From the NCBI GenBank assembly GCA_964394435.1, contig CAYMXN010000001.1, positions 235,928 to 299,927 on the forward strand: a DNA stretch of 64,000 nt, written 5' to 3'. How positions within the stretch are numbered: position 1 is the first letter of the stretch; each line of letters opens with the position of its first letter. This DNA comes from an uncultured Candidatus Saccharibacteria bacterium (GTDB lineage Bacteria > Patescibacteriota > Minisyncoccia > UBA6257 > 1-14-0-10-44-23). Positions 1 to 64,000 of the stretch are shown one piece after another. The notes beneath the pieces are model-generated. The model was not told where the DNA came from. It made no database searches and was given only the letters and a program-made list of their open reading frames with translations. The position numbers and the translations under genes were made by a program.

Positions 1-645
1 GAGCGCGTTCTTTCTTATGCGACTTCTGATCGCGCACTTTGCGTACCCTGCCGAGAGTCGATTGAGATTTTTGACGCACTCTGCTGCGCTTCCTGCCATG
101 CGCGTCTGGCGCAACAAAAGCCAATCTGCCACAAAGACCAACCCTACACACTGCTAGCGGCAAGTACGTATCAAAATCCAGCCCTCCAAAAGCTTATTTG
201 GCAGCTTAAGTATAAGAAACATACGATCGCAACCCATGAACTTGTTGAACTTATGTTTTGCGCGTACCAAAACGCTAATCTCACTGCCGAGAACTCGATT
301 TGCGTTCCGATTCCACTCCATCCAACTCGTCTACGCGAACGCGGATTTAATCAGGCGGCGCTGCTTGCGCAGCTTTTCGCAGCAAAAATTGGTACGAGCG
401 CGGTCGAGGCGCTTAGGCGTATAAAACAAACTGCATCACAAACCAAAATGCAGTCTGATGAACAGCGTACTGCAAATATGCTTGATTCCTTTAGTATCAT
501 TGCCCCAAATCTTATTGCTAATATGAACGTATTTCTTATTGATGATGTCGCAACCTCTGGTGCGACGCTCGCGGAAGCGGCAAAAATACTCAAAGCTGCT
601 GGTGCTCGAAGAGTTGTCGCCGTCGTGGCAGCTCGGGCGCGCTAA
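1..645 (+). CDS. comF: ComF-family protein, 5' partial (zinc-finger plus phosphoribosyltransferase domain)
   Basis: Frame 1 is open from base 1 and contains Cys pairs (CVPC, CASCHARL, PICHKD). The C-terminus has the PRTase motif LIDDVATSGATL. The 5' end is truncated by the window edge. Confidence 0.7.
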   Translation, partial: ERVLSYATSDRALCVPCRESIEIFDALCCASCHARLAQQKPICHKDQPYTLLAASTYQNPALQKLIWQLKYKKHTIATHELVELMFCAYQNANLTAENSICVPIPLHPTRLRERGFNQAALLAQLFAAKIGTSAVEALRRIKQTASQTKMQSDEQRTANMLDSFSIIAPNLIANMNVFLIDDVATSGATLAEAAKILKAAGARRVVAVVAARAR

Positions 646-3275
646 GCTGTTTCGCGCTCGCGAAAAAGATACTTCGTGATCTCGATAAAAAGAATATTTA
701 CAATTCCAAATACGATCACGGCGACCACCCATGGTGCCGACAATGCTACGGTTCCAAATAAGCGCTGGAGTGGTGGGAAGTATACTGCTACGGTCATTAG
801 AACAATTCCAAATACTACGCTCATAACTAACGGCATATTTGAAAATGGGTTATAGCGGAAGATGCTCTTTGTGAGGCTGCGAACTGCGAAAATTAGGAAC
901 AAACTATAGGTTCCAAACGCGCTGAAAATAAATGTTTTTACGATTGCCGGATCAAATCCTCGATCAATAAGTCCGATATACACAATAAAGAGTAAGATAC
1001 TACTCACTAATCCGTTTACAAATAGCATAAAGCGCATCTCGCCTGTAAATAATCCGCGCGAAAGCTTGGCTGGCTGACGCTTAAATCCGTCGAGATGCTC
1101 TTCAAACGCGAGCGAGAGTCCCGGGAAGCTATCGGTGAAAAAGTTTACCCAAAGAATTTGCAATGCGGTAAGTGGCAATGGTATTCCGGCGATAATCGAA
1201 CCCCCGATTAGCAGAATTTCGTTAAAAATAGTTGAAGAAAGATATACGATTGCCCGACGAAGATTTTCAATGATTCTCCTTCCCTCTTTAATGGCGGCAA
1301 CAATAGTCTCGAAGTTGTCATCGAGCAAGATTAAATCAGCAACATCCTTTGCCACATCTGTACCCGAACCCATCGCGATTCCAATATCTGCCTGGCGCAA
1401 CCCTGGCGCATCGTTAATACCATCTCCATTCATTGCTACGATCTCACCCTTGCGCTGAAACGCCTTTGCGATACGCATCTTTCCTTCCGGACTGACGCGG
1501 GAAACAATTTTGAGACGCTTAAGCCGATGATCAAGCTCTCCATCGGTCAACTTATCAAGCTCGGTGCCCGCGATAACCTCGTCAAGCTCAATACTCATCC
1601 CTAACTCACGAGCGATCGCGATTGCTGTTCCTGCGTGGTCGCCCGTAACAATGACCGTGCGAATGCCGGCTTCGTGAACTTCCTGAATCGCTTGCGCAAC
1701 CCCCGGGCGGAGTGGATCTCTAAATGAAATAGTACCGAGTAGCGTTATGCCATTAAAATGCTTTTTATCATGAATATTTATTTGTCGGATATCTTCGATT
1801 TCGCGTATACCAACTGCGATGACGCGCTCACCTTTAGCCGCCATTTGATTTACCTCTTCAAGCAATCGCTCCTTCTCAAGCGCAGTTCCGGTCATAAATG
1901 GGATGAGCATTTCTGGCGCACCCAATACTGCGATTACATTAATGCACTTCCTGCTTCCTAAAAATCCAAACTGCTCACCACTTACCTGACACACTGATGC
2001 GGAGAACTTATCGCGTGAGTTAAATGGCAAGAAGTGCAAAGCGTTTTTCTCCTCTTTAAGCTGCGTAATAAGTACGCCGCGATTCGCTGCCTCTTTTGCA
2101 AGTGCTACCTCGAGCGGTTTACCGATTATTTTCCAGTTCTGAATATCATCGGTGGGATTTTCGACTGCGACATCGATATTGAGTAGTGCGGCCCGCAAGA
2201 GCATCTCTTCAGTCACCTTGCCCTTATTAAGAATCGCGATGGTTGAGAGTGAAAGCTTTGCTTGCGTAAGAGTTCCTGTTTTGTCGGTCAAAATAACCGT
2301 AGTACTTCCGAGCGTTTCGGCGGCCGAAAGACGACGTACTACCCCGTTTTTGCGCGCCAGCCGTTGAACACCAATCGCCAGAATTACCGTCATTACGATT
2401 GGTAATCCTTCAGGAACTGCGGCAACCAGTACAGCTACCGAGATAAGAAACGCTTCAAGCAGTGGAATCTCTGAAGCTCGGGCGACAAAAAATATTAACA
2501 CCGAAAATAAAATAATTACGGCGCTCGCCTGAACCGAAAGTTTTGCGAGTGCTTTTTGTAGCGGAGTCTGCTCTTCGGTAACAAACTCAACCGCCCGGGC
2601 GATTTTTCCAAGCTCGGTCTGCGAGCCAATCGCGGTTACTACCGCGTGACCAATACCTGCGGCAACCGTCGTACCGCTATAAATCATTGATTTACGATCA
2701 GCAAGTGGAATATCACGTGATACTGATTGCGGCGTTTTCTCTACCGGCATAGACTCGCCAGTGAGTATCGCCTGGTCGACGCTAATGTCATTAGCGTAAA
2801 TTAGCCGAGCGTCTGCGCACATCCTATCGCCCTGCGCCACATACATAATATCTCCGGGCACAAGCTGGTTCGCGGGAATCTCTTTCTCAACTCCCTGACG
2901 AAATACACGTACATTTTTAACAACATACTTTCGTAAATCGCTTAGCGCGGCTTCTGCTTTATTCTCCTGATAAAACCCAAGTGCCGCATTAATCAGTGCG
3001 GCAGCGAAAATAAACAGCGCGTCATTAAAATCCTTGAGCGCGAGCGTAATACCACCCGCGATAAGTAGCATAAAAATAAGCGGACTCTTGAACTGTTCAA
3101 GAAACAGCAAGATTTTTGCCGAACGATGACGCTGATCTATTTCGTTTCGCCCAAATACTTGCGCGCGCGTACGCGCCTCGCTCTCACTTAATCCGTCGGG
3201 CGTAGTCTCAAGCTCGCGCAGTGTGTCCGCGACCGACATTCCCCAAAATTGTTTTGCCGAGACTTCTTTGTGCAT
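642..3275 (-). CDS. P-type cation-transporting ATPase, type II (Ca2+/Mg2+-like)
   Basis: 877 aa. Contains DKTGTLT (phosphorylation site), TGDHAGTA, GDGINDAP and about 10 TM segments. Confidence 0.85.
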   Translation of the reverse strand: MHKEVSAKQFWGMSVADTLRELETTPDGLSESEARTRAQVFGRNEIDQRHRSAKILLFLEQFKSPLIFMLLIAGGITLALKDFNDALFIFAAALINAALGFYQENKAEAALSDLRKYVVKNVRVFRQGVEKEIPANQLVPGDIMYVAQGDRMCADARLIYANDISVDQAILTGESMPVEKTPQSVSRDIPLADRKSMIYSGTTVAAGIGHAVVTAIGSQTELGKIARAVEFVTEEQTPLQKALAKLSVQASAVIILFSVLIFFVARASEIPLLEAFLISVAVLVAAVPEGLPIVMTVILAIGVQRLARKNGVVRRLSAAETLGSTTVILTDKTGTLTQAKLSLSTIAILNKGKVTEEMLLRAALLNIDVAVENPTDDIQNWKIIGKPLEVALAKEAANRGVLITQLKEEKNALHFLPFNSRDKFSASVCQVSGEQFGFLGSRKCINVIAVLGAPEMLIPFMTGTALEKERLLEEVNQMAAKGERVIAVGIREIEDIRQINIHDKKHFNGITLLGTISFRDPLRPGVAQAIQEVHEAGIRTVIVTGDHAGTAIAIARELGMSIELDEVIAGTELDKLTDGELDHRLKRLKIVSRVSPEGKMRIAKAFQRKGEIVAMNGDGINDAPGLRQADIGIAMGSGTDVAKDVADLILLDDNFETIVAAIKEGRRIIENLRRAIVYLSSTIFNEILLIGGSIIAGIPLPLTALQILWVNFFTDSFPGLSLAFEEHLDGFKRQPAKLSRGLFTGEMRFMLFVNGLVSSILLFIVYIGLIDRGFDPAIVKTFIFSAFGTYSLFLIFAVRSLTKSIFRYNPFSNMPLVMSVVFGIVLMTVAVYFPPLQRLFGTVALSAPWVVAVIVFGIVNILFIEITKYLFRERETA

Positions 3276-3619
3276 TGTGTATATATTTTACCTTACTTTT
3301 ATTTCTCGTGCTTATTTGTTGGGGATACTTGCAACTCCTGACTCAAACCGTTTAGGGTAAAGAAAGAACATCTCATACGCGGAGGTCCCCTTGAATAGCG
3401 AATCACCTACGGCGTTCAATCACGACAGGGAAATGTCTTGGTATAAGTGGCGTCCGACTCGTCGACACGTTCCTCGGTTTTGGCGTGAGCTACTGGATCG
3501 CTCGTACGGGGCACGAGCTTCGCCACGGTCACAGCCACCATCATCACCACAAACCGCGCACCCCGTAAGGGATGCGCGGCCTTTTTATCATTTTCCTTCG
3601 AATCTCTAATTCTCAGGAC

Positions 3620-3817
3620 CTAGCGGCCAAGCATTTTCTTTACCTCATCACGACTTACTAAGTCTCGCTTAGCAATCTCGGAAGCGACTGCTTTTTGAAT
3701 CATCTCTTCCATTTGCTTCTGATAGTTTTGCGCCTGACCCATTAAGTCTTTCATCTGCTCTGGCGACATATTTTTCATCATATCTTTGGCCGCCTTCATA
3801 TTGTCAAAAAATCCCAT
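3620..3817 (-). CDS. small hypothetical protein (65 aa, Met/Lys/Gln-rich)
   Basis: ORF only. No recognisable domain. Confidence 0.35.
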   Translation of the reverse strand: MGFFDNMKAAKDMMKNMSPEQMKDLMGQAQNYQKQMEEMIQKAVASEIAKRDLVSRDEVKKMLGR

Positions 3818-3948
3818 ATTTTTTATGTATTAATTTTTACTCAAACAAGTATACGAAAATTTCTGAAAAAGTGAAATCGTTTATTCATCTTGCCCTTGAC
3901 GGGAAAAAAGAATAGTATAGAAACACCTTTATTAACCCTTAATTACCT

Positions 3949-5052
3949 ATGAAATTATCACATTCAGCCATTAGCCTGGCGGTACTCGGAAGCGTTTTAT
4001 TCGCCCCTATCTCGTCTGCCCTGGCCCAGGAAGCGATCACCCAAGGAACGGCCCGCCTTACCTTTACTACGCTAACTAAAGCGGGATTTCCTGAACAAGA
4101 CGTGTTTATCGGTGGACCGACGAGCGCCAATCCAAACACCCTAAATGAACAGGTAGTCCGCGTGTTTGGCGCTGATGCGAAAAACCCGGTTAACCTTGTT
4201 AAAACTATTTTCCGCAGCGAACAACCAGCGCCGCACGACTTAGCGCGCACGGGAGGTACTCCACTTGGGCCATTTGCACGCGGCAAAACACTCGATACCG
4301 CACTCCAGGCTTGGCTCAATGCGAAGGGCTCTGCCTCGTATACTATTCTCGGAGGTGGTTCTTCGCTCAATGCTGCGTTTGAAAACTTGATGCCGAACGC
4401 GCTTTATTCGCTTTGGTGCAACCGGTACACCGTCGGAGCTGCTGACTTTGTCGTCTCCCCTTGTCTACGCGGCGACGGATCGATGATTACCTTTACGACT
4501 GATCCAGGAGGAACTGCTACACTCTCGGCCTCATTTCCAACTGTAGCTCCGACTGGAAACTCAACGAAGTCTGTTTTTGCTTTGGTTTATCACAGCAATG
4601 GAAAAACCAATGGAAGCACTCCAGGCGAGTACGGCGTAACTGCGCACACCCACCTTATCGCCTTCTTGCCAACGAAGTCTGAAAATGCCGAGCAGCAGAA
4701 GTCGGACAGCGCACTCGCCCAAGCGGCGTGTATCGCCAACGCAGGAGAGGCGCGCGACTTAGCAATCTTAGAGACGTTTAAAAAGTACCACCTCGCACTC
4801 GAAGACGCCCTCCTCGCCCGTACTAAAGCTCTGAAGGCGGCGTGGAACATCACGACTAACACTGCCGAACGTAAGCTGGCGGTAAAAGCTGCGGCGAGCG
4901 CGTTTAATGACGCGGTGCGTAAGTCATGGAAAGATTTGAGTGAGAAGCGAAATGGAGCGTGGAAGACGTTCCGCTCTGAACAGAAAAAGTGTAATGCGGT
5001 TGAAAAATACGACAGCGAGTTTATCAACGAAGCATTTGACGCGAAGCTTTAA
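3949..5052 (+). CDS. secreted hypothetical protein
   Basis: N-terminal signal peptide (MKLSHSAISLAVLGSVLFAPISSALAQEA). 367 aa, followed directly by a terminator. Confidence 0.6.
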   Translation: MKLSHSAISLAVLGSVLFAPISSALAQEAITQGTARLTFTTLTKAGFPEQDVFIGGPTSANPNTLNEQVVRVFGADAKNPVNLVKTIFRSEQPAPHDLARTGGTPLGPFARGKTLDTALQAWLNAKGSASYTILGGGSSLNAAFENLMPNALYSLWCNRYTVGAADFVVSPCLRGDGSMITFTTDPGGTATLSASFPTVAPTGNSTKSVFALVYHSNGKTNGSTPGEYGVTAHTHLIAFLPTKSENAEQQKSDSALAQAACIANAGEARDLAILETFKKYHLALEDALLARTKALKAAWNITTNTAERKLAVKAAASAFNDAVRKSWKDLSEKRNGAWKTFRSEQKKCNAVEKYDSEFINEAFDAKL

Positions 5053-5054
5053 CA

Positions 5055-5092
5055 ACAAAAAAACCGCTCTCATCTCGAGAGCGGTTTTTTTA
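5055..5092. terminator. bidirectional rho-independent terminator
   Basis: A-run, CCGCTCTC-atctc-GAGAGCGG hairpin, T-run. Lies between convergent genes. Confidence 0.8.
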
Positions 5093-5093
5093 T

Positions 5094-5630
5094 TTATCGT
5101 ACGATGGTTGTTAAGTCGATTTCACTTAGGCGGTTAAACGGTTCCGGCTGACTCTCTTCTTCGGCAACCGTACGTACGCGTGCGATTACTACATTATCCT
5201 GACGAATCACACTGAACTGTTCGCCAATTCCCGCGAACCAACACTGGGCGTAACCAAGTGAGGTCGCTCCTTTTGGCAGCACATCATCAGCTGGGGCGGC
5301 AACTTCTACGCACGAACCCTGATAGACACCGAGGCGATATGGCAAAACCGTAATTTGTCTGCCGTCTGGGCGATACACACCAGTGAGTTGAATACGAACC
5401 TTGGTATTTGGCGTGCCGTAGGCTCCTTCGGCTTGCGGCTCAAACAGCCACTGCACCTTATCAACACGATAGAGCTCACTGGTCGCTACGGTCGTTGAGG
5501 CGCTCTCTTGCTTTTGCTCTACTTCGCCGCCTATCGCGCCATCTTTTGGTCCGGAAAAAACTCCGTACAATACCAACGCAACACCAACTATCAGAATCAA
5601 CGGTACGAGATTGATAATAATCTTTTTCAT
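5094..5630 (-). CDS. membrane-anchored hypothetical protein
   Basis: N-terminal TM helix (MKKIIINLVPLILIVGVALVLYGVF). 178 aa. Confidence 0.5.
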   Translation of the reverse strand: MKKIIINLVPLILIVGVALVLYGVFSGPKDGAIGGEVEQKQESASTTVATSELYRVDKVQWLFEPQAEGAYGTPNTKVRIQLTGVYRPDGRQITVLPYRLGVYQGSCVEVAAPADDVLPKGATSLGYAQCWFAGIGEQFSVIRQDNVVIARVRTVAEEESQPEPFNRLSEIDLTTIVR

Positions 5631-5631
5631 A

Positions 5632-5889
5632 CTATTTTACTCCAGCCCAATTTTTAACGTCTTCATAGCTCACCTCTCCACAAATCGTACTTCCGGTTTC
5701 GGTATTGATATAAAACGGAACGCCGCCGCACTTACCCTGATCATAGCTCTCCATTTTCTTTGCATTCTCTTCGTTGTGCCAAACCTCAAACTTTTCTACT
5801 TTTACTCCCGTCTCTTTTTCGAGTTGCTCGATGAGTGGCTGCATACGTACGCAGTGCGGGCACTCTTTTCCATAAAATTCTAATAACAT
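5632..5889 (-). CDS. thioredoxin-family small protein (CPHC active site)
   Basis: 85 aa. CPHC motif within the context FYGKECPHCVRM. Confidence 0.65.
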   Translation of the reverse strand: MLLEFYGKECPHCVRMQPLIEQLEKETGVKVEKFEVWHNEENAKKMESYDQGKCGGVPFYINTETGSTICGEVSYEDVKNWAGVK

Positions 5890-5989
5890 ATATGACTAAG
5901 ATATCATATAGTTTTTTGATTGCAAGATTCTTTTGGCTATTTTAAAAAATAAAACGCCCCAACCAATCGCTTGGTGGGGGCGGAAGAAC

Positions 5990-6118
5990 CTAGCGCCGAC
6001 GCCTGGCAAGCATCAACGCAGTCGCTTTGAGAAACTCGAAAGCGACCGGGGCGAGCGCCTCGATTCGCTTAAGCTCCTTGCGATACTCCACCGGATCAAC
6101 CGTGAAGATACGACCCAT
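5990..6118 (-). CDS. unannotated small ORF, 42 aa (MGRIFTVDPVEYRKELKRIEALAPVAFEFLKATALMLARRRR)
   Basis: AGGAGGG Shine-Dalgarno 5 nt upstream of the ATG. Immediately followed on the minus strand by hairpin CCCCACCAAGCGATTGGTTGGGG plus a T-run. Locally GC-elevated. Below the 60-aa cutoff of the ORF track. Confidence 0.45.
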   Translation of the reverse strand: MGRIFTVDPVEYRKELKRIEALAPVAFEFLKATALMLARRRR

Positions 6119-6185
6119 TCGACCCTCCTGGGGTATGAGAAATGACCTGCCTTGTTATACAACAGGCCTATGTCCACTGTGAAAA

Positions 6186-6593
6186 CTACGATTCGTCTGC
6201 GAGTTTGTTTACCGTAATCATTACCGTATCGGGAAGCCTAAATCCCCCAAGCAAAAACTGATACCCACCATCACTTATCGCGATACGCGTGACGCTTCCG
6301 AGTGAGATTTCTTTTGTTTGCGTGAAAGTCGATCCGCTCAAACGAAGATACGCGTTAACCTCTCCCGCCCAAATACACTGTACGTCTTTTGGACAGCGTG
6401 AGTCAGTTACCTGAATAAGCTCGATAGATAATCCATCTGGATACTGAACTGGTACGCCTTTCTCAATCTCAATTTTTGAACCATACTCAACCGTAGTTGG
6501 CTCTGGCAGCTTGTCTTTTTGAATACGAATCCAGGCGAATGCAGCGCCGGCAATTGCGAGAATAAGCAAGATGATTTCGATTTTTTTCTTCAT
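6186..6593 (-). CDS. membrane-anchored hypothetical protein
   Basis: Start moved to the internal ATG (MKKKIEIILLILAIAGAAF) to avoid overlap with the upstream gene. Single N-terminal TM helix. Confidence 0.45.
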   Translation of the reverse strand: MKKKIEIILLILAIAGAAFAWIRIQKDKLPEPTTVEYGSKIEIEKGVPVQYPDGLSIELIQVTDSRCPKDVQCIWAGEVNAYLRLSGSTFTQTKEISLGSVTRIAISDGGYQFLLGGFRLPDTVMITVNKLADES

Positions 6594-6672
6594 AGATAGC
6601 ATCAGTATATCATGCCGCTGATACTCAAAATAAAACCGCCCACATCGTTTCGACGTGGGCGGACTACGGGTA

Positions 6673-7515
6673 CTACTTTCGCCGCGGCGCAGGCAACTCC
6701 AACTCTCGTAGTGCTCGTTGCTGATATGCGACCGCTTCTGCGCGAAGCTGACCAGACGTAAGGCGAAATGGATGCCCAAAGAAGTAGCACAACGCAGACC
6801 TTAACCCGAAGCGCTTGATGACCGGGTATACGAGCCAGTGCCCACCGTTGTAGATGAGCGAGATGCGCATCGCCCTGTCGCTCCAACAACTCTCATCAAA
6901 CACTACTGGTATCAACCCGATGCTTGGCGAAACGTCTTCCGGGCCATCGCGTTCGACATACCGCGCGATACCTTCACAGAGCATATCGCTTGCTATCTCG
7001 TTTTGATGATCGCCCGATCCATAGCCAATACTCGGGAATGTGCCAAACCCCAGTCGGCGACTTAGTTGATCGGCAAGTGCGTGTGCGAGCTCGTGCGTAA
7101 TCGTATTACGAAGCTCGAGAGATAACTCTGGGTTGCTCTTATCTGGTTGATTTATGATGCAGTAGTCGAGCAAGCGACGATTTTCCCTGACGTGTTCGAA
7201 ATAGCCTGGGTTAAGCGTAAAGCCTTGCCGAGTTAGCTCATAGTGCGCGGCAAACGCAACCCCCTCAAGCGCTGGATGCGTTACGATCGGTATTTCAAAC
7301 TTAATCGTTGGCTTCCAGTGTTGATCAAACTCGATTCCGTACAGTTGCTCGATCGCCTGCATACGAGCCTCAAACGCCCGCTCAAATTGAGCGTACACAC
7401 TCAACTGTTCACCCGTCATTACTAATGATTGTGTCGCGCTCGCCCGAATTCTCTGACTACAACCCATTCCAAAGAACGCAAGGAGCGCCAATGAGACAAG
7501 CGTCTTTGATCGCAT
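6673..7515 (-). CDS. putative zinc metallopeptidase, lipoprotein-like (HEXXH)
   Basis: Signal peptide with a lipobox-like FFGMGC. HELAH motif within NTITHELAHALAD. Confidence 0.5.
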   Translation of the reverse strand: MRSKTLVSLALLAFFGMGCSQRIRASATQSLVMTGEQLSVYAQFERAFEARMQAIEQLYGIEFDQHWKPTIKFEIPIVTHPALEGVAFAAHYELTRQGFTLNPGYFEHVRENRRLLDYCIINQPDKSNPELSLELRNTITHELAHALADQLSRRLGFGTFPSIGYGSGDHQNEIASDMLCEGIARYVERDGPEDVSPSIGLIPVVFDESCWSDRAMRISLIYNGGHWLVYPVIKRFGLRSALCYFFGHPFRLTSGQLRAEAVAYQQRALRELELPAPRRK

Positions 7516-7605
7516 CGTACACCCCTTTTCTTAAGGACCTCAAGTATCGTATTCCTTCAACTTGTGCGTGTCAAAATGTCATATTTTATCACTATTTATG
7601 GGCTA

Positions 7606-7634
7606 TTGACATATATATGCTTATATGCTATAAT
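7606..7634 (+). promoter_or_regulatory. consensus sigma70 promoter TTGACA-N17-TATAAT with extended -10 (aTGcTATAAT)
   Basis: TTGACA at 7606-7611, 17-nt spacer, TATAAT at 7629-7634. About 110 nt upstream of the GC-rich ORF start. Confidence 0.6.
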
Positions 7635-7749
7635 GTACCTTAGAAAGCTGGTAAGTGGGACGTTCCCCTTGCTTGAGCTTTAGATCTTTGAGAAGAACAA
7701 GTCTGTGCGCTAAGAACGCACATTACGAAAGAAAGGCTCGGTTACTCGA

Positions 7750-8691
7750 ATGACCATGCACCACGTTCGCGCCACGATCTGCTTCGTGTCCCCCGACAAC
7801 CAGTGGGGGTTCGCGGAGGTCGTCGACTCGGAGACGGGCGACAAGAAGACGTGGATGTGCCACCGTCTCGGCCGTCGCGACGCGTTCGCGACGCAGCAGG
7901 GTACGATCACCTACTCCGACGCGAAGATCGCGTTCGGTCCCTTCCCGCAGCACGGCGACGTCGTCGTCGTGCTGGCGGAGAGGGCTCCCCAGGAGGGCAA
8001 GCAGTACCCCCAGGCCGTGTGGACCACGGCCGAGCAGTACGACCCCTTCATCGAGATCGCCGCGGGCAACCGCGCCGCCTTCGCCGAGTACGCTCGTGAG
8101 CAGGAGCGGCTCGCCGCCAAGCGGGCGGAGCTCGAGCAGAAGCTCGCCACCCGGCGGGTGGAGCTCGAGCCCCAGGTCGGGCCGCTGCAGAAGCGGTTCG
8201 CGATCCAGGACCTGTCCCCCATCTTCAACCCCCTGAAGATGACCCGGGTCGTCGTCAAGGAGCTCGGCCGCGAGCAGATGCTCGCGGAGACCGAGGACGG
8301 CGTCAAGGTCGTCCTGCCCCTGAACGTCCAGCACCTCGTGGTGATCAACCCGCGCGGCCCGTCGATCACGGCGGCGCCGGCGGCGACGCCCCGGATGCTG
8401 GCGATCGGCGAGGTCGCGTACGTGCGCAGCGCGTACGTGAGCATCCTCGAGGAGGACGAGGACCTCGTCCTCAAGATCCAGGCGAACGCCTGGATCAGCC
8501 AGCTCCAGGCGGAGCGGGTGGTGATGACGGGCCTCACGAAGGCCCAGAACACCCTCGCCATGAAGGCGGTGGAGGCCGCGGACACCGAGCGTCAGCGGCA
8601 GGAGGCGATCGCGCGGTCGCACATCAAGGGGCCGAAGCTGTCGCCCCCGCCCAAGGGCGGCATGGCGAAGGCGCTCGCTCGCGGGCGCTAG
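7750..8691 (+). CDS. GC-rich foreign-looking ORF, 313 aa; N-terminal OB-fold / cold-shock-like region then coiled-coil; function unknown
   Basis: Abrupt GC jump (to about 68% by eye) with strong GC3 codon bias. GAAAGAAAGG RBS. N-terminus (ICFVSPDNQWGFAEVVDSETGDKKTWMCH) resembles the cold-shock-domain core. Own terminator downstream. Confidence 0.6.
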   Translation: MTMHHVRATICFVSPDNQWGFAEVVDSETGDKKTWMCHRLGRRDAFATQQGTITYSDAKIAFGPFPQHGDVVVVLAERAPQEGKQYPQAVWTTAEQYDPFIEIAAGNRAAFAEYAREQERLAAKRAELEQKLATRRVELEPQVGPLQKRFAIQDLSPIFNPLKMTRVVVKELGREQMLAETEDGVKVVLPLNVQHLVVINPRGPSITAAPAATPRMLAIGEVAYVRSAYVSILEEDEDLVLKIQANAWISQLQAERVVMTGLTKAQNTLAMKAVEAADTERQRQEAIARSHIKGPKLSPPPKGGMAKALARGR

Positions 8692-8717
8692 CACGCACTA
8701 CCCCATCCTACGGGGTT

Positions 8718-8761
8718 GGCGCGGATGCAGATCGAAAGATCTTGTGTCCGCGCCTTTTTTA
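8718..8761 (+). terminator. rho-independent terminator of the GC-rich ORF
   Basis: GGCGCGGA...TCCGCGCC hairpin followed by a TTTTTTATTT run. Confidence 0.7.
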
Positions 8762-9598
8762 TTTAAACGCGCTTACAAATTTAAGCGGGTCGATTGAGAT
8801 GCCGTTTACCTTCAGCGAAAGGTGTAAGTGTGGTCCGGAAGCGTACCCGGTTTGCCCAACCGTTCCGATGATAGTTCCTTTTTTTACTTTCTGTCCTGGT
8901 CTTACACTCATCGAGTTCAAATGAAGATAGAGCGTCGCAATACCCTGTCCGTGATCGACGATAACCGAGTTGCCGTAAATCGAATCGAGATACGCTTTTT
9001 GTACTACCCCGTCGTTGATGACCGCCACTGGCGTACCAACTTTAGCAGTAAAGTCTACTCCGTAGTGATGAGTTACTTCGGTGCCAGTTTTGCGCGTCTC
9101 GCCATATGTACTGCCAATATTACGATTATCGTAAAGCGGCAGACCAAACCCACTCGTAAAATATATTTCCGGTGTTTTAGTTTCGAGATCTTTATTAATC
9201 TGGGTATTTGAGGTAGCTAAACTTTGCGTAAGCTGTTTTGGCGTAAGATTAAGCTTTTCTGGCACGGGAAGATTAATAACCGTAAATACTCCCGGGCGAA
9301 CGGTAAGTGTTTTTTCATACGTTGTCTGGTCTTCAAACGTAATGACTAGTTTGTGTGCTCCAGCCTTGGTCGCAAACGCGATTGGCACGAGCGCCCGATA
9401 CCCTCCTTGATACGCGAAGAGCGGAACTTCTTGGGCGTCATACATCACTTTGACTGGCTTTACCTCATTACTTATTTTGATTACGACAGTCTCTCCTTGG
9501 CGCGGGGTAAGTGTAGAAAAATTTGGCGCCGTAGCGTAAGCGTTTATTGCTAGGGCGAGTGCACATATCGAAATTATAAACGGGGATAATCGTCTCAT
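8759..9598 (-). CDS. M23 family (LytM-like) peptidase, secreted
   Basis: Signal peptide. HHYGVDF and GPHLHLSL metal-binding motifs. Confidence 0.8.
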   Translation of the reverse strand: MRRLSPFIISICALALAINAYATAPNFSTLTPRQGETVVIKISNEVKPVKVMYDAQEVPLFAYQGGYRALVPIAFATKAGAHKLVITFEDQTTYEKTLTVRPGVFTVINLPVPEKLNLTPKQLTQSLATSNTQINKDLETKTPEIYFTSGFGLPLYDNRNIGSTYGETRKTGTEVTHHYGVDFTAKVGTPVAVINDGVVQKAYLDSIYGNSVIVDHGQGIATLYLHLNSMSVRPGQKVKKGTIIGTVGQTGYASGPHLHLSLKVNGISIDPLKFVSAFK

Positions 9599-9622
9599 AC
9601 GCGTTTAGTATATCACCAAATA

Positions 9623-9660
9623 AAACGCCCCCTGCCAATTCTGACTGGGGGCGTTTTATT
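9623..9660. terminator. hairpin terminator
   Basis: AAAACGCCCCC-loop-GGGGGCGTTTTATT. Confidence 0.7.
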
Positions 9661-9782
9661 ATTTATCGATTGTGAAGACGAACTTTTTTGCCCTGCCGCT
9701 TATTGTGCTTTCGGCGAGCTAATTTACGCTTTTTATTCATAGTAGAGCTAGTGTAGCGTATTTTACTTGAATACGCAACGAA

Positions 9783-10394
9783 TTATTTTGTCCCGCGGCG
9801 CAGAAACTCCTTAACTAACTTCGCTTTTTCCCGAGCGGGCAACAGATATTTTTTCATTCCATTTGCTTGGCGCTGACGGGTAATCTCGTATAGGAAAAGT
9901 GTTGCGGCTACAGAGAGATTAAAACTCTCAACCATACCGCGCATCGGGATATATACACACTCATCAGCGAGCTCCGCAGCTTCGACAGAAATTCCTCGAT
10001 GCTCGTTACCCAAAATAATAGCGAGCTTAGGGGCGGTAAATCGAACCTGCTCGATTGATTTACGTTTTTTCCCAGTCAGCGCAGTAGCGACGATGTGATA
10101 CTTCTGCTTACGCAGCTCTTTAATGCACGCTTTAGTCGAAGTGAATACCTTGAAGTCGAGCCATTTATTTGCGGAAGACGAGGTCGCCTTACCGACTCGC
10201 TTTGGGTTAAATGATGTGGCGTCGGACTGATTTTTTCCCGAAAAGATAAAGTATACGTTTTGAAATCCAAACGCGTCCGCGCTACGTAAACACGCCGCCG
10301 CGTTATGTGGATCGTGAATATCTTCAAGTACGAGTACGCCTTGCTGACGCTTACTCGCTACTTCGGTGAGTCGTTTTTTACGCTGAATAGTCAT
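9783..10394 (-). CDS. TrmH/SpoU-family RNA 2'-O-methyltransferase
   Basis: Start at the internal ATG (MTIQRKK). SPOUT fold motifs (ILGNEHRGIS, PMRGMVESFNLSVAATLFLYE). Confidence 0.8.
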   Translation of the reverse strand: MTIQRKKRLTEVASKRQQGVLVLEDIHDPHNAAACLRSADAFGFQNVYFIFSGKNQSDATSFNPKRVGKATSSSANKWLDFKVFTSTKACIKELRKQKYHIVATALTGKKRKSIEQVRFTAPKLAIILGNEHRGISVEAAELADECVYIPMRGMVESFNLSVAATLFLYEITRQRQANGMKKYLLPAREKAKLVKEFLRRGTK

Positions 10395-10421
10395 TGAGGT
10401 GATTGAAAACTGAACAATAGC

Positions 10422-10452
10422 GTCGGACAAACGCGCGAGGCGTTTGTCCGAC
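10422..10452. other. perfect 12-bp stem hairpin (GTCGGACAAACG-cgcgagg-CGTTTGTCCGAC) at the low-GC/high-GC boundary
   Basis: Seen in sequence. No U-tract. Lies between the small GC-rich ORF and the trmH start. Confidence 0.6.
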
Positions 10453-10459
10453 AAGGGAG

Positions 10460-10690
10460 CTAGGCGTCGAGGCTCTGCCGCGGAGTGCGCGGCGGCTGCT
10501 TGGACGGGCAAAACCCGTGGCACTCCTTGTCTTGGCGCGCGCCACAACACATCTTCTCGCCCTCGAGCGGGTCGATGGGGTACTGGGGTGATGAAGCCTG
10601 CGAACCCTCCACTGCGGGAACTTCAGGCAACAACCCCCTTGGACTAAGAACTGGATCCAGCTCGTCAACAAGCCTAAGCTCAATCGTCAT
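10460..10690 (-). CDS. small GC-rich ORF, 76 aa, Cys-containing (…CCGARQDKECHGFC…); function unknown
   Basis: GGGAGG RBS 5 nt upstream of the ATG (MTIELRLVDEL). About 65% GC in a 45% GC context. The longer 100-aa version would overlap the rsmE 3' end. Confidence 0.4.
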   Translation of the reverse strand: MTIELRLVDELDPVLSPRGLLPEVPAVEGSQASSPQYPIDPLEGEKMCCGARQDKECHGFCPSKQPPRTPRQSLDA

Positions 10691-10765
10691 TGCGACCTCC
10701 CTGATGTTTCGCGCGATGCGAAAACACCACCCTACTCTACCTAAGGGCTTTACAAAAGTCAAAGT

Positions 10766-11464
10766 TTAATGCGTAGCAAGGTAGGTGGCGATCATCGCCG
10801 CTGTTTCGGCGCGTAACGTAAGCTGACCGAGATTGACTGGCTGCAGCCCAGCTGTTTTTGCTTGTTCTATCTCTTCGGTCGAAAACCCTCCTTCGGGACC
10901 GATCCAGATACCAACTGTTTGAATCGGACCGGTAAATACCTTCTGGGCCGGCTCACCGGTGATATCGCAAATACACCCTCGGTCGAATGATTTCGCAAAA
11001 TGGAGTGAGTCAACAAACTGCTCCGGCTCTCTGACTTCCGGAATCTTCCCCCTACCCGACTGCTCCGCCGCTTCCTTAGCTATTTTTTGTAAACGGGCTA
11101 ACTTAATACCCAACTTAACTGTTCGCGCAGTAATAATCGGAATAATAGTCGACGCACCACACTCAACTGCTTTTTGAACCGCCAGTTCAACGTTTTCGTT
11201 TTTCAAAATTGCGAGGTATAGCGTTATCTGACTTGATGGCTCACTCGTATTGGCAGCGACCGACTCGATCTCAACCTCAATCTCGTTTTTGCTAATTTTT
11301 TTCAGTGCCGCTTCAGCCTCAAACCCGTCTTCATTTACTAATATAATCTTTTCACCGATAGCGATCTTGAGTACATTTTTAAGCTGATTGGCGAGCTCGG
11401 CATCAAGTACGCGCGCAAACCCGGCACGGAGTGGTATAGTCACAAAAAAGCGATGAAGTTTCAT
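10766..11464 (-). CDS. rsmE: 16S rRNA (uracil1498-N3)-methyltransferase RsmE
   Basis: 232 aa. MKLHRFFV N-terminus with a PUA-like domain, then a SPOUT domain. Confidence 0.75.
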   Translation of the reverse strand: MKLHRFFVTIPLRAGFARVLDAELANQLKNVLKIAIGEKIILVNEDGFEAEAALKKISKNEIEVEIESVAANTSEPSSQITLYLAILKNENVELAVQKAVECGASTIIPIITARTVKLGIKLARLQKIAKEAAEQSGRGKIPEVREPEQFVDSLHFAKSFDRGCICDITGEPAQKVFTGPIQTVGIWIGPEGGFSTEEIEQAKTAGLQPVNLGQLTLRAETAAMIATYLATH

Positions 11465-11537
11465 ATTGATAGATTATTGATATAACCATAACACCGCCCA
11501 GGCTCGTCGTGAAGACGTGCGCTGGGCGGCGAGAAAT

Positions 11538-12026
11538 CTAGCTTGCCAAACTCCAGTACCGCTCAAATGGTATCGGAGTGCCATCGTGACGAGAAAAAAT
11601 CGGAGATGATGATACCCGCAGGATGTCGTGGATGACCTTCATTGGCCAAGCGAGCAGTTCGGGCAGAAACGCGTCGCCAAGTCCATCGATGCTTCGGCCG
11701 TCCCAACCACCAGAGATGAGCGCCGACCGAATCACTCCAGAGAAATCAGTGAACTCATCTGGACGCCAGAGTATCTCTGGTCGGAGCTTGGCAACATTAA
11801 GCGTTGCGAAACCCGGAGCGTTTTCGACGAAACGGAATCCCGCCCGAATAAACGCATCTCGCTGCACTCCTTCGTCGGGCTCGATCATAATCGCACCATA
11901 AGAGTCGGTTTGATCCAGATGAACATTGAACCAAATCCACAGGTCAACGACTCGAGACCCCAAGCCACTCAATCGGTCGAGACACTTCGCGTGAATGTCA
12001 TTAAACACGAAGACACCCTTAATCAT
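11538..12026 (-). CDS. hypothetical protein (about 162 aa), moderately GC-elevated
   Basis: Start set at MIKGVFVF, which has an AAGGAGG RBS 6 nt upstream. No confident domain. Confidence 0.45.
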   Translation of the reverse strand: MIKGVFVFNDIHAKCLDRLSGLGSRVVDLWIWFNVHLDQTDSYGAIMIEPDEGVQRDAFIRAGFRFVENAPGFATLNVAKLRPEILWRPDEFTDFSGVIRSALISGGWDGRSIDGLGDAFLPELLAWPMKVIHDILRVSSSPIFSRHDGTPIPFERYWSLAS

Positions 12027-12083
12027 AGCTACCTCCTTAAGAACTATTCTTAGGGTATGCCGCTCCCTTTTTTCTGTCAAAAA

Positions 12084-12527
12084 TTATTCCGAACTTCCAA
12101 ACGGCTTTAGCTGTGATGCGAGACTAAATGCGAGTGCGATAATAACCAGGTTTTTAATAATATACTGCCCTTCAAGCGTTGGAGTTAGAACTCCTTGCCA
12201 AGTAATTGTCGGCAAAAGCACAAGCGGCATAAATGTCGTAATCATATGCGGGATAAGCAGCGCGATTGAGAGTCGCTCTCCACGTGGAATCAAAAACGAT
12301 ATACCGATAAGCATCTCATAGACACCAAAGCAGAAAATAAACTGGCTAAAAGTAACAAATGGCAACGTCGCCTGTTGAAGCTGCTCAACGAGCGGATTAG
12401 CCGGGCTTGTACCAATAAGTTTTAATATCCCGAACCAGAAAAACACTACGAATAATGCGATCCGACTTAGCGCGGGGGTGATACGGCGCAGAAATGCGAT
12501 AACATATCGGTCAAATTGTGCAATCAT
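12084..12527 (-). CDS. DoxX-like small membrane protein
   Basis: 147 aa with four predicted TM helices. DoxX-like pattern; weak assignment. Confidence 0.45.
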   Translation of the reverse strand: MIAQFDRYVIAFLRRITPALSRIALFVVFFWFGILKLIGTSPANPLVEQLQQATLPFVTFSQFIFCFGVYEMLIGISFLIPRGERLSIALLIPHMITTFMPLVLLPTITWQGVLTPTLEGQYIIKNLVIIALAFSLASQLKPFGSSE

Positions 12528-12549
12528 ATACTCTTAGTATATCAAATTC

Positions 12550-13797
12550 TTAAGCGTTTGAGCCCGCGACCCAGCCGGTCGTCCAGCACAGCTGCAACGA
12601 GTATCCGCCCGACGGACGATTAATATTTAAAAGATCACCGGTAATTGAAAGATTTTTACAGCGTTTTGAACGCATTGTTTTGGTATCAACTTCATTCATC
12701 ATCACACCCCCATCGGCTACTACGGCGCGATTGCCGTCCATTAAGCTGGTGATGGTCAGCGGAAGACCCTTAAGCGTATCGACAATTTTACGCCGCTGCT
12801 CTTTAGTAATGCTGTGTACTTTAGTATCTAGGTTTATCTCGATGAGAGCGAGGGCCACGCCTGGCGCCATACCCTCTGGCACTATCTCCTTGAGTACATT
12901 TTTGAGTAGTTTATTTTTATTAGCTTCAAAAATCGAAAGGATTCGAGCGTCGAGCGCGCCGATATCCGTCGTTGGATAGAGGTCGATATATGTCGTCACC
13001 TCGCCTTCGTGTAATAAGTCACCCACCTTACTCGCAAGGTTGAGAATTGTCGGACCAGAGATGCCAAAGTGGGTAAAAAGCACCTTTCCTTTTTCAGAGA
13101 AATGTTTCTTGCCATCTACGAAGAAAGTCAATTTAACCCCTTCAACCGAGATACCAGAAAGTGTGTGCCCCCACTGCTCGCTCGTCGCCAAGGGAACGAG
13201 GCTTGGCGTTGGCGTTTTGACGGTGTGCCCGAGCTCGCGTAGCCAATCAAAGCCGTCGCCCGTTGAGCCAGTTTCGGGATGCGAAACACCGCCGGTAGCG
13301 AGAATATACTGTTGCGCGGTATACATATCTCCTCCCGCGATAACGCCGTCAATCTTTCCATCTGAACTCTGAATACGCTCCACAGCTGCTCCGGTCTTTA
13401 TCTCTACCTTGCCTTTCTGCATATATCGAGTGAGCGCACTAACTACATCAACTGCCCGCTCTGTTTTTGGAAAAGCACGGTTGTGCGCTTGAGTTACGAT
13501 AGGCAAACCCAGCGCCTCAAAAAAAGTAAACGTCTCTTTTACGCCAAATTGCGCAAATGGTGAAAATAAAAATGGCGCAGCATCGCCGTACTTTTCGAGC
13601 AAAACGCGAACATCTGGAGTTGCGTTGGTTATATTGCATCTTCCTCCGCCAGAGATTTCTAGTTTTTTCCCAAGCTTTTTATTTTTTTCGAGCAAAAGAA
13701 CGCGCTTACCAAGCGCGGCTGCCCGGCCAGCAGCCATCATTCCAGACGCACCTCCGCCGATGACTATTACGTCGTATTGCTTTGAAGGGTTCATTGG
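12550..13797 (-). CDS. HI0933/YhiN-family NAD(P)/FAD-dependent flavoprotein
   Basis: Start at MNPSKQYDVIVIGGGASGMMAAG (Rossmann GxGxxG) and the GGGRCNITN motif. Confidence 0.75.
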   Translation of the reverse strand, partial: PMNPSKQYDVIVIGGGASGMMAAGRAAALGKRVLLLEKNKKLGKKLEISGGGRCNITNATPDVRVLLEKYGDAAPFLFSPFAQFGVKETFTFFEALGLPIVTQAHNRAFPKTERAVDVVSALTRYMQKGKVEIKTGAAVERIQSSDGKIDGVIAGGDMYTAQQYILATGGVSHPETGSTGDGFDWLRELGHTVKTPTPSLVPLATSEQWGHTLSGISVEGVKLTFFVDGKKHFSEKGKVLFTHFGISGPTILNLASKVGDLLHEGEVTTYIDLYPTTDIGALDARILSIFEANKNKLLKNVLKEIVPEGMAPGVALALIEINLDTKVHSITKEQRRKIVDTLKGLPLTITSLMDGNRAVVADGGVMMNEVDTKTMRSKRCKNLSITGDLLNINRPSGGYSLQLCWTTGWVAGSNA

Positions 13798-13956
13798 TGT
13801 GGACCTAGGCGGAATCGGACCGCCGCTTCGTCCTTGCAAAGGACGCACACTACCATTATGTTATAGGCCCAGTAAGTGATGTATTTAAAATAGCCGAAAC
13901 AGGCCAAAAAGAAAAGGAGGTGGCAGCCGGAGAACCCGAAAGCCACCTCGTACTAC

Positions 13957-14499
13957 TTAGGCCGAACTAACCAGGCGCGGACGACGCGAGCGCTCGTCGC
14001 AAAGGTGCGGACCGTACATCCGCATATACTCCTCGCGGGGCAGCGTCTGCACTAGATAGCCTAGGATGCGATGCATCAACTCGTCGTGCCGGGGGTTGTC
14101 TGAAAACCACTCCTCGCAAAGACGATCGATCTCTGTCTTATCCGGCGTCTCTTCGACAGGGATTCGCAGAAAAAGTCGGATGAGATCGGCGCCAGTCGAA
14201 GTATCGCCGAGACGGAGAACATCCCCAAATGGAACCTCGCTAAACCCAAGACTGACATACATCTTGGTCCAAATCTGGAGATATGCGATGACCGCCTTAA
14301 TCTCCGGACTGGGATGGTCGCAAAACGAGATAACCGAGCTGCGCGCCTGCCAGAGCGCCTCTCGATACATACGCTCTACTTCGGCAACTCGCCGCTCTTT
14401 CTGCCGCCTTCGCCACCACCGCAATAGCCTCATACAACTCCCTCCCATTTGCGCTGCTCGCCTATACAGCGCAAGCAAAGACAGTACCATTTTTATCAA
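13957..14499 (-). CDS. GC-elevated hypothetical protein (up to 180 aa; true start uncertain)
   Basis: Higher GC than flanks. Downstream hairpin (GGTGGC…GCCACC) plus T-rich tract on the minus strand. No domain recognised. Confidence 0.4.
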   Translation of the reverse strand: MIKMVLSLLALYRRAAQMGGSCMRLLRWWRRRQKERRVAEVERMYREALWQARSSVISFCDHPSPEIKAVIAYLQIWTKMYVSLGFSEVPFGDVLRLGDTSTGADLIRLFLRIPVEETPDKTEIDRLCEEWFSDNPRHDELMHRILGYLVQTLPREEYMRMYGPHLCDERSRRPRLVSSA

Positions 14500-14569
14500 A
14501 AAACAACAAGGCCATTTTGGGAAAATAAAATAACCCCGTCAACAAACGCTGACGGGGTCGTACAAATCC

Positions 14570-15001
14570 CTAGGCTACCCACCGGAACGCTATGCCATGG
14601 AGATACTGCTGGTACTCCTGCTCAAAATCGGCACGGCCGTACGCCCCAAGTCCGACGAAATCTTCGATTCGATCATCCGCAGTCTTCTGGAAGATCTCGG
14701 CATCAATCAGGGCAAATACGATTTCACCAAGACAACGAGCATCTCTAATGCCAAGCTCACCCAAGACTGTGTGAGCGGCTAAGCCAAACTCCTGGAGTGC
14801 AAATGGCTTGAGGCTTGCTTCGAGCTCGACGCCAGAAACGTGCTTTTTCAAATTACCAGGGTTTAGTCGGTTGAGCGTATAGTCGAGCAACGCCGATACA
14901 AAGTGTAGCGCTTCGAGACCACACCCTATTCTCCGCGACGCCTCCATGAATCGGCGATATGAACGCTCAACGTCATCTTCTGCACCCTTAGTCGAGTCCA
15001 T
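14570..15001 (-). CDS. GC-elevated hypothetical protein, 143 aa
   Basis: GGAGGG RBS 7 nt upstream of the ATG. Hairpin (CCCCGTCAG…CTGACGGGG) plus T-run downstream. No domain recognised. Confidence 0.45.
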   Translation of the reverse strand: MDSTKGAEDDVERSYRRFMEASRRIGCGLEALHFVSALLDYTLNRLNPGNLKKHVSGVELEASLKPFALQEFGLAAHTVLGELGIRDARCLGEIVFALIDAEIFQKTADDRIEDFVGLGAYGRADFEQEYQQYLHGIAFRWVA

Positions 15002-15052
15002 ACACCGCCCTCCACAAATGAGCCTATCTTAACCTAGCAAATGAGATGCCCT

Positions 15053-15307
15053 TCAGGCAACCTTGCGCTCATTTTTAAGAAGTTGCTCTTTATTCCCTCT
15101 TAATCCGTTATAACCTCCAACTGTTCCGTCGGATTTAATAACCCGATGGCACGGAATACTTTTGTCAGTATTTTTACCCAAAATAGTCCCCACGGCACGA
15201 TAAGCGTTTGGCCGACCAGCATACGCCGCAACCTGCTTATAGCTCAACGTCTTTCCTTTGGGAATCTTGCGGACGATTTCGTATACTGCTTTTGTAAAAT
15301 CAGTCAT
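15053..15307 (-). CDS. MGMT/Ogt C-terminal-domain protein (methylated-DNA-protein-cysteine methyltransferase DNA-binding domain, PCHR motif), 84 aa
   Basis: IPCHRVI active-site motif and a helix-turn-helix ahead of it. Lacks the N-terminal Ogt domain. Confidence 0.7.
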   Translation of the reverse strand: MTDFTKAVYEIVRKIPKGKTLSYKQVAAYAGRPNAYRAVGTILGKNTDKSIPCHRVIKSDGTVGGYNGLRGNKEQLLKNERKVA

Positions 15308-15582
15308 CGGGGGTGTTTGCGCATGTTTTCATCACTCCAATTCCACCAAAGCAACAGTCCGGGCTTGTGAGTTTTGTTTGAAGCGTAATATACGGCGCAC
15401 CGGAGCACGTACAACATACACCGATCAATTTGTACGCCCTGTTGTTTACACATTTTCGCATACAACTTTTCGGGGTTTTGATTCTTAAGACAACTCGGGC
15501 GGTCGATGCCGATCGCGCGTAAATCAACGGCGATACTTCTACCTACTCCTGGAATTGACTCAAGTCCCTTTCCGGTCTTCAT
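15304..15582 (-). CDS. helix-hairpin-helix DNA-binding protein
   Basis: SIPGVGRSIAVDLRAIGI HhH motif. Start placed just after the bidirectional terminator. Confidence 0.45.
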   Translation of the reverse strand: MKTGKGLESIPGVGRSIAVDLRAIGIDRPSCLKNQNPEKLYAKMCKQQGVQIDRCMLYVLRCAVYYASNKTHKPGLLLWWNWSDENMRKHPR

Positions 15583-15603
15583 GTGCTTATTGTAGCAAAT
15601 TAA

Positions 15604-15647
15604 AACACCCCGGGCGGTTGCTCTAGCGCTCAAGGGTGTTTTTTACG
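15604..15647. terminator. bidirectional terminator hairpin (ACACCC…GGGTGT with flanking A/T runs)
   Basis: Seen in sequence. Confidence 0.6.
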
Positions 15648-15648
15648 T

Positions 15649-16152
15649 CTATTTACAGACCAGTGGGTAAGTAATCGAATCGTTACAATGCCTACGTTCA
15701 CCTATTAGCTTAGGCCGAATCCTTAACCTTACTGTTCCTGCCATTATCTCATCTTCCCAGTATATCCATTTCTGCTCTCCTGACCGAAGCGTTACGGAGG
15801 TATTATGATACTCAGTTGTTTTTTCAGGGGTATCGCGAAGGTCGACGAGCGAAAATCCTGAAAGGTTTGTCTCGGCAGCAATCATCGATATTTCAATTGG
15901 AGCACCTGAATTATAGAAGAGCGCCTTCCCTCCCGAATACCAACCATCCCCTGAAATCGACGCTCTTTTTATGCCACAGCTCGCTTCTTTGATACTAACT
16001 TGAACCTGAGCACATACAACTGGCTCGCCCCCCTTAGGCTCCTTCGATGGGATAGATGTGCGAGCTAAGATAAATCCAAAAAGAGCTGGAAGAATAACCA
16101 CTAGGATAATTATCACTACTATTGCGATGATGAGATATTTTAGGATTTTCAT
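15649..16152 (-). CDS. membrane-anchored hypothetical protein
   Basis: N-terminal TM helix (MKILKYLIIAIVVIIILVVILPALFGFIL). Confidence 0.5.
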   Translation of the reverse strand: MKILKYLIIAIVVIIILVVILPALFGFILARTSIPSKEPKGGEPVVCAQVQVSIKEASCGIKRASISGDGWYSGGKALFYNSGAPIEISMIAAETNLSGFSLVDLRDTPEKTTEYHNTSVTLRSGEQKWIYWEDEIMAGTVRLRIRPKLIGERRHCNDSITYPLVCK

Positions 16153-16153
16153 A

Positions 16154-16567
16154 TTACACCCAGTAGATCAGAACTAGCGCCATCGCGAGCAATGAAACAA
16201 ACGAGTGCGCGGCGTTAAAGGCAAAGAGTGCGAATGAACGCCCCTCCCAAAGCCACTTACCAGCGAGCGTTGGCATCGTAAAGCCGAGCCACGGCCAAAA
16301 TGCGAGCTGGAGTGCGCCGAGTACGCCAACGAGCGGAAACGGTGTTACTGCACTAATCCAGGCGAGTACCCAAGCGGTCAGAAAAGTCATGACAAATCCA
16401 AGCGTCATCGCGGTGCCCGCGGTCATCTTCATCGCCTTCATGCTCTCCGGCGTAAATCCCTCAAGTGCCATCCACTTCTTTCCAAGGATCGGACCATGCC
16501 ACATCCAACCGACGAAATACGCTGCGATAGTTGCTACTAAAATGTGTACGTAGTTAAGTTCAATCAT
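16154..16567 (-). CDS. DUF1761-like membrane protein
   Basis: 137 aa, three or four TM helices. W..HGP.LGKKW pattern. Confidence 0.5.
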   Translation of the reverse strand: MIELNYVHILVATIAAYFVGWMWHGPILGKKWMALEGFTPESMKAMKMTAGTAMTLGFVMTFLTAWVLAWISAVTPFPLVGVLGALQLAFWPWLGFTMPTLAGKWLWEGRSFALFAFNAAHSFVSLLAMALVLIYWV

Positions 16568-16583
16568 ATGTTTATATTAATTT

Positions 16584-16883
16584 TTATGCTTTTTTATCGA
16601 GCTTCTCAAGACGGAGCATTTTGAATCCGAAATAAATTACAGCCGCAATAACAATAAAGTCGATAACAATAGAGACAAAGTCACCCCACATAATCTTTGC
16701 TGACCCGATTTGAAAAAAAGCTTCTTTGAGTCCAGCGGTCGAACCGAGCAGTAAGCCGACTAACGGATTAATAATATCAGTAACGAGCGCCGAGACTACC
16801 TTCGAGACCGCACCGCCGAGGATAAAACCGATCGCGAGACCGATTACCCCTTGGGCGCGTATAAAATCAATAAATCCACGCAT
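16584..16883 (-). CDS. mscL: large-conductance mechanosensitive channel MscL
   Basis: 99 aa. MRGFIDFIRAQGVIGLAIGFILGGA N-terminus typical of MscL. Confidence 0.8.
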   Translation of the reverse strand: MRGFIDFIRAQGVIGLAIGFILGGAVSKVVSALVTDIINPLVGLLLGSTAGLKEAFFQIGSAKIMWGDFVSIVIDFIVIAAVIYFGFKMLRLEKLDKKA

Positions 16884-16996
16884 AAGTTAGTTATAATTTG
16901 TAATAAATCAAGTTTAGCAGAACTAATAGCTCAATTAAAGCATCATCCCCTTAAGACTTGAGAAAAAGCCCATTTTCTCTTAAACTCTATCAATAC

Positions 16997-17084
16997 GGAG
17001 GTGTCGCATAGTGGTCTAGTGCGCAGTCCTGGAAAGACTGTGTACCGCAAGGTACCGGAAGTTCGAATCTTCCCACCTCCGCCA
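16997..17084 (+). tRNA. tRNA-Ser (anticodon GGA), CCA encoded
   Basis: GGAGGTG acceptor stem, anticodon loop CTGGAAA, long variable arm, T-arm GGAAGTTCGAATCTTCC, 3' CACCTCC-G-CCA. Confidence 0.8.
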
Positions 17085-17127
17085 ACACAACGAATTAAAC
17101 CGATTTCTACTTTTTTAAACCTTCGAT

Positions 17128-17172
17128 GACTAACAAAACCCCGCACGTATGACGCGTCATACGTGCGGGGTT
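17128..17172. terminator. bidirectional terminator (CCGCACGTATGACGCGTCATACGTGCGG with flanking A/T runs)
   Basis: Perfect palindrome with GGTTTTGC downstream on plus and AAAA upstream. Confidence 0.7.
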
Positions 17173-17216
17173 TTGCTTACTACTTCTGGAAGAGTGATTA
17201 AAAAATTCGAAAGTTG

Positions 17217-17804
17217 TTATATAACCTCGCTCGCTTTTACTACTTTATTCCTTCCCGCTCGCTTTGCTTGATAGAGTGCTTTATCAGCCTGCTTAAATAA
17301 GTCTTCAAAGTCTTTCGCATGAGCGAGGTCGGCGACTCCACAGCTGACAGTTAGATTAAACGACTTTCGTTTGTGTTTGATTGGTGTGTTTTCGACATGG
17401 CTACGGATATACTCGGCGATCACTCCCCCATCAACTTCGCTCGCACCAACTAAGCCAATTAAAATCTCTTCACCGCCCCAGCGACCAACGACATCAACTT
17501 CACGTACGCGCTCGGTAATCAGCTTGCTCATCATTTTGAGCGCCTCATCGCCCGCATCATGGCCATACGTGTCATTTATTTTCTTAAAGTGATCAGCATC
17601 GACAATAATCAAACAAAAGTTTTTCACTAAAAACGCCTGACGACGCTCGGGAAAGTTTTTAAACGCAACCACCTCGCTTAAAAATTTGCCCGCCTCTTCT
17701 TTAAAGCCACGACGGTTGTAGAGTTTAGTAAGCTCATCCTTAAAGGCGAGTTCTCGTAAGCGAGAGATTTCTTTTTTAAGCTTTTTAATTTCAGCGGCTG
17801 ACAT
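17217..17804 (-). CDS. GGDEF-domain diguanylate cyclase
   Basis: N-terminal coiled coil. RWGGEEILIG (GGEEI variant of GGDEF) and the D…YGHDAGDEALK region. Confidence 0.8.
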   Translation of the reverse strand: MSAAEIKKLKKEISRLRELAFKDELTKLYNRRGFKEEAGKFLSEVVAFKNFPERRQAFLVKNFCLIIVDADHFKKINDTYGHDAGDEALKMMSKLITERVREVDVVGRWGGEEILIGLVGASEVDGGVIAEYIRSHVENTPIKHKRKSFNLTVSCGVADLAHAKDFEDLFKQADKALYQAKRAGRNKVVKASEVI

Positions 17805-17818
17805 ATATAGCTACTATA

Positions 17819-18184
17819 TCAAATAACGCCTGCGGAGACCATTGTGAGAGCGGTAAGCGCAAGAATCGAGCCGACGACGAGTGCATCGGTTTTAAAGCCT
17901 GGGCGAGGCCAAAAGTAGTGCATGAGCCAAAAGCCAGCACTCGCAAGCAAAATATCCATTAGACTGTTTTGAATTCGGTCAGCTCCAGCGAGATACAACT
18001 CGACGAATTCCCAGCCAACCATGAGCGTGAGCGCGATGACATACGCCCATTTTTTTGAAAAACCCAACATACGTAAAAGCGCGGCGAGCATAAAGCCCCA
18101 CCCAAAGTGCACAAACGACCAGCGGTCGATATACACGCCAAGACTCCATGAACTAAGGACGATATTTGCGCGAGGGTCTGCCAT
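17819..18184 (-). CDS. small integral membrane protein
   Basis: 121 aa, four TM helices. Confidence 0.45.
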   Translation of the reverse strand: MADPRANIVLSSWSLGVYIDRWSFVHFGWGFMLAALLRMLGFSKKWAYVIALTLMVGWEFVELYLAGADRIQNSLMDILLASAGFWLMHYFWPRPGFKTDALVVGSILALTALTMVSAGVI

Positions 18185-18188
18185 GGTC

Positions 18189-19094
18189 TTACTTCAAGTC
18201 CATACCCCGCAGGGCCTTGATTCTTTCTTCGATTGGCGGATGAGTCATAAAGAGCTTGTGCAGAAATGGAGTTTTCTTTTCTCCGTTAAAGGGGTCGTCA
18301 ATCCATAAATGCGCCGTACTGTTATTGGCTGGTGGCATCGGCGTTTTGTCAGTCGCGATTTTCTGTAACGCGTTCGCGAGCCCTTCAGGATAACGAGTTA
18401 AGAGCGCGCCAGAGGCGTCTGCGAGCGACTCACGCCGACGAGAGATTGCTAATCTCATTAATGTAGCGGCGATGGGTGCTAAGATAGCGAACACCAGTCC
18501 GATAACAAGCATTACCGCTTGTATCTGTCCGCCGTTGCGATCATTGCTCGACCGACGAAACATTGTTGAGCGAAGAAAAATATCTGAAAGAATAGCAATA
18601 AATCCAGCGAGCACCACGATCACCGTCGAAACAAGCATATCGCGATTGCCGATGTGCGAAAGCTCGTGCGCCAACACACCTTCGAGCTCTGCCTTATCTA
18701 ATTTAGCCAAAAGGCCGGTAGTCACCGCGATTACCGCGTGTTCAGGATTGCGCCCGGTCGCAAATGCATTTAATTGTGGTTGGTCGATAATATATATCTT
18801 TGGCACGGGCAGTCCGGCGGTGATGCAGAGATTTTCTACTAAGCGGTATAGTTCACGATTATTCTCTACACTTACCGGCTGGGCGCGGTACATTTTGAGT
18901 ACGAGCTTGTCCGAAAACCAGTACGCCCAGATATTCATACAGAGCGCAAATGCGACGGCGATATACAAAATACTTGTGTTGCCATAGATCTGACTGAATA
19001 CCCAGCCGATGCCAATGACGATAACTAAAAAGAGCGTGAGCATAACCCACGTTTTACGAATATTAGAGGTTTTCTGTGAATACAAAGAAGCCAT
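18189..19094 (-). CDS. htpX: zinc metalloprotease HtpX (M48 family)
   Basis: HELSHI zinc-binding motif and TM helices. Confidence 0.8.
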   Translation of the reverse strand: MASLYSQKTSNIRKTWVMLTLFLVIVIGIGWVFSQIYGNTSILYIAVAFALCMNIWAYWFSDKLVLKMYRAQPVSVENNRELYRLVENLCITAGLPVPKIYIIDQPQLNAFATGRNPEHAVIAVTTGLLAKLDKAELEGVLAHELSHIGNRDMLVSTVIVVLAGFIAILSDIFLRSTMFRRSSNDRNGGQIQAVMLVIGLVFAILAPIAATLMRLAISRRRESLADASGALLTRYPEGLANALQKIATDKTPMPPANNSTAHLWIDDPFNGEKKTPFLHKLFMTHPPIEERIKALRGMDLK

Positions 19095-19146
19095 TTATCT
19101 TAGTATGTAGGAAGTAGTTCGTTTAATAACCACCTTCCGTAGTGAT

Positions 19147-19704
19147 TTAAAACTTCACACTCACTGGCTGCTTTTCGGCTTCAGAGGCGGCCTCGAAAAA
19201 CTTTTCGGTCGAGAAGTTAAACATACCGGCGACGAGGTTTGACGGGAAGGTCTGAATTTTGGTGTTCAGATCGAGGACGGTGTTGTTGTAGAAACGACGA
19301 GCGGACATCATTTTGTTCTCGGTATCGGAAAGTTCCTGCTGAAGCGCCAAAAAGTTCGCGTTAGCCTTTAAATCTGGATAGTTTTCAGAAACTGCGAATA
19401 AGGTTTTAAGTGTTTGCGAAAGTTGATTTTCAGCACCTGCCTTATCTATTGCCGAGCCGGTCGCACCCATCGCGGCAGCGCGCGCCTTAGTTACGTTTTC
19501 AAAAACTCCCTGTTCGTGTTTCGCATACCCTTTGACGGTTTCAACTACGTTTGGAATTAAGTCGAAACGGCGCTTGCTTTGCACGTCGATATCGGAAAGT
19601 GCCTCGCGCATACGGTTACGCATACGGATGAGCCCGTTAAACGTGCCAATGAGCCAGAGAACCAGAACCGCAAAAACAATAATCAAAATAGTAAGTGTAG
19701 ACAT
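19147..19704 (-). CDS. lemA: LemA-family protein
   Basis: N-terminal TM helix, then a LemA-like region (RRFDLIPNVVETVKGYAKHEQ…). Confidence 0.75.
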   Translation of the reverse strand: MSTLTILIIVFAVLVLWLIGTFNGLIRMRNRMREALSDIDVQSKRRFDLIPNVVETVKGYAKHEQGVFENVTKARAAAMGATGSAIDKAGAENQLSQTLKTLFAVSENYPDLKANANFLALQQELSDTENKMMSARRFYNNTVLDLNTKIQTFPSNLVAGMFNFSTEKFFEAASEAEKQPVSVKF

Positions 19705-19798
19705 ATGTGATTAGTTTAGATGTTTTGACCTGCAGGTGCAAGTAATGAGGATTAATGCGGGTCTCAAAGGCTAGAAATCAGCATTTCTACCCCACCCC

Positions 19799-19826
19799 TT
19801 GACAAATATAATAGGTATGCTATACT
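19799..19826 (+). promoter_or_regulatory. sigma70 promoter (TTGACA-N16-gTATGcTATACT)
   Basis: Near-consensus hexamers with an extended -10 TG. No plus-strand CDS downstream. Confidence 0.5.
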
Positions 19827-19833
19827 AATTTTA

Positions 19834-20060
19834 TCCACGGGTGGGGAAACCAGCCCCGCGGACGCGCAAGCGGCGTTACGAAAATAACGTTGCGGGCGGC
19901 CACCTGGAGAAGTTAAGAAATCACTCTTGGGCTAACGGCCCACCCCGCTGGCACGGCGCGCAAGTGTCGTGCCAGCGGGCTCTACTCTAATTTAGGGGCA
20001 TCTACATCTAATATTCGCCCCGCCTAAAGGCCAGACTCTTCTCAGAGCTCTGGCCGCTTT
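19834..20060 (+). ncRNA. candidate structured GC-rich ncRNA (about 225 nt), unclassified
   Basis: Promoter upstream, terminator (GGCCAGAG…CTCTGGCC plus T7) downstream. Internal perfect stem GCTGGCACG-N12-CGTGCCAGC and GGGTGGGG/CCCCACCC segments. GC far above surroundings. No ORF with RBS. Confidence 0.4.
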
Positions 20061-20062
20061 TT

Positions 20063-20683
20063 TTATTTAAACGCAATCAGATCAAGAAGCTGCTGGGCGG
20101 TCATCGGCGAGTCCTGGCCAAAACGAATCGAGAGTACTCGGTCGCCAAAACGATTTTGTAAGAAGTAGTGCGTACCACTCGCGCCACAGTTATAGAGCTC
20201 TCCAGTCGGGGTGACCTGAAGCTTGCGACATACTGGGTCTACGCACGGACCCTGGTTTGGGTCGCAAGTTTTTGAAGCAGTTTTTAATAACTTGCCTTCG
20301 ACATAATCAACTGTTTTTGCGTTAGCATTAATCCAGTCGGTTATATTCATAAGCGGATCCTTTTCGCTCACGATAAATCGATACGTGTATGGGTTGTCCC
20401 CTGTTTCAAGGGCCTGATTGATATACTCGCCGTCAATGACGAGGGTTTTTAGTGTACGCTCGTGAACTGAAAATCCATCTGGCAAATTAATCACGTAATC
20501 AGTTTCGCCAGACTTTGAAGGCGCAGAAACATTAATGCGTGAACCAGACGATGCGGTCGACGAAGCGTTCGTGTTGGTTGTTGTTTGCTGAATAGGCAGC
20601 GTACCGCTCGCACTTCCGAATATGAATCCGGCGATTGCAGCAACAACTAATATACCAATAAACGTATAATGACGTTTTTTCAT
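20063..20683 (-). CDS. secreted hypothetical protein
   Basis: Signal peptide/TM (MKKRHYTFIGILVVAAIAGFIFGSA). Confidence 0.5.
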   Translation of the reverse strand: MKKRHYTFIGILVVAAIAGFIFGSASGTLPIQQTTTNTNASSTASSGSRINVSAPSKSGETDYVINLPDGFSVHERTLKTLVIDGEYINQALETGDNPYTYRFIVSEKDPLMNITDWINANAKTVDYVEGKLLKTASKTCDPNQGPCVDPVCRKLQVTPTGELYNCGASGTHYFLQNRFGDRVLSIRFGQDSPMTAQQLLDLIAFK

Positions 20684-20698
20684 ATAGCTTTAGTGTAC

Positions 20699-20737
20699 CA
20701 AACAAAAACCGCCAGCCCAAGGCTGGCGGTTTTCTTT
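20699..20737 (-). terminator. groEL terminator (CCGCCAGCC-ttgg-GCTGGCGG plus T-run on the minus strand)
   Basis: Seen in sequence. Confidence 0.7.
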
Positions 20738-20738
20738 T

Positions 20739-22382
20739 TTACATCCCCATGCCCATACCTCCACCCATGCCACCTCCTGGCATCGCCGGCTCATCCTTCT
20801 TTGGTAGGTCGGCAACTGCGGCACCAATCATTAAGTAATTTGAGGCGACGGAGAGTGCGTTGAGAAACGCTGTCTTGGTTACTTTGAGCGGATCTACAAT
20901 CCCCGCCTCCTTGAGATTACCAAGCGTGTTGGTCATCGCGTTAAAGCCCAGCCACGCATCATTTTTGGCACGCTTCTCGGTTTCAAGCTTTTTCACGATT
21001 GAGTCGGATTGCCCACTGTTGGCGACAATCGCCATAATTGGGGCGCGGAGCGCGTGCTGGAGAATTGCTACCGCGGCTTTGCCCGCATCGCTGGTCGAAC
21101 TCATCTCTTCGAGACCAACATTAAAGAGCGCAATACCACCACCTGGAACAATACCCTCTTCCATAGCGGCGCGTGTTGCGGCGACCGCGTCTTCAACGCG
21201 CTGTTTCAGCTCTTTTTGCGCGGCCTCGGTTGGGGCACCGACTTTAATGACGGCGACACCGCCAGCAAGCTTACCAAGACGCTCTTGAAGCTTTTCTTTA
21301 TCAAAGCTCGAGTCGGTCTTGCTAATCTGAGCCTTAATCTCGGCAACACGGGCGGAAATATTTTTCTTGTCGCCCTTCCCACCGACGATCGTCGTATTGT
21401 CCTTGGTTGAAGTCACGCGACGAGCGTGTCCGAGGTCAGAAAGTTCAACTGTCTCTAGCTTTTTGCCGAGTTCGTCAGCGATAAACTGTCCACCGGTGAT
21501 AATCGCGATATCCTGGAGCATCTCTTTCTTGCGGTCACCAAATCCTGGAGCTTTGACTGCCAGTACGTTAAACGTACCGCGGAGTTTGTTTACGATGAGC
21601 GTAGTGAGCGCCTCACCCTCAACCTCTTCAGCGACAATCACCATTTCTTTCTTTCCGCTCTCAACCACCTTTTCTAAAATTGGCAGCAACTCCTTGATCG
21701 AGCCGATTTTCTTATCCGTAACGAGGATGTATGGATCTTCTAAAACCGCCTCCATACGTTCGGTATTACTCACCATATACTGACTGATATAACCACGATC
21801 AAACTGCATGCCTTCGACAAGCTCGTACGTGTTGGAAATTGTATTGGAGTCGTCGATTGAGACAACGCCCTCGCGACCAACCTTACCCATTACTTCGGCG
21901 ATTAACTTACCAATCTCTGCGTCTTTGGCGGAAAGTGTCGCAACCTCCTGAATCTTTTTATTGTCGTTAATTGGTTCTTTCTGCTTTTCGAGCGCCTTAA
22001 TTACGTCCTGGGAACGGCTCTTGAGCTCGTCAGCCAACTGAATAACGTTAAAACCATCTTCTTTGATTGCCTTTTCACCCGCGTTAATCATCGCGTGTGC
22101 GAGCACGATCGAAGTGGTCGTCCCATCACCCACATTGTCGTTGGTTTTGTCGGCAGCTTGCTTGATAAGCTCCGCGCCGAGATTTTCAAACTTGTCCTCG
22201 AGCTCAACTTCTTTGGCTACCGTAACTCCGTCAAACGTAACCTGTGGAGCACCATAACCCTTTTCAATAACCACCGCACGGCCGCGAGGACCAAGCGTCA
22301 TCTTGACCGCTTCGGCGAGCTTATCGATACCTTTTTTGATTGAGGAGCGCGCCTCGTCGTTGAATTTAAGTTGTTTAGCCAT
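20739..22382 (-). CDS. groEL: chaperonin GroEL
   Basis: 547 aa. [13 protein letters not shown]-terminus and a C-terminal GGM repeat tail. Confidence 0.95.
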
Positions 22383-22390
22383 AAGAATGA

Positions 22391-22678
22391 TTAACTAAGA
22401 ATTGCTAATATATCGTCCTCGTCCCCGACTAAGTACTTTTTGCCCTCGATCTCGATCTCGTCCGGGCCGTATTTTTTATATATTACCTGGTCGCCAACTT
22501 TGACGGTCATCGGCACGAGCTTGCCGTCATCAAACTTGCCCGGCCCTGTAGCCACCACCTTACCAATCATTGGCTTTTCACCTGAAGCATTTTCTGGAAG
22601 CACGATACCTGACTTAGTCTTTTTGTCTTCACTGACTGGCTCAATTAATACCCGACTACCTAATGGTTTAATGTTCAT
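22391..22678 (-). CDS. groES: co-chaperonin GroES
   Basis: Start at MNIKPLGSRVLIEP. 96 aa, mobile-loop region. Confidence 0.9.
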   Translation of the reverse strand: MNIKPLGSRVLIEPVSEDKKTKSGIVLPENASGEKPMIGKVVATGPGKFDDGKLVPMTVKVGDQVIYKKYGPDEIEIEGKKYLVGDEDDILAILS

Positions 22679-22875
22679 CCCGTTACTCATAATTAGTGTG
22701 TATATTTTTGTAATTAACTGCTTTTGGTATACGACCCGATCCATCACTAGATACAGCCGTGACTACGGGACAAGTATTGTTTAAAAGTTAAATATTACCG
22801 AAAATTACTTATTTTTAATGATATCTGACCTTTAAAGTAAGGCTAGTATAAACCCGAAAAAACACCCAGTCAATA

Positions 22876-22903
22876 TAAAACCGCCTTTCGGCGGTTTTAT
22901 ATA
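22876..22903 (-). terminator. trxB terminator (AAAACCGCC-gaaa-GGCGGTTTTAT)
   Basis: Seen in sequence. Confidence 0.7.
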
Positions 22904-22909
22904 CTCTCG

Positions 22910-23863
22910 TTACTGATGTGCTCCAGTCAGATGATTTCTATGAAGGAAGTCGTAGATGTTCAAAATCGCTTTTACCGCGTCACCGGCAGATATGTTGTTC
23001 TGTTTATAGAGCACATCAGACACATCACCTGCCGCCCAAATACCAACCTGTGAGCTTGCTTGCGTTTTATGATCAACGATTACCTCGCCAATTTTATTCA
23101 GACTGACAATATTTTTCACAAAGTCAGAATTTGGCATCGAACCGATTTCGATAAATACACCATCAACCTTAAGCTCTTTCGCTTCGCCGGTCTTTGCATC
23201 TTTGTACTGAAACGCATTGACGGTCTTTTCACCAAGAATTTCAGCTGGTACCGCGTTAAATAAGACGCTCACCTTTGGGTGCTTCTGAATCTTTTCATAC
23301 GTAGTGGCGTCACCGCGAATCTGGTCACCACGAACAATGAGATAAATCTTTTCTGCGTACGGAATTGAGTCGATGACCGCCTCAAGACCGGCGTTGCCGG
23401 CACCCACCACTGCTACGGTTTTATTTTTGAACAGCGGCGCGTCGCAGGTCGAACAAAATACGACACCCCTTCCATCAAGACGATCTTCACCTGGAATACC
23501 TAGCCGCTTGCGACGACTGCCACTTCCGAGAAAGACTGTGTTTGCCTCAACTACCTTTCCACTTTCTGTTGTAATACGAAAAAATCCTTTTGGTGGTTCG
23601 CCATTTACTTTTTCAATTGACTTTACGCGCTCACCGTCAACAATCTCAAGGCCCTGCTGTGCACGAACATGCGCCTCAAGATCTTGCGCAAGCTTAAGAC
23701 CAGGGATTGAGGTTGTACCAATCCAGTTTTGGATATCATTAGAAACAATTGACTGTCCGCCAAATGTTTCAGTAATGAGGACTGTTTTGATTTGTTTGCG
23801 GGCGGCGTAGACGCCGGCGGCTACTGCCGCCGGGCCACCTCCGATAATTACCAACTCGTACAT
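22910..23863 (-). CDS. trxB: thioredoxin-disulfide reductase
   Basis: GGGPAA FAD motif, redox-active CSTC (CxxC), second GxGxxG. Confidence 0.85.
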   Translation of the reverse strand: MYELVIIGGGPAAVAAGVYAARKQIKTVLITETFGGQSIVSNDIQNWIGTTSIPGLKLAQDLEAHVRAQQGLEIVDGERVKSIEKVNGEPPKGFFRITTESGKVVEANTVFLGSGSRRKRLGIPGEDRLDGRGVVFCSTCDAPLFKNKTVAVVGAGNAGLEAVIDSIPYAEKIYLIVRGDQIRGDATTYEKIQKHPKVSVLFNAVPAEILGEKTVNAFQYKDAKTGEAKELKVDGVFIEIGSMPNSDFVKNIVSLNKIGEVIVDHKTQASSQVGIWAAGDVSDVLYKQNNISAGDAVKAILNIYDFLHRNHLTGAHQ

Positions 23864-24099
23864 TATTTTGCTGCAGCTACTACGTTTTCGATCTCCTTTT
23901 TATTGAATCCAACAAAAATCTGACCATCGATATCGATAACCGGCACACCAAGCTGTCCAGACTTCTGAACCATTTCTTCGCGCTCGTTATCATCTTCGGC
24001 GACATTTACTTCGGTATACTTCAGGTTCTTTGAACCGAAATACTCCTTAGCCATCTTACAGTAGACACAACTCGGGGTTGAATAAATTTTGATGTTCAT
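23863..24099 (-). CDS. glutaredoxin/NrdH-like redoxin
   Basis: 78 aa. CVYC active site in KIYSTPSCVYCKMAKEYF. Confidence 0.7.
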   Translation of the reverse strand: MNIKIYSTPSCVYCKMAKEYFGSKNLKYTEVNVAEDDNEREEMVQKSGQLGVPVIDIDGQIFVGFNKKEIENVVAAAK

Positions 24100-24148
24100 A
24101 GTGTTATTAGTTTAATTAATTACTTTCAGTATACCAAGGCTGTCAAGT

Positions 24149-24801
24149 TTATTTACCAGCTGCTTGCAGTGCTGCGTCGATCGCTGATTTAAATACTGCG
24201 AACGGTTGAGCTCCAGAAACTGGTGTGCCGTTGATATAGCTCGCTGGTGTGCCATCAACTCCGGCCGCATTTCCGTCGGCGGTATCTTTCGCAATCTCAT
24301 CTTTCGGCTTTTGCGAGGTTAGACACTGACTAAAAACTCCTTTATTGAGTCCAAGATCCCCGGCGAGCTTCGTGTAATCGAGCGTTGCGATCTGTGCCTG
24401 ACGATCAAAAATAGCGTCGTGCATCTTCCAATAAGCCCCCTGATCTTTAGCGCACTCTGCGGCAATCGCAGCTGGCATAGCGGACAGGTGGAATGAGAGC
24501 GGGTAGTCGCGAAATACCATACGAACCTTACCTGTTTTAATATATTGCTCGCGGATCTGCCCTTCAGTCTCCTTGTACATCTTTTCACAAAACGGGCACT
24601 CGTAATCACCAAATACGATCATCGTAACTGGCGCATTTGGATCACCTAACACGACATCGTCATCAATAGTTGGAGCGGCTGGCGCAACTTGCTGCCCTGG
24701 TTGCTCATTTTTTACTGGCGCTCCTGTGCGCGGACCAGCAGTGTAGATCACCGCACCCGCGATCAAGATACCGGCAAAAATAATACTCGCGGGCACCATC
24801 A
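24149..24801 (-). CDS. DsbA-like thiol:disulfide oxidoreductase, membrane-anchored
   Basis: Start at MMVPASIIF (GGAAGGAAG RBS upstream). TM helix. CPFC active site. Confidence 0.65.
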
Positions 24802-24937
24802 TTTTATTACTTCCTTCCATATAATTTTTGAAAATATATTTATAAATTTTATTGCCCGCCGCACCTTGGACAAGGGGCTTGGATTTCATTATGATGAGGC
24901 TGTATACAGGTTGTCAAACAACCCCCTGTGAGCGAAT

Positions 24938-26302
24938 ATGAACCCATTCATTAAAATCCGCGCGCTAGCCCGTATTCCTGTGCTTATCCTTGGCGATATC
25001 GCTATTTTTTATGCTTCACTTTTTATCGCCTTAAGTATTCGCTATGGTCTCGCTCCACTTAGCCACCTTGCTGACCACTTGATTCCTTTTTCAATCGGAC
25101 TGCTCCTCTGGCTCGTTATCTCATACATCAGTGGCCTCTATGAGCGTGCTTCGCTTAAAAATACCTCGTCATTTTATGCGACCTTTTTAGTATCGCTGGT
25201 TATTGAGATGCTCGCACTTATCGCCCTCTTCTATTTAGTTCCGGCATTTGGCATCGCTCCAAAAGCAAACCTCTTTATTTTTACCGCTGTTTTTGCCGTA
25301 CTTGAAGCTATTTGGCGCGCCATACTTAATATCATATTGCGCGCAAGCGGTTCGCGCATACGGCTTATGTTTCTTGGTGCTAGCCACAACATGACCGAAA
25401 TCAAAGAACATCTTGAGCGCAATCCGCAGCTTGGATATGAAGTAATCACTTGGTACAGCGATGAGCCAACGCACCAGACCAGCGAACAGCTTTTACGCGA
25501 AATCGCTACTAAGCAAATCCACTTTGTTGTCGTTTCTGCACAGCTTGAAAAAACAAAAACGTTTAAAGACTTTGCGTATAAAAATGCGGTTAGTGGAGTT
25601 CCGCTTCTTAGTCTTGCAGTGCTCTACGAGCAAATCTTTTCCCGCGTATCACTGGCCGAACTTGAAGAGTCGTGGTCACTTAAAGATATAACGTATGAAG
25701 CTCGCCTGTACCAATCAATAAAGCGTGTTCTTGAACTTTTGGGCGTGCTCCTTATTGGAATTATTGCACTTCCCTTTGCGATTATTACCGCACTCGCCAT
25801 CCTACTTACTTCTCGCGGCCCTGTTTTTTATAAGCAGCGACGCGTTGGTAAACGAAAACAGCTTTTTTGGCTTTATAAGTTTCGTAGTATGTATGCTGAA
25901 AAAGAAAAAAACCCAGACGCTGATGCGAGTAAGCCAATTTGGACCAGCGGCAATGACCAACGCATCACTCCAGTTGGGAAGTTTATTCGCTTCACTCATC
26001 TCGATGAGCTTCCGCAGCTTATCAATATAGTAAAGGGAGAGATGTCGTTTATCGGCCCGCGCCCCGAGCGACCAGAATTTGACGCGGATTTAGAGCAAAA
26101 GATCCCGTACTACGAGCTCCGCTATCTCGCTAAGCCTGGTATTACCGGCTGGGCGCAAATCAACTATCGATACGGCGCATCGGTTGAAGACGCGTACGCT
26201 AAATTGCAGTACGACCTGTACTACCTTGCTCACCGATCACTGCTTTTAGATATTTCCATCCTGCTCAAAACTATTAAAAAGTTTTTTGTGCAGGTTGATT
26301 AA
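24938..26302 (+). CDS. polyprenyl-phosphate sugar phosphotransferase (WbaP/bacterial sugar transferase family)
   Basis: N-terminal TM helices. C-terminal motifs SRGPVFYKQRRVGK, LDELPQLINIVKGEMSFIGPRPERP. Confidence 0.85.
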   Translation: MNPFIKIRALARIPVLILGDIAIFYASLFIALSIRYGLAPLSHLADHLIPFSIGLLLWLVISYISGLYERASLKNTSSFYATFLVSLVIEMLALIALFYLVPAFGIAPKANLFIFTAVFAVLEAIWRAILNIILRASGSRIRLMFLGASHNMTEIKEHLERNPQLGYEVITWYSDEPTHQTSEQLLREIATKQIHFVVVSAQLEKTKTFKDFAYKNAVSGVPLLSLAVLYEQIFSRVSLAELEESWSLKDITYEARLYQSIKRVLELLGVLLIGIIALPFAIITALAILLTSRGPVFYKQRRVGKRKQLFWLYKFRSMYAEKEKNPDADASKPIWTSGNDQRITPVGKFIRFTHLDELPQLINIVKGEMSFIGPRPERPEFDADLEQKIPYYELRYLAKPGITGWAQINYRYGASVEDAYAKLQYDLYYLAHRSLLLDISILLKTIKKFFVQVD

Positions 26303-27223
26303 ATGAACAAGCGACTCAACATCATCGTAACGGGTGGCGCTGGATTTATCGGAAGCCATATCGTTGATCTCTATATTGCCGCCGGTCATCACGTTGCGAT
26401 AATCGACAACCTTTCAACTGGCTTCAAGAAGAATATTCATCCTCGAGCGCGTTTCTACCATGCGGATATTCGCGACAAACAAGCGATCGACAAAATTTTC
26501 GCCATCGAGCGGCCAGATATCGTAAATCATCAAGCGGCACTCGCTGCGGTAGTAAGTGGTGAAAAAAACCAAAATGCGGCGTATGAGATTAATGTGATTG
26601 GTACTATAAACCTCTTAACTACCCCTACCCCGATTAAACGGTTTATCTTCGCCTCAACTGGCGGAGCGATGTATGGACTTAATGCCCGGCCAAGACCAAC
26701 AAATGAAGAGGCGCCGCGCCGCCCAGTTTCTGCATACGGTTTTTCAAAACTCCTCGCTGAACAGGCGGTTATCCACTTTGCCCGCGAACGAAAATTTTCG
26801 TATGTAATCCTCCGTCCGGCAAACGCTTTTGGTCCTCGCCAAAATCCAAAAGGAGAAGCTGGAGTTGTCGCCCTATTCACCTATATGATGAAACACGATA
26901 TCCAGCCAATCATCTATAATAAGAAGGCTACTCGCGATTATGTATATGTTGGTGATATTGCCGCTCTTAATCTCGCCGCGCTCTCCGGACCAAAGAATGT
27001 AATTTGTAATGTTGGGACCGGCATTGAGACTTCGAACGAGCAGATTTTTAAGCTCATTGCGAAGCAGTGCGGCTATGCGGGTAAGCCAGTTTATAAACTA
27101 GCGCGACAAGGCGAAGTGCTTCATGCAGCGCTTGATGCTCGCTATGCGCGCAAAATCTTTAAGTGGAAACCAGCTGTCAATCTAACTACAGGTATTACCC
27201 ACGTATATGCTCAAAAAGATTAA
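26303..27223 (+). CDS. NAD-dependent sugar epimerase/dehydratase (SDR family)
   Basis: VTGGAGFIGSH Rossmann motif, YxxxK region. Confidence 0.8.
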   Translation: MNKRLNIIVTGGAGFIGSHIVDLYIAAGHHVAIIDNLSTGFKKNIHPRARFYHADIRDKQAIDKIFAIERPDIVNHQAALAAVVSGEKNQNAAYEINVIGTINLLTTPTPIKRFIFASTGGAMYGLNARPRPTNEEAPRRPVSAYGFSKLLAEQAVIHFARERKFSYVILRPANAFGPRQNPKGEAGVVALFTYMMKHDIQPIIYNKKATRDYVYVGDIAALNLAALSGPKNVICNVGTGIETSNEQIFKLIAKQCGYAGKPVYKLARQGEVLHAALDARYARKIFKWKPAVNLTTGITHVYAQKD

Positions 27224-28679
27224 ATCACTTCTTTTTACCAACACGACCGCCGGACAAACGATTGTTAAGAATACGTTTTGGTTAATGACGGGCGAGATCG
27301 TCGGACGCTTAATTCGCGCCGGCATCGTTATTTACTCTGCGCGCGTCTTAGGTGCCGGTGAGTATGGAATTTTTTCCTATGCGATATCGGTAGCCGCATT
27401 TATTACTGTCTTTTCTGACATCGGACTCTCGGCCGTACTCACCCGCGAAACATCAAAAAGTCCCGAACTACGCAGTAAGTATCTTGCTAATTCATTTTTT
27501 CTTAAAGTAATCCTTATTAGCCTGAATATTCTTTTTGTACTCTTTGTTGTCCCGTTTATCTCTAAACTCGGTGGCGTTAATCAGCTCCTTCCGCTGGTCG
27601 CTGTGATGATTATTTTTGAAAGCCTACGCGAATTTGGCTTTGGTTTTAATCGTGCACTGGAAAAAATGGAGCGTGAGGCGTATGTGAAAGTAATTCTCAA
27701 TCTCTCCATAGCCGCCCTAGGCTTTATCGCGATTTTTACTCACCCAAACGCCTACACACTGCTTATCGCATATGTACTTGGCGCCCTTATTGGATTTTTA
27801 GCCACCGTATGGTTTTTGCGCGCTCACCTGCGTGAACTTTTTGGTGCGATTGATTTTTCGTTTGCGTGGCACATATTCAAAAACGCCTGGCCGGTCGGAC
27901 TCCTCACTGTCTTAGGTGCGGTAATGATCAATACCGATATGATTATGCTTGGCTGGTGGCTTGATAAAAATCCAGTCGGGTATTACGCTGCTGCACAGAA
28001 AATTATCTTACTACTCTACATTATTCCAACACTGCTTTCCTCGGCAGCATTTCCGGCATTTGCCCGTCTTGCGCACAGCTTAAATCATGAGCGCTTCCGC
28101 GCCATCCTTGAGCGAACGATCGCCTTCGCCTTTTTAATCGGCATTCCGCTCGCTTTTGGCGGACTCATCTTGGCGCGGGAAACAATTGCGCTTCTCTATG
28201 GCACCGAATATCTCCCGGCCGCAACGACATTTCGCATTCTGATGGCAACGATGTTTGTCGTTTTCCCAAGCACGATTATTACTAACGCACTTTTTGCTTA
28301 CAATCAGCAAAAACGTTTTATTTGGTACGTTGGTCTTGGTGCGCTCTCAAACGCGTTTTTTAACTATCTCTTTATTCCACGCTACGGCATCGAGGGAGCG
28401 GCGGTTGCTACGCTTAGCTCTCAAATTCTTTCTAACTTTTTGATTTGGCGAGCGATGAAAAAAGTAAACTACTTCGTGATTATTCCGCGCCTCACGCGTA
28501 TCTGTATTGCCGCCCTACTTATGTCCTTGTATGCGTATGGCGCGAATCAACTCGGGGTTTCTGCCCTTACTATTATCCCTACAAGCATCGCCCTCTATGG
28601 TGTTTTGATCGTTTTATTTAAAGAACCACTGCTTCGCCAGGCGAAGCAGGCTGTTTCAGTAGACGAGTTAAAGGGCTAA
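27207..28679 (+). CDS. oligosaccharide flippase (Wzx/MOP superfamily)
   Basis: 490 aa, about 12-14 TM helices, polysaccharide-biosynthesis-protein-like. Confidence 0.7.
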   Translation: MLKKIKSLLFTNTTAGQTIVKNTFWLMTGEIVGRLIRAGIVIYSARVLGAGEYGIFSYAISVAAFITVFSDIGLSAVLTRETSKSPELRSKYLANSFFLKVILISLNILFVLFVVPFISKLGGVNQLLPLVAVMIIFESLREFGFGFNRALEKMEREAYVKVILNLSIAALGFIAIFTHPNAYTLLIAYVLGALIGFLATVWFLRAHLRELFGAIDFSFAWHIFKNAWPVGLLTVLGAVMINTDMIMLGWWLDKNPVGYYAAAQKIILLLYIIPTLLSSAAFPAFARLAHSLNHERFRAILERTIAFAFLIGIPLAFGGLILARETIALLYGTEYLPAATTFRILMATMFVVFPSTIITNALFAYNQQKRFIWYVGLGALSNAFFNYLFIPRYGIEGAAVATLSSQILSNFLIWRAMKKVNYFVIIPRLTRICIAALLMSLYAYGANQLGVSALTIIPTSIALYGVLIVLFKEPLLRQAKQAVSVDELKG

Positions 28680-28716
28680 CTCCTCCTTGCTTTTTTATTC
28701 CTGCCCGTTCGCTCTA

Positions 28717-29538
28717 TTACTTTTTATATCTCCGAAAAACTGCGAGACGCAGCTTATCTGAAATGAGCGATCCAAACGCCGAGTATGCGAGGTACCGCAT
28801 CCAGGCTTTCAGTTTTGAGATACGATAGCGCGGATACAATCCTTTATAGCGACTTATAATCGCAATCGCTTGGCGAAGCTGGGCGCGTTTATTACTCCAA
28901 CTGATTGAGCCGCTACGCAAGGTAAACCCCAGGGCGTAATCAGGCAGGTTGGCAAGTTTACCCATTGTGCCGAGCTTGAGCCAAAGATCATAGTCTTCAA
29001 CACGATGCGTAAGGGGGAGTTCGCTATACCCTCCCGCCGCTACTGCTGCTAGGCGACGGAAAACAACGCTCGCGTGCGCGAAACAATTGCGATATAAGAT
29101 ACGGCTACGAATCTGCCCATCTGTTTGTGGATTTTGATACCTAAAAAGCTCTTTACTGTTTTCATCAACTACCATTACCGCAGTACCAACCAGCACGTGA
29201 TCTGGATTACTTTCGAGAAACTCTATTTGATTTTTAAGCTTATTAACATCTGTCCAAAAATCATCATCATCAATACGAGCGATAAACTCACCAGTCGCCT
29301 CTTTAAGTCCGTGATTAAGCGTTTTTTGGATACCAAGATTGTGCGGATTACGTAGTGGGCGGACGCGCTTATCAAGCTGCGCGTACTTTTGAATTAAAAG
29401 CGGCGTTTTATCGGTCGAACAGTCATCGATGATGATTAACTCAAAATCACGATAGCTCTGTACGAGCACGCTTTTAATTGCACGCTCGATAAAGCGTTCG
29501 CCATTGTAGACCGGCAGCAAAATTGAGACACGTGTCAT
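28717..29538 (-). CDS. glycosyltransferase family 2
   Basis: SILLPVYNGERFIERAIKSVLVQSYRDFELIIIDDCSTD. Confidence 0.8.
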   Translation of the reverse strand: MTRVSILLPVYNGERFIERAIKSVLVQSYRDFELIIIDDCSTDKTPLLIQKYAQLDKRVRPLRNPHNLGIQKTLNHGLKEATGEFIARIDDDDFWTDVNKLKNQIEFLESNPDHVLVGTAVMVVDENSKELFRYQNPQTDGQIRSRILYRNCFAHASVVFRRLAAVAAGGYSELPLTHRVEDYDLWLKLGTMGKLANLPDYALGFTLRSGSISWSNKRAQLRQAIAIISRYKGLYPRYRISKLKAWMRYLAYSAFGSLISDKLRLAVFRRYKK

Positions 29539-29540
29539 GA

Positions 29541-30614
29541 TTATTTATTTTCAACCCCCATCACCTTAAAGATGTGATCAAACCGATTAGCGTACGTATG
29601 CTCGCGAACGGTGCGCTCATATCCAGCTTTACGAATCGCCTCGCGTTCCTCGTCATGTGCGAGATAATACTTCGCCTTCTCGATTAAGTCGGCGGTGTCG
29701 GTAAAAAGAATAATTTCCTTGCCAGGCACGAAATACTCCTCAACATTATCAGCGCGGTCGGTCATAAGTAGTGCGCCAGAACCAGGAACTTCAAAGTTTC
29801 TCGTTTTGATTTGGTACGTATTGAGCCGGTCGATGTATGCGCGCAGTTGATCAAGCCAGGTACCAATTGGATTCATATGATACTTACCCGCGCTATCTTT
29901 ATTGATAAAGATACGAGCGATACCTTTCAAGTTGAATGCTCCGGAACTACGGGCAAAATTTAGATTTATTTTACTCGCGCAAAACGCTTTAATCATCGCC
30001 TCGCCAAAAATACGGCCGTTTGGCCACCCTGGGCCAAAACACTCTACCTTAACTCCTGCATCTTTCAGTGCTTGAATAATCTCCGGGCGCTTACCATATG
30101 GCTGGCCGATAAATGAGACGTCGTACTGATATGGGACATCGTAACGCTTATAGAGCGACGGACTGCACGCCCACTGCGTTTTAATCACATTGGTTAAGCC
30201 GGCTTTTTTATAGCGAGGAAGCGAGCCATTATCGGTTGTCGATACCCAGTGAAACAGCGGTGCGTAGTGCTTACTGAAGTTATGAAATCTCCAGTGATCG
30301 TCGCAATACCAGTTATAGGTTATCGCGCCAGATTTTTCTTTAATCTCCTTCAGCGTTTCTTTGTTAATTTCGTCGTTAAACAACACAAAGAAGCAGAGGT
30401 CTGGCTTTTGCTCATATACTGTTTTTAATAAGCGAGCGTTCATCTGCTCTTTACCCACTTCATGCATCACCTCATCAAACGGGAAGTAGATAACCTTATG
30501 CTTACCACCCTGATACGCAACCAATGACTCGTAAAAGTTGTAATGCTCGAGACTATAGCCCCCGCGCTTCGGATCGCCATAATCGTACTTCATTGCGACA
30601 TACAGGATTTTCAT
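29541..30614 (-). CDS. hypothetical glycosyltransferase-like protein (CgeB/DUF3880-like?)
   Basis: 357 aa in a glycan locus. Weak family assignment. Confidence 0.35.
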   Translation of the reverse strand: MKILYVAMKYDYGDPKRGGYSLEHYNFYESLVAYQGGKHKVIYFPFDEVMHEVGKEQMNARLLKTVYEQKPDLCFFVLFNDEINKETLKEIKEKSGAITYNWYCDDHWRFHNFSKHYAPLFHWVSTTDNGSLPRYKKAGLTNVIKTQWACSPSLYKRYDVPYQYDVSFIGQPYGKRPEIIQALKDAGVKVECFGPGWPNGRIFGEAMIKAFCASKINLNFARSSGAFNLKGIARIFINKDSAGKYHMNPIGTWLDQLRAYIDRLNTYQIKTRNFEVPGSGALLMTDRADNVEEYFVPGKEIILFTDTADLIEKAKYYLAHDEEREAIRKAGYERTVREHTYANRFDHIFKVMGVENK

Positions 30615-30618
30615 ATGC

Positions 30619-31677
30619 TTATTTTTTAGTTGCGTTTGTGTGCTGGGCGATCATTTCGCGCAATGTGCGCTCGAGGTCGTATTCGTATTTCCAGTCCGGA
30701 TAGTGCTTTTGGAACTTAGATACATCAGAGATATACCAGATGTGGTCACCGCGACGGTTCTGATCAACATATTCATAATCAGCCTTTTTACCGCTAATCT
30801 TTTCAATCATCTCGATCGCCTCAATCATCGAACAGTTACTAAACCGACTGCCGCCCATATTGTATACCTCTCCTTTTCGCGGATTGAGATAGAAGTGATA
30901 GAACGCGTTAATTAAATCGTACGAGTGGATATTGTCGCGAACCTGCTTACCCTTATACCCAAAAATTTTATATTTTTTACCGCTTACTACGCATTTGACG
31001 AGATAGCTCAAGAATCCGTGCAGCTCTACGCCAGCGTGCGACGGACCAGTTAAGCAGCCACCGCGAAAAACCGCCGTCTTAAGTCCAAAATACTTCCCGT
31101 ACTCCTGCACGAGAATGTCTGCCGCAACCTTACTCGCACCAAACAAGCTATGAAGTGAGTCGTCGATACTCATCGTCTCATCAATACCTTTTTGATACGG
31201 GTGCTTCGGATCTATCTCCCAGCGCTTCTCGGTTTCGATAAGCGGAAGCGTATTTGGTTTATCTCCATATACCTTATTTGTCGAGGTAAAAATAAAGACT
31301 GCTTCAGGCGAGTAGAGCCTAAAGTGCTCGAGGATGTTCAGTGTACCGTTTGCGTTAACCGTAAAATCGGTAAGTGGCTCTTTTACAGCCCAGTCGTGCG
31401 ATGGCTGCGCTGCGGTGTGAATAATTAAATCAAACTTATGCTCCTTGAAGAGCTTAGTGAGCTCCTCTTGGTTGCGAATATCAAAATTATAGTGCTTAAA
31501 ATGCTGATGTTTATCTTTGAGTTGTTGATTGCGACTCTTCGTACTCCCATCTGGGCCGAAGAAGTAGCTACGCATATCGTTATCAATACCCACAACCTCA
31601 AAGCCCTTGTCGGCGAAAAAGCTGACGGCTTCTGAACCAATCAGCCCTCCCGAGCCTGTAATTAACACTTTTTTCAT
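30619..31677 (-). CDS. NAD-dependent epimerase/dehydratase (CDP-sugar 2-epimerase-like)
   Basis: [16 protein letters not shown] Rossmann motif. 352 aa. Confidence 0.7.
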
Positions 31678-31709
31678 AGCAATATTTTGTCTTAATTTCT
31701 AAATTTTGT

Positions 31710-32852
31710 CTACTTTTTGCTAACCAGCTCTCCCGCTAATTGCTCATACCTTTCGACGATGCGCTCCCATCGATGCTCCTGATCCCAAAGCTCGAATGCG
31801 CGCTGTGTAGAGCGATGTCTTAGTGCATCATCGTTAAGCAGTCGATCAGCTATATGCGCCATTTCTTCCGGCGTCTGTACGATAGAGAGATACTCTTTGT
31901 GATCAGCAACATTACCAACTGGTCGAGTGATAAATGACACCTTGCTGGCAAATGACTCATACATTACCAGTGGCGCACACTCAACTCGTGAGCCAAACAA
32001 AAATAAATCGGCGTTTTTATACGCAGAAATAACCTCGGCTCTATTTTTCCCAGAAATAATTTTAATGCGAGGATTTAGCAGGCTGGCTATCCAACACGGC
32101 AGATACCCTGTAATGATATGCGCGAGTTTTTTTACTCCCTTGCTGGTCGGCAGTTCACCGATGAGTGCGAGCGTGACATCTTTGTTACGCATTTTTTTAA
32201 TGGCCTTAATAACGAAGCGCTGGCCTTTCGCGGCGTAAAAATTCGCAACAGTTATGGCGAGGTATTTTGTTCGTATATGTGCTCGCTCTCTAAAGCGATA
32301 GAGATCGGATGGGATAAACTCGTCAGCAGAAGCACCATTTGGAATATATACCGCCTTCGCACCCACTCCGTGCTCGTCGCCAAATACCTTGTCCTGATAA
32401 CTCATCGACATATAGACGAGCGAGTCGTATTGCGCAAGATACGCCGGAAGTTGCGCAAAATATGCTTGATAGATCGGATTATGTAGTCCCGAGTACCCGC
32501 ACGGGATAAGCACTTTTTTTGCTTTGATTTTTGATAATACTGCGAACGCAAGATCGGTCGACCAGTTTTGCGCCGCATAATTAATCACCACATCAAAATC
32601 TCCTTGGAGATATTGATGATAACGTGCCTGCTCATCGCTTGCTCCTACGAACCCTTTGGCAAGATTTCCTCCAAGTTTAAAACTCTCAACTCGCACGCCA
32701 TTGAGTGCGGTGAAATTGCGCTCACTCGTGTACGATGTGGCGACCGAAACTTGATGTCCTTTTTTAAGAAGCCCTTCCGCGAGCTGCTTCACCACCTGCT
32801 CAACCCCACCTTTTCGTGGCTCATAAAACTCAACCGTAAAAAGTATTTTCAT
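31710..32852 (-). CDS. glycosyltransferase family 4 (GT-B)
   Basis: MKILFTVEFYEPRKGGVEQVV N-terminus. E…E C-terminal motif region. Confidence 0.7.
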   Translation of the reverse strand: MKILFTVEFYEPRKGGVEQVVKQLAEGLLKKGHQVSVATSYTSERNFTALNGVRVESFKLGGNLAKGFVGASDEQARYHQYLQGDFDVVINYAAQNWSTDLAFAVLSKIKAKKVLIPCGYSGLHNPIYQAYFAQLPAYLAQYDSLVYMSMSYQDKVFGDEHGVGAKAVYIPNGASADEFIPSDLYRFRERAHIRTKYLAITVANFYAAKGQRFVIKAIKKMRNKDVTLALIGELPTSKGVKKLAHIITGYLPCWIASLLNPRIKIISGKNRAEVISAYKNADLFLFGSRVECAPLVMYESFASKVSFITRPVGNVADHKEYLSIVQTPEEMAHIADRLLNDDALRHRSTQRAFELWDQEHRWERIVERYEQLAGELVSKK

Positions 32853-33646
32853 AAGCGAATTAACGTTCCGATTACGACCTTGGCAGCATTAACAACGTAT
32901 TTACGCATGAGCGTAAAGCGGTTATATCCAAATCGCCTGTTTTTCAAAAAATCAGCATACAGCCAACATAGGCGCTTATAGCTCTTTACTCGGCTTTTTG
33001 AAGTCTGCTCTGGGTGAATTCGGTAGCGCATCAAAGGCTCATTTATGGCCTTAAATTGGCCCGTAGGAGCGATTTTGAGCCATAAATGGTAATCCTCTAT
33101 AGCGAGTCCACGCCCCTCTTCGCTAAACATACCCGCACGCTCAATTGCCGACTTGCGCGCCACAACGGTCGAGGCGGGAATAAAGTTTTTTTGAATGAGT
33201 CTGTCGGCAACCGCACCAACCGATAGTTCACCGGTCATTTGCGAGTACAGCGCATACGTTTGCTGCGCGGTGCCGAAAAATTCTGCATCAGAATATACAA
33301 GATGTACGTTGATATCATCAAATAGCGGCATCTGCTTGGCGAGCTTTTCACTCTGCCAAAGATCGTCGGCATCTAATAACGCGATAAACTCACCTTGAGC
33401 AATTTTAATACCCGCATTACGCGCCGCGCCCGTGCCTTTATTTTTCTGATAGATATATGTAATCGTTTTTGCATCAATATACGACTGCAAAACTTCGCGC
33501 GTGGTATCAGTTGAACCATCGTCAATAACAATAATCTCGATTGGCTTGTATGTTTGCGCACGAACCGAATCAATCGCCTCGGCGATGTACTTTGCTGCGT
33601 TATAGCTAGGGATAATTACCGAGACGAGCTTGCTCATACTAGCCAA
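32849..33646 (-). CDS. glycosyltransferase family 2
   Basis: VSVIIPSYNAAKYIAEAIDSVRAQTY…IIVIDDGSTD. Confidence 0.8.
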   Translation of the reverse strand: MASMSKLVSVIIPSYNAAKYIAEAIDSVRAQTYKPIEIIVIDDGSTDTTREVLQSYIDAKTITYIYQKNKGTGAARNAGIKIAQGEFIALLDADDLWQSEKLAKQMPLFDDINVHLVYSDAEFFGTAQQTYALYSQMTGELSVGAVADRLIQKNFIPASTVVARKSAIERAGMFSEEGRGLAIEDYHLWLKIAPTGQFKAINEPLMRYRIHPEQTSKSRVKSYKRLCWLYADFLKNRRFGYNRFTLMRKYVVNAAKVVIGTLIRL

Positions 33647-34313
33647 AAATATCCTTAAGCCACACTTCGAGGATCTCCTCCTCTTTTCCTAATAACGAGA
33701 GCGAAAGAACTTCGCGCGCAACTGCGCGCTCGTCAATCGACTGCGCACCCTTATGTGCTTTCGCAATTACGTTGTGCAGTCGATGACTAACTCCCGGAAT
33801 AATCGAAGCCAACTTAGCTGCCCGATCAGGAACAAGCTTGCTCGTATACACGATTTTTGATTCTATGTTTGGATTTACAAAACCAAGTTTTTCAAACAGA
33901 TAGGCAAATTTTTCTTTTCCAAAAAAATCTTTATGGAGCGCCCAATCTGACTCCTGTGAGCCAAAAAGATGTCGGGCGATGCGAAACTTTTCAGCTAATG
34001 AGGCGCCAATAAAATCACGCGCGCCGGTTTCAAAGTCAGGTGTTTCGATAAACAGCAATCCGTTTGGCTTAAGCCAGCGACGCCACTGAAATAAGATCTT
34101 AAGCGCCTCTTGGCGAGTGAAGTGCTCAAACAAGTGATGCGTACGAATCTCGTCGACGGTATTATCCGCAAACTGAAGCGTCCGAATATCTTGATACACA
34201 TCCGCCTTCGCCTTCATAACCGTCTGCCCCTGCGGCGGTAAGTCGACGTTAGTATACCCTTCTAAATAATTCGCACCGCAGCCGAGATGTAATCTGATTG
34301 GTTTTGTTGTCAT
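33639..34313 (-). CDS. class I SAM-dependent methyltransferase
   Basis: LHLGCGANYLEGYTNVD motif I. Confidence 0.6.
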   Translation of the reverse strand: MTTKPIRLHLGCGANYLEGYTNVDLPPQGQTVMKAKADVYQDIRTLQFADNTVDEIRTHHLFEHFTRQEALKILFQWRRWLKPNGLLFIETPDFETGARDFIGASLAEKFRIARHLFGSQESDWALHKDFFGKEKFAYLFEKLGFVNPNIESKIVYTSKLVPDRAAKLASIIPGVSHRLHNVIAKAHKGAQSIDERAVAREVLSLSLLGKEEEILEVWLKDIFG

Positions 34314-34318
34314 ATGCG

Positions 34319-34939
34319 TTATTTCTTAATCATAATGATATTATTTCCAAGCTCAAAAGTAATTCGCATCGAGACTTTGCCACTCAATAACTTCACCTCA
34401 TCAATAGTCGGATATCCATTTTGACCGGTAAATAGATGAGCATCATCAACGAGCACGATACTTTCAGGGCCATACTTCCAATTAAGAATTGCTGAAATTT
34501 CTTTTCGAAGCGGAGAGTCTTCTGCTGCGCGCGCCGTGTCGCCACCCGAGTAATGACCATCAAGCCAAAATATAGCCGGCTGATTAAGCTGCGCTAAGAT
34601 CTTTGAGAGCTCGACGCCACTATCGCCATATACAATTGATATATTAGAGTCCTGCCTAAATCGATGCACCGCAGCCTCGTAATATGATTTGGCTAACTCA
34701 ATTGAATATAGATGAGTGAAGTTCGACTTGAGCGCGCTTATCGTGTCACCCATATACGTCCCTGTTTCAACGAAAACCTTTATATTGGATTGCTTAGCTA
34801 TGGTGCGAATACATTTTTGCTTAGCGATACTTGGCGCAAAATCAGCCTTGCCTTTTATGAGCCAGCCTACATATGAAAGTCGAGCGAGAACTATTCGCTT
34901 GAAATAGGAGAGGCCAAGTTTTTGCAATAGTTTTTTCAT
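34319..34939 (-). CDS. class I SAM-dependent methyltransferase (TylF/CmcI-like)
   Basis: VETGTYMGDT motif. Weak family assignment. Confidence 0.45.
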   Translation of the reverse strand: MKKLLQKLGLSYFKRIVLARLSYVGWLIKGKADFAPSIAKQKCIRTIAKQSNIKVFVETGTYMGDTISALKSNFTHLYSIELAKSYYEAAVHRFRQDSNISIVYGDSGVELSKILAQLNQPAIFWLDGHYSGGDTARAAEDSPLRKEISAILNWKYGPESIVLVDDAHLFTGQNGYPTIDEVKLLSGKVSMRITFELGNNIIMIKK

Positions 34940-34940
34940 A

Positions 34941-35867
34941 TTAGATCAATTTAAGATATTCTTCCGCGGCTTTGCGATCGGTAAAGTTTTGTAAGTGATA
35001 TGCGCGAGGGCGAAATGTATCAAGCTTTTTGAGAAAACTATCCAATTTTACACTCAACTCTTGCTCGTCCTTAAACTCAATACCAACTTCGTCACTTAAG
35101 TACGGGGCTGAACTTGCGCCCATCCACTCATAATCTCCCGCCTTAAACAATCGCCTGTCCCACACAAGCGTTGGCACGTCCATCATCCACGCCTCATGAA
35201 TCGCAATACCCTGACTCTCGGACTCACTCAAAAAGATAAGCGCTTTCGCCCGGTTCAATTCGCTTAGGTATGCGCGCCGACTATATGCTCCATATCGCAC
35301 AACCTTATATGGTAACCCCCTCTTTTGTAGTTCAGAAATAATATATTCAAATAATGCGGTCGGACATTTCTTCTGGTACACAATAAATGTACCGCGTTCA
35401 CTTGAAAGTTTGGTTATCGGCGCGGTTTCTACGCCGGCTGCCCAAATACTTAGCGCCTGCGCACGAGTTGGTGCGAGTGAGGCGAGCCAGTCTTTCGCCC
35501 AGCCTGATGGAGCGAGCAATGTATCAACTTGTTCGCTAAAAATAATCCCATTGTGCTCTTTGGGCATCGCGATATTAGGACCGGCGATTATTTTTTTAAT
35601 CTTACCTTCCTTTTTTGCCTGTATAGCCCAGCGCAACCCCTCTACCGAACTAAGAACACCAACAACTGCATCTTGCGGTACTCGCACCGGATTGTACTTA
35701 TACGAGACTCCCAGCTCGTTTAACCCGCGCAGAAGACTTTGCGCTACCGCACGTGGTCCGCGCGTTCTGCGACTTACCTGTTTGAGGCGTGATTTAATAT
35801 ACCCAACTAGACCTGGGCGCTCGGTAAGTAACACTAATGGCGTATTGTTAGATATTGATGTACTCAT
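34941..35867 (-). CDS. hypothetical protein of the glycan locus
   Basis: Start moved to MSTSISNNTPLVL to limit overlap. No motif recognised. Confidence 0.35.
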   Translation of the reverse strand: MSTSISNNTPLVLLTERPGLVGYIKSRLKQVSRRTRGPRAVAQSLLRGLNELGVSYKYNPVRVPQDAVVGVLSSVEGLRWAIQAKKEGKIKKIIAGPNIAMPKEHNGIIFSEQVDTLLAPSGWAKDWLASLAPTRAQALSIWAAGVETAPITKLSSERGTFIVYQKKCPTALFEYIISELQKRGLPYKVVRYGAYSRRAYLSELNRAKALIFLSESESQGIAIHEAWMMDVPTLVWDRRLFKAGDYEWMGASSAPYLSDEVGIEFKDEQELSVKLDSFLKKLDTFRPRAYHLQNFTDRKAAEEYLKLI

Positions 35868-36534
35868 TTTTAAACGCGTCGTGCCAGCGTAAACCAAGAT
35901 TCGCCAACGTCTTAAATGCCCATTTTTTCTTTTTTGCATACTGAAAGAGATCCGTCTCAAGACTCACCCTTGTTTCTGCTAACTGCTTCAGATTTGCCTG
36001 TTCACAATACTCACGTAGCGCCTCCACTGGACAACTAAATAAACCTGTCCAAAACTGCTTAAGCGTTTTTGAGAATATTCGCATAAACTTAACTTTGACG
36101 CTCGTTACTTTAAGATACGTTTCCGGCGCGGCCACGAATTGATCAAAAAATGATATATCGACCATCTCTTGCCGTGGCTCAAAATGAATGACGTATGTAT
36201 ATCCGCCCGCCGCTAAGCTAGGCAAGACCCCTCTCCACGCAGCGATTACCCCACACCCCTTATTTACCCGCCCATACTCGTTATCATAAAACGTTTTTTC
36301 ACCACACAGATTTGGCAAAGCTTTGATTGCGCTCATAAGCCGCTGATCATATTGCTTCTCGGGTTCGATCGTATTGTCTACCCAAAATACATCAAAGTCG
36401 TTTGGATACTTTTGTATAACCTCGGCAATTCTACTAAACCCGGCGCAGTATTGCCGGATGCGCTCATCATGATCTGCTGTACTACCGAGCGTTGTAATAA
36501 ATGCCGTTGGAAGAACAATCGCAGTTTTTTTCAT
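35848..36534 (-). CDS. hypothetical protein of the glycan locus
   Basis: 228 aa, no motif recognised. Confidence 0.35.
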   Translation of the reverse strand: MKKTAIVLPTAFITTLGSTADHDERIRQYCAGFSRIAEVIQKYPNDFDVFWVDNTIEPEKQYDQRLMSAIKALPNLCGEKTFYDNEYGRVNKGCGVIAAWRGVLPSLAAGGYTYVIHFEPRQEMVDISFFDQFVAAPETYLKVTSVKVKFMRIFSKTLKQFWTGLFSCPVEALREYCEQANLKQLAETRVSLETDLFQYAKKKKWAFKTLANLGLRWHDAFKNEYINI

Positions 36535-36537
36535 ATC

Positions 36538-37671
36538 TTACCAGCCTTTTTTAATTGAATCGACAATATACTGACGCTGCTTTGGAGTGAGCCACCAACC
36601 AACTGGAATACAGATAATTTTCTGACTAAGCTCATCAAGCTGGGGCAGCGGGCGCTTGTATGCCGCAACACAACTGTGTTTATCGTTTCGCTCATGTACG
36701 CGACTTACCATAATTCCCCGCTCTTTCATCGCTCTCATAAAATCTTCGCGGCGGTCGACTTTGAGCGTGTAGATCCAGTACGCACTCTTATACCCAGCCT
36801 TGAGCGGCATAAGCTCAACACCTGCAACCCCTTTTAAAGCTTTGTTATAAAACGCAGCATTTGCCTGATGCTTTTTAAGGGTAGTGTTTACATATTTTAA
36901 TTGCTCAATGCCAATCGTCGCATTAACATCGTTCATATGCATCTTGTACCCCCACTCTGGAATATCGTTCTCTACTCGGAAATCGCTACTTCCCTTGCGC
37001 TCCTCGCGATCAATTCCGTACCAACGCAAAAGCTTTCCACGCTTATATGCTTGCTCATCCTTTGCGATTAACAATCCCCCATCGACGGTAGTCATATGCT
37101 TAATCGCTTGAAGACTAAATGCACCAAAATCACCAACTGTTCCGAGCGGCTTACCTTTGTAGGTAGCGCCAAACGCGTGCGCACAATCTTCAATTACTTT
37201 TAAGTTATGCTTTTGTGCAATCGCATTAATCTCATCCATGTCACATGGAGTGCCGCCCCAGTGCACGACCATAATTGCTTTTGTTTTAGGCGTGATACGG
37301 GCCTCGATAGTCCGCCAATCTATATTTGCCGTTTCTTGATCAACATCCGCCCAAACTGGAACGCCTCCTGCGGCCAAAATGGCCCAATTGGTCGCCGTAC
37401 AAGTTAGCGCTGTTGTGATTACCTCGTCTCCGCGACCAGGCTCGATACCCGAAAGCTTTACTGCGAGTTGCAAGGCAGATGTTCCGCTGTTTACCGTCAA
37501 TACATGCTTTGTTTTTAAGCGTTTACGCAAAAGACCCTCAAACTCTTCAACGCGCGGACCCTGCGTAATATATCCACTTAGTAATGTTTTTTTCAGCGGC
37601 GCCATTACGCTCGCGGGCATATATACCTTAAACAGAGGAATAAGTGGCTTTGCGTTTTCTTTTTTAGGCAT
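36538..37671 (-). CDS. DegT/DnrJ/EryC1/StrS-family PLP-dependent sugar aminotransferase
   Basis: 377 aa. Family-typical regions (…TGTSALQLA…, …AHAFGATYKGKPLG…SLQAIKHMTTVDGGLL). Confidence 0.8.
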   Translation of the reverse strand: MPKKENAKPLIPLFKVYMPASVMAPLKKTLLSGYITQGPRVEEFEGLLRKRLKTKHVLTVNSGTSALQLAVKLSGIEPGRGDEVITTALTCTATNWAILAAGGVPVWADVDQETANIDWRTIEARITPKTKAIMVVHWGGTPCDMDEINAIAQKHNLKVIEDCAHAFGATYKGKPLGTVGDFGAFSLQAIKHMTTVDGGLLIAKDEQAYKRGKLLRWYGIDREERKGSSDFRVENDIPEWGYKMHMNDVNATIGIEQLKYVNTTLKKHQANAAFYNKALKGVAGVELMPLKAGYKSAYWIYTLKVDRREDFMRAMKERGIMVSRVHERNDKHSCVAAYKRPLPQLDELSQKIICIPVGWWLTPKQRQYIVDSIKKGW

Positions 37672-37674
37672 AGC

Positions 37675-38262
37675 TTAGTGTTTTCGAATTAACGTAATGG
37701 AAGGAAATGGCGCAACAGTAAAATACTCGATATCTCCGCGCTGTTTCGCAAATTGCTTTAACCAGTCAGCAATCGGCTGTTTCTTAAACTTAACCATCCA
37801 CTCAACCTTATCGCGCTCTGGCGAGCCTCCTTCGATAATAATGCACTGCCGAACCTTATCGATCCATTTGGGAATAATCTCCTCGAGAATCTCTCCCTTG
37901 TTACTTACATCGACGTGCAGTATATCAACCATGTCGTGTTCTTGGTCGACTCCAACCGCATCACGCAATGTTAGTTGAACGACATCTTTTACTTCTTTTA
38001 GGTTTTCAGCAGCTACGGCTTGCGAGCACGAGCTAAACTCGTACTTCTCCCAGAGGTCGTAGCAAAATAACTTCCCTTTTTTGTTGTCAGTTAGTCCACG
38101 TGCGATATGATACGCGCTGTACCCATCTTTTGTACCAAGCTCTACTACTTTTTCTGGTTGGTAGGTTTTGATAAGTGCGTAAAATAACTCGCCGTATGCG
38201 TGCTCCTCGTATGATGAGTGCCATTTTGATTGGCCCATTTTATCTTTCCATTGTTCAGGCAT
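37675..38262 (-). CDS. class I SAM-dependent methyltransferase-like protein
   Basis: VVELGTKDGYSAYHIARG motif I-like. Confidence 0.45.
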   Translation of the reverse strand: MPEQWKDKMGQSKWHSSYEEHAYGELFYALIKTYQPEKVVELGTKDGYSAYHIARGLTDNKKGKLFCYDLWEKYEFSSCSQAVAAENLKEVKDVVQLTLRDAVGVDQEHDMVDILHVDVSNKGEILEEIIPKWIDKVRQCIIIEGGSPERDKVEWMVKFKKQPIADWLKQFAKQRGDIEYFTVAPFPSITLIRKH

Positions 38263-38268
38263 ATAGTT

Positions 38269-39117
38269 TTATTTATTTTTTATTTTTCGCTTTATCCACC
38301 GAAATCCATCAAGCAGGATTGGTGGAATAAACGCCTTTATTACATCTTTAGTAGTAGTTAAATCTACCTCGCGCTTTACTGCTTCGTCGCCAACTGGCCG
38401 CGCTTGAAACAGTGTATTGTGATTCTCGATTCCTTTATTAATCTCCTCGACTGGACGGCCATTCGTATAGTAGTACAAGGCGAGCGACTTACGACTCATT
38501 CCTGGCGGGCAGGCTAACGGCTCTGGATGGCCGTGGTACGTAAAATCATTGGTAGAGAAAATAGCCATGCGATTAAATAATGGCAAAATCTTTGCTTGCG
38601 ATTTTTTCATCTCCTTATCCCACAACTCAAAATGGCCACCGTACTCCTCTTTCCAGTTCTTATTAAGATATACGAGCACGTTAATACGCCGATCGAGATT
38701 GTTATAGTGATGCTTATTAAAATCAGCGTGGATTTTTAACCAACCACCCGGCTGAATCTCATGAAATCCACCCCCATCAAAATATGCGTCCGCAATGAGA
38801 TTTTGAATTCCGGTAAGCTCGGAAAGGAAATCAAGGAATGGCTGTGAGTTTAAAAAGTGAGCAAATTCACGCGTTGCTGGACCAAACTGATCCTCAACGA
38901 GTGTTGCGGCCTTTTTATTTTCGTATTTATTCGCAAATTGTACCGGCGCCTCTTTCTGGAGCGCAGGAAATTCCTTTAAAACCCGATCGAGCAACTCGGT
39001 TGGAAAAAAATTATCAAAATACGTATGCGGAAACGGCTGCGCGCCCATATAGGCCTGATGCTTTTGTTTTCCAAGTTCGCGAAGTTCTTGAGCTGTTTTT
39101 CCGATAAGTGTTTTCAT
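38269..39117 (-). CDS. 2OG-Fe(II) oxygenase-superfamily protein
   Basis: HADFNKHH (HxD…H) and YGGHFELW regions. Weak assignment. Confidence 0.45.
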   Translation of the reverse strand: MKTLIGKTAQELRELGKQKHQAYMGAQPFPHTYFDNFFPTELLDRVLKEFPALQKEAPVQFANKYENKKAATLVEDQFGPATREFAHFLNSQPFLDFLSELTGIQNLIADAYFDGGGFHEIQPGGWLKIHADFNKHHYNNLDRRINVLVYLNKNWKEEYGGHFELWDKEMKKSQAKILPLFNRMAIFSTNDFTYHGHPEPLACPPGMSRKSLALYYYTNGRPVEEINKGIENHNTLFQARPVGDEAVKREVDLTTTKDVIKAFIPPILLDGFRWIKRKIKNK

Positions 39118-39139
39118 ACGAGTGGGTAATTGTTATTTT

Positions 39140-40711
39140 TTAATTGAGCCAATGCGTTTTGTATGCGTCGCGATTCCATCCTGTATACAAGTAATCCATT
39201 TGATCGACCTTGTCGTAGTTATATGTTTTGAATCGAAAATTTGTCCAGTCTGCGAACTGCGGGCGCTCTTGGCAAATACAACCCGCAATCGCATCCATTC
39301 CAGTCCCGATGTCGATAAACACTGCATCACTGTACGCTTTTAATCGATGCAGTATTGCTGTTTTTGCGTGCCCCATACCGACAAGGAATATTTTAGCTTT
39401 CGAATTCTGAATTTGCGCACCAATTTTAGCCATTAACTCTTCTGGATAATCGGCCGCCCCTTTTTGCGGTACTCCGATGTATTCAGTAAATGATGGCGTT
39501 CCTAGATACGCTTGGTATGCGGGCTGCTTCATAAGCTCGCTCACTAGCTCCATCTTGTGTTCATTGCCAATCAACCCAATCTGCCCCGAAAACTCCCTAA
39601 AAATCCACCGACTGGCAATAAGAGCATAAATCGCATCGTGTGGAATTGATGGACTATATAAATTCTCAAATACTCCCTGCGCATACTTCTTGAGCGCAGA
39701 AAATACCTTCCAGTCTCCTAGACGAATTAATCGGCGTAAAAATATACGATTAAGCCATAATGGACGCGTAACAAGATACCAAAGCATCTTACGGCGATAG
39801 CGCGGCTCTGGATGATACGAGATAAGGTCATTTTCAAATATGCCGTATCGAAATGGAGCGATGTCGATCTTGTCATAACTCAGCGTACTACCTCTTCGCC
39901 CTGGAGTGGCGCTTCCAACTGCTTTTTTACGCAAAAAGTAGAATTCTCCATCCGACACACGAATTATCGTTCCTCCTCCGAGCACTGCAAGTTGCTTGAT
40001 TTTCTTTTTAAGTGAATCGAAACGTTCTTGAAAACTTGCGCGAAACATTGAATACCCGAGCTCAATTTGCACATCACGAAGACCCCAAATTGTGTAAAAT
40101 CGTCGCGCAGTCTTGCGTCGCTTCTGATAAATCGTCACAGTTTCTGCCCACCACTGATGCCCGTATGGACTTACTGTACTCTTGAGCTCCGCCCGGAATC
40201 GCTTAGTTGCGTTTTTCTCAATCCAAAATCCACGCTTTTTTATCTGTGACTGAATATATCGTGCAGTTCGTGGATTGAAATGCTGCTCGCCGGGATGCTT
40301 TGACCAACTTAAAATGAGAATATCCTTAGTTATTCTCGCAAGGTTATCTAAGAAAATCGCCTCATGTTCTTTTTGCAAATGCTCTCCGACTTCTGTTGAA
40401 TTTACGACCGAAAACGCCTGATCCATACCAACAATCGGCTGACGAAGATCTCTCACTTCGATACAATCTTTAATTTCTGTCGCCGCATTTTGCTTACCCC
40501 ATTCAAAACCCTCCAGCCCCTTTAATGCCAAGTGCGGATAATGCGCCTTAAGATTTTCAAGTAATCTCCCGTTTGAGCAGCCGACGTCGATAAATGACTC
40601 AAACTGTTTTAAGTCGAGCGCGTGCGATAGTGCTTTTCGATATAAATTGTAAAAACGCATCTGACGGCGATACTCATTTTCCTGATACATATGTGAAACG
40701 TCTTGCATCAT
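39140..40711 (-). CDS. methyltransferase-domain protein with large C-terminal domain of unknown function
   Basis: FIDVGCSNGRLLENL motif I. 523 aa. Confidence 0.45.
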   Translation of the reverse strand: MMQDVSHMYQENEYRRQMRFYNLYRKALSHALDLKQFESFIDVGCSNGRLLENLKAHYPHLALKGLEGFEWGKQNAATEIKDCIEVRDLRQPIVGMDQAFSVVNSTEVGEHLQKEHEAIFLDNLARITKDILILSWSKHPGEQHFNPRTARYIQSQIKKRGFWIEKNATKRFRAELKSTVSPYGHQWWAETVTIYQKRRKTARRFYTIWGLRDVQIELGYSMFRASFQERFDSLKKKIKQLAVLGGGTIIRVSDGEFYFLRKKAVGSATPGRRGSTLSYDKIDIAPFRYGIFENDLISYHPEPRYRRKMLWYLVTRPLWLNRIFLRRLIRLGDWKVFSALKKYAQGVFENLYSPSIPHDAIYALIASRWIFREFSGQIGLIGNEHKMELVSELMKQPAYQAYLGTPSFTEYIGVPQKGAADYPEELMAKIGAQIQNSKAKIFLVGMGHAKTAILHRLKAYSDAVFIDIGTGMDAIAGCICQERPQFADWTNFRFKTYNYDKVDQMDYLYTGWNRDAYKTHWLN

Positions 40712-40719
40712 AAATTTAG

Positions 40720-42246
40720 CTATATACTTCTAGGAATTTTTATATACGAACGAATAAGTCGCCAATCGCTTTCTTCAAAGAACCCAAGCACGCGATAGAG
40801 TCCGATAAACACACCACCCGAAAGCCCACCGCAGAGCACGGTCAAAAAAAGAGTTGTCGTTAGTGGAAGTATAAACCATTTCATGAGTACGTAATACATA
40901 ACCCCGGTTATGAGCAACTTCGAAATGAGTTTTGTATGAAACGCAATGCTATCAGTTAAGCCAAAAAATCGGCGCTCACCAAAATACAGCACAAAAGGCA
41001 TTGGCGCTAAACTCGCAAGGTATGCGTATGCGGCACCGGTGATGCCGTACGCTGGTAGCCACCAAGCAAGAAAGACGACGTTTAGCACCAAAAAGAGGAG
41101 CGTGTATTGCGCAAGGTGCTTCACCTTTCCCATGCCGAGCATAAAATGCCCAAATGAGGTAAAAATCCCGAGAATAAAATAAGTTACTGCGAGGATATAT
41201 AGCCCGGTTAGACTCTGCGCGAGGAAATCCTGACCGACCCAGTATTGTAAGATTGGCTTACCAAATGCGATAACAATACTCATAAGCGCAAACCCGATTA
41301 CCGAAACTAAACGCAGCGTTTTACGGTAAATATGTCGTAAGCGCTCATGCTCGCTATTAGCTGAAAGACTCGAAGATACGGGCAAAAAAATACTTGTTAA
41401 ACTTCCGACCGTTCCCTGAATCTTCTGACTAACGGTTCCACTAATATTGTAGTAAGAAACCGCGGCTGGCCCCAAAATCGTACTGATAAGCACTTTATCG
41501 AGCTGAAACAGAAGCGTTGCCGCTGACTCATGCACATACGCATACACATTTAGCTTCAAGTAAGGCAAAAAATATTTCTTTGAATACATAATTCGAATCG
41601 GAATCTCTGGGATAATTTTTCTAAGTGCAAGATAGTAGCTTACAAGCAGTCCGATATTAGTGACTACCTGCATCGCAATGAGACTCAAAACGCCAAATCC
41701 CAAGTCGAGCAATCCAATCATGCCAAGATTAAGCACGATCATGCCGCTTAGATAGATCTTGGTATACACATCGGCTCTATGCGACGCGGTGATCGCGCCC
41801 GTAAAGGCCGAGCACAAACAGCTGAACATAAACCCCAGACCAGCAAGTATAAAGATAATTCTTGCCTGTGCGTGTTCGGCGAGCGGAATCTTGAGTACAT
41901 CAAGACCGTAAAATCCGACCAAGCTTGAGCCTATAAGTCCAATCACGCCAACCCCCAACAGAAGCATGAGCGTCGAACCAATCACTTCTTTTACTCCCTC
42001 ACTCCGCTTATGTCCGTGATATTCCGATACTACCTTTGCGACACCATATGAAAGGCCAAACGTAAGCAGGCTAAAAAACGTAGTAATAACGCTCGCCAAC
42101 ACAAACAATCCATATCGCTCGATGCCAAGCTTATGAATGATGAGTGGAGTTAAGAATATCGTGAAGAAGATTGGAACCACGTACGACAAAAACCCATAAA
42201 ATGAGTTTTTGGCTGTTCGTTTTGAGAGTGACTGAACTGATTCCAT
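40720..42246 (-). CDS. second oligosaccharide flippase (Wzx/MOP superfamily)
   Basis: 508 aa, about 14 TM helices. Confidence 0.65.
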   Translation of the reverse strand: MESVQSLSKRTAKNSFYGFLSYVVPIFFTIFLTPLIIHKLGIERYGLFVLASVITTFFSLLTFGLSYGVAKVVSEYHGHKRSEGVKEVIGSTLMLLLGVGVIGLIGSSLVGFYGLDVLKIPLAEHAQARIIFILAGLGFMFSCLCSAFTGAITASHRADVYTKIYLSGMIVLNLGMIGLLDLGFGVLSLIAMQVVTNIGLLVSYYLALRKIIPEIPIRIMYSKKYFLPYLKLNVYAYVHESAATLLFQLDKVLISTILGPAAVSYYNISGTVSQKIQGTVGSLTSIFLPVSSSLSANSEHERLRHIYRKTLRLVSVIGFALMSIVIAFGKPILQYWVGQDFLAQSLTGLYILAVTYFILGIFTSFGHFMLGMGKVKHLAQYTLLFLVLNVVFLAWWLPAYGITGAAYAYLASLAPMPFVLYFGERRFFGLTDSIAFHTKLISKLLITGVMYYVLMKWFILPLTTTLFLTVLCGGLSGGVFIGLYRVLGFFEESDWRLIRSYIKIPRSI

Positions 42247-42257
42247 CTCGGCTTTGC

Positions 42258-43172
42258 TTAACTCTTAATAATTCCCTCTTCCTTGAAATATTCAATGAGT
42301 CCCTGCTCAAAACTATATTGCGGCTTCCAGCCAAGGCCAATAATGCGAGTATTATCCATACGGTAGAAGCGATCATGTCCGGCGCGTTTTCCATCGTGAT
42401 AGGTAACTTTTTTCCCAGTTAACTCCTCGGCCTTCTTGATAAGATCAACTACCGTAAATCCATCACGATTGGTTATGTTGTAGGTTCGATCTCCCTTTTG
42501 CATCACTAGATCAATTACCGCGGGGATATTTTTCACATAGAGATATTCACGATATCCTTCTCCGCCGTTTTGTAGTGCGATCGAAAATCCCTCTTTAATA
42601 CTCTTAATTAAGAGCGGCATAATTTTTCGCGTATCCTGACGTGGTCCAAAAATATTACACATACGAATCTCGGTTGTTTTGTCGTGAATCTCTGGAAACG
42701 TATTATCATACGCGTACCGCATTAACGCACCCGCTGCTTTTGAGGCCGAATACGGATTGCGCGGGAAAAGTATCTCGGTTTCATTTTTTGCGTGCTCACA
42801 CTCGCCATACACCTCGTCTGTATTTACATACAATAACTTTTTCAACTTCGGAAGCTGTCGCGCAGCCTCAAACGCATTAAGGTTGCACATATAGTTGTTA
42901 TAAAACACCTCTTCCGGATGACGAATTGAGTGATCGACGTCGGTGATTGCCGCAGCATGAATAATCCAGTCAGGCTGCTCCTCGACAATTAGCTTCCAGG
43001 CAGATGGGCGACTAAAGTCTTCTTTTAAAAGCTTAAATTTACCCGTATGAATCTCTGGATGTGAACCAGTCGAGCAGTTATCAATCACAACTACGTCGTG
43101 ACCTTTTTCGACAAAATATTCAGTAACGTGACTAAAGATAAAACCGAGACCGCCCGTGATGACAATTTTCAT
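42258..43172 (-). CDS. NAD-dependent sugar epimerase/dehydratase
   Basis: MKIVITGGLGFIFSHV Rossmann motif. YxxxK present. Confidence 0.8.
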   Translation of the reverse strand: MKIVITGGLGFIFSHVTEYFVEKGHDVVVIDNCSTGSHPEIHTGKFKLLKEDFSRPSAWKLIVEEQPDWIIHAAAITDVDHSIRHPEEVFYNNYMCNLNAFEAARQLPKLKKLLYVNTDEVYGECEHAKNETEILFPRNPYSASKAAGALMRYAYDNTFPEIHDKTTEIRMCNIFGPRQDTRKIMPLLIKSIKEGFSIALQNGGEGYREYLYVKNIPAVIDLVMQKGDRTYNITNRDGFTVVDLIKKAEELTGKKVTYHDGKRAGHDRFYRMDNTRIIGLGWKPQYSFEQGLIEYFKEEGIIKS

Positions 43173-43194
43173 AAATTATGAGTATTAATGGTAA

Positions 43195-43440
43195 TTACCA
43201 ATCCTTCATCGCAACTTTCGCCTTGCGCTTAATTTTTTGATACAAACGTACTGCTTTTTCTTCGACCCGCGGAGAAACGACCCGTAAAATTTCTCGGCCA
43301 AGGATCCGATACTGACCGCCAACCTTATTAGCTTTAATTACGCCTTTCTTAAGAAGACGTTTGATCGTACTCGTACTCACTTTTAGAAGCTCCTTAGTTT
43401 CGTCGCTCGTGTATACGGTATTTGGGTCGATACTGCTCAT
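43195..43440 (-). CDS. excisionase-type helix-turn-helix DNA-binding protein
   Basis: YTSDETKELLKVSTSTIKRLLKKGVIKANKVGGQYRI matches the excisionase/MerR-like HTH pattern. Start placed at MSSIDPN. Confidence 0.55.
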   Translation of the reverse strand: MSSIDPNTVYTSDETKELLKVSTSTIKRLLKKGVIKANKVGGQYRILGREILRVVSPRVEEKAVRLYQKIKRKAKVAMKDW

Positions 43441-43570
43441 ATCGCCTATTTTAGACGAAGTGTCAAAAGGTGTCAAAAAGGTTCATGGGGATAATCGGTA
43501 ATAAAAAGAGCGGACGATGTATCTCTACATTGTCCGCTCATCGCCCGCCTGTTGGCGGACGGGTGCGAAA

Positions 43571-44263
43571 CTAGTGACCGAAGCGGTAACCGTAACCCTG
43601 TGCACGCGCCCGATGGGCCGCCAACATCACCTCTACAAACGTGTGGCTCATGTCGTACGACCACTCTCCCTCGATCGGGAGCGTATCGAGAGAGTACCAC
43701 TCGAGGCCACTCGCCTCGGCCTGGTTGTCTCCGCTCTTCACCCCGAACACGACCTGCTGGTCGTGCGTACCCGCGTACGTCACGATGTGGGTCGAGGCGT
43801 AGCTGTGCTTGCCCGGGTCGTGGGAGAATCCGTTGCGATTACGACCGTCCATCTGAGGCGCGTACTGGCGCATACAGACCGGATGGGCCCAACCGAGCGG
43901 CAGCTCGACGTCGATGCCGAGATCGCTCTTGTAGTGGAACTTCAAGGCGTCCTCGATGGACTGGTAAAGTCCGACCACGCCGCCGACGATGGCGAGCTTG
44001 CCAGGAAAGCGCCCCGTCCGACGACGGATGACACCGCCGAGCAACTGACCCGTCTTCGGGTCCTGCTTGACGATGACGCCGTCGACACAGGGCACGGCAC
44101 CGAGCTTCGTACGCAAGGGCCAGACCGCTCCCGAGACCCGCCCGTCCGGCTGGACGAGCTGATCGAGATCCGAACGCTGGGCGAGGATCTCGGCGAGTTG
44201 CCGAGTGCTGTAGCCCACCAGCCGATCCGCAAGGTCGGCAGTCGAATCAGTCCTTTCGGACAT
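43571..44263 (-). CDS. GC-rich foreign-looking ORF, 231 aa; Nudix-fold-like with degenerate Nudix box
   Basis: GC jump with GC3 bias. GGAGGT RBS. Region VIVKQDPKTGQLLGGVIRRRTGRFPGKLAIVGGVVGLYQSIEDALKFHYKSDLGI follows Nudix fold topology but lacks the REx2EE catalytic residues. C-terminal LEWYSLDTLP…YDMSHTFVEVML resembles the Nudix C-terminal helix. Confidence 0.5.
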   Translation of the reverse strand: MSERTDSTADLADRLVGYSTRQLAEILAQRSDLDQLVQPDGRVSGAVWPLRTKLGAVPCVDGVIVKQDPKTGQLLGGVIRRRTGRFPGKLAIVGGVVGLYQSIEDALKFHYKSDLGIDVELPLGWAHPVCMRQYAPQMDGRNRNGFSHDPGKHSYASTHIVTYAGTHDQQVVFGVKSGDNQAEASGLEWYSLDTLPIEGEWSYDMSHTFVEVMLAAHRARAQGYGYRFGH

Positions 44264-44314
44264 CGGAAACCTCCGGGAAATACCCTCCGCAACCGATTGT
44301 TGTGGATTAGATAT

Positions 44315-44343
44315 GTTATAGCATAAAATATGCCCAAAGTCAA
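44315..44343 (-). promoter_or_regulatory. sigma70 promoter TTGACT-N17-TGcTATAAC on the minus strand driving the GC-rich ORF
   Basis: -35 at 44338-44343 and -10 at 44315-44320, read as the reverse complement. Confidence 0.55.
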
Positions 44344-44396
44344 TCACCTGCTGTTGCGCCCACAAATCAAAAGCCCGCCAGCTGGCGGACTTTTGA

Positions 44397-46631
44397 TTAC
44401 TTCGTGCTTACTCCCAAGGCTTCAAAGACTGGCATAAATTGAGCGGCGTTCGGATTGCCTAGGAAGAAGTCTGGGACGTGAGCTAAGAACTGCCGTAGGT
44501 ATGTAGCTGCTTCAGCATTTTGGCCAGTAAAAGCCAGTACGACACCGAGCTTGAGCTCGGACTCGTAATCAGCTTCGTTGTACTTGAGTGCGAGACGATA
44601 TAACCTCGCCGCTTCTTCATAATTCTCTGCGTCACCATAATACCCGGCAACAATACGAGCCTCTGGTGCAGTGTTTGGGTTGCGCCCCCTGCTCTTTGCT
44701 AGTTCGATCTCTTCAAATCCTTTTTTCTGATCGCCAACTTCAAATGAAAGCAACCCATAGAAAAAGTGCGGGTCAGCAGCTACCGGATCAAGGTCGATAG
44801 CGTTTTGCATTTCTTTGAGCGCCGCTTTTTTATCTCCCTGGAGCAAGCGAAGCTTTGAGAGCATATAATACGTCTGCTGACGATTGGATGAGATACTTAT
44901 CGCCTTACGAATATTTTCCTCGATCAACTTGAAATACTTTTTATCGAGGTTTTGAAAAATCATTCCGGCATCGGCGCGTACAATGTACAGATAGTAGTTA
45001 TTCGGATCAGCCTGGATAGCCTTATCAAACTGCGCGAGTGCGTAGTCAACAACTGCTATCGTATTTGAAATTTCCTGCTGCTGCACCATCTGCGACAACG
45101 CACTTACCATGCTCTGACTGATCTCGTGCTGATATGGCTCGTTGAGTGCGATTCCTTTTTTATACGACTCGATCGCCTTATCTGGCATTCGATTTACGAA
45201 ATAGTTCAGCCCCCAGAACTGGAGGTGGTTTGCATATACAATTCTACTATTCACTACTACTCCGATGAGCAACCCGGCAACCACTACGCCTACTACGCAG
45301 CCGCCAAAGACCTTCTTTGTTGTAGTAAACGAACCTACCTCGCTGGTTGCACGATGCCGATCTGGAACATACTGGTCGACAAGCGCAATAAACACAATGA
45401 GCATCAAGTACGAGCCAAACGCATCAAAGACGAAAAAGTTTTGAGCGAGATAAGCGACTAGGGCGCCGAGTGCGAATGGGCGGAGCTCCAGAGGCGCGAA
45501 GCGAATAATCGTTCGGATAAGCAAGCCAATAAGTAGTACGTAGGCGAGAAAACCGACTACGCCACTTGTCGCTAAAATCTCAAGATATACGTTGTGCGGC
45601 TTATCCCAGTACGTTTCAGCAAAGCCAGTACGAAGCAAAACTGGGTTATAACGCTGATCAAATGGGTATTTAAAGTTTTCCCAACCATATCCCAGTAGTG
45701 GCTTTGTTTTAATAATATCGATTGCGGTTTTCCAGGCGATTAAACGGTTACCGACGGTCGCATCAAAACTTGAGATTTGAGCTAAGCGATTGAGCCCTGG
45801 GACCTTTTGCCATACAGCTGCGCTGCGGGTAGCAAAAAATACTCCACCAAAAATTATCATCGCGACAATACCGAGTAGCGGGATGTTTTTTACTATTGAT
45901 GTGCGCACTGTAAATGGCTTGAGCTTACGAAGAGCAACATACCCAAGCGTACTCATTGCGCCCAATGTCAAACCAACCAAAGCACCACGCGTCTGTCCGA
46001 GTAAGATAACAACGGCTAGGGTTGCGATGCCAAACCATAGCCAAACTCTTACCCCTTTTCGCTGGGTCGTACGAGCAAGCCAAGCTCCAATAAACATATT
46101 AAACATAAGATATGGAGCTAAAAATGCTGGGTTGCCCATAAAACTACCTGGGCGTTGAGCATCACTCCCCTCAAACACCGTTGGTGCGATTTTTTGGATG
46201 ATCGCAAAAAAGCCAACGATAAAGGCTAAGCCAAATAGATAGCTCATAAATGAGCGCCAGTTAATACGGCGACGCATCGCGACTAATACCAAGAAGTATG
46301 CGTAAAAGTGTAGGAGTGAGAAAATACCAATCGCGCGCTCTTGAATTGACCAAAAACTTCGATGCAAATTAACTCCCGTCAAACTAGCGAGCGCGAGCAT
46401 CCCCAAAAATAAACCTAGGGCGAGTACTAACTTACTTGCCCGAGGACGGTACTCTTTGCGAAATACTGCGAGCCCAATCCAAGCAGCTACTGTTAGCTCA
46501 ACTAAAATATGAAAGCCAAATACCTTTAAGGTTACGAGTGGATAAATGAGGTTATTAATATAGAGCAAAATGGCGAGCGGGCAGATATACAATCCCCAGC
46601 GCACGATTTTCGATAATACGTCTGTGTTCAT
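44397..46631 (-). CDS. O-antigen ligase-like (Wzy_C) membrane protein with C-terminal TPR repeats
   Basis: 744 aa. About 12 TM helices in the N-terminal half. The C-terminal half has repeated TPR-like helices (…YYMLSKLRLLQGDKKAALKEMQNAIDLDP…). Confidence 0.7.
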   Translation of the reverse strand: MNTDVLSKIVRWGLYICPLAILLYINNLIYPLVTLKVFGFHILVELTVAAWIGLAVFRKEYRPRASKLVLALGLFLGMLALASLTGVNLHRSFWSIQERAIGIFSLLHFYAYFLVLVAMRRRINWRSFMSYLFGLAFIVGFFAIIQKIAPTVFEGSDAQRPGSFMGNPAFLAPYLMFNMFIGAWLARTTQRKGVRVWLWFGIATLAVVILLGQTRGALVGLTLGAMSTLGYVALRKLKPFTVRTSIVKNIPLLGIVAMIIFGGVFFATRSAAVWQKVPGLNRLAQISSFDATVGNRLIAWKTAIDIIKTKPLLGYGWENFKYPFDQRYNPVLLRTGFAETYWDKPHNVYLEILATSGVVGFLAYVLLIGLLIRTIIRFAPLELRPFALGALVAYLAQNFFVFDAFGSYLMLIVFIALVDQYVPDRHRATSEVGSFTTTKKVFGGCVVGVVVAGLLIGVVVNSRIVYANHLQFWGLNYFVNRMPDKAIESYKKGIALNEPYQHEISQSMVSALSQMVQQQEISNTIAVVDYALAQFDKAIQADPNNYYLYIVRADAGMIFQNLDKKYFKLIEENIRKAISISSNRQQTYYMLSKLRLLQGDKKAALKEMQNAIDLDPVAADPHFFYGLLSFEVGDQKKGFEEIELAKSRGRNPNTAPEARIVAGYYGDAENYEEAARLYRLALKYNEADYESELKLGVVLAFTGQNAEAATYLRQFLAHVPDFFLGNPNAAQFMPVFEALGVSTK

Positions 46632-46764
46632 ATAGCTTTGATACTACCAAGTTTGCTCCCCTTTTTCCACCAAAGCAAACGCCCCCTTGCGGGGGCGTTT
46701 GCCGGTTTACTCCACTACACAAATTGCTTTATGTAGTTCGAGCTATCCCATGCTGACGTTACTA

Positions 46765-49700
46765 CTATTCGTAGCTGACGTTGGCGATGGTGAACGGAAC
46801 AACCGTTGACTCGATCGAGATGTTGCTCGTCGTGCCATCGTTGAACGTGATACCCGAGGCAGCGTTGATAAGCGCTGAGAGGGAGTCAGAGGTGTTGGAA
46901 CCGTTGTAGAAGCTTGAGGAGTTCACACGAACCTTAGCAGCCTTCGTGGTGCCTGGGTCAACTGTGTATGACGGGTTAAACGTCACAGAACAGGAGTTAC
47001 CAGCACCTGGAGTGCAAGTCTGTTGAGCTGCACTGCCGAGAGCTGAGTTGGTGTTGGCGTCAAGAAGGTCAACCGTGAAAGCGGTCGAACCGTTGCTGAC
47101 AGCCTGACCAGAGAACTTGACCGTTACAGTACCAACTACAGCCTGGTAGGCCGAGTCAGCCGTAAAGTTCAAGGTTGCAAGGTCGTCAACCGCTACACGA
47201 GTACGGCCAGTGGATGAACCAAGGACCGCGCTTGAGAGCGAGAGCTTCGTGCGGTAAACCGTGACAGTGTTACCTGAAGCAGAACCAGACTTCGTAGCAG
47301 ACGTGTTCGAGTCCTTACCATACGCCGTAACGAAGTACGTCGGCTGGGAGAGACCGAATGCGTGGGTGCTGTTTGAAGTGGCACCACCAGAGCTGTACGT
47401 CGCAACATCACCCTTTACCACGAGGTTAACCGTACCGTTTTTCGGAACGATAACTGGGTTGAGGCTGAAGGTCGCCGTAGCAACTGAACTGCCAGACATC
47501 GTCATCGAGATAGGACCAGCTACCTGAGTAGAGCCGTTCCAGAGCGTTACGTTCTGGAATGAAGCGATACCAGCTGAACCGTTACCTACCGTGTCGGTGA
47601 GCGAGATGTCGGTTACGCGGATGTCCTCAACGTTGTCCGCGGTAAGGCGGATCGTTAAGAGGGCGTTGCCGGTTGAACCCATTACTACGTACTTAGAAGG
47701 CGCCGTGTCGGAGCCAGTAGCGACCGTAAGGGTTGGACCAGACGAGATTACGATACTCTGACCGTTAACTGCACCTGGGAAGGTAATCGCCGAGTTCGAG
47801 ATCGAACCCAAAGCGCTCCAACCGATGATGTCGATAACTGCAGAGTGAGTCGCAGCCGTCGAGCTGGTCAAGATGTCGGCGTAAACGTCAATCGTTACTG
47901 AACCACCCTGTGGAACAGTGACTGGGGTCGCAGCGCTGAACGCGAGCGAGGTTTCCGCATCACTGATCGTTGGGCGGGTCGTTCCGAACTGAGTCGAACC
48001 GATCATAACCTTCATGTTCTGCATGTCGAAGTTCGCGTTGCTGTCCTTGTCAAAGGTAAGCGACGAAAGGGTCGCACCCTGGGCTGAAGAAGCAGTTACG
48101 ATGAACGAAGCGACACGAGCGTTGTTGCTACCAGCGATAAACGTTGGTGAGTTAAACGCTGAGTTTACAGCAACCGTGAGCGGAGTCGTCGTAACAGCGA
48201 GCGTCGCGCCGGTTACAGAACCGGATGAAGCTGACTGGAACGAGGTCTGACCCTCAAGGTTTGTGCTGTTACCTGGCAAGCTGCCCTGGAGCGTCGTGAC
48301 GTCAGCACCCGAGAGGATGTCAACGACGAGCGAGACTACACGGACAGTGTTGGCCGGAACAATGTAGTTAATTGGGGATCCGGACGTACCGAAGTGGCAA
48401 GTAATCGAGCCGGAAGCGAGCGTACACTGACCGGAGGAAGAACCACCAGCAACAGTGTTGATCGCGTTACCAACCTGACCACCTACGTCATCGATAAGGC
48501 GGATGTTTTGGATGTCGTCCGTCGGAGCAGTAGCCCAGTTAGTACCGGAACCAACCTGCGAGATGGTCGCATCTAAGAACTTAACTTTAACTGCCTCACC
48601 AGCTGCATAAATGCGAGCGCGGAGAAGAGTTACGCCAGAGGCACCTACTGGAATTGGAGCAGTTGGGGTGTCTGAAGCGAGAGATACCGTGATCGAACCG
48701 GTGTTGATCGTAATCGTTGTCTGGTTCGTTGAGGTGATGGAGACCGTGATACCAGTGTTGTACTGGGTGTCGATCGCCGTGACCTTAAACGGCTGGAGCA
48801 ATGAGAACGTCAAAGTGCGGTTAGGGCTGCCGTTGATGTCAGCGAAAAGCTGAATCGTCGAGTTACCCGTGTTGAGCACGATACCCTCTGGGAAGTTGAA
48901 GTTGGTGTTCGTCGCGCCAGCTGCGAGAGTCGCAACCTGCGTGCCGTTAACCAAAAGCCTCAAATTCTGAACATCGCCTGGGTTAGCTGAACCGACCATG
49001 CTGAACTGCATGTTGGTGAGCTTGACCTTGCTGTTAGAAACGTTCGCAGTCCAAGATGAAACGAGGACCGAGGCCGTACCAGCATCAACTGTTGAACCTA
49101 CCGCGTTAGCAGTAAGAGTCATCGTTGAAAGTGATGGGTTGGAAACTGAAGTGACAGTCAAGGAAGCGGTGGAAACTGGAAGACCAGTAACCGTCGCACC
49201 CGTCGCCGTTACACCCTTAAGCTGCCAAGCGAGCGTGTTGCCAGCTGAAGCAGATGAAGAGAGGTCAAGGCGGAGCTCACCAGTCCAAGTCTGACCAGCT
49301 GGGATCATCAAGTTGAGACCCGAGAAGGTTGCGACTGAGTTGGTGAGTGACTGGAACTGAGCAACAACTTCACCGGTCGCCGCGTTGGCGAGGTAAAGGT
49401 TGTTGATGTTGCTGTCAGATACGACACCAACCTTGTTGAATGTAAGGCCAGTAACCGTTACTGCAGCGCCAGCTGGAGCGGTGAAAGCGAAGCGGCCAGC
49501 GTTGATCTGACCAGCTCCGGCGATTGCCGAGCCAATTGGGTTGTTACCAGCGAGGGTAACGTTAAGAGTGGAACCGGCTGGGAGTGAAACGCCCGTGCCA
49601 GTACCAGTGCCAGTGTTCACAGAGCCAGTGAAGGCTGCGCGAGACTTTGCACCGAAGTAACCAGAAGCTGGGGTGATGCCAGCAGAAGTCTGCCAGGCCA

Positions 49701-50034
49701 TAACCGCCGCCTTGGTGATGCTACCGAAGTAGCCCGTTGGGGAAACACTGAAGTGACCCTTTGACGCAAGAACCTGCTGGAGGCAAGTAACATCAGCGCC
49801 CTTTGAGCCCACGGTGAGGTCGCGGGTGAAGGAACATGCTGAGTTGCCGCCAGTCGAGTTGTTGAGCTGGGACTGCAGGTTAGCCAACGTTGCGAGCAAC
49901 GCGTTGATCTGAGTCTGGATGTCTGAAGCTGATTGCGCACCGGCAACCGCTACAAATGAACCAAAACCAGAGAGCGTAGCCGCAGTGGTTACCGTCAGGA
50001 TTACTGAGGCAACCTTGTTGCTAAATTTACTCAT
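46765..50034 (-). CDS. giant secreted surface protein (1089 aa) with peptidoglycan-binding domain and long Thr/Ser/Gly-rich beta-repeat region (S-layer-like)
   Basis: Signal peptide. PG_binding_1-like segment (GSKGADVTCLQQVLASKGHFSVSPTGYFGSITKAAVMAWQ). About 900 aa of low-complexity T/S/G/A/V-rich repeats. About 500 nt untranslated leader upstream. Confidence 0.7.
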   Translation of the reverse strand: MSKFSNKVASVILTVTTAATLSGFGSFVAVAGAQSASDIQTQINALLATLANLQSQLNNSTGGNSACSFTRDLTVGSKGADVTCLQQVLASKGHFSVSPTGYFGSITKAAVMAWQTSAGITPASGYFGAKSRAAFTGSVNTGTGTGTGVSLPAGSTLNVTLAGNNPIGSAIAGAGQINAGRFAFTAPAGAAVTVTGLTFNKVGVVSDSNINNLYLANAATGEVVAQFQSLTNSVATFSGLNLMIPAGQTWTGELRLDLSSSASAGNTLAWQLKGVTATGATVTGLPVSTASLTVTSVSNPSLSTMTLTANAVGSTVDAGTASVLVSSWTANVSNSKVKLTNMQFSMVGSANPGDVQNLRLLVNGTQVATLAAGATNTNFNFPEGIVLNTGNSTIQLFADINGSPNRTLTFSLLQPFKVTAIDTQYNTGITVSITSTNQTTITINTGSITVSLASDTPTAPIPVGASGVTLLRARIYAAGEAVKVKFLDATISQVGSGTNWATAPTDDIQNIRLIDDVGGQVGNAINTVAGGSSSGQCTLASGSITCHFGTSGSPINYIVPANTVRVVSLVVDILSGADVTTLQGSLPGNSTNLEGQTSFQSASSGSVTGATLAVTTTPLTVAVNSAFNSPTFIAGSNNARVASFIVTASSAQGATLSSLTFDKDSNANFDMQNMKVMIGSTQFGTTRPTISDAETSLAFSAATPVTVPQGGSVTIDVYADILTSSTAATHSAVIDIIGWSALGSISNSAITFPGAVNGQSIVISSGPTLTVATGSDTAPSKYVVMGSTGNALLTIRLTADNVEDIRVTDISLTDTVGNGSAGIASFQNVTLWNGSTQVAGPISMTMSGSSVATATFSLNPVIVPKNGTVNLVVKGDVATYSSGGATSNSTHAFGLSQPTYFVTAYGKDSNTSATKSGSASGNTVTVYRTKLSLSSAVLGSSTGRTRVAVDDLATLNFTADSAYQAVVGTVTVKFSGQAVSNGSTAFTVDLLDANTNSALGSAAQQTCTPGAGNSCSVTFNPSYTVDPGTTKAAKVRVNSSSFYNGSNTSDSLSALINAASGITFNDGTTSNISIESTVVPFTIANVSYE

Positions 50035-50570
50035 TGATTTGTTTTTCGTAGAAACTTAGTTAAATTCTTTGTAATTAATGTGTGGTTGTTCCGGGAAATC
50101 ACCCCCTCTTTTGGCTCCTTCGCTTACCCGCCACACGTGACGGATAAAAGGATCGACCGCTACAAAAGCTTAAGGATGACTTTAGTAACTTTGTTGAGCT
50201 CTCTTACTTTCTTTTACTCCCGATAAAAGAAAAGAGCTTCGCACAAATGCGAAGCTCTTTTCTAGATTGGAAGTAATACGCTAAACGCAACTAAAATAAA
50301 CCCGCGGCTTGGCGCACAGACCTTTTATATAGAAAGCCTACATAAAAGCACGGCCAAACCGGTTGCGTATACCGTATTACCCCCACTAGACCAAGCCTCA
50401 CACTCGGGCTAATGAACGTACTTACCTAACAGAAACAGTATATCAAATAACGGAGAAATTAGCAATACATGTGGATAAATCCGTCAAGAAGGCGAAGTTA
50501 ACCTCATACACTGCTCATAAGGTATAACGAGCAGGAATCAAATCTATTACACCCCTCCCCCTGGGCAAAA

Positions 50571-51281
50571 CTAGACCCCTCCTAGGGCGTAAAAATTGGA
50601 TGGACCGCCATTACCCTGACGCGTCAATTTGCCGGTTTCACAAAGGTACTTAAGGTCGTAACGGATAGTTCGCTCGCTCACACCCGGCAGCCCGGCAATA
50701 ATGTCTTTGAGTTGCAACTTTCGCTCTGCCGACTTCTGAATCATTGCCACGATCGCTAGCTGCCGATTAAGCGCTGACTGACTCGCCTCGCCTGTACTCA
50801 CCTGAACATCTGGCTTACTTATGATTGCCGGAATGCGCTGTTCTGATTGCCTGATTGGACTCGCCGCCTGCCTGATTGCCATTAACTCACGGGTTGGGCT
50901 TTTCTCAAGCGGCTTTGCCGAAAAGATGGATTCGATACTACCCGATGGTAAGACCATTTCCAACTTCTGAATCTCGCCCGCAAGAAGCTCAAGTTCGCGC
51001 GTGATAATCTTGGCGTTGACCGGCTCGATCTCGTAAACACTTTTGCCGAGCGAGACTAGTGAGTCGATCGCCTCAATCGTACCAAGGGTGAGCTCGGTGT
51101 TTTTATACGAAACATTCTCCAGCAAGTGGTACGCGAGCACCTCAAGACGGCGGCGGAGTTCAAATCGACGAACGTATGCGGCAAGACGAAGTACTGCGTA
51201 GGAGATTTCTCTGGATTTTTGCCTAATGAATTGATTCATACTGTTGCCGATATCATATGCCAGATAGTCTAGGCAAGTCAA
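50571..51281 (-). CDS. hypothetical protein with C-terminal DeoR-type HTH
   Basis: LKDIIAGLPGVSERTIRYDLKYLCETGKLTRQG HTH. N-terminal helical bundle. Confidence 0.45.
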   Translation of the reverse strand: MTCLDYLAYDIGNSMNQFIRQKSREISYAVLRLAAYVRRFELRRRLEVLAYHLLENVSYKNTELTLGTIEAIDSLVSLGKSVYEIEPVNAKIITRELELLAGEIQKLEMVLPSGSIESIFSAKPLEKSPTRELMAIRQAASPIRQSEQRIPAIISKPDVQVSTGEASQSALNRQLAIVAMIQKSAERKLQLKDIIAGLPGVSERTIRYDLKYLCETGKLTRQGNGGPSNFYALGGV

Positions 51282-51316
51282 ACAAAAAAACAGGCAACGA
51301 TGTTGCCTGTTTTTTG

Positions 51317-53104
51317 TTATTCGACTGTCGCCCTAATGCGCCTGATTCCAGCTCCGACCGCCTCCTCTTTGACTATCTTGAACTTGCCGATTACCGCTGT
51401 GTGGTCCACGTGCGGTCCACCGCAAAACTCCTTACTAAATGATTCCGGAATCGTGTGTCCGACGTAGTACACTTTTACTTTTGCCGGATACTTTTGCTTA
51501 AAGAAGTATAACGCCCCAGTCTTTTCCGCATCCTCCTTTGCCATCTCGACAAATCCTACCGGCAAATCTTTAGCTACAACCCCATTTACGATATCCTCCA
51601 CCTTCTTAATCTCCTCCGGAGTGAGCTTGCGCGGAAATGAGAAGTCAAAACGCATACGCTCCGCAGTAATGTCACTACCCGCCTGATGCACCTCCTGGCC
51701 GAGCACCATACGCAGCGCCTGTTGAGTTAAGTGTGTGGCGGTGTGTAATCGTGTTACCTTTTTCAGCTCTTCTTCATTAGCAGCTTTGAGCTCACCGGTG
51801 TCTAATAACAACCCGTGACCGCCAAACTTCTTTTCCGCTCCGGCGCGAGATATCTCTTGGTGCTTTTTAAACTCCTTTTCGAAATCAGCAACGCTTACTC
51901 CTTTGAGCACCTCTGGTGCCATCTCTTTCATGAGTTCAAAGTTAAGCCCGAAAGTTGAGTTGATTAAAAACGCCTCTTCCACACTCAACGTCTGGTGCTT
52001 CTTAAGCTCCTTAAGCCCATTAGCAACTACTTTTTCAAACTTTTCTTGCTCCTCTAAAAGCACTGTCATAATCTCCGGCTTAGTTATTTCCGGATAAGTA
52101 GTGCTAAATTTTTCTACTACTACTGGAACAAGTTGCTCAAACAACCCGCCATGGATGTCATATCGGACTTTGTAGGCAAGGATACGGCGAATGAGACGGC
52201 GCAAGATATATCCCGCCTCTTTGTTGGCTGGGCGGACACCGTCAGCAATCAAAAAGATACTAGCGCGCATATGATCAGCGATTACCTTCTTCTCTTTTTC
52301 AGGAAGCTGTGGCGCGAGCTGACTAATTGCCGAAAGAATGCCTGTGAATAAGTCGGTCTGGTAGATGTTTTCTACGCCCTGTAAGACGGTTGTTAAGCGC
52401 TCAAACCCCGCTCCAGTATCAATACCCGGAAATGGCAACGGCTTAAGCTCACCCTTGCCGGCGATAAGCGACTCTTTGGAAACATTTGAGTAGTACTGAT
52501 TAAATACCACGTTCCATACCTCAACCCCCTTGCCTTGTTTTGCCAGATCTTCGGTCGGTGCGACATAGATCTCGGTTGTTGGTCCGCACGGCCCCTCGTT
52601 GCCAGTTGGCCCCCAGAAGTTATCCTCCATACCAAAGCGACGAATCCGCTCTGCCGGAATACCAATCTCTTTGTGCCAGATATCATAGGACTCGGCATCA
52701 AATGGTACTGCCACATTACCCGTAAACACCGTGACGTACATCCTTGCCGGATTTATACCAAGCTCTTCGGTCAGTAAGCGATACGCGAAATGAATAGCCT
52801 CTTTTTTAAAATAGCCACCAAACGAGAAGTTGCCGAGCATCTCAAAAAACGTCAGGTGGGTGTTATCCCCAACCTCCTCAATATCTCCGGTACGGAAACA
52901 CTTCTGAATTGAAGCGGTACTCTTTGCACCAAAGTCAGTTTGCGCATCAAGCTCGCCAGTATAGTACTTTTTAAACTGCTGCATACCGGCAGTGGTTAAG
53001 AGTACTGACGGGTCAGACGGGACGAGCGATGACGAAGCAATAGTCGCGTGACCGTTACGCTTGAAAAACTCGAGGAATTTTTTGCGAATTTGTTCTGAAG
53101 TCAT
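51317..53104 (-). CDS. alaS: alanine--tRNA ligase, short form lacking C-terminal C-Ala domain
   Basis: N-terminus MTSEQIRKKFLEFFKRNGHATIASSSLVP…TTAGMQQFK. Editing-domain HTATHL and CGGPHV motifs. Ends after the editing domain at 595 aa. Confidence 0.85.
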   Translation of the reverse strand: MTSEQIRKKFLEFFKRNGHATIASSSLVPSDPSVLLTTAGMQQFKKYYTGELDAQTDFGAKSTASIQKCFRTGDIEEVGDNTHLTFFEMLGNFSFGGYFKKEAIHFAYRLLTEELGINPARMYVTVFTGNVAVPFDAESYDIWHKEIGIPAERIRRFGMEDNFWGPTGNEGPCGPTTEIYVAPTEDLAKQGKGVEVWNVVFNQYYSNVSKESLIAGKGELKPLPFPGIDTGAGFERLTTVLQGVENIYQTDLFTGILSAISQLAPQLPEKEKKVIADHMRASIFLIADGVRPANKEAGYILRRLIRRILAYKVRYDIHGGLFEQLVPVVVEKFSTTYPEITKPEIMTVLLEEQEKFEKVVANGLKELKKHQTLSVEEAFLINSTFGLNFELMKEMAPEVLKGVSVADFEKEFKKHQEISRAGAEKKFGGHGLLLDTGELKAANEEELKKVTRLHTATHLTQQALRMVLGQEVHQAGSDITAERMRFDFSFPRKLTPEEIKKVEDIVNGVVAKDLPVGFVEMAKEDAEKTGALYFFKQKYPAKVKVYYVGHTIPESFSKEFCGGPHVDHTAVIGKFKIVKEEAVGAGIRRIRATVE

Positions 53105-53201
53105 AGGTGAAATATGTATTATGTACTGTACCTTTTTTGCGGTCCGAAATCAAAGCGCCCCCGCTTTTAGGCGGGGGCGCTTGTTGACCTTATGTATTAG
53201 T

Positions 53202-54557
53202 CTAGTTTACAAGCAGTCCAGCGATAAAAGCGAGACGAATTTTGAGGTTACGGATATTTGCCCCTGCGGCCGAAAGATCTTTGCCGGCTGAAATACGCGC
53301 AGTAAGATCAGCGATTTTAGTCTTCATATCAGCGAGTAGTGCCTGAGCGGTCTCAACATTCTCGGTTAATACACCGCTCGCAGTAGCTAACTGGCCAACT
53401 AGGTCGTATTGCGTGCGGAGCTTGTCGAGCTCGGCCTCAAGGTCGAAATCGGAAAGCTGTACGCGTGCACTACTTGCGGCAGCGTAAGCGAGCTTGGCTT
53501 GCAAATAGGCGTTTTGAAAAGCCCCTTCGGATAAGAGCGCTTGCGCCTGCTCGTTGTTAAAGTTCGCACGAATAAGCATCGCTGAAAGCGCAGGAATTGA
53601 GTTCGCGCTCGTTGCGGTTGCGGTATAGATCTGAATAACACGTGCCGACGCCTTAATAGCCGCGTCAGCTGCGTCTTGGGTAAACAATCCCTTTTCTTCA
53701 GCAGACTTAATCACCTTTGAACGAACGACATTGAGCTGACTCTTAAGTTCAGAATCGACTAAGCGTTCGGCGATTTCCGCAAATGATGCGAGGCGGCCAA
53801 CCCCATCTCCAGAAAGCGAAGCGAGGTCATCCAATGTCGCACTTTTCCCAAGCGAGTGTTGAGCCTCTAAGACGCCGGCAAATTGTACGTATAAGTCATC
53901 AGCTCCGCGGCGCAACTCGATTAACGACTCGTCGTTTTTAACAATGCGCGACAGCACTTCGGCTAAGCGCAATGACTGATACTCGGTCTCACCACCAAGT
54001 GCGAGTTGCTCGGCTTTCTGACGCAACCCCTTTTCGGTTTCAAACGACTTGAGTGAAGCGGTGGCTAGGTCAACTAAGGCTTGATTAAGATTGGTCGCGG
54101 CCGTACGAATCGCCGGAGTCGCCGGATTAGTCAAAATATCATCGGCAAACTGGAGATGAACTAAGATACGCTCGGCGAATAAATCGACAAAGCCCGGCTC
54201 GATTTCCGAAGCTTTGGCGCGGTTAATGCGAGCCAGTAGTGTAGTTGCCGCTTTTTGGTACTGCGTTAAGCCACCGAGCATCAAACTCTCATTGTCAGGC
54301 GCGATACGCAATGATTTACCAACCTCGGCCGCTTTGTCATCAAGCGCACTTAACGCGGTCGTGAGCTTTGTACCCGAGAAAAAACGCTCAAATCCAACCT
54401 TAAATGCGTAAAATGGGTTGTTTGGTAAAATAGCCGGATCGCTACTGCTTAACTCGGCTAGTGAGACGGCGCCGATGATCGAAGACTGAATAGCAAAAGC
54501 CGGTACGGTCAAGGCGAGTGAGAACAAACTAATTGCGGCAACAATAAATCGTTTCAT
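53202..54557 (-). CDS. secreted Ala/Leu-rich hypothetical protein
   Basis: Signal peptide (MKRFIVAAISLFSLALTVPAFA). Helical/coiled-coil composition. Confidence 0.5.
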   Translation of the reverse strand: MKRFIVAAISLFSLALTVPAFAIQSSIIGAVSLAELSSSDPAILPNNPFYAFKVGFERFFSGTKLTTALSALDDKAAEVGKSLRIAPDNESLMLGGLTQYQKAATTLLARINRAKASEIEPGFVDLFAERILVHLQFADDILTNPATPAIRTAATNLNQALVDLATASLKSFETEKGLRQKAEQLALGGETEYQSLRLAEVLSRIVKNDESLIELRRGADDLYVQFAGVLEAQHSLGKSATLDDLASLSGDGVGRLASFAEIAERLVDSELKSQLNVVRSKVIKSAEEKGLFTQDAADAAIKASARVIQIYTATATSANSIPALSAMLIRANFNNEQAQALLSEGAFQNAYLQAKLAYAAASSARVQLSDFDLEAELDKLRTQYDLVGQLATASGVLTENVETAQALLADMKTKIADLTARISAGKDLSAAGANIRNLKIRLAFIAGLLVN

Positions 54558-54574
54558 ACGTTTGAATAGGAATA

Positions 54575-55804
54575 TTAGTACCCTTCGAGCATCGTCGACT
54601 TAAGGTGACCACGGATACGGAGCAAGGCTTTCGCCTCGATCTGACGAATACGCTCACGCGTAACACCAAACTCCTTACCTACCTCTTCAAGGGTGTGTGT
54701 AACTCCATCCTCCAACCCAAAACGCATCTGTAAAATCTTTTGCTCGCGCGGCGTTAAATCAATCAAAATTTCACGAATTTTTTCACGCAAGAGCGCCTGG
54801 CTGGCAACTTGAGCCGGCGTCAAACTCTTATCATCTTTAATAAACTCGGAAAGCGTCGAGTCATCGTCTGAATCACCAACTGGCGACTCGAGGCTGACCA
54901 CGTCCTGACTAATTTTCTGGATGTAGTGAATCTTATCGATTGGCATATCCATCTCACCGGCGATCTCTTCAACGAGTGGGTCGCGGCCAAGCTCTTGAGT
55001 TAATCGGCGCTTAACCTGCGTGTATTTACTGATTGTTTCCACCATGTGTACTGGAATACGAATCGTACGGCTCTGGTCGGCCAGTGCGCGGGTAATAGCC
55101 TGACGAATCCACCAGGTGGCGTAGGTTGAGAACTTAAAACCACGGCGATAATCAAACTTATCAACAGCGCGCGAGAGACCCATATTACCCTCCTGAATCA
55201 AGTCGAGAATCGAGAGGTTGGAGCTGCGGTTTACGTAGCGCTTAGCGATAGAAACGACTAAACGCAAGTTGGCGCTAATAAACTTTTGACGAGCAACTTC
55301 GTCGCCCTTTTCGATACGCTTAGCGAGCTCTTTCTCTTCAAATGACTTTAAAAGCGACGCCTTACCAATTTCTTTGAGATACATCTGTACCGAGTCCGGG
55401 AGGTTGTCCTCGTAATTAATCTCGGTAGCACGCTGGAGCTCTTTCTCGGTAATCTCCTCTTTGTCGCGCGGAACATCAATTAACTGACTCGTTTCAATAA
55501 CTTTAATACTCGACTCGTCGAGCTTGCGATAGATTTCGTCTAAAAAGGTCACATCTTCCTCAATGCGCGGGAAGTAGTGAAGCACCTCGGTATCAGTAAC
55601 ATAACCACGGTCCTTGCCGCGATCGATAAGATCGCCTAACTGTTGGAGGTTAATTTCTTCTCGCTTTTTAGCTTTTGCAGTCTTAGCTGATGCCGCCTTA
55701 CGGGCACTCTTTTTCAGAACAGTCTTTTTCGGCTTGGCGGACTTAGAACGTTTTGCAGCTTGAGCAGATTTTGCTTTTACCGCTTTCTTTTTTGGCATAG
55801 TCAA
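54575..55804 (-). CDS. rpoD: RNA polymerase sigma factor RpoD
   Basis: Lys/Ala-rich N-terminus. Regions 2-4 present ([10 protein letters not shown]…, [33 protein letters not shown]). Confidence 0.9.
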
Positions 55805-56142
55805 ACCAGTATTAATTATAACCCAGATTTCCCTGACAAAAAAATAAGACTATCAATGTGCCAATCCCTATCACTTTTCTCGTATAATGACGCTTCAAAC
55901 GCCTTTATATTGACACAAATAGCCTACTGTTGAAGTATATGGTATTTTTGCGATTTGTCAATGTAGCCGCCTGCCTACCTAATAAGAGTAAATGACCACT
56001 AACTCAATGCTCCAGGCTATCTGAAATGCTGAGTTAGTTGCAGGAGAAGAGGTTTGAATTCTTCTCCTGCGATGCTTGAGGCGAACTCGTACGTTCGCCT
56101 CGACCTGTTGCGCGGGGTACGACCCGCTGTCTCGAGTCTCGC

Positions 56143-56976
56143 CTACGAGGCGAGACCCTTCTTCACCGCGGCGAGGACCACCTCGCCGTCGATTCCGCTG
56201 GCACCCCAGTAGGCGGGCTGTCCCGCCTTGCCGAGGCCTGCGCCACCCGACCAGCCACCCAAGTGCTCCTTCAAGCTGGCACAGAGCGCGCCGTCCCCGT
56301 AGAAGTTCACCTCCCCGTCCTTCGAGAGGATGAGGAGCTGGTCGACGGCCCCGTAGAGGCGGTCAGCGACCGCTGAGGTCTTCGAGTGGTCCATGCGGAC
56401 CACCGTCAGACGTCCGTCCACCTCCTTCGCGCCGATGGCGCGGAGGGCCTCTGTCTCGTGCGCGGGGGTCACCCCCTGCGCCGCACGGTCTAGCGCACGA
56501 ATGCGCTCGACCTCGGCGTCAGATGCCCCGAGCGCCCGCATCGCAGGGACGTACCCCGCGTCGTTGGCACCTACGAGCTCGATCCAGCGACGAGTCTGCT
56601 CGCTGGTCGGCATCTTAATCAGTGCCAAAACCTGCTGCACCGCCGGGGGACGGTGCGACTGGTCGCCGTGATGGTCGACGACCACCACCTCAGTCTGCTC
56701 CGGCCACTCCTTGGTCGGCGAGCACTCGACGAAGATGACGCATTCGATGCCGGCACACCGCGTCGACTTACGGTTGTGCTGCCAGAAGTCTGGTCCGGTC
56801 TGGACCAGGATCTCCTCGACCGTGAGGCCAAGGTCGCCTGCGGCGGCGTAGACATGCGACCCCCAGCCCTTGTTGGGCTGGACCCACTTCTCACCCGCGA
56901 GGGTGAGGAGAGAGCGAACGACCTCCATTTCGAGGTCGTTCCCGCCGAGTACGAACAAACGGTTGGCCTTACCCAT
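56143..56976 (-). CDS. GC-rich foreign-looking ORF, 277 aa; DHH-like phosphoesterase?
   Basis: GC jump with GC3 bias. Start at MGKANRLFVLGG with GGAG RBS. VVVDHHGD (DHH motif III-like) and LGGNDLEMEVVRSLL (motif I-like, substituted). C-terminal Gly-rich GGWSGGAGLGKAG where DHHA1 has GGGH. Weak assignment. Confidence 0.45.
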   Translation of the reverse strand: MGKANRLFVLGGNDLEMEVVRSLLTLAGEKWVQPNKGWGSHVYAAAGDLGLTVEEILVQTGPDFWQHNRKSTRCAGIECVIFVECSPTKEWPEQTEVVVVDHHGDQSHRPPAVQQVLALIKMPTSEQTRRWIELVGANDAGYVPAMRALGASDAEVERIRALDRAAQGVTPAHETEALRAIGAKEVDGRLTVVRMDHSKTSAVADRLYGAVDQLLILSKDGEVNFYGDGALCASLKEHLGGWSGGAGLGKAGQPAYWGASGIDGEVVLAAVKKGLAS

Positions 56977-57174
56977 CGAAATCTCCAGTTGGTCCGGAAG
57001 GACCGTGAATCCACTTCGGGCGTTTCCGCTCAGGTAGGACGACACCTCTGGATAAGCACTTTATTTTACAACCCGGCTTGGAAGGTTGTCCGCTCTGCGA
57101 GCAGCGTTTTAGGCGCAAATACGCTCAAAACACTGCTCACGAACGGTCTATTTCAATGAACGACTTAGATATTT

Positions 57175-57203
57175 AATATAGCATATTTTTATGCTTTTGT
57201 CAA
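57175..57203 (-). promoter_or_regulatory. sigma70 promoter TTGACA-N17-TGcTATATT on the minus strand driving the GC-rich ORF, followed by long structured leader
   Basis: -35 at 57198-57203 and -10 at 57175-57180. Leader contains inverted repeat GAGCAGCGTTTTAG…CTCAAAACACTGCTC. Confidence 0.5.
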
Positions 57204-57224
57204 TCTATCTCTTTTTGTTCCTTC

Positions 57225-58958
57225 CTACCCCTTTCTGCTCAATTGTTGATACTCCTGGATGAGTTTTTCGAGCAGTTGATGGTCCCCGGCACGTTCGGCG
57301 GCAGCCATCTGCCCCTGAATCTCCTGACGCCTCTGTTTTGCCCCCTCCTGGCGTAGTCCACGTACAATATCTTCAAACTCCTTCTTTACCTTTTTCGGGT
57401 CGTCGCTTACCACCAAACTCGCGTGCATCTGAAGCAGGCCAACTCGCGCGGCATCTTCTTGCGATAACTGCGCAACCTGCCCACCCTCGATATATGCATA
57501 TATCGCCTGATAGGTTTCCGGAATATACTCTCGCACTCCCTTTGATTCGATTAGTAATCCGGCTGTGTCATTTAAGAGCATCTCTAACAAACGCTCGACG
57601 AGAATGTCTTTACGCGTTGTTGGCTCGGGAATATCTACGTTGCCGTTTACCTCTTTAGGCGCACTACTACCTGCGAGATCGAGCTTGATCTGACTCATTT
57701 CAGCTATCAACGTCTGCTCGGCGATGCCGCTCATACGAGCAAGCTGGTGGAGCCAGTGGTTTTGTTCTACTGGACTACTCACCTGCTTAATTTTGCCAAG
57801 CGCCTGTCGTACCGCTTTTTTCTTACTTGCTATGTCAGTCGCCCGACCGATGCCGTAGAAGTTGAAGTAATACTCCATTGCGGGCACCGATCTTTCAATT
57901 AACTCTTTCATATGCCCCGGTCGAGACTTAGCGATATCGGCCGGATCTTTAAGATTCGGGTCGTCAAAGATAACTACTTTGACATTAAAGTCATTGGCTT
58001 GCGCCAGGTCGATTGTACGCTCGGCTGCCGCCTTGCCCGCGTTGTCGTTATCAAAAGAGAGCACGAGATTCTCCGCAAACCGGCGAATGGTCTTAAGGTG
58101 GTCGGCGGTAAGCGCGGTGCCGGAGGTGGCGACGAGATTTTTCACGCCATCCTGATAGGTGGCGATAAAATCCATCTGCCCCTCAACTAATACCGCGGTG
58201 TTGGCGTCGCGAATGTCATTTTTTGTTTTCCAAAAGCCAAATAGGAGGCGCGACTTGTTAAAAATAGGCGTTTCTGGACTGTTTACGTACTTTCCGATAT
58301 CCGCGCTCTCGTTGCCCGGCATAACACGCCCCGTAAAACCGATCACTTTCCCGAAGTGATTGTGGAGCGGAAACATAATTCGGTTGCGGAACCGGTCCAT
58401 ATACATTCCCCGCTCGGTTTTAAAGATTAACCCAGCTCGCTCAATATCGGCGGTCGCGTACCCGAGTTTTGTTACGTGGCGAAGTAGCGCGTCCATACCT
58501 GGACCCGCCATACCAATCTCAAACTCTTCAATCGTCTTCTCGGTTAGGCCGCGGCCGGTGAGATACGCTTTTGCTGGACGCCCCATATCCTCGGCGAGCG
58601 TCTGCTTGTAAAAATCTTTTGCGATTCGATTGAGCTCGTACAAGACGTCATACTTTTTCTGATCTTGGTTACCGTGCGTCTTAAGCTCAACCCCTGCTTT
58701 GTCAGCTAAAATTTTGAGTGCGTCTAAAAACTCGATGTTTTCATAACGCATCGTAAATCCGATTACATCTCCCCCGAGCCCACACCCAAAGCAGTGCCAG
58801 ATGCCACGGTCGGGCGAGACCATGAATGATGGGGATTTCTCTTTGTGAAATGGGCAAATTCCCTTCAGGTTTTTCCCTGCTGGTGCGAGCGCGACATACT
58901 GCTTAATAAATTCAGCGATGTCGATTTTTTCTTTGATGAGATCGGTGGTTTCGGCCAT
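57225..58958 (-). CDS. dnaG: DNA primase DnaG
   Basis: Zinc finger CPFHKEKSPSFMVSPDRGIWHCFGCGLGGD. TOPRIM region (EGQMD…). Confidence 0.9.
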   Translation of the reverse strand: MAETTDLIKEKIDIAEFIKQYVALAPAGKNLKGICPFHKEKSPSFMVSPDRGIWHCFGCGLGGDVIGFTMRYENIEFLDALKILADKAGVELKTHGNQDQKKYDVLYELNRIAKDFYKQTLAEDMGRPAKAYLTGRGLTEKTIEEFEIGMAGPGMDALLRHVTKLGYATADIERAGLIFKTERGMYMDRFRNRIMFPLHNHFGKVIGFTGRVMPGNESADIGKYVNSPETPIFNKSRLLFGFWKTKNDIRDANTAVLVEGQMDFIATYQDGVKNLVATSGTALTADHLKTIRRFAENLVLSFDNDNAGKAAAERTIDLAQANDFNVKVVIFDDPNLKDPADIAKSRPGHMKELIERSVPAMEYYFNFYGIGRATDIASKKKAVRQALGKIKQVSSPVEQNHWLHQLARMSGIAEQTLIAEMSQIKLDLAGSSAPKEVNGNVDIPEPTTRKDILVERLLEMLLNDTAGLLIESKGVREYIPETYQAIYAYIEGGQVAQLSQEDAARVGLLQMHASLVVSDDPKKVKKEFEDIVRGLRQEGAKQRRQEIQGQMAAAERAGDHQLLEKLIQEYQQLSRKG

Positions 58959-59011
58959 ACAATTGCTGTTAGCTTATAGCTTATAGCTTTTAGGGAACAG
59001 AAGCAAAGCGG

Positions 59012-59440
59012 TTGCAAAGAGTATATACAATCGATATGCTTTCCTTGGCCTATCTGGAGGCTCGCGTGGCAAAAAAGCTCACATTCGCCCAGCGAATTTA
59101 CCAAAAGCGAAAGGCGTGGCTCAAGGCCCACCCCGCTACGGCTCGACGATACAAGAAGCGCGCTCAAGAGTATGCGCGTCGGCGCTATCAAGAACTTAAG
59201 CGTCAACGCTACGAGATGAGCACTCCCTGTATCCGCTGTGGTCATGCAGCAGACCACATCTTTTACGGTAAGTGTCAGGCGGGGCAGAGCGTTGCCGAAC
59301 AGATGCTGCGCCCCAAGGAGACGTTTGATCATTGGCTGCAGCGCATTGCGAAGCAGAGGTGCGACTGCCCCATCCATATCTCGATTCTCCCCCGCGAAAA
59401 ACCCGCCCAGAGCCGGTCCAGTAAATCTTCCGAGCGATGA
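59012..59440 (+). CDS. basic Cys-containing hypothetical protein (142 aa; TTG start or ATG at 59036)
   Basis: Arg/Lys-rich. CIRCGH…CQAG…CDCP cysteines (possible zinc ribbon). Terminator hairpin plus T-run downstream. Confidence 0.4.
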   Translation: MQRVYTIDMLSLAYLEARVAKKLTFAQRIYQKRKAWLKAHPATARRYKKRAQEYARRRYQELKRQRYEMSTPCIRCGHAADHIFYGKCQAGQSVAEQMLRPKETFDHWLQRIAKQRCDCPIHISILPREKPAQSRSSKSSER

Positions 59441-59531
59441 CTCACCCGCTGAATCATCGCTCTTGCTTTTTTATATGAAAGTGTATATACTAGCCCTATT
59501 GTCAAATTAGTAGCTATAGAAACTTACATTT

Positions 59532-59888
59532 ATGCGACACTGTGCAGTCTGTGGAAAAACTTCAAAGATGGGCGGTACCCGAAAACTTCTTCGTGGTCAC
59601 TACAACCCAACCAACTGGACCCGAAAGTACCCAAACCTCCAGTTGACCTTAACTCCTGACGGTGAGCGCCTTTTGGCTTGCACCCAGTGTATTCGCACCT
59701 TTAGTAAAGCTGCTCGCCTCGAGAAAAAGAAAGCCCTCAAGACCGAAGCTGCTCAAAAAGCTACTGTCGCAGCTCCAGTTGCCGAGAAGAAGGCAGAAGA
59801 GCCTAAAGCAGAAAAAGCCAAGGCACCTAAAAAGCCTCGCGTCCCATCGAAGAACAAGAAAGAGCCTAAAGCCAAAAAAACCGCGTAA
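59532..59888 (+). CDS. rpmB: 50S ribosomal protein L28-like with Lys/Ala-rich C-terminal extension
   Basis: CAVCGK…RKYPNLQ matches the bL28 core. The C-terminal 45 aa is KAEEPKAEKAKAPKKPRVPSKNKKEPKAKKTA (histone H1-like). Confidence 0.6.
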   Translation: MRHCAVCGKTSKMGGTRKLLRGHYNPTNWTRKYPNLQLTLTPDGERLLACTQCIRTFSKAARLEKKKALKTEAAQKATVAAPVAEKKAEEPKAEKAKAPKKPRVPSKNKKEPKAKKTA

Positions 59889-59902
59889 GCGGTTTTTTTG
59901 AT
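59874..59902 (+). terminator. terminator (AAAAAAACCGCGTAAGCGGTTTTTTTG)
   Basis: Seen in sequence. Overlaps the stop codon. Confidence 0.7.
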
Positions 59903-60624
59903 CACCCATTCCAATTTCCAAACCGTTCGGCAAATACATTTTCATACGCAAATCCGGAGACTAGTAGGTTTTGCGTTATAGCCTCAACAAACGGGGTCGA
60001 TCCACATACATAGATGCGTGGCTTCTGGTCTTTTATCCGCCCGAGAACTTCTTCAAGCATCTTGCGATCGATGCGTCGTGCGTATCCACTCCATTCTTGA
60101 GGCGGACGCTTTGTGTATGTCGTGACGAGCTCAAAGCTGGGATGATTTTGCGCATAGCGCTCAAGCTCGGCTTGATATAAAAAGTAGTCGGGCGATTGGA
60201 CGCTAATCAAGGCGATAACCTGCCGCTGCTTACCCGACTCGATGTGATGCCGGAGCATACTCATCAGCGGAGCAAGCCCACACCCACCCGCGACCAGCAC
60301 CAGTGGCTCTGAAAAACTTGATCGCCAGGTAAAATCACTAACTGGTGCGAGCTGAAGCTCGACCCGGTCTCCCGTGTTCATCTTTGCGAGCTGCGGAGTA
60401 ATACGACCAGTTGGCGTAATTTGAATCGCAAACTCAACCTGATCTTTTTGTGACGGCGCAGACACAATCGAGTACTGCCGGATGTTATGTGTATCACTAA
60501 CTAAGCGTAGTAAGTAGTGCTGACCTGGAAGATGTGGCTGCCAATTTGGCAATGAAAAAGTTAAACCGATAATATCAGTCGCCAACTGTTCTTTTTTGAC
60601 TAATGTCGCCAGTTGCCAGCTCAT
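59902..60624 (-). CDS. ferredoxin-NADP reductase-like FAD/NAD(P)-binding oxidoreductase
   Basis: RQYSIVS (RxYS FAD motif). LVAGGCGLAPLMSM NAD-binding motif. Confidence 0.7.
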   Translation of the reverse strand: MSWQLATLVKKEQLATDIIGLTFSLPNWQPHLPGQHYLLRLVSDTHNIRQYSIVSAPSQKDQVEFAIQITPTGRITPQLAKMNTGDRVELQLAPVSDFTWRSSFSEPLVLVAGGCGLAPLMSMLRHHIESGKQRQVIALISVQSPDYFLYQAELERYAQNHPSFELVTTYTKRPPQEWSGYARRIDRKMLEEVLGRIKDQKPRIYVCGSTPFVEAITQNLLVSGFAYENVFAERFGNWNG

Positions 60625-60903
60625 CTACTGATCGATTTTCTTCTTGCCCCAACGCCACTCGGGTTTTTCACCGGTAAGAAAACAGATGCCAATAAGGGCG
60701 ACAGTTGAAACAATATATGGAATCACGAGACCGTAGAGCGTATCGCTGCCGGAGTGCGACGCACTATCGATTTTTAGAAAAAAGAAAATTATCACTACAA
60801 AATAGAGCGCTAAAACCATCCACCCCTCCCAACTGGCTGGCGTCCATCCCCACCCATACGTTTTATTTTTAAACCAGAGTTTTTTCATATTATTACCGAA
60901 CAT
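60625..60903 (-). CDS. small membrane protein
   Basis: 92 aa, two TM helices. Confidence 0.4.
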   Translation of the reverse strand: MFGNNMKKLWFKNKTYGWGWTPASWEGWMVLALYFVVIIFFFLKIDSASHSGSDTLYGLVIPYIVSTVALIGICFLTGEKPEWRWGKKKIDQ

Positions 60904-60940
60904 TGTTTACTGAGTTAACTCGCCCTGAGCGAAGCCGAAG

Positions 60941-61013
60941 GGTCGGGCTGCCGGGAATCGAACCCGGACCGCACACTCCCGAAGCGTGCATACTGCCACT
61001 ATACGACAGCCCG
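60941..61013 (-). tRNA. tRNA-Pro (anticodon CGG)
   Basis: Reverse complement reads CGGGCTG acceptor, anticodon stem-loop CACGC-TTCGGGA-GTGTG, T-arm CCGGGTTCGATTCCCGG, 3' CAGCCCG-A-CC. Confidence 0.75.
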
Positions 61014-61171
61014 TCTTCGTCGCGCCGAAGCTCGACTACGACGAGGCGAGGCCCGTTAGGAGAGCGAAGGCGGACATAATCAAAGCGCCGTAGCGTACAT
61101 TCGACGGGATAACCCGCCCATCGCCTACTAGCGTCGATGTTTTATAGAATATATTGAAAAGAGACGAAAGT

Positions 61172-61504
61172 CTATCGATTATCCCCCTGCCCCTTGATTA
61201 CATCTCGTTGCTTGCGGTCGGCAAGCTTTTTGATATTGCGAGCTACTACTTCTTCGAGTGGAATACCAAGTTCGTGCGCAATAACTGCGACATACCATAA
61301 CACATCGTTAAGCTCCTTTTTTAAATCTTCTTGGTCTTCATTGGTAATTATCCCATTGCGGTATGCGACGATTTTTTTCCATTTTTCAACTACCTCGCCG
61401 GCTTCGCCAGCAATGCCAAGCATCCAAATTGTTTTTTGCATCAATGGGTCGGCGTTACCCTCGAGCGTAGTGAGCGCTATTTTCTGATACTCATCAAATG
61501 TCAT
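61172..61504 (-). CDS. MazG-like nucleotide pyrophosphohydrolase
   Basis: 110 aa. EAGEVVE and ELNDVLWYVAVIAHELGI motifs. Confidence 0.7.
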   Translation of the reverse strand: MTFDEYQKIALTTLEGNADPLMQKTIWMLGIAGEAGEVVEKWKKIVAYRNGIITNEDQEDLKKELNDVLWYVAVIAHELGIPLEEVVARNIKKLADRKQRDVIKGQGDNR

Positions 61505-61550
61505 AGATATATTTATTTATCTTGATCTTCGCTATACATTAAAACCGATT

Positions 61551-62204
61551 TTAAGCCTCTGGCGATTCAGCCAAACCGCTCCATGCAATTGGATTCTTCT
61601 TAAACATTTTAATTGTCTTGACCATGTTGCGCCCAACCATCGGCGAGCCCTCCCAAGCCCACGAAACTGCCTGCCTGTCCGTATTATTCCACTTCGCCGG
61701 ATGCCACAATACGGAGTTCGGAGGAATAAGTACTCCCATCTGTGCCAGCGCCCCCACCATCAACATAGCAGCCATCTCTAAACCTCCTTCGTTCTCCTTT
61801 GAGGCTGAAATAAATGCTGCAACTTTACCCTCTAACTGGAAACCATCATTCTCGAGCGGTGTCAGGTGCTCGATAAAATCCTTCATTGCCGCACTCATAT
61901 TTGCCCAATAAACCGGAGTTGCTAACACCAACCCGTCCGCACGCAAAATCTCTGGATACAGCTTCACAATATCGTCCTGCGGCATCATCGAAGGCGTCTC
62001 CTTATTCGGATCCTGACTGTAATAGCCCGGAGTGCGAACTGAATTCAATTCATAGAGATGGATGACTTTCGTCTCCGCCCCCTCTTTCTGCGCACCCTCT
62101 AAGACCCTATTCAGCAACTGCATCACAATCCCATCTTTATGCGGAGAACCATTAATACCCAACACAAACGGTTTTTTGGTCTTTGCAATCATCCTCTTAA
62201 GCAT
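61551..62204 (-). CDS. NAD(P)H-dependent FMN reductase / flavodoxin-like fold protein
   Basis: VLGINGSPHKDG N-terminal motif. Confidence 0.65.
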   Translation of the reverse strand: MLKRMIAKTKKPFVLGINGSPHKDGIVMQLLNRVLEGAQKEGAETKVIHLYELNSVRTPGYYSQDPNKETPSMMPQDDIVKLYPEILRADGLVLATPVYWANMSAAMKDFIEHLTPLENDGFQLEGKVAAFISASKENEGGLEMAAMLMVGALAQMGVLIPPNSVLWHPAKWNNTDRQAVSWAWEGSPMVGRNMVKTIKMFKKNPIAWSGLAESPEA

Positions 62205-62209
62205 ATAAG

Positions 62210-63733
62210 TTATTCAACTGAATATTTTTTCTTTATTTCATTATCAATCTTCTCTTGCTCCCCGGCCGCCCGCTCTTTCGACTTCTGAGACATTTTCACG
62301 AGCTCCTTCACCGACAGCTTCGCCAACGCCTTCACTCGCGCCAAAAGCAACTCTTTTTCATTCAATTCCGGCTTATCCAGCACCTCTTCGAGAAGTATGG
62401 CGATAATCGCACCGATAGCCGGGCCCGGCTCAACACCAGCAGCCTCAATCACCTCCTGTCCTTTAACCGCAAGCATCTTGGCGCTCACCGGGTCGGTCTT
62501 CACCTTTTCAATCATCGCCTGGAGATACCGCAAACGATACGGCTGCGCCTTTGGCACACCAGAACCAATTCGATCGGCTTCACGTACTTTAATCAGCGCC
62601 TCAACGTTATCCGTACCCACCCGACTCACCAGGCGACGAACACCGGAAAGCGTGACCACCTCCGGGTCATACACGAACATGTGTTCATAAACGAGCAGCG
62701 AAACCTTCTCAATGATATCGTTGCTGTATTTTAAACGCTGCAAGATTGCGGTTGTTTGCTTGGCGCCGATTACTTGGTGACCATAAAACGTCCAATCTCC
62801 TTTTTTACCGCCGCGCGTTTTCTTCCCGGTTGGCGTATTTTTCCACTGTCGGCTTTTCGGCTTACCCACGTCGTGTAATAACGCCGCTAAACGCAAATCA
62901 AGCGGAAATTCTTTTTCTACCGCGTACTGAAGCGACTTGAGGTTATGTTCGTATACGCTATAGATATGGTGCTGGTTTTGCTCCATATCAACGCCTTCAA
63001 GGAGTTCTGGGATGACGTATTGCAATAAGCCAGTCTGCCGCATCAGTTCTACACCCTCGTGCCCGCGACTAGTCATCAGCAACTTACTGAACTCGTCACG
63101 GATACGCTCTTTAGCGATGAACTCCAATAACCCGGCATGCTTTTCAATCGCAGCCTTAGTATCTTTAGCGATCGTAAAACCAAGTTGAGCACTAAATCGA
63201 ACTGCGCGCATTAACCGAAGCGCGTCTTCAGTAAAGCGCTCATTCGCATTACCGACGGCGCGAATTTTCTCGTCTTTTAAATCTTCGCGGCCATCAAACG
63301 GGTCAACAATATACTCCTCGTCAATCTCCCCGTCACCTACTAATCCTTCGGGAATCTGCAGTGCCATGGCGTTAACGGTAAAATCACGGCGAGCCAAATC
63401 CTCTTCAACAGTCTTTGCGAACTTGACCTCGTCTGGATGACGCTTATCAGTATACTTTCCCTCTAATCGAAACGTTGTAATCTCGATAATCTTAATTCGC
63501 GGATCTTCAGAACGCGTTTTTACCCCAACTGTTCCAAACTGATTTTCGTACACACTGTCGGGAAATAATTTTTGCACTTCCTCGGGTTTTGCGTTAGTTG
63601 TGATATCCCAATCCTTTGGCTCAACTTTTAATAAGAGATCGCGAAGACAGCCGCCAACTAAATAGGCGGAATGACCGCTCTGCTGTAAAATCGCGGCAAT
63701 CTGGAGAACTTCTTTTGGTACTTTTACTTCCAT
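62210..63733 (-). CDS. cca: CCA-adding tRNA nucleotidyltransferase with HD domain
   Basis: GGCLRDLLL…DWDITT Pol-beta NT motif. HD domain (LLHDVGK). Confidence 0.85.
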   Translation of the reverse strand: MEVKVPKEVLQIAAILQQSGHSAYLVGGCLRDLLLKVEPKDWDITTNAKPEEVQKLFPDSVYENQFGTVGVKTRSEDPRIKIIEITTFRLEGKYTDKRHPDEVKFAKTVEEDLARRDFTVNAMALQIPEGLVGDGEIDEEYIVDPFDGREDLKDEKIRAVGNANERFTEDALRLMRAVRFSAQLGFTIAKDTKAAIEKHAGLLEFIAKERIRDEFSKLLMTSRGHEGVELMRQTGLLQYVIPELLEGVDMEQNQHHIYSVYEHNLKSLQYAVEKEFPLDLRLAALLHDVGKPKSRQWKNTPTGKKTRGGKKGDWTFYGHQVIGAKQTTAILQRLKYSNDIIEKVSLLVYEHMFVYDPEVVTLSGVRRLVSRVGTDNVEALIKVREADRIGSGVPKAQPYRLRYLQAMIEKVKTDPVSAKMLAVKGQEVIEAAGVEPGPAIGAIIAILLEEVLDKPELNEKELLLARVKALAKLSVKELVKMSQKSKERAAGEQEKIDNEIKKKYSVE

Positions 63734-64000
63734 ACTCGTTTGTTATTAATCGCCTCTTTATCCCAAAAAGCTTTTTCAAGATCAATACCCATACCGTTAC
63801 AAATACCTAAAATGTGGATCAACACATCAGCTACCTCGTGCTCCGGATTATATTCAGTAGAGTGCTTGCCCGTTTTGATTCCAACTGACTTACGCGAAGC
63901 TTTCGCGAACTCACCAATCTCTTCAATGAGAAGCATAAACTTTTGCGGAACTGTCTCCTCGGCAAAACCACGCTCTTTTGCCTTTTTGGCGATATAGCGC
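63724..64000 (-). CDS. MazG-like NTP pyrophosphohydrolase, N-terminus beyond window edge
   Basis: LLIEEIGEFAKA…VADVLIHILGI motifs. Reading frame stays open to base 64000. Confidence 0.5.
   Translation of the reverse strand, partial: RYIAKKAKERGFAEETVPQKFMLLIEEIGEFAKASRKSVGIKTGKHSTEYNPEHEVADVLIHILGICNGMGIDLEKAFWDKEAINNKRVWK

Follow-up and report, generated by a model that had tools for sequence, protein, structure and literature searches.

A native gene of Saccharibacteria with a G+C-saturated coding sequence

Atypical composition is routinely taken as horizontal transfer, and MAG curation may discard such segments as contamination. Small gene sets can also be set apart by synonymous-codon content, as in codon-defined regulons, which include the bldA/TTA genes of Streptomyces, modification-tunable transcripts and the ACA-less mRNAs that resist MazF. 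Genes of the cspA type combine a very strong promoter with a structured 5' UTR of considerable length (about 160 nt for cspA of E. coli) and a monocistronic layout. We know of no csp gene for which a G+C-saturated coding sequence is a described feature, and our literature search turned up no account of G+C-saturated genes for either Saccharibacteria or CPR.

The gene described here, gene A, lies in a 64-kb stretch of Saccharibacteria chromosome (the window) and resembles each of these systems in part. It shares with cspA-type genes the long structured 5' UTR (about 110 nt), the monocistronic layout and a promoter predicted to be very strong. Unlike them, it is fast-evolving and has a G+C-saturated coding sequence, and its product has no Pfam CSD match, is four times longer and is modelled with two beta domains, a pair of long helices and a basic tail. 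In contrast to S1-domain proteins (bS1, the NusA S1 domain, IF1), the product has coiled-coil spacers between its domains and matches neither PF00575 nor any PDB chain in sequence; in contrast to core translation factors, it is hypervariable between close relatives. Like horizontally acquired genomic islands, the gene has a strongly atypical (GC3 z = 8.7) and sharply bounded composition, but cluster and profile searches place no closest homologue in a donor lineage, no mobility genes, tRNA or repeats mark its borders, and it occupies the same locus in four genomes rather than being patchily present. Its composition has been maintained, with GC3 at or above 0.95 in all four orthologues, where islands ameliorate. 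Codon-defined regulons offer an analogy in which conditional or protected expression is plausible, although gene A is saturated over its whole CDS, not at one rare codon or motif, and has no identified cognate tRNA, modification or nuclease.

The gene and its surroundings contain the following features.

7606-7611, plus strand: -35 hexamer TTGACA, invariant (TATTGACAT) across the four orthologous loci
7626-7634, plus strand: extended -10 element TGCTATAAT, with TG at 7626-7627 and TATAAT at 7629-7634
7644-7681, plus strand: 5'-proximal leader stem-loop; predicted transcription start at about 7641
7704-7722, plus strand: small leader hairpin TGTGCGCTAAGAACGCACA (TGTGCGC-TAAGA-ACGCACA), just 5' of the ribosome-binding site
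7727-7736, plus strand: purine-rich ribosome-binding site GAAAGAAAGG; AAGAAAG is kept in L002 and L003
7750-8691, plus strand: CDS A, 313 aa
8102-8167, plus strand: 33-nt tandem duplication within the CDS, giving two 11-residue units in the first long helix of the A protein
7723-8694 and 7911-8585, minus strand: antisense ORFs across CDS A
8700-8716, plus strand: first 3'-UTR hairpin; L003 has the same architecture, as does L002 with a different sequence
8718-8760, plus strand: predicted intrinsic terminator, a long G+C-rich hairpin at 8718-8754 followed by a U-run

An earlier note, made from the letters alone, had described a GC-rich island of G/C-ending codons with an alien-looking, actinobacterial-style signature, and as a description this holds. 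CDS A has 69.5% GC and a GC3 of 0.968 (A 0.00 and T 0.03 at third codon positions), compared with 48.0% GC for the whole window and a GC3 of 0.487 +/- 0.056 (maximum 0.62) for its 59 other long ORFs. In the windowed profile that the note had proposed (60-nt sliding), the rich block coincides exactly with the CDS, start codon to stop codon; 7560-7720 upstream has 30-43% GC. No direct repeats flanking the block were found. The antisense ORFs had been called GC artefacts, and they do stay open because A is absent from the sense third codon positions; an antisense gene as the true coding frame was rejected, the C/G toggling at sense third positions being non-synonymous in antisense.

Codon choice in the family is close to absolute. 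Lys, Glu and Gln are encoded exclusively by AAG, GAG and CAG (AAA in 0 of 136 Lys codons), and TTR and AGR account for only 3% of Leu and 1% of Arg codons, respectively. The bias in gene A thus reaches synonymous first positions, with CTN preferred over TTR and CGN over AGR, and the residual T-ending codons are mostly CGT, GGT and GCT. With G or C at every free choice, A/U runs in the message stop at 2 nt, as do A/T runs in CDS A; runs of at least 3 nt are absent from four A-family genes, compared with 63-79 per kb in native genes. Ordinary expression-linked codon bias was considered and rejected. GroES has native composition without G/C-ending bias, and the GroEL and L28 genes of the window, whose products are abundant, have GC3 values of 0.55 and 0.48; high expression by itself therefore does not produce the signature of gene A.

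The regulatory signals fared equally well under scrutiny: the perfect TTGACA-N17-TATAAT promoter with its extended -10 TG lies at 7606-7634 as first described, and the leader hairpin, ribosome-binding site and hairpin plus T-run terminator are likewise in place. With its 17-nt spacer, this promoter is the sole 12/12 consensus match in 64 kb, and matches of at least 11/12 number six against 0.87 expected from Markov simulations. Consensus promoters of this genome are A/T-rich. The block ATATGCTATAATG around the extended -10 is unchanged in four genomes, and the strict pattern TTGAC-N15-TGnTATAMT occurred six times in 26 fetched loci, each time preceding an A-family gene. The leader of about 110 nt contains A/U-rich stretches and, by folding, a hairpin begins 0-8 nt from the predicted 5' end in 7/7 A-family leaders. 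At the position of the small hairpin, orthologue hairpins differ in sequence and 2/4 pairs are kept via two-sided changes, in a covariation analysis of four sequences that has little power to establish conserved structure. The 3' end folds at an MFE of -36 kcal/mol (z = -6.3; 0/200 shuffles fold as well), and the terminator is convergent with an M23 peptidase gene (8759-9598, minus strand). No Rfam match was obtained on 7560-8800 at a permissive threshold. At the sequence level the unit has a sigma-70 promoter and an intrinsic terminator, and the invariance of the promoter core in four related genomes indicates that its signals are native. The earlier note's pairing of alien composition with native signals thus survives for the signals, not for a foreign origin.

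Gene A adjoins the M23 peptidase gene in the window, L002, L003/L004 and L005, which is one locus in four genomes from independent samples, and the M23 neighbour shares 82% identity with an M23 peptidase from a Ca. Saccharibacteria MAG. The orthologous A proteins are 40-59% identical, with GC3 of 0.968, 0.952, 0.967 and 0.968 (window gene included). A search against 5.8 billion sequence clusters yielded only three matches, all in an M23-flanked context of Saccharibacteria type. Only six came from profile searching over 1.84 billion protein representatives, of which five are the query family and distant relatives and the sixth was judged spurious; this search added three distant relatives, on contigs not high in G+C. 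No further members were found in JGI metagenome contigs or IMG/VR viral contigs. Distant homologues on other contigs (about 25% identity) have GC3 of 0.993 (L022), 0.987 (L023) and, in a short member, only 0.871 (L024), and hhalign identifies P0106 as a full-length homologue (probability 97%). A-family homologues sit in contexts of 45-58% GC beside neighbours of GC3 0.42-0.70. A candidate short paralogue in L005 has native GC3 (0.475), its homology being weak (hhalign probability 38%). The 8-sequence family alignment was too divergent for pattern design.

The composition has persisted through long divergence. Fourfold sites of A-family genes differ at 33-63%, near saturation, and twofold sites at 0-7%; the corresponding ranges in the M23 neighbour are 36-56% and 22-37%. 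Frozen twofold beside near-saturated fourfold sites imply that A/T-ending codons have been excluded throughout, and G/C endings kept through near-saturating synonymous change are not what a transferred gene in decay would show. The locus is a mosaic in its sequence identity, with 90-95% among three genomes over the final 120 nt of the CDS and the 3' UTR but 25-60% in the middle, and between L003 and L005 the M23 proteins are 95% identical but the A proteins 48%. Close low-GC homologues had been named as the finding that would speak against a foreign origin. None turned up, every homologue having GC3 of 0.87-0.99; the comparison of twofold with fourfold sites is the stronger comparative test and, on these alignments, argues against such an origin. 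The suspected assembly chimera is contradicted by the independent assembly L001, which spans the leader/CDS and right junctions, and by orthologous loci from other samples, which span both. On this evidence island A is a monocistronic unit native to the chromosome of a Saccharibacteria (Patescibacteria/CPR) bacterium and not a chimera. A foreign origin, implied at the outset as actinobacterial, is not supported, given synteny in four Saccharibacteria genomes and the lack of any credible homologue outside the family in the cluster and profile searches. The "foreign" look is apparently native and actively maintained.

The 313-aa product is lineage-restricted and fast-evolving. It models as two S1/cold-shock-like beta-barrels with long helices between them and a basic tail; in the structure model the order is an OB-like beta-barrel, a helix, a second beta domain, a helix and the tail, the last of which is conserved. 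This is consistent with the OB-like N-terminus and coiled coil proposed from the sequence. No family was matched in Pfam, PHROGs or NCBIfam (Pfam/NCBIfam at E <= 0.01-1), the cold-shock (PF00313) and S1 (PF00575) profiles included, and the PDB profile search hit nothing relevant, its sole result being a designed helical protein (E = 0.19). By eye, WGFAE and TWMCH are loose look-alikes of RNP1 (K-G-F-G-F-I) and RNP2 (V-F-V-H). BLASTP of the N-terminal half against the C-terminal half gave no alignment that would indicate internal duplication, and neither the A protein nor its distant homologues matched PADLOC defence-protein models. Most likely the A protein oligomerises and binds single-stranded nucleic acid, probably RNA.

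Three further units in the window share the promoter flavour of gene A, two of them coding islands of the same compositional class.

43571-44343, minus strand: island B; CDS 43571-44263 encodes a 230-aa DUF4916/Nudix-like protein (GC3 0.80), and the promoter TTGACT-N17-TATAAC at 44315-44343 carries ATGCTATA
56143-57203, minus strand: island C; CDS 56143-56976 encodes a 277-aa DHH-family hydrolase (GC3 0.84) between dnaG and rpoD, with a leader of about 190 nt and a promoter at 57175-57203 that carries ATGCTATA
19799-20060, plus strand: a TTGACA-N16-TGCTATACT promoter and a G+C-rich structured RNA of about 225 nt ending in a terminator

Twofold sites of island C differ by 0.19 between the window and L016, versus 0.37-0.42 in flanking genes, which suggests that C behaves like A, more weakly. 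Islands B and C belong to CPR-wide families whose homologues in other CPR lineages have native composition. Island C alone matches PADLOC models (DHH_CorA and C3a116), and the structured RNA matched no RNA family. There is a hint that A, B, C and the RNA belong to a small expression class defined by composition, perhaps one linked to RNA turnover.

Tentatively, with a rough probability of 0.4, we favour a reading in which gene A is native, strongly expressed and selected for the nucleotide content of its CDS, both the expression level and the reason for selection being taken from the sequence features. Its near-perfect extended -10 sigma-70 promoter, stem-loop-headed leader and double-hairpin terminator would equip it for strong, robust expression, and the choice of G or C wherever the code allows would be a selected property of the CDS. 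The benefit would most likely lie at the RNA level, in a message with hairpins at both ends and no A/U-rich single-stranded stretches. Such a message may evade endonucleases and RNA-binding proteins that target A/U, perhaps even the A protein itself, and would be long-lived as a result. Against this, the A/U-rich stretches of the leader would leave protection from leader-cutting endonucleases incomplete, and strong selection at some 300 synonymous sites would be surprising in CPR symbionts, whose effective populations are considered small. Also at odds with it are the short L024 member, at GC3 0.87 only, the weakly homologous L005 candidate at its native value, and the GroEL and L28 genes, which lack the signature.

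Selection could instead act on translation, G/C-ending codons being chosen for decoding without wobble-base modifications (queuosine, xm5s2U): G34 tRNAs decode C-ending codons by direct pairing, C34 tRNAs read the G-ending ones, an epibiont dependent on its host may lack the precursors of these modifications, and A, B and C would be a codon-defined regulon, translatable under starvation or especially efficiently translated. The exclusive use of AAG, GAG and CAG fits, as do the bias and promoter flavour common to three genes, the tRNA-Pro(CGG) gene in the window and the remaining T-ending codons, since CGT, GGT and GCT are typically favoured in highly expressed bacterial genes. A third-position rule does not, however, predict the choice of CTN over TTG and CGN over AGG, and GroEL, GroES and L28 show no such bias; we consider this explanation unlikely. 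Pressure on the DNA itself, with G+C saturation shielding the gene from A/T-directed factors (silencing nucleoid proteins, nucleases, Argonaute-type systems needing easily melted DNA, insertion elements) or suppressing spurious internal promoters, as would matter in a very heavily transcribed gene, suits a bias in nucleotides rather than particular codons, A/T runs of at most 2 nt and the A/T-rich consensus promoters of this genome. It leaves the choice of exactly these genes unexplained, no A/T-directed factor was identified within the window, and these data cannot separate it from selection on RNA; it seems quite improbable. About equally doubtful is GC-biased gene conversion at a recombination hot spot, with frequent allele exchange and biased heteroduplex repair in place of selection. 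The mosaic identity along the locus and the disparity between M23 and A proteins in L003 and L005 speak for it, but the enrichment has its limits precisely at the start and stop codons, ordinary G+C prevails in the leader and 3' UTR inherited with the CDS, the bias is strongest at the silent positions of the code, very distant family members in other genomes bear the same signature, and we know of no bacterial precedent for single-gene runaway conversion to GC3 0.99.

Acquisition of A, single or repeated, from high-G+C Actinobacteria or their mobile elements under a native promoter has in its favour a codon table that fits a high-G+C actinobacterium, the DNA exchange evident from allele mosaicism at the locus, and the lifestyle of Saccharibacteria, which are naturally competent and live on Actinobacteria, their usual hosts. 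We regard it as very improbable and largely refuted: no search turned up a convincing homologue from actinobacteria or viruses, the promoter, leader and terminator, all low in G+C, are conserved with synteny across four genomes, the GC block is the CDS without flanking foreign DNA, amelioration is absent over a divergence that saturated the neighbours, and islands B and C have their native-composition homologues in other CPR lineages. More speculative still, and extremely improbable, is a cassette written in the host's dialect for expression inside a high-G+C actinobacterial host after transfer of epibiont DNA or RNA, which would make it a bacterial analogue of Agrobacterium T-DNA genes with their recipient-suited signals. 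The consensus promoter (universal), actinobacterial-style codons and strong terminator would then form a self-contained unit, and in one variant the conserved, positively charged C-terminal tail could be a secretion signal delivering the A protein itself. Yet B and C, which share composition and promoter flavour, are enzymes of housekeeping type that have homologues across the CPR, GC3 lies close to 1.0 regardless of genome, and neither transfer borders nor transfer machinery was seen.

Under the preferred reading of selection on coding-sequence composition, A is an island of atypical composition that has descended vertically and been actively kept, and throughout the family essentially all silent sites carry G or C, in contexts of 45-58% G+C. 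Saccharibacteria are now genetically manipulable, so that any benefit of G+C saturation is directly testable by synonymous recoding. The implication is that unusually strong selection, or an unknown biased process, acts on base composition in a few coding sequences of these ultrasmall, host-dependent bacteria.

The G+C-rich block that an earlier note had called is real and lies where it was placed. The island A coding sequence (7750-8691, +; 313 aa) has 69.5% GC and a GC3 of 0.968, with A and T at frequencies of 0.00 and 0.03 at third codon positions. The whole window has 48% GC, and GC3 in its 59 other long ORFs is 0.487 ± 0.056 (maximum 0.62), placing A 8.7 standard deviations out. In a 60-nt sliding profile the block runs from the start codon to the stop codon of A; the promoter and leader region has 30-43% GC. 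Across the A family (A and its relatives at other loci), CTC and CTG account for 97% of Leu codons and TTG for 3%, CGN accounts for 99% of Arg codons, and AAA encodes 0 of 136 Lys residues. Runs of A/T of at least 3 nt occur 63-79 times per kb in native genes and are absent from the A genes of the window, of L005 (a Ca. Saccharibacteria MAG) and of L022 and L023 (loci from other contigs). This absence results from codon choice for G/C at and beyond the third position, and the pressure on the family acts on nucleotide content, not on the third position alone.

The signals described for A in the earlier note, a perfect TTGACA-N17-TATAAT promoter with extended -10 TG (7606-7634), a leader hairpin, an RBS and a hairpin plus T-run terminator, were all found:

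7606-7611 (+), -35 TTGACA, 17-nt spacer to the -10
7626-7627 and 7629-7634 (+), TG and TATAAT of the extended -10
7704-7722 (+), small leader hairpin
7727-7736 (+), purine-rich RBS
8700-8760 (+), 3' end, two hairpins followed by a U-run (-36 kcal/mol, z = -6.3)

The A promoter is the sole 12/12 match within the 64-kb window, where six matches of at least 11/12 were observed and 0.87 expected. Its core, TATTGACAT...ATATGCTATAATG, is invariant across four orthologous loci, and TTGAC, a 16-17 nt spacer and a TG-extended TATAA(T/C) precede 7/7 A-family members. The strict pattern TTGAC-N15-TGnTATAMT occurred six times in ~190 kb of fetched loci, each time before an A-family gene. Leaders are 64-109 nt long (n = 7), counted from the predicted transcription start, and each is predicted to begin with a stable hairpin at a distance of 0-8 nt from its inferred 5' end. 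A G+C-rich hairpin pair and then a U-run close all three folded terminators (window, L003, L002). An architecture of predicted strong promoter, leader and terminator is shown to be conserved in the A family.

A is flanked by an M23 peptidase gene (8759-9598, -) whose product is 82% identical to that of L005. Elsewhere the window looks like an ordinary small-genome chromosome, with genes for GroES/EL, DnaG, RpoD, AlaS, glycosyltransferases, RNA methyltransferases and a P-type ATPase. An independent assembly from one sequencing run (L001) carries an identical A together with the leader end, terminator and M23 start; A orthologues adjoin M23 at the same place in three other samples (L002, L003/L004, L005); and both sides of island C, a further G+C-rich island of the window, are spanned in five further assemblies. 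These observations exclude an assembly chimera, for which the earlier note had wanted the junctions checked. No flanking repeats or mobility genes were found at the borders of the block. The A locus is shown to be native and syntenic.

G+C saturation recurs across the family: GC3 is 0.968 in the window, 0.952 in L002, 0.967 in L003, 0.968 in L005, 0.993 in L022, 0.987 in L023 and 0.871 in the short form, L024; neighbouring genes have 0.42-0.70. Fourfold and twofold silent sites were compared at identical amino acids, with fourfold saturation estimated at ~0.5 from A-family codon frequencies. Fourfold sites differ at 33-63% among A-family genes, nearly all by C/G exchange, whereas twofold sites, where any change gives an A/T ending, differ at 0-7%. 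For the M23 neighbour the values are 36-56% and 22-37%. Fourfold sites near saturation beside frozen twofold sites imply that silent turnover has been extensive and that A/T endings have been continuously excluded. The saturation is shown to be family-wide, confined to the coding sequence and kept through near-saturating silent divergence. A non-exhaustive literature search found no account of this phenomenon.

A is very rare: only three proteins came back when 5.8 billion clusters were searched by word index, and a full HMMER profile search against 1.84 billion representatives returned six: two of the A family itself, three distant relatives (P0106, P0108, P0109) and one, an actinobacterial-looking repeat protein matched over only a 70-residue stretch, judged spurious. 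For P0106, homology extends along the entire protein (hhalign probability 97%). In L005 an additional 161-aa ORF (5703-6188, -) separates the M23 gene from the A orthologue. This doubtful short paralogue shows weak similarity to A in its C-terminal half (of A; hhalign E = 3.4e-4, probability 38%), has a native GC3 of 0.475 and has no counterpart in the window. Directly downstream of the distant A-family gene in L023 is a 72-aa Cys-rich ORF (2076-2294, +; GC3 0.81) with its own TTGACA promoter; this ORF could likewise belong to the G+C-coded class.

Other G+C-rich units of the window were as follows:

43571-44263 (-), island B CDS, 230 aa, DUF4916/Nudix-like, GC3 0.80
43571-44343 (-), island B unit with its own promoter, TTGACT-N17-TATAAC
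56143-56976 (-), island C CDS, 277 aa, DHH-family hydrolase, GC3 0.84
56143-57203 (-), island C unit, leader of ~190 nt
19799-20060 (+), near-consensus promoter TTGACA-N16-TGCTATACT and structured RNA of ~225 nt

Exactly four copies of the octamer ATGCTATA are present in the window, one each at the -10 of A, B, C and the promoter at 19799. Island C, inserted between dnaG and rpoD, matched the PADLOC DHH-family hydrolase models DHH_CorA (4.6e-31) and C3a116 (7.6e-47). A diverged relative (L016/L017) has the same dnaG-C-rpoD-alaS order and a C orthologue with GC3 0.87; twofold-site change between the two is 0.19 in C and 0.37-0.42 in flanking genes. In other CPR lineages, homologues of B and C are native in composition. 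Immediately downstream of B is a small HTH_17 (excisionase-like) gene (43195-43476, -). The G+C-rich, highly structured RNA at 19799-20060 (MFE -108.7 kcal/mol, z = -6.25), which that promoter drives, ends in a hairpin and T-run. It matches no Rfam family, is neither tRNA nor tmRNA and holds no ORF of at least 60 aa, and is a candidate for a new small RNA. The ORF at 46765-50034 (-) encodes a 1089-aa protein that has a PG_binding_1 domain and, at its N terminus, a signal-like segment. It spans 3.2 kb of raised G+C (0.54) with a positive GC skew, where most of the window has the opposite sign.

The A protein had no match in Pfam, NCBIfam, PHROG, PADLOC or PDB sequences. An AF2 model built from a three-sequence alignment (pLDDT 70) gives an N-terminal five-stranded barrel, a 50-residue helix, a second beta domain, a 40-residue helix and a disordered basic tail. 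By fold resemblance only, the protein may bind single-stranded nucleic acid and oligomerise via coiled coils. Across the family, its most conserved parts are a C-terminal helix motif (K-A-A-x-T-L-A ... E-R-x-R-Q-A) and a Gly/Lys/Arg tail. DNA identity at the locus is a mosaic, 90-95% in the last 120 nt and 3' UTR (three genomes) and 25-60% in the middle, which points to exchange of alleles, or else to central helices and a second domain under very relaxed constraint. Within A, a 33-nt tandem duplication (8102-8167, +; 79% identical) gives the first long helix two units of 11 residues each (ERLAAKRAELE / QKLATRRVELE).

The earlier note had seen an actinobacterial-type codon signature in A, which taken at face value would mean horizontal transfer. 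That reading is disfavoured because no donors were found in the cluster and profile searches, the locus is syntenic and the twofold sites are frozen; a relic of transfer would have drifted far toward the genomic GC3 of ~0.49 over such divergence. Protein identity among A orthologues is only 40-59%, against 81-95% for their M23 neighbours, which means that A is no recent common import. If the locus recombines, GC-biased gene conversion could also raise G+C; conversion is likewise disfavoured, because the enrichment ends at the start and stop codons and the UTRs, although co-inherited, are ordinary. We consider A native and maintained, not foreign, with a probability of roughly 0.75, and infer that selection acts on the composition of its coding sequence.

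The benefit of maintained saturation is placed, by preference, at the RNA level. A message lacking A/U-rich single-stranded stretches, with a hairpin at each end, should withstand endonucleases and binders that target A/U, among them possibly the S1/CSD-like A product itself. The A leader does contain A/U, a caveat on this mechanism, and saturation has exceptions in the short L024 member (GC3 only 0.87) and the doubtful native L005 paralogue. Rival accounts are selection at decoding, for independence from wobble modifications, and protection by G+C saturation at the DNA level. The full statement, native and maintained with an RNA-level mechanism, is put forward tentatively, at somewhat less than even odds. 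In CPR symbionts, strong selection at synonymous sites is not to be expected.

The suspicion that antisense ORFs across A are artefacts was borne out: they stay open over long distances since sense third positions lack A. The longer spans 7723-8694 (323 aa). The sole source of the exact A protein in a large protein collection was a 1.3-kb Logan contig, whereas proteins C and GroEL of the window came from a 320-kb NCBI contig. In the MAG, the longer antisense ORF may have been called as the gene instead of A, in which case the A family would be hidden from annotation.

Follow-up and report, generated by a model that had tools for sequence, protein, structure and literature searches.

The 64-kb stretch of DNA analyzed here (the window) belongs to a Patescibacteria (CPR) chromosome, and the closest relatives of its DnaG were Patescibacteria MAGs. 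The analysis covered this one window of the genome and a few relatives per locus. The backbone genes of the window, which were used as the reference, showed a median GC of 0.475 (MAD 0.026) and a median GC3 of 0.48 (MAD 0.04). When read in the correct frames, the ORFs A, B, E, and F (Table 1) were found to be strong outliers located at least 5 MAD from the median, with GC of 0.61–0.70 and GC3 of 0.70–0.97. The shift of D1 was marginal, while C and D2 fell inside the genomic variance; thus, of the five or six compositionally alien islands proposed in a preliminary description of the window, four are retained. The GC shift was restricted to the ORFs, as the promoter and leader segments showed 0.24–0.51 GC and the 3′ segments 0.52–0.58, with 0.42 GC in the remaining intergenic DNA of the window.

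Table 1. Positions of the ORFs and of the associated transcription signals in the window.
Feature	Position	Strand	Description
A promoter	7606..7634	+	TTGACA-17-TGcTATAAT; 12/12 consensus matches, upstream TG
A leader	7635..7749	+	~115 nt, ~0.4 GC
A ORF	7750-8691	+	313 aa, GC 0.695, GC3 0.97
A intrinsic terminator	8718..8761	+	GGCGCGGA...TCCGCGCC then T run; read from sequence
B terminator	10421-10453	-	scan
B ORF	10460-10690	-	76 aa, GC 0.615, GC3 0.70
B promoter-like site	10734..10762	-	TTGACT-17-TAGAGT; 9/12 matches (scan)
C ORF	11538-12026	-	162 aa, GC 0.524, GC3 0.55
D1 ORF	13957-14436	-	159 aa, GC 0.565, GC3 0.64
D2 ORF	14570-15001	-	143 aa, GC 0.523, GC3 0.54
E intrinsic terminator	43501..43539	-	GAGCGGAC...GTCCGCTC then TTTTTAT; read from sequence
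E ORF	43571-44263	-	230 aa, GC 0.635, GC3 0.80
E promoter	44315..44343	-	TTGACT-17-TGcTATAAC; read from sequence
F 3′ structured region	55985..56142	-	4–5 hairpins, the first holding the stop codon (CTCGCCTCGTAGGCGAG)
F ORF	56143-56976	-	277 aa, GC 0.664, GC3 0.84
F leader	56977..57174	-	~200 nt, highly structured, MFE -78 kcal/mol, z = -6.3
F promoter	57175..57203	-	TTGACA-17-TGcTATATT; 11/12 matches with TG

Each of the strong islands is organized as a separate transcription unit, in which an AT-rich sigma-70 promoter and a leader precede the GC-rich ORF and a terminator follows it. Shine-Dalgarno sequences of the GGAGG type and terminators made of a hairpin and a T run can be seen in the island sequences; the terminator loop of A exceeds the reach of the simple terminator scanner, and this terminator was read by eye. 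Sequence reading and the promoter scan bore out the architecture described earlier, including the near-consensus promoters at A, E, and F, in which TTGACA or TTGACT is followed at a spacing of 17 by TATAAT, TATAAC, or TATATT, each with a TG. The total of promoter-like sites in the scan showed no excess over shuffles, and the best-scoring sites stand directly upstream of the islands. The reported absence of integrases and transposases was also upheld, as none of these families was found among the called genes of the window or of the syntenic regions. No att-like repeats were noticed by non-systematic inspection, and no common repeat was found among the flanks of A, B, E, and F. The preliminary description had also seen no tRNA-adjacent att site; as a correction, D1 lies ~90 bp from a tRNA-Ala (13799-13870), and the relative L044 carries an extra island beside tRNA-Ser, at a position where the window has none. 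In L044, A, B, C, D1, and D2 each have a homologue at the corresponding locus. Among the ordinary or marginal ORFs, C is 67% identical and D1 76% identical in L044, the synonymous sites of D1 being saturated like those of the backbone, and D2 belongs to the Minf_1886 family (TIGR04138, 78 bits against a cut-off of 60).

The product of A is a lineage-restricted orphan with only two homologues, to which an exhaustive profile search added no more than four marginal matches. Two OB/S1-like barrels are predicted for it, together with long helices and a basic tail at the C-terminus, in agreement with the OB fold guessed earlier. The relatives L044 and L134 hold A at the same locus, in L134 behind the same promoter; the promoter is near-invariant in both, and the ORF has diverged to ~48–50% identity. 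Part of a leader hairpin (GTGGGA..TTCCC) is kept in relatives. A is mosaic: over its last 30 codons, the window and L044 share 94% nucleotide identity, and L134 differs. B encodes, as had been supposed, a Cys-rich peptide, the cysteines lying in its C-terminal half (MCCGARQDKECHGFCP); this half is conserved in the L044 homologue (GC3 0.83), and a family search with the product gave no match. The suggestion of a degenerate Nudix protein for E was likewise correct: its AF2 model (pLDDT 82) matched Nudix proteins, including the Nudix domain of NrtR, in Foldseek (E ~1e-8), and its Nudix box reads GGVVGLYQSIEDALKFHYKSDLGI, lacking REUxEE. Fourteen homologues of E were found, several with PF16262 (DUF4916) and one from Microgenomates; those of other CPR genomes show native composition, and L048 holds E at the same locus.

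The F ORF sits between dnaG and rpoD, and its product, described earlier as a DHH-like phosphoesterase, is an NrN-family DHH phosphodiesterase (PADLOC C3a116, 7.6e-47; DHH_CorA, 4.6e-31). The family profile matched the PDB ‘NrN’ chains 9lq9, 9lqa, and 9lqc (E 1e-50), and D101-H102-H103 are invariant across the family alignment. The diverged relatives L052 and L054, in which DnaG is only 56% identical, hold F in the same place. The leader, which showed no match to Rfam, is conserved in L052/L054 with compensatory changes and is a candidate cis-regulatory RNA. In L013, the orthologous dnaG-rpoD gap is empty, the whole unit 55985-57203 being missing, and in L008 an unrelated 254-aa ORF (GC3 0.84) lies between the same leader and 3′ hairpins. 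Among 50 metagenomic loci of the F family, the gene averaged +0.09 GC over its flanks, with 19 of the 50 exceeding +0.10 as sharp single-gene peaks. One metagenomic homologue of F (L089) adjoins Cmr-like genes, the neighbors having been named by reading the proteins and not by family search.

The replacement in L008 starts right after leader hairpin 2 and stops inside the stop-codon hairpin, and both unrelated ORFs finish ...LAS*. These junctions, together with the single, often orphan ORFs, recall site-specific cassettes, integron-like or moved by hairpin-directed single-strand recombination and bounded by structured recombination sites. In the last 3′ hairpin of F, which is kept in L008 with the rest of the 3′ region, the arms CTAAC...GTTAG change in compensation to CCAAC...GTTGG; these arms resemble attC R''/R' cores. 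Such a cassette system is nevertheless improbable, as no integrase or recombinase family occurs in the window or syntenic loci, the units bring their own promoters and terminators, the flanks share no repeat, and the hairpins are explained equally well by leader and terminator RNA structures.

The islands had also been suspected of being an assembly or binning chimera or a product of deliberate engineering. The GC steps are indeed very sharp and coincide with start and stop codons, the promoters come close to consensus, and several Logan contigs terminate near the island edges. However, junction-spanning contigs from several other read sets were 100% identical to the window, and GC-rich orthologues of the islands occur at the same loci in natural relatives that are diverged and stem from unrelated samples. 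The codon choice in the islands is mixed, as in natural genes, and not of the one-codon-per-residue pattern that is typical of synthetic optimization. Since the junctions are reproduced by independent read sets as well as by diverged relatives, chimera and engineering were excluded, an artefact of either kind being regarded as extremely improbable.

The backbone showed a pS of 0.57–0.85 and a pN of 0.03–0.30 (pN 0.03–0.10 against L044, L048, and L008), and the synonymous divergence of the island alleles was below these values: A showed pS 0.34 and pN 0.36 (dN/dS ~1–1.1), E pS 0.40 and pN 0.14, and F pS 0.41 and pN 0.25. The synteny of the islands extends over lineages in which the synonymous sites of the backbone are saturated, and GC3 remained high throughout, at 0.97, 0.97, and 0.95 in the three lineages with A and, in two lineages each, 0.80 and 0.88 for E and 0.84 and 0.87 for F. 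Polarization among three taxa by majority rule, without an outgroup, gave 133 S<->S, 20 S->W, and 1 W->S third-position changes in A, as against 19, 118, and 98, respectively, in the backbone gene DnaG.

If the islands had been acquired recently and independently from donors of high GC, for instance Actinobacteria or phages of these, and had yet to ameliorate, several of these observations would be accounted for. The GC1/GC2/GC3 of A (0.68/0.43/0.97) resembles that of genes of ~70% GC genomes, the dnaG-rpoD slot differs among relatives, a synonymous divergence below that of the backbone is expected under more recent coalescence, and an S<->S-dominated spectrum is expected from divergence inside a high-GC genome. 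Nevertheless, all homologues of E and F that carry organism names come from CPR bacteria, and not from the high-GC taxa expected of the best hits at the outset, and A is an orphan. Searches among viruses, phages, and plasmids were negative or yielded only distant NrN-CorA fusions. The locus and the AT-rich promoter are common to three lineages for A and to deep relatives for F, and each event would need an ORF-precise, site-specific re-insertion. The GC step, moreover, lies at the ORF boundaries and not at those of the insert, since the AT-rich promoter forms part of the inserted unit. The recent multi-site acquisition put forward earlier is therefore considered unlikely, in view of the CPR origin of the named homologues, the synteny of the islands across lineages with saturated backbone synonymous sites, and the GC3 saturation of the alleles, which is retained despite the fast divergence of the proteins (48% identity and dN/dS ~1 in A).

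The reading to which we lean, by a modest degree, is that this CPR lineage has long possessed A, B, E, and F as hypervariable, syntenic slots for accessory genes, in which GC3 is actively maintained. In relatives, too, the genes at these positions have a GC far above that of the rest of the genome, which argues against freshly acquired foreign DNA, misassembly, and engineering alike. Each slot would be a stand-alone unit in which a single, very fast-evolving ORF is preceded by a conserved AT-rich sigma-70 promoter and a leader, the latter structured in F, and followed by a terminator. Related lineages may shuffle or replace the ORFs by homologous recombination in the conserved flanks, probably preceded by natural transformation, and this would give rise to mosaic alleles, presence/absence differences, and the unrelated ORF at dnaG-rpoD. 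The coincidence of the F replacement junctions with hairpins could, however, point to a site-specific mechanism rather than to plain homologous recombination. The high GC would not be the waning trace of a recent import; G/C at third codon positions appears to be actively kept in place, because changes creating A/T hardly ever become fixed at these sites. However, alleles that had diverged in an unsampled high-GC reservoir and been recently imported would yield the same spectrum, with S<->S dominant. Candidate forces for maintenance are GC-biased heteroduplex repair at recombination-hot loci and selection on the mRNA or codon set. A stop at the ORF boundaries is not expected of GC-biased conversion, unless promoter and terminator function resists it, and the GC3 of GroEL and RpoD, only 0.51–0.55, makes translational selection unlikely.

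The slot products may individually be directed at nucleotides or RNA, that of F being an NrN-type phosphodiesterase, that of E a predicted non-catalytic binder with a Nudix fold, and that of A an OB-fold protein. Plausible roles are to turn over or sense nucleotide signals or to handle RNA, and the products may have this theme in common. It is improbable that they form one cooperating dispersed toolkit for nucleotide signaling or for defense and counter-defense, as proposed earlier. In favor of such a toolkit, all of them evolve fast, as arms-race genes tend to do, A is OB-fold-like, and the Nudix fold of E lacks catalytic residues, in which it resembles Nudix domains that bind ligands, e.g., that of NrtR. 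F belongs to the family that degrades the type III CRISPR signal SAM-AMP (Chi et al., 2023; PMC10600005). The islands do not co-occur, however: A is restricted to this lineage, and homologues of E and F are found elsewhere in unrelated contexts; no corA or cas10 was found among the scanned window proteins or the annotated genes of the syntenic regions, and F was the only PADLOC match.

Among known systems, F matches the NrN of CorA-type type III CRISPR (Chi et al., 2023; PMC10600005) in family (E 1e-50) and in its intact DHH motif, and differs in being a solitary gene between dnaG and rpoD, preceded by a structured leader of 200 nt. E is akin to the degenerate Nudix domains of the NrtR ligand-binding type and of DUF4916 in its fold and in the PF16262 of its homologues, and differs in an N-terminal helical extension and in the absence of the catalytic REUxEE residues. 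Integron cassettes with attC sites likewise are single-ORF units, often orphans, and the hairpins at the dnaG-rpoD replacement junctions are reminiscent of them, whereas the islands have their own promoters and terminators, are dispersed rather than arrayed, and lack an integrase and an attC-like repeat between islands. GC-biased gene conversion hotspots have been described mainly in eukaryotes and are debated in bacteria. The islands are similar to these in a GC3 near 1, S<->S dominance, S->W deficit, raised dN/dS, and mosaic alleles; here, the effect is seemingly confined to the ORF, the bacterium has ~47% GC, and the recombination and the repair bias are presumed. Replacement-type flexible genomic islands and islets vary from strain to strain and are exchanged by homologous recombination in conserved flanks, e.g., at O-antigen or capsule loci. 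The slots resemble these, and phage ‘morons’, in that one chromosomal position with conserved flanks may carry another gene or none in close relatives, in that each unit has a promoter and a terminator of its own, and in that mobility genes are absent. They are distinguished from both in being single genes in which the ORF alone is GC3-saturated (0.70–0.97), a composition that is retained across lineages whose backbone is saturated at synonymous sites, and in which S<->S changes dominate.

The GC content of the ORFs in the window was measured in their correct frames against the backbone, i.e., its ordinary genes, which showed medians of 0.475 for GC (MAD 0.026) and 0.48 for GC3 (MAD 0.04). Islands A, B, E, and F were found to lie at least 5 MAD above the backbone in both measures, and island A contained no NNA codons at all. 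The preliminary description had counted five or six compositionally alien islands; these four were confirmed by GC and GC3, whereas D1 was marginal and C and D2 proved to be ordinary. The GC step was limited to the ORFs, with 0.24–0.51 GC in the promoter/leader segments, 0.52–0.58 in the 3' segments, and 0.42 in ordinary intergenic DNA. Three of the islands (A, E, and F) had also been described as carrying host-style promoters, and a promoter or promoter-like site was present upstream of each of the four. Those of A and F were the top matches of their regions (12/12 and 11/12, both with an extended −10 TG), that of E read TTGACT-17-TGcTATAAC, and the site at B matched 9/12. The number of promoter-like sites did not exceed that of shuffled sequences, and the informative part is their placement alone. 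Terminators consisting of a hairpin and a T-run were observed 3' of A, B, and E, and a series of hairpins 3' of F. Overlapping antisense genes were set aside, as long antisense ORFs are a usual by-product of high GC3. In two relatives, gene callers had chosen wrong-frame or antisense ORFs over the homologues of A and E, and GC3-saturated genes may be systematically mis-annotated in low-GC MAGs. The composition of the 1089-aa protein is shifted in another way, by amino-acid content and not at third positions.

Positions and composition of the islands, of neighboring features in the window, and of related features on contigs of relatives (L-numbers)
Feature	Position	Strand	GC	GC3	Remark
Island A	7750-8691	+	0.695	0.97	strong outlier
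Contig from another run across A	7707-9006				
Island B	10460-10690	-	0.615	0.70	strong outlier
C	11538-12026	-	0.524	0.55	ordinary
D1	13957-14436	-	0.565	0.64	marginal
D2	14570-15001	-	0.523	0.54	ordinary
ncRNA candidate	~19799-20060	+			strong promoter TTGACA-17-TGcTATACT, then ~230 nt of GC-rich, hairpin-rich sequence without ORF
Terminator of ncRNA candidate	near 20030-20055				
Small gene immediately 3' of E	43195-43476	-			promoter 11/12 at 43448-43476
Island E	43571-44263	-	0.635	0.80	strong outlier
Contig from another run across E	43468-44382				
1089-aa protein	46765-50034	-			PG_binding_1 domain; 54% GC, GC2 0.54
451-aa gene	53202-54557	-			between rpoD and alaS; no Pfam match
Island F	56143-56976	-	0.664	0.84	strong outlier
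Leader of F	56977-57174	-			~200 nt
Counterpart of 451-aa gene	L008:12361-13696				shorter region with 110-aa ORF
Gene run around NrN homologue	L049/L055, ~3.2-10.8 kb				at least 10 genes without Pfam match
Miscalled homologue of A	L044:13790-14914				
Miscalled homologue of E	L048:2378-3148				
HNH-repeat and GIY-YIG fragments	L052:1555-2487; L053 (end of locus); L135:6937-7026				near island homologues

An assembly or binning chimera and deliberate engineering had been raised as possible sources of the islands. Public assemblies hold the exact island proteins, those of A and E being recorded from single Logan contigs only, and contigs from other sequencing runs cross the junctions of A, E, and F (several contigs for F). 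Over A and E these contigs were 100% identical to the window, as were those of the F region except for one mismatch within dnaG in two contigs. Orthologous GC-rich islands were present at the same loci in diverged relatives from unrelated samples, and the islands mix their codons the way natural genes do. Artefact and engineering are thereby excluded as the origin of the islands.

The backbone is a bacterial chromosome of ~45–48% GC encoding a P-type ATPase, GroEL, a polysaccharide gene cluster, a short AlaRS, RpoD, and DnaG, together with three scattered tRNAs, which were the only Rfam matches at the gathering threshold. A DnaG-based scan of species-representative genomes matched only Patescibacteria/CPR MAGs, which identifies the host as an uncultured member of the CPR. 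The nearest DnaG (L013) was 96% identical; the remainder, from Colwell-, Harrison-, Lipton-, and Paceibacteria-type MAGs, reached at most ~50%.

Recent import from high-GC taxa, the other origin proposed, was not borne out. All homologues of F and E with an organism name belonged to CPR bacteria (Staskawicz-, Parcu-, Kaiser-, and Daviesbacteria, and Microgenomates). Scans of IMG/VR with the proteins of A, E, and F gave nothing, nor did megablast and blastn against phages with island A and a 20-kb backbone stretch (28000–48000, island E included). For F, tblastn against phages likewise gave nothing, and plasmids yielded only distant NrN-CorA fusions in Arcobacter. The relatives were found to be syntenic. 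L044, with backbone proteins ~80–95% identical to those of the window, carried homologues of A (46–48%), B, C, D1, and D2 at the same loci; L048 carried an E homologue at the same locus (80–83%); and L134 carried an A homologue (57%) behind an almost invariant AT-rich promoter. In L052/L054 (DnaG 56% and RpoD 79% identical), an F homologue (67%) was present in the same dnaG–rpoD gap with the leader conserved. Across these relatives GC3 was kept at 0.95–0.97 for A, 0.80–0.88 for E, and 0.84–0.87 for F. Homologues of E elsewhere in CPR genomes have native composition (GC3 0.43–0.46), and hence high GC is not intrinsic to the E family. A possible alternative is repeated import from a hidden high-GC reservoir. 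Such import would require capture that is both ORF-precise and locus-specific, and a donor could not be seen. Neither an integrase nor a transposase was detected in the 64-kb window or the syntenic loci. The L048 counterpart of the small gene 3' of E carries HTH_17, an Xis/AlpA-type DNA-binding domain of a kind common in integrative elements. The HNH-repeat and GIY-YIG fragments hint at homing-type mobile genes in the neighborhoods of island homologues in relatives; free-standing homing endonucleases as the islands themselves were set aside, as no such nuclease domain is present.

By sequence homology, island F is an NrN-family DHH phosphodiesterase. It matched the PADLOC models C3a116 (7.6e-47) and DHH_CorA (4.6e-31), and a profile of its 28-sequence family matched PDB chains named NrN (E 1.1e-50, residues 3–251). 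In CorA-type type III CRISPR systems, NrN is the DHH phosphodiesterase and the enzyme that hydrolyses SAM-AMP (PMC10600005). The DHH motif D101-H102-H103 was invariant in the 28 homologues, and its counterparts in Bacteroides fragilis NrN, D85/H86/H87, are essential (PMC10600005). A scan of window proteins and the gene annotations of the syntenic regions revealed neither corA nor cas10; one NrN-homologue locus adjoins Cmr-like genes, its neighbors being identified by reading the proteins and not by family search. The dnaG–rpoD context was observed at only 1 of 80 F-homologue loci. In a profile-based scan of metagenome contigs, the gene averaged +0.09 GC over its flanks at 50 NrN-homologue loci with usable flanks, and the excess was above +0.10 at 19 of them; in genomes of 28–45% GC, these are sharp single-gene peaks. 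The gene run around the NrN homologue of a Staskawiczbacteria-like contig (L049/L055), with genes of 52–62% GC and spacers of 40–48%, may represent several stand-alone units of this type in an array.

The dnaG–rpoD position behaves as a slot whose content varies between relatives. In L013 the gap is empty (~185 bp), which delimits the inserted unit as AT-rich promoter, leader, ORF, and 3' hairpins. In L008 the promoter type, the first two leader hairpins, and the 3' hairpins are those of the window, and between leader and 3' hairpins lies an unrelated 254-aa ORF with a GC3 of 0.84; this ORF and F both terminate in ...LAS* within a conserved hairpin containing the stop codon. The F leader is highly structured (MFE −78 kcal/mol, z = −6.3), and compensatory changes were observed in L052/L054. 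Since no Rfam family matches it, the leader is a candidate for a cis-regulatory RNA or riboswitch of a new kind; permissive Rfam scans of this leader, the A leader, and the ncRNA candidate at 19.8 kb gave chance-level matches only. The ncRNA candidate was not recognized as tmRNA by ARAGORN. In viral contigs, the 3' hairpin of the slot had no match and an 18-mer of its leader had four, which is about chance by a rough estimate. In L044 and L045, an additional 224-aa island (GC3 0.77) lies beside tRNA-Ser, with no visible target duplication; the window has 33 bp there. The rpoD–alaS position is another variable slot, free of GC anomaly, with the 451-aa gene in the window and L013 and a shorter region in L008. 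As to an attC-type site shared by the islands, no repeat common to their flanks was found, and a CTAAC...GTTAG hairpin occurred at F only among the flanks compared. k-mers were also tested for a motif resembling an uptake signal, and none was enriched relative to synonymous-codon shuffles.

The substitution pattern was evaluated by Nei–Gojobori estimates on the same genome pairs for islands and backbone, with one to three relatives per locus. The backbone showed saturated synonymous sites (pS 0.57–0.85) and a pN of 0.03–0.30 (0.03–0.10 against L044, L048, and L008). The values were pS 0.34 and pN 0.36 for A (dN/dS ~1.1), pS 0.40 and pN 0.14 for E, and pS 0.41 and pN 0.25 for F. In codons for the same residue, the differences in A were mostly C<->G (21/31) and those in the backbone mostly transitions. 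Changes were polarized by majority rule among three taxa without an outgroup; on this basis, third positions of A (S, G/C; W, A/T) showed 133 S<->S, 20 S->W, and 1 W->S changes, and those of DnaG 19, 118, and 98, respectively. For changes starting from G/C, S->W relative to S<->S amounted to ~6:1 in the backbone and to 0.15:1 in A. The alleles of A have therefore not diverged neutrally under the mutation spectrum of this genome. The last 30 codons of A were 94% nucleotide-identical between the window and L044 and differed in L134, a mosaic that points to recombination between alleles.

The best-supported reading takes A, B, E, and F to be accessory-gene slots that stand alone and are hypervariable, with GC3 actively kept high in place. 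The slots would be inherited at fixed loci, and their contents would be shuffled or replaced between related lineages via the conserved flanks. One candidate force is GC-biased repair at recombination-hot, highly polymorphic loci; the S<->S spectrum, the elevated dN/dS, the mosaic alleles, and the intermediate GC in non-promoter flanks all fit it, but the ORF-limited GC step fits it less well. A second candidate, selection on the mRNA or codon set, fits the restriction to ORFs and the complete lack of NNA codons in A. Plain translational selection for G/C-ending codons is unlikely because the GC3 of GroEL, RpoD, and DnaG is only 0.51–0.57. A broader proposal, which we regard as rather improbable, is that a locus-restricted process in CPR bacteria drives chosen stand-alone accessory genes to near-total third-position G/C and holds them there. 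It could take the form of GC-biased conversion that is unusually strong at diversifying, recombination-hot loci, or of selection for mRNAs without A/U-ending codons, which might be decoded or survive when ordinary transcripts fail, e.g., under U34 tRNA depletion or AU-specific RNase attack. In either form, any ORF entering such a slot would turn GC-rich over time, and this would explain why NrN-type genes stand out singly as GC peaks across many unrelated genomes of low GC.

The functions of the islands are predictions from homology and fold alone. The folds guessed in the preliminary description appear essentially right, with a DHH family match for F, a Nudix model for E, and a tentative OB/S1-like model for A. 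The AF2 model of E (pLDDT 82, pTM 0.77) showed a Nudix alpha/beta/alpha fold, and Foldseek matched it to 2fml, 4ktb, 2yyh, and 3gz8 (probability 1.0, E 1.8e-8 to 7e-7); several of its 14 homologues carry DUF4916. The Nudix box is GX5EX7REUXEEXGU with catalytic Glu residues. The matching stretch of E is GGVVGLYQSIEDALKFHYKSDLGI, in which the Glu, Arg-Glu, and Glu-Glu positions are replaced, and the product is probably a binder and not a hydrolase. Only two homologues of A were found among 5.8 billion proteins, and an exhaustive profile search of 1.84 billion representatives added four marginal matches, of which the three that were read (P0134, P0136, and P0137) had a layout similar to A. In the predicted model of A, of moderate confidence (pLDDT 70), two OB/S1-like barrels are combined with long helices and a basic tail. 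B is a 76-aa peptide with a Cys-rich, conserved C-terminal half, and D2 belongs to the Minf_1886 family (TIGR04138, 78.1 bits against a cut-off of 60), the only match of the island proteins to Pfam, PHROGs, or NCBIfam. PADLOC gave no match for A, B, C, D1, D2, and E or for the alternative cassettes of L008 and L044, which also had no match in a PDB sequence search. No evidence was found for the suggestion that the islands form one system.

Composition-based detection of transfer assumes that GC-deviant genes are recent imports decaying toward host composition. The deviant genes described here have long resided at their loci and show no such decay. Composition-based calls in CPR bacteria could thus systematically mislabel native hypervariable genes, and gene callers trained on host composition mis-frame GC3-saturated island genes. 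If the force is biased conversion, these loci would rank with the strongest local examples in bacteria; in the case of codon or mRNA selection, they would point to an unrecognized regulatory layer in ultra-small symbionts. A concrete experimental object is the stand-alone NrN-type phosphodiesterase encoded between dnaG and rpoD, whose conserved 200-nt leader has no match among known RNA families.

Compared with known systems, E shares the fold of Nudix hydrolases but lacks the catalytic residues of their box. F agrees with NrN of type III CRISPR in family homology and DHH catalytic motif; in contrast, it stands alone with dnaG and rpoD as neighbors, and no association with type III CRISPR or CorA was seen among the genes scanned. 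Integron cassettes lack promoters and lie near an integron integrase, whereas each island has a promoter of its own, and no integrase was found in the window or at syntenic loci. The four islands resemble a classical horizontally acquired genomic island in deviating from host composition, but no donor taxon of matching composition is visible among their named homologues. Relatives carry A, B, and E in syntenic positions, and F is missing from L013 only.

Follow-up and report, generated by a model that had tools for sequence, protein, structure and literature searches.

A GC-rich insertion between rsmE and trmH in a narrow clade of Saccharibacteria carries a candidate gene for a small cysteine-rich protein

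The segment described here, island B, lies between two genes for RNA methyltransferases within a stretch of 64,000 nucleotides of genomic DNA that was analysed as a whole (the window). Upstream of it on the minus strand is a gene for a protein of the 16S rRNA U1498 methyltransferase family, which scored 159 bits against TIGR00046 (RsmE; cut-off 41) and ends with a TAA codon. Downstream is a gene for a SpoU 2'-O-methyltransferase, for which the top match in NCBIfam was TrmH, with a score under the cut-off of that model. Between the two genes we found a short open reading frame (ORF) with a promoter-like site, a stem-loop and a ribosome-binding site in front of it and a second stem-loop behind it (Table 1), and the immediate neighbours of this ORF were the genes for RsmE, the SpoU/TrmH-type enzyme, an M23 peptidase and orphan proteins. 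The original prediction, made from the letters of the sequence, had described the same arrangement: the minus-strand ORF of 76 codons opened by GGGAGG-N5-ATG was present, with the translation quoted there; the perfect 12-bp hairpin at 10422-10452 could be read directly in the sequence; and the assignment of the flanking genes to rRNA/tRNA methyltransferases was confirmed by Pfam and NCBIfam as RsmE on one side and a SpoU/TrmH-type protein on the other. The same prediction had put the GC content at about 65% over about 320 bp, which was essentially right but slightly high. We obtained 62.1% over positions 10421-10700 (280 nt), 68% for the conserved core and for the 3' third of the ORF, and 57% over 10395-10765; elsewhere, the GC content was 46.7% in trmH, 47.6% in rsmE and 48% in the window. 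Further GC-rich orphan islands were observed near island B. No repeat of the island or of a hairpin arm was found in the window, and an origin as a repeated or mobile element or a DGR-type repeat was rejected.

Table 1. Features of island B and its flanking genes, listed in the direction of transcription (positions are those of the window)
Feature	Position	Strand	Remarks
rsmE (16S rRNA U1498 methyltransferase family)	10766..11464	-	upstream flank; Pfam PF04452 and PF20260; TIGR00046
Sigma-70-like promoter	10734..10762	-	TTGACT (10762-10757), 17 nt, TAGAGT (10739-10734); 5 nt past the rsmE stop
5' stem-loop of the predicted transcript	10707..10723	-	6 conserved pairs, extensible to 10704-10728; ends just before the ribosome-binding site
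Shine-Dalgarno sequence GGGAGG	10696..10701	-	5 nt ahead of the ATG (10690-10688)
Small ORF	10460..10690	-	76 codons; ATG 10690-10688, TAG 10462-10460
ORF codons 1-39, hypervariable N-terminal half	10574..10690	-	unalignable between relatives
ORF codons 40-76 and TAG, conserved C-terminal module	10460..10573	-	D[PS]LE[GR]EK[MA]CCGARQ[DE]xEC[HY]xFCPSxxPxRxxxQxL[DN]A*
3' stem-loop	10421..10453	-	13 G-C/A-U pairs, 5-nt loop; starts 7 nt past the TAG
Spacer between hairpin and trmH ATG	10395..10420	-	variable, weakly U-rich, without Shine-Dalgarno sequence or -10 box
trmH-like gene (SpoU 2'-O-methyltransferase)	9783..10394	-	downstream flank; Pfam PF00588

The RsmE protein encoded in the window was 91% identical to that of an uncultured Candidatus Saccharibacteria MAG, which is the closest species-level genome. 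The homologues of the TrmH protein formed a tight clade with at least 89% identity, and the next group began only at 63%. In three independent relatives whose TrmH proteins show about 60% identity, the gap between rsmE and trmH measured 3, 32 and 84 nt and contained no insert, while the island was carried by all of the members of the clade (TrmH identity of at least 89%) whose region was recovered. The absence of the insert from these more distant relatives therefore reveals that island B is a clade-specific insertion into an ancestral rsmE-trmH pair. Five versions of the island, found via cluster members, were compared, namely those of the window, L006, L086 (identical to L095), L091 and L093. 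Between the window and L006, the synonymous sites of rsmE and trmH were saturated (pS 0.68-0.73, with a pN of about 0.055), and those parts of the island that can be aligned outside codon positions 1 and 2 are therefore under selection. In the alignment of the five versions, the promoter, the GGAGG motif, the ATG, the C-terminal 37 codons, the TAG and both stem-loops were conserved; the N-terminal half of the ORF and the spacer between the hairpin and the trmH start codon were not. We also noted that island B and the neighbouring orphan islands have GC3 values of 0.8-0.97 despite the saturated neutral divergence, and that island A shows 41% amino-acid identity to its counterpart in L006, with a pN similar to its pS.

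A scan of positions 9600-11700 returned a single promoter-like site, that of the island (10762-10734), upstream of the small ORF. Its -35 box was invariant in the five versions, its -10 box read TAGAGT, TAAGAT or TAGGCT and the spacing between the two boxes was 17-18 nt; a full RpoD is encoded in the genome. For the stem-loop at the 5' end of the predicted transcript, 96.7% of the cells in the alignment of the five sequences were paired and three pairs had changed on both sides, a result that was matched by 4 of 500 shuffles. The GGAGG core of the Shine-Dalgarno (SD) sequence was likewise invariant in all versions, and a G-to-A change in L093 gives AGGAGG, which is still a perfect SD sequence. 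The distance between the SD sequence and the start codon ranged from 5 to 8 nt across the versions, where 5 nt is counted to the second ATG of the ATGATG found in L006. SD sequences are rare in this genome: 49 of the 54 long ORFs in the window had none, many ORFs of the window begin 8 nt past an extended -10 box (TGnTAnACT), as is characteristic of leaderless mRNAs, and the few ORFs led by GGAGG are GC-richer orphans. A literature search on the use of SD sequences or leaderless mRNAs in Saccharibacteria found nothing specific.

The two halves of the ORF have evolved very differently. The N-terminal half could not be aligned even between L006 and L091, although their trmH genes are 92% identical; the lengths of this segment in the five versions were 117, 114, 123, 81 and 78 nt, every one of which is a multiple of three. 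In four of the five versions (76, 78, 64 and 63 codons), no stop codon interrupts the ORF between its conserved ATG and its conserved TAG, and in L006 an in-frame TAG at codon 14 is directly followed by an ATG. The C-terminal 37 residues comprise 23 invariant alignment columns, including those of four cysteines that form the motif CC-x7-C-x3-C. The histidine beside the third cysteine is replaced by a tyrosine in L093, and a classic Cys3His or Cys4 site is therefore not established. Within this conserved core, the variable columns were distributed over the three codon positions as 12, 7 and 20, a modest signal from five sequences and 37 codons (p = 0.04). The pooled pN/pS ratio of the core was 0.26 in the frame of the ORF, the lowest of the six frames, compared with 0.33 in the antisense frame that shares the wobble positions and 1.0-2.35 in the other four; in addition, GC1 exceeded GC2 in all five versions of the ORF. 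The pS of the core, at about 0.43, was below that of the flanking genes because a GC3 of 0.81-0.92 leaves few synonymous states.

The frame of the ORF is thus preserved and under purifying selection. A frame that is not conserved had been named in the original prediction as a sign against a peptide gene; instead, the frame was kept in diverged relatives and showed the lowest pN/pS, and the peptide gene itself held up, its ribosome-binding site, ATG, stop codon and frame being conserved in the five diverged versions. We consider it likely that the ORF is coding. An ORF on the opposite strand (10485-10769, plus strand) was also considered and was rejected: it looks conserved via the wobble positions that it has in common with the sense frame, its GC1 is lower than its GC2, and its open stretch of at least 45 codons is lost in L095, L091 and L093. 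Speaking against a coding function are, besides the in-frame TAG of L006 and the modest codon-position bias, the results of the gene callers, which left out the small ORF wherever the contigs were complete and annotated an antisense ORF in its place on L091.

The arms of the 3' hairpin, GTCGGACAAACG (10422-10433) and CGTTTGTCCGAC (10441-10452), are perfectly complementary over 12 bp around a loop of 7 nt, and an additional C-G pair extending into the loop brings the stem to 13 bp, with a predicted free energy of -23.7 kcal/mol. A rough estimate puts at about 0.04 the chance that 64 kb of sequence contains a perfect hairpin with a 12-bp stem and a short loop. In the five sequences, the hairpin was 100% paired, two pairs had changed on both sides and 11 of the 13 never varied; the predicted free energy ranged from -23.7 to -27.6 kcal/mol, and the hairpin began 7 nt past the stop codon in the window and 4-5 nt past it in the relatives. 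Judging from this conservation, the 3' hairpin is a selected structure, and the 11 invariant pairs could also mark a sequence-specific (protein or DNA) site. The tail behind the hairpin is weakly U-rich, with 4-6 U in the first 8-12 nt and a U run that does not adjoin the stem, and a lax consensus scan called the hairpin terminator-like only through this weakly T-rich tail. The terminators that are the genome's own have short GC stems flanked by A/T tracts, unlike the hairpin of the island, and a canonical terminator with a U-tract was found after trmH at about 9622-9657. Because the island hairpin is longer and has no adjacent U run, it is more likely to be a leaky terminator or a 3' stabiliser than an efficient stop.

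Between the hairpin and the start codon of trmH, the spacer measured 27, 12, 45, 12 and 59 nt in the five versions (12 nt in L006 and L091), with only the letters A-T-T conserved, and no promoter-like site was detected there. A leaderless promoter belonging to trmH was considered and rejected, as no relative has a TANNNT box at the usual distance of 8 nt or an SD sequence in front of this gene. The transcription of trmH thus most probably comes from the island promoter and/or from rsmE and passes through the hairpin. The suggestion that trmH is co-transcribed through the insert, which the original prediction had based on the lack of room for a promoter, gained support in this way, trmH having neither a promoter-like site nor a -10 box.

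We searched for relatives of the peptide in a wide range of databases. Word-indexed searches of 5.8 billion protein clusters, with the ORF and with a profile of the five sequences, recovered only the peptide itself, and an exhaustive phmmer search of 1.84 billion representatives recovered only the peptide and a low-complexity repeat artefact (P0122). A profile search of the PDB with the peptide gave nothing meaningful, tblastn against phages and plasmids gave nothing significant, and pattern scans for the peptide in JGI metagenomes and viral contigs, as well as for the hairpin DNA in metagenomes, gave no match. The peptide also had no match in Pfam (E-values up to 0.1), NCBIfam or PHROGs. Among RNA families, Rfam identified three tRNAs in the window and nothing in the island at the gathering threshold, and a permissive scan of positions 10300-10850 (E-values up to 10) gave only chance-level similarities to snoRNAs and lncRNAs, with E-values of at least 2.2. 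The AlphaFold2 model built from the single sequence was uninformative, with a mean pLDDT of 62 and one short helix. As no homologue was found, the peptide cannot be recognised as part of a larger protein, and nothing independent supports a folded domain; the possibility that a homology search would expose a piece of a larger known protein, raised at the outset, came out negative, with no parent protein in the databases searched. At the level of the product, a small metal-binding protein appears to be the most plausible reading, and it is the four invariant cysteines only that suggest it.

Taken together, these results make it somewhat probable, in our judgement, that island B is a compact, self-contained orphan gene for a small protein that was inserted into the rsmE-trmH pair and whose promoter now also serves trmH. 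Every step of the mechanism that follows was deduced from sequence. The transcript would start at the conserved sigma-70-type promoter directly past the stop codon of rsmE, and its 5' end would fold into a small stem-loop with a protective role. Translation of a protein of 63-78 residues would then be driven by a strong ribosome-binding site (GGAGG), which is an exception in a largely SD-less and partly leaderless genome. In this protein, the N-terminal half may serve as an unconstrained, probably disordered and rapidly replaced spacer, and the selected part would be the C-terminal module of 37 residues with its four invariant cysteines. Within a cytoplasmic protein that has no signal peptide, this module would most likely be a small knuckle that either binds a metal (Zn, Fe or Cu) or is redox-active. 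The unit would be closed by the very stable hairpin, located 4-7 nt past the stop codon, which lacks a proper U-tract and would for that reason serve as a leaky terminator or stabilise the 3' end. The trmH gene, for its part, lacks both a promoter and a ribosome-binding site and would be supplied by read-through from the island promoter (and from rsmE).

Several of these features could also be expected if the ORF encoded a leader or ribosome-arrest peptide that acts in cis, inside the ribosome, to control trmH. A ribosome paused at or just before the TAG would cover the 5' arm of the hairpin, keep the hairpin from forming and thereby allow read-through or open the start of trmH. The conserved part, comprising the last 37 residues or so, is roughly as long as the exit tunnel; the N-terminus varies while its frame is kept, the distance between the stop codon and the hairpin is conserved at 4-7 nt, and a short ORF with a strong SD sequence immediately precedes a gene lacking an SD sequence or promoter of its own. 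However, the unit entered a tight operon as an insertion with its own promoter, which is more typical of a stand-alone gene than of regulation that arose on the spot, and no covarying alternative (anti-terminator) pairing was found with RNAalifold. In addition, the poor U-tract makes termination by the hairpin doubtful, the trmH ATG lies anywhere from 12 to 59 nt past the hairpin, and arrest peptides are not known to carry four invariant cysteines. Arrest of this kind thus seems rather unlikely to us. A bolder version, which we regard as distinctly unlikely, holds that the ORF is a new ribosome-sensing leader peptide whose conserved, tunnel-length tail with four cysteines halts the ribosome at or close to the stop codon when it senses a thiol-reactive ligand, a metal or a redox state, and thereby gates TrmH expression; the stalled ribosome would melt the hairpin, and the whole would be a regulatory cassette that entered the operon as a mobile unit. 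In its broadest form, this idea would imply a class of GC-rich, SD-led orphan cassettes that persist with high GC3 within conserved gene pairs, such as rsmE-trmH and dnaG-rpoD, of an SD-poor Saccharibacteria genome.

An origin of the signal in RNA rather than in protein is unlikely as well. The island would then give rise to a structured RNA that does not code for protein, acting as a cis-regulatory leader at the 5' end of trmH or as an sRNA of about 320 nt running from the promoter to the hairpin. The ORF would in that case have arisen incidentally, since many frames stay open in GC-rich DNA. Several frames are indeed open; the island is GC-rich in a lower-GC genome, with a promoter at one end and a strong hairpin at its 3' end, its two terminal stem-loops covary, and the region as a whole folds better than shuffled controls (z = -2.9). 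Third positions also change less than they do in the flanking genes, but this lower pS is accounted for by the GC3 of 0.8-0.9, and the substitutions nevertheless lean to codon position 3, with the lowest pN/pS in the frame led by the SD sequence. Furthermore, the indels of the variable half are all multiples of three, the SD sequence remains perfect after the G-to-A change in L093, no Rfam match appeared at E-values up to 10, and the consensus fold of the core obtained with RNAalifold consists of GC-rich pairings whose covariation is not convincing, with only one pair changed on both sides, which is broken in one of three sequences, and several other broken pairs. A decaying, functionless remnant of horizontally acquired GC-rich DNA, such as the 3' end of a gene and its terminator from an actinobacterial host or a phage, would explain why the GC content, the use of an SD sequence and the hairpin without a U-tract are foreign to the genome, and would agree with the other GC-rich orphan islands nearby and with the in-frame stop codon in L006. 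Nevertheless, no donor or parent was found in the 5.8 billion clusters, the 1.84 billion representatives, phages, plasmids, viral contigs or metagenomes, and the core, the signals and the hairpins are conserved despite the saturation of neutral sites, a divergence at which an unselected remnant would be neither alignable nor GC-rich; we therefore consider this scenario very improbable. The original prediction had also likened the peptide to a RiPP precursor with an N-terminal leader and a cysteine-rich core, and its tailoring enzymes might be encoded elsewhere in the genome. The small size of the ORF, its acidic, Pro-rich N-terminus and the C-terminal cysteine cluster are all in line with such a precursor. 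Yet the conserved part is the would-be core, and the putative leader is the least conserved part of the peptide, being hypervariable and interrupted in L006, and the RiPP reading is therefore unsupported. Moreover, no gene for a maturase or other tailoring enzyme (radical-SAM, YcaO, LanB/C/M, MNIO or peptidase-transporter) was found with Pfam among the 63 predicted proteins of the window or adjacent to the ORF, and no precursor family in Pfam or NCBIfam matched, which leaves this reading hardly credible.

The orphan gene that we favour may stand for a new family of small proteins rich in cysteine and restricted to a single narrow clade of Saccharibacteria; the family is a candidate one, and an orphan microprotein is a known kind of gene. 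As it stands, the finding is modest. Small proteins are systematically missed in uncultured, host-dependent bacteria, and in the present case the ORF was skipped or the wrong strand was called. The microprotein described here is an orphan that has a defined cysteine motif and is comparatively well supported, and it is encoded between two RNA-modification genes of epibiotic Saccharibacteria. If it binds metal or is a partner of a methyltransferase, it would be a lineage-specific factor in the tRNA/rRNA modification of a minimal genome, and if it is a leader peptide, it would constitute a new regulatory device. At the level of the genome, the pattern is one of GC-rich, fast-evolving, SD-led orphan genes kept in an SD-poor genome of about 48% GC.

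The island can be compared with several known systems. With SCIFF/ranthipeptides and lanthipeptides, its product has in common its size and a cysteine cluster near the C-terminus, but it differs from them in having no nearby maturase, no conserved leader and no family match. The resemblance to TnaC, SpeFL, SecM and MifM is that a short ORF with strong initiation precedes a gene without signals of its own, with conservation confined to a C-terminus of about tunnel length and an RNA element right past the stop codon. Unlike these, the island ORF is not homologous to any of them, is longer than TnaC or SpeFL at 63-78 codons, carries four invariant cysteines and brought its own promoter via insertion, and no alternative RNA structure was found for it. 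Hairpin-only ('I-shaped') intrinsic terminators and stem-loops that act as 3' stabilisers have been described in high-GC Actinobacteria, and the island resembles them in its long, perfect, GC-rich stem after the stop codon, without a U-tract, behind a GC-rich gene led by an SD sequence. It departs from the I-shaped terminators in its host: the window has 48% GC, and the terminators native to the genome combine a short stem with A/T tracts. No donor among the Actinobacteria was found. Among the small cysteine-rich metal-binding proteins of bacteria, Trm112/YcaR-type proteins (PF03966) are zinc-knuckle partners of RNA methyltransferases with paired CxxC motifs. The island peptide differs from them in that it has no similarity to them in Pfam (E-values up to 0.1), its cysteines follow the pattern CC-x7-C-x3-C and not that of paired CxxC knuckles, its N-terminal half is hypervariable and no fold was predicted for it (pLDDT 62). 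It is nevertheless like them in its length of about 60-80 residues, in its four conserved cysteines, in the absence of a signal peptide and in the position of its gene right next to RNA methyltransferase genes, with which it is probably co-transcribed.

When the small ORF of island B, the GC-rich insert between rsmE and trmH, was compared between two contigs of clade relatives that carry their own versions of it (L006 and L091), the N-terminal segments were found to be completely different, although the trmH genes of these contigs are 92% identical. Segments so wholly unlike beside such similar trmH genes argue for segment replacement rather than point mutation. In L006, the small ORF contains an in-frame TAG at codon 14 directly followed by ATG (TAGATG; noted at L006 3763-3807), which could be either a stop-restart arrangement or the onset of decay. 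In L091, an extra insert was observed, and the ORF that the gene caller placed there, 61 residues long, runs antisense to the peptide. In addition, three independent short-read Logan contigs bearing rsmE (L002, L003 and L005) end inside island B. These breaks likely reflect either a drop in coverage in GC-rich DNA or differences among strains in the hypervariable half of the ORF.

Coordinates of the features described (window positions unless another contig is named)
Feature	Position	Strand	Description
End of L002	10613		within island B
End of L003	10555		within island B
End of L005	10513		within island B
Extra insert in L091	L091 2065-2180		~110 nt, AT-rich, between rsmE stop and island promoter
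Orphan upstream of rsmE	11538-12026	-	162 residues, directly upstream of rsmE
Island A	7750-8691	+	313-residue orphan ORF, GC3 0.97
Island A orthologue	L006 6332-7606	-	
Island C	43517-44365		orphan region, 60-64% GC, both strands open
Island C ORF	43571-44263	-	GGAGG-led
Palindromic bidirectional terminator	44365-44398		at island C
Island D	56143-57045	-	orphan ORF, 65% GC, GC3 0.83
Palindrome	17134-17175		perfect, 23-nt overlapping arms, just downstream of tRNA-Ser (16997-17084)

Across the window, a Shine-Dalgarno sequence was absent from 49 of the 54 long ORFs. Many ORFs begin 8 nt downstream of TGnTAnACT, as at the minus-strand starts 9598, 12527, 17804, 20683 and 46631; this arrangement is characteristic of leaderless mRNAs. 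Only a few ORFs are led by GGAGG, and these are GC-richer orphans, namely the island B peptide, the minus-strand ORF of island C and the orphan upstream of rsmE. The last of these, whose ribosome-binding site is a perfect AAGGAGGT, had no family match and is kept in both L006 and L091, where it was gene-called. The palindrome after tRNA-Ser, which is bordered by A and T runs, is probably a bidirectional terminator.

The island A protein had no match in Pfam, PHROGs or NCBIfam. It shares 41% identity with its L006 orthologue, while the neighbouring genes are 82-91% identical, and pN (0.38) is close to pS (0.33). Its GC3 has been kept at 0.84-0.97 despite saturated neutral sites in the neighbours. 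This is a rapidly evolving gene with a maintained high GC3. Island C is located within a polysaccharide and O-antigen gene cluster. Island D, whose ORF had no family match, is flanked by dnaG (57225-58958) and rpoD (54575-55804); it resembles island B in that each is a GC-rich insert within a classically conserved gene pair.
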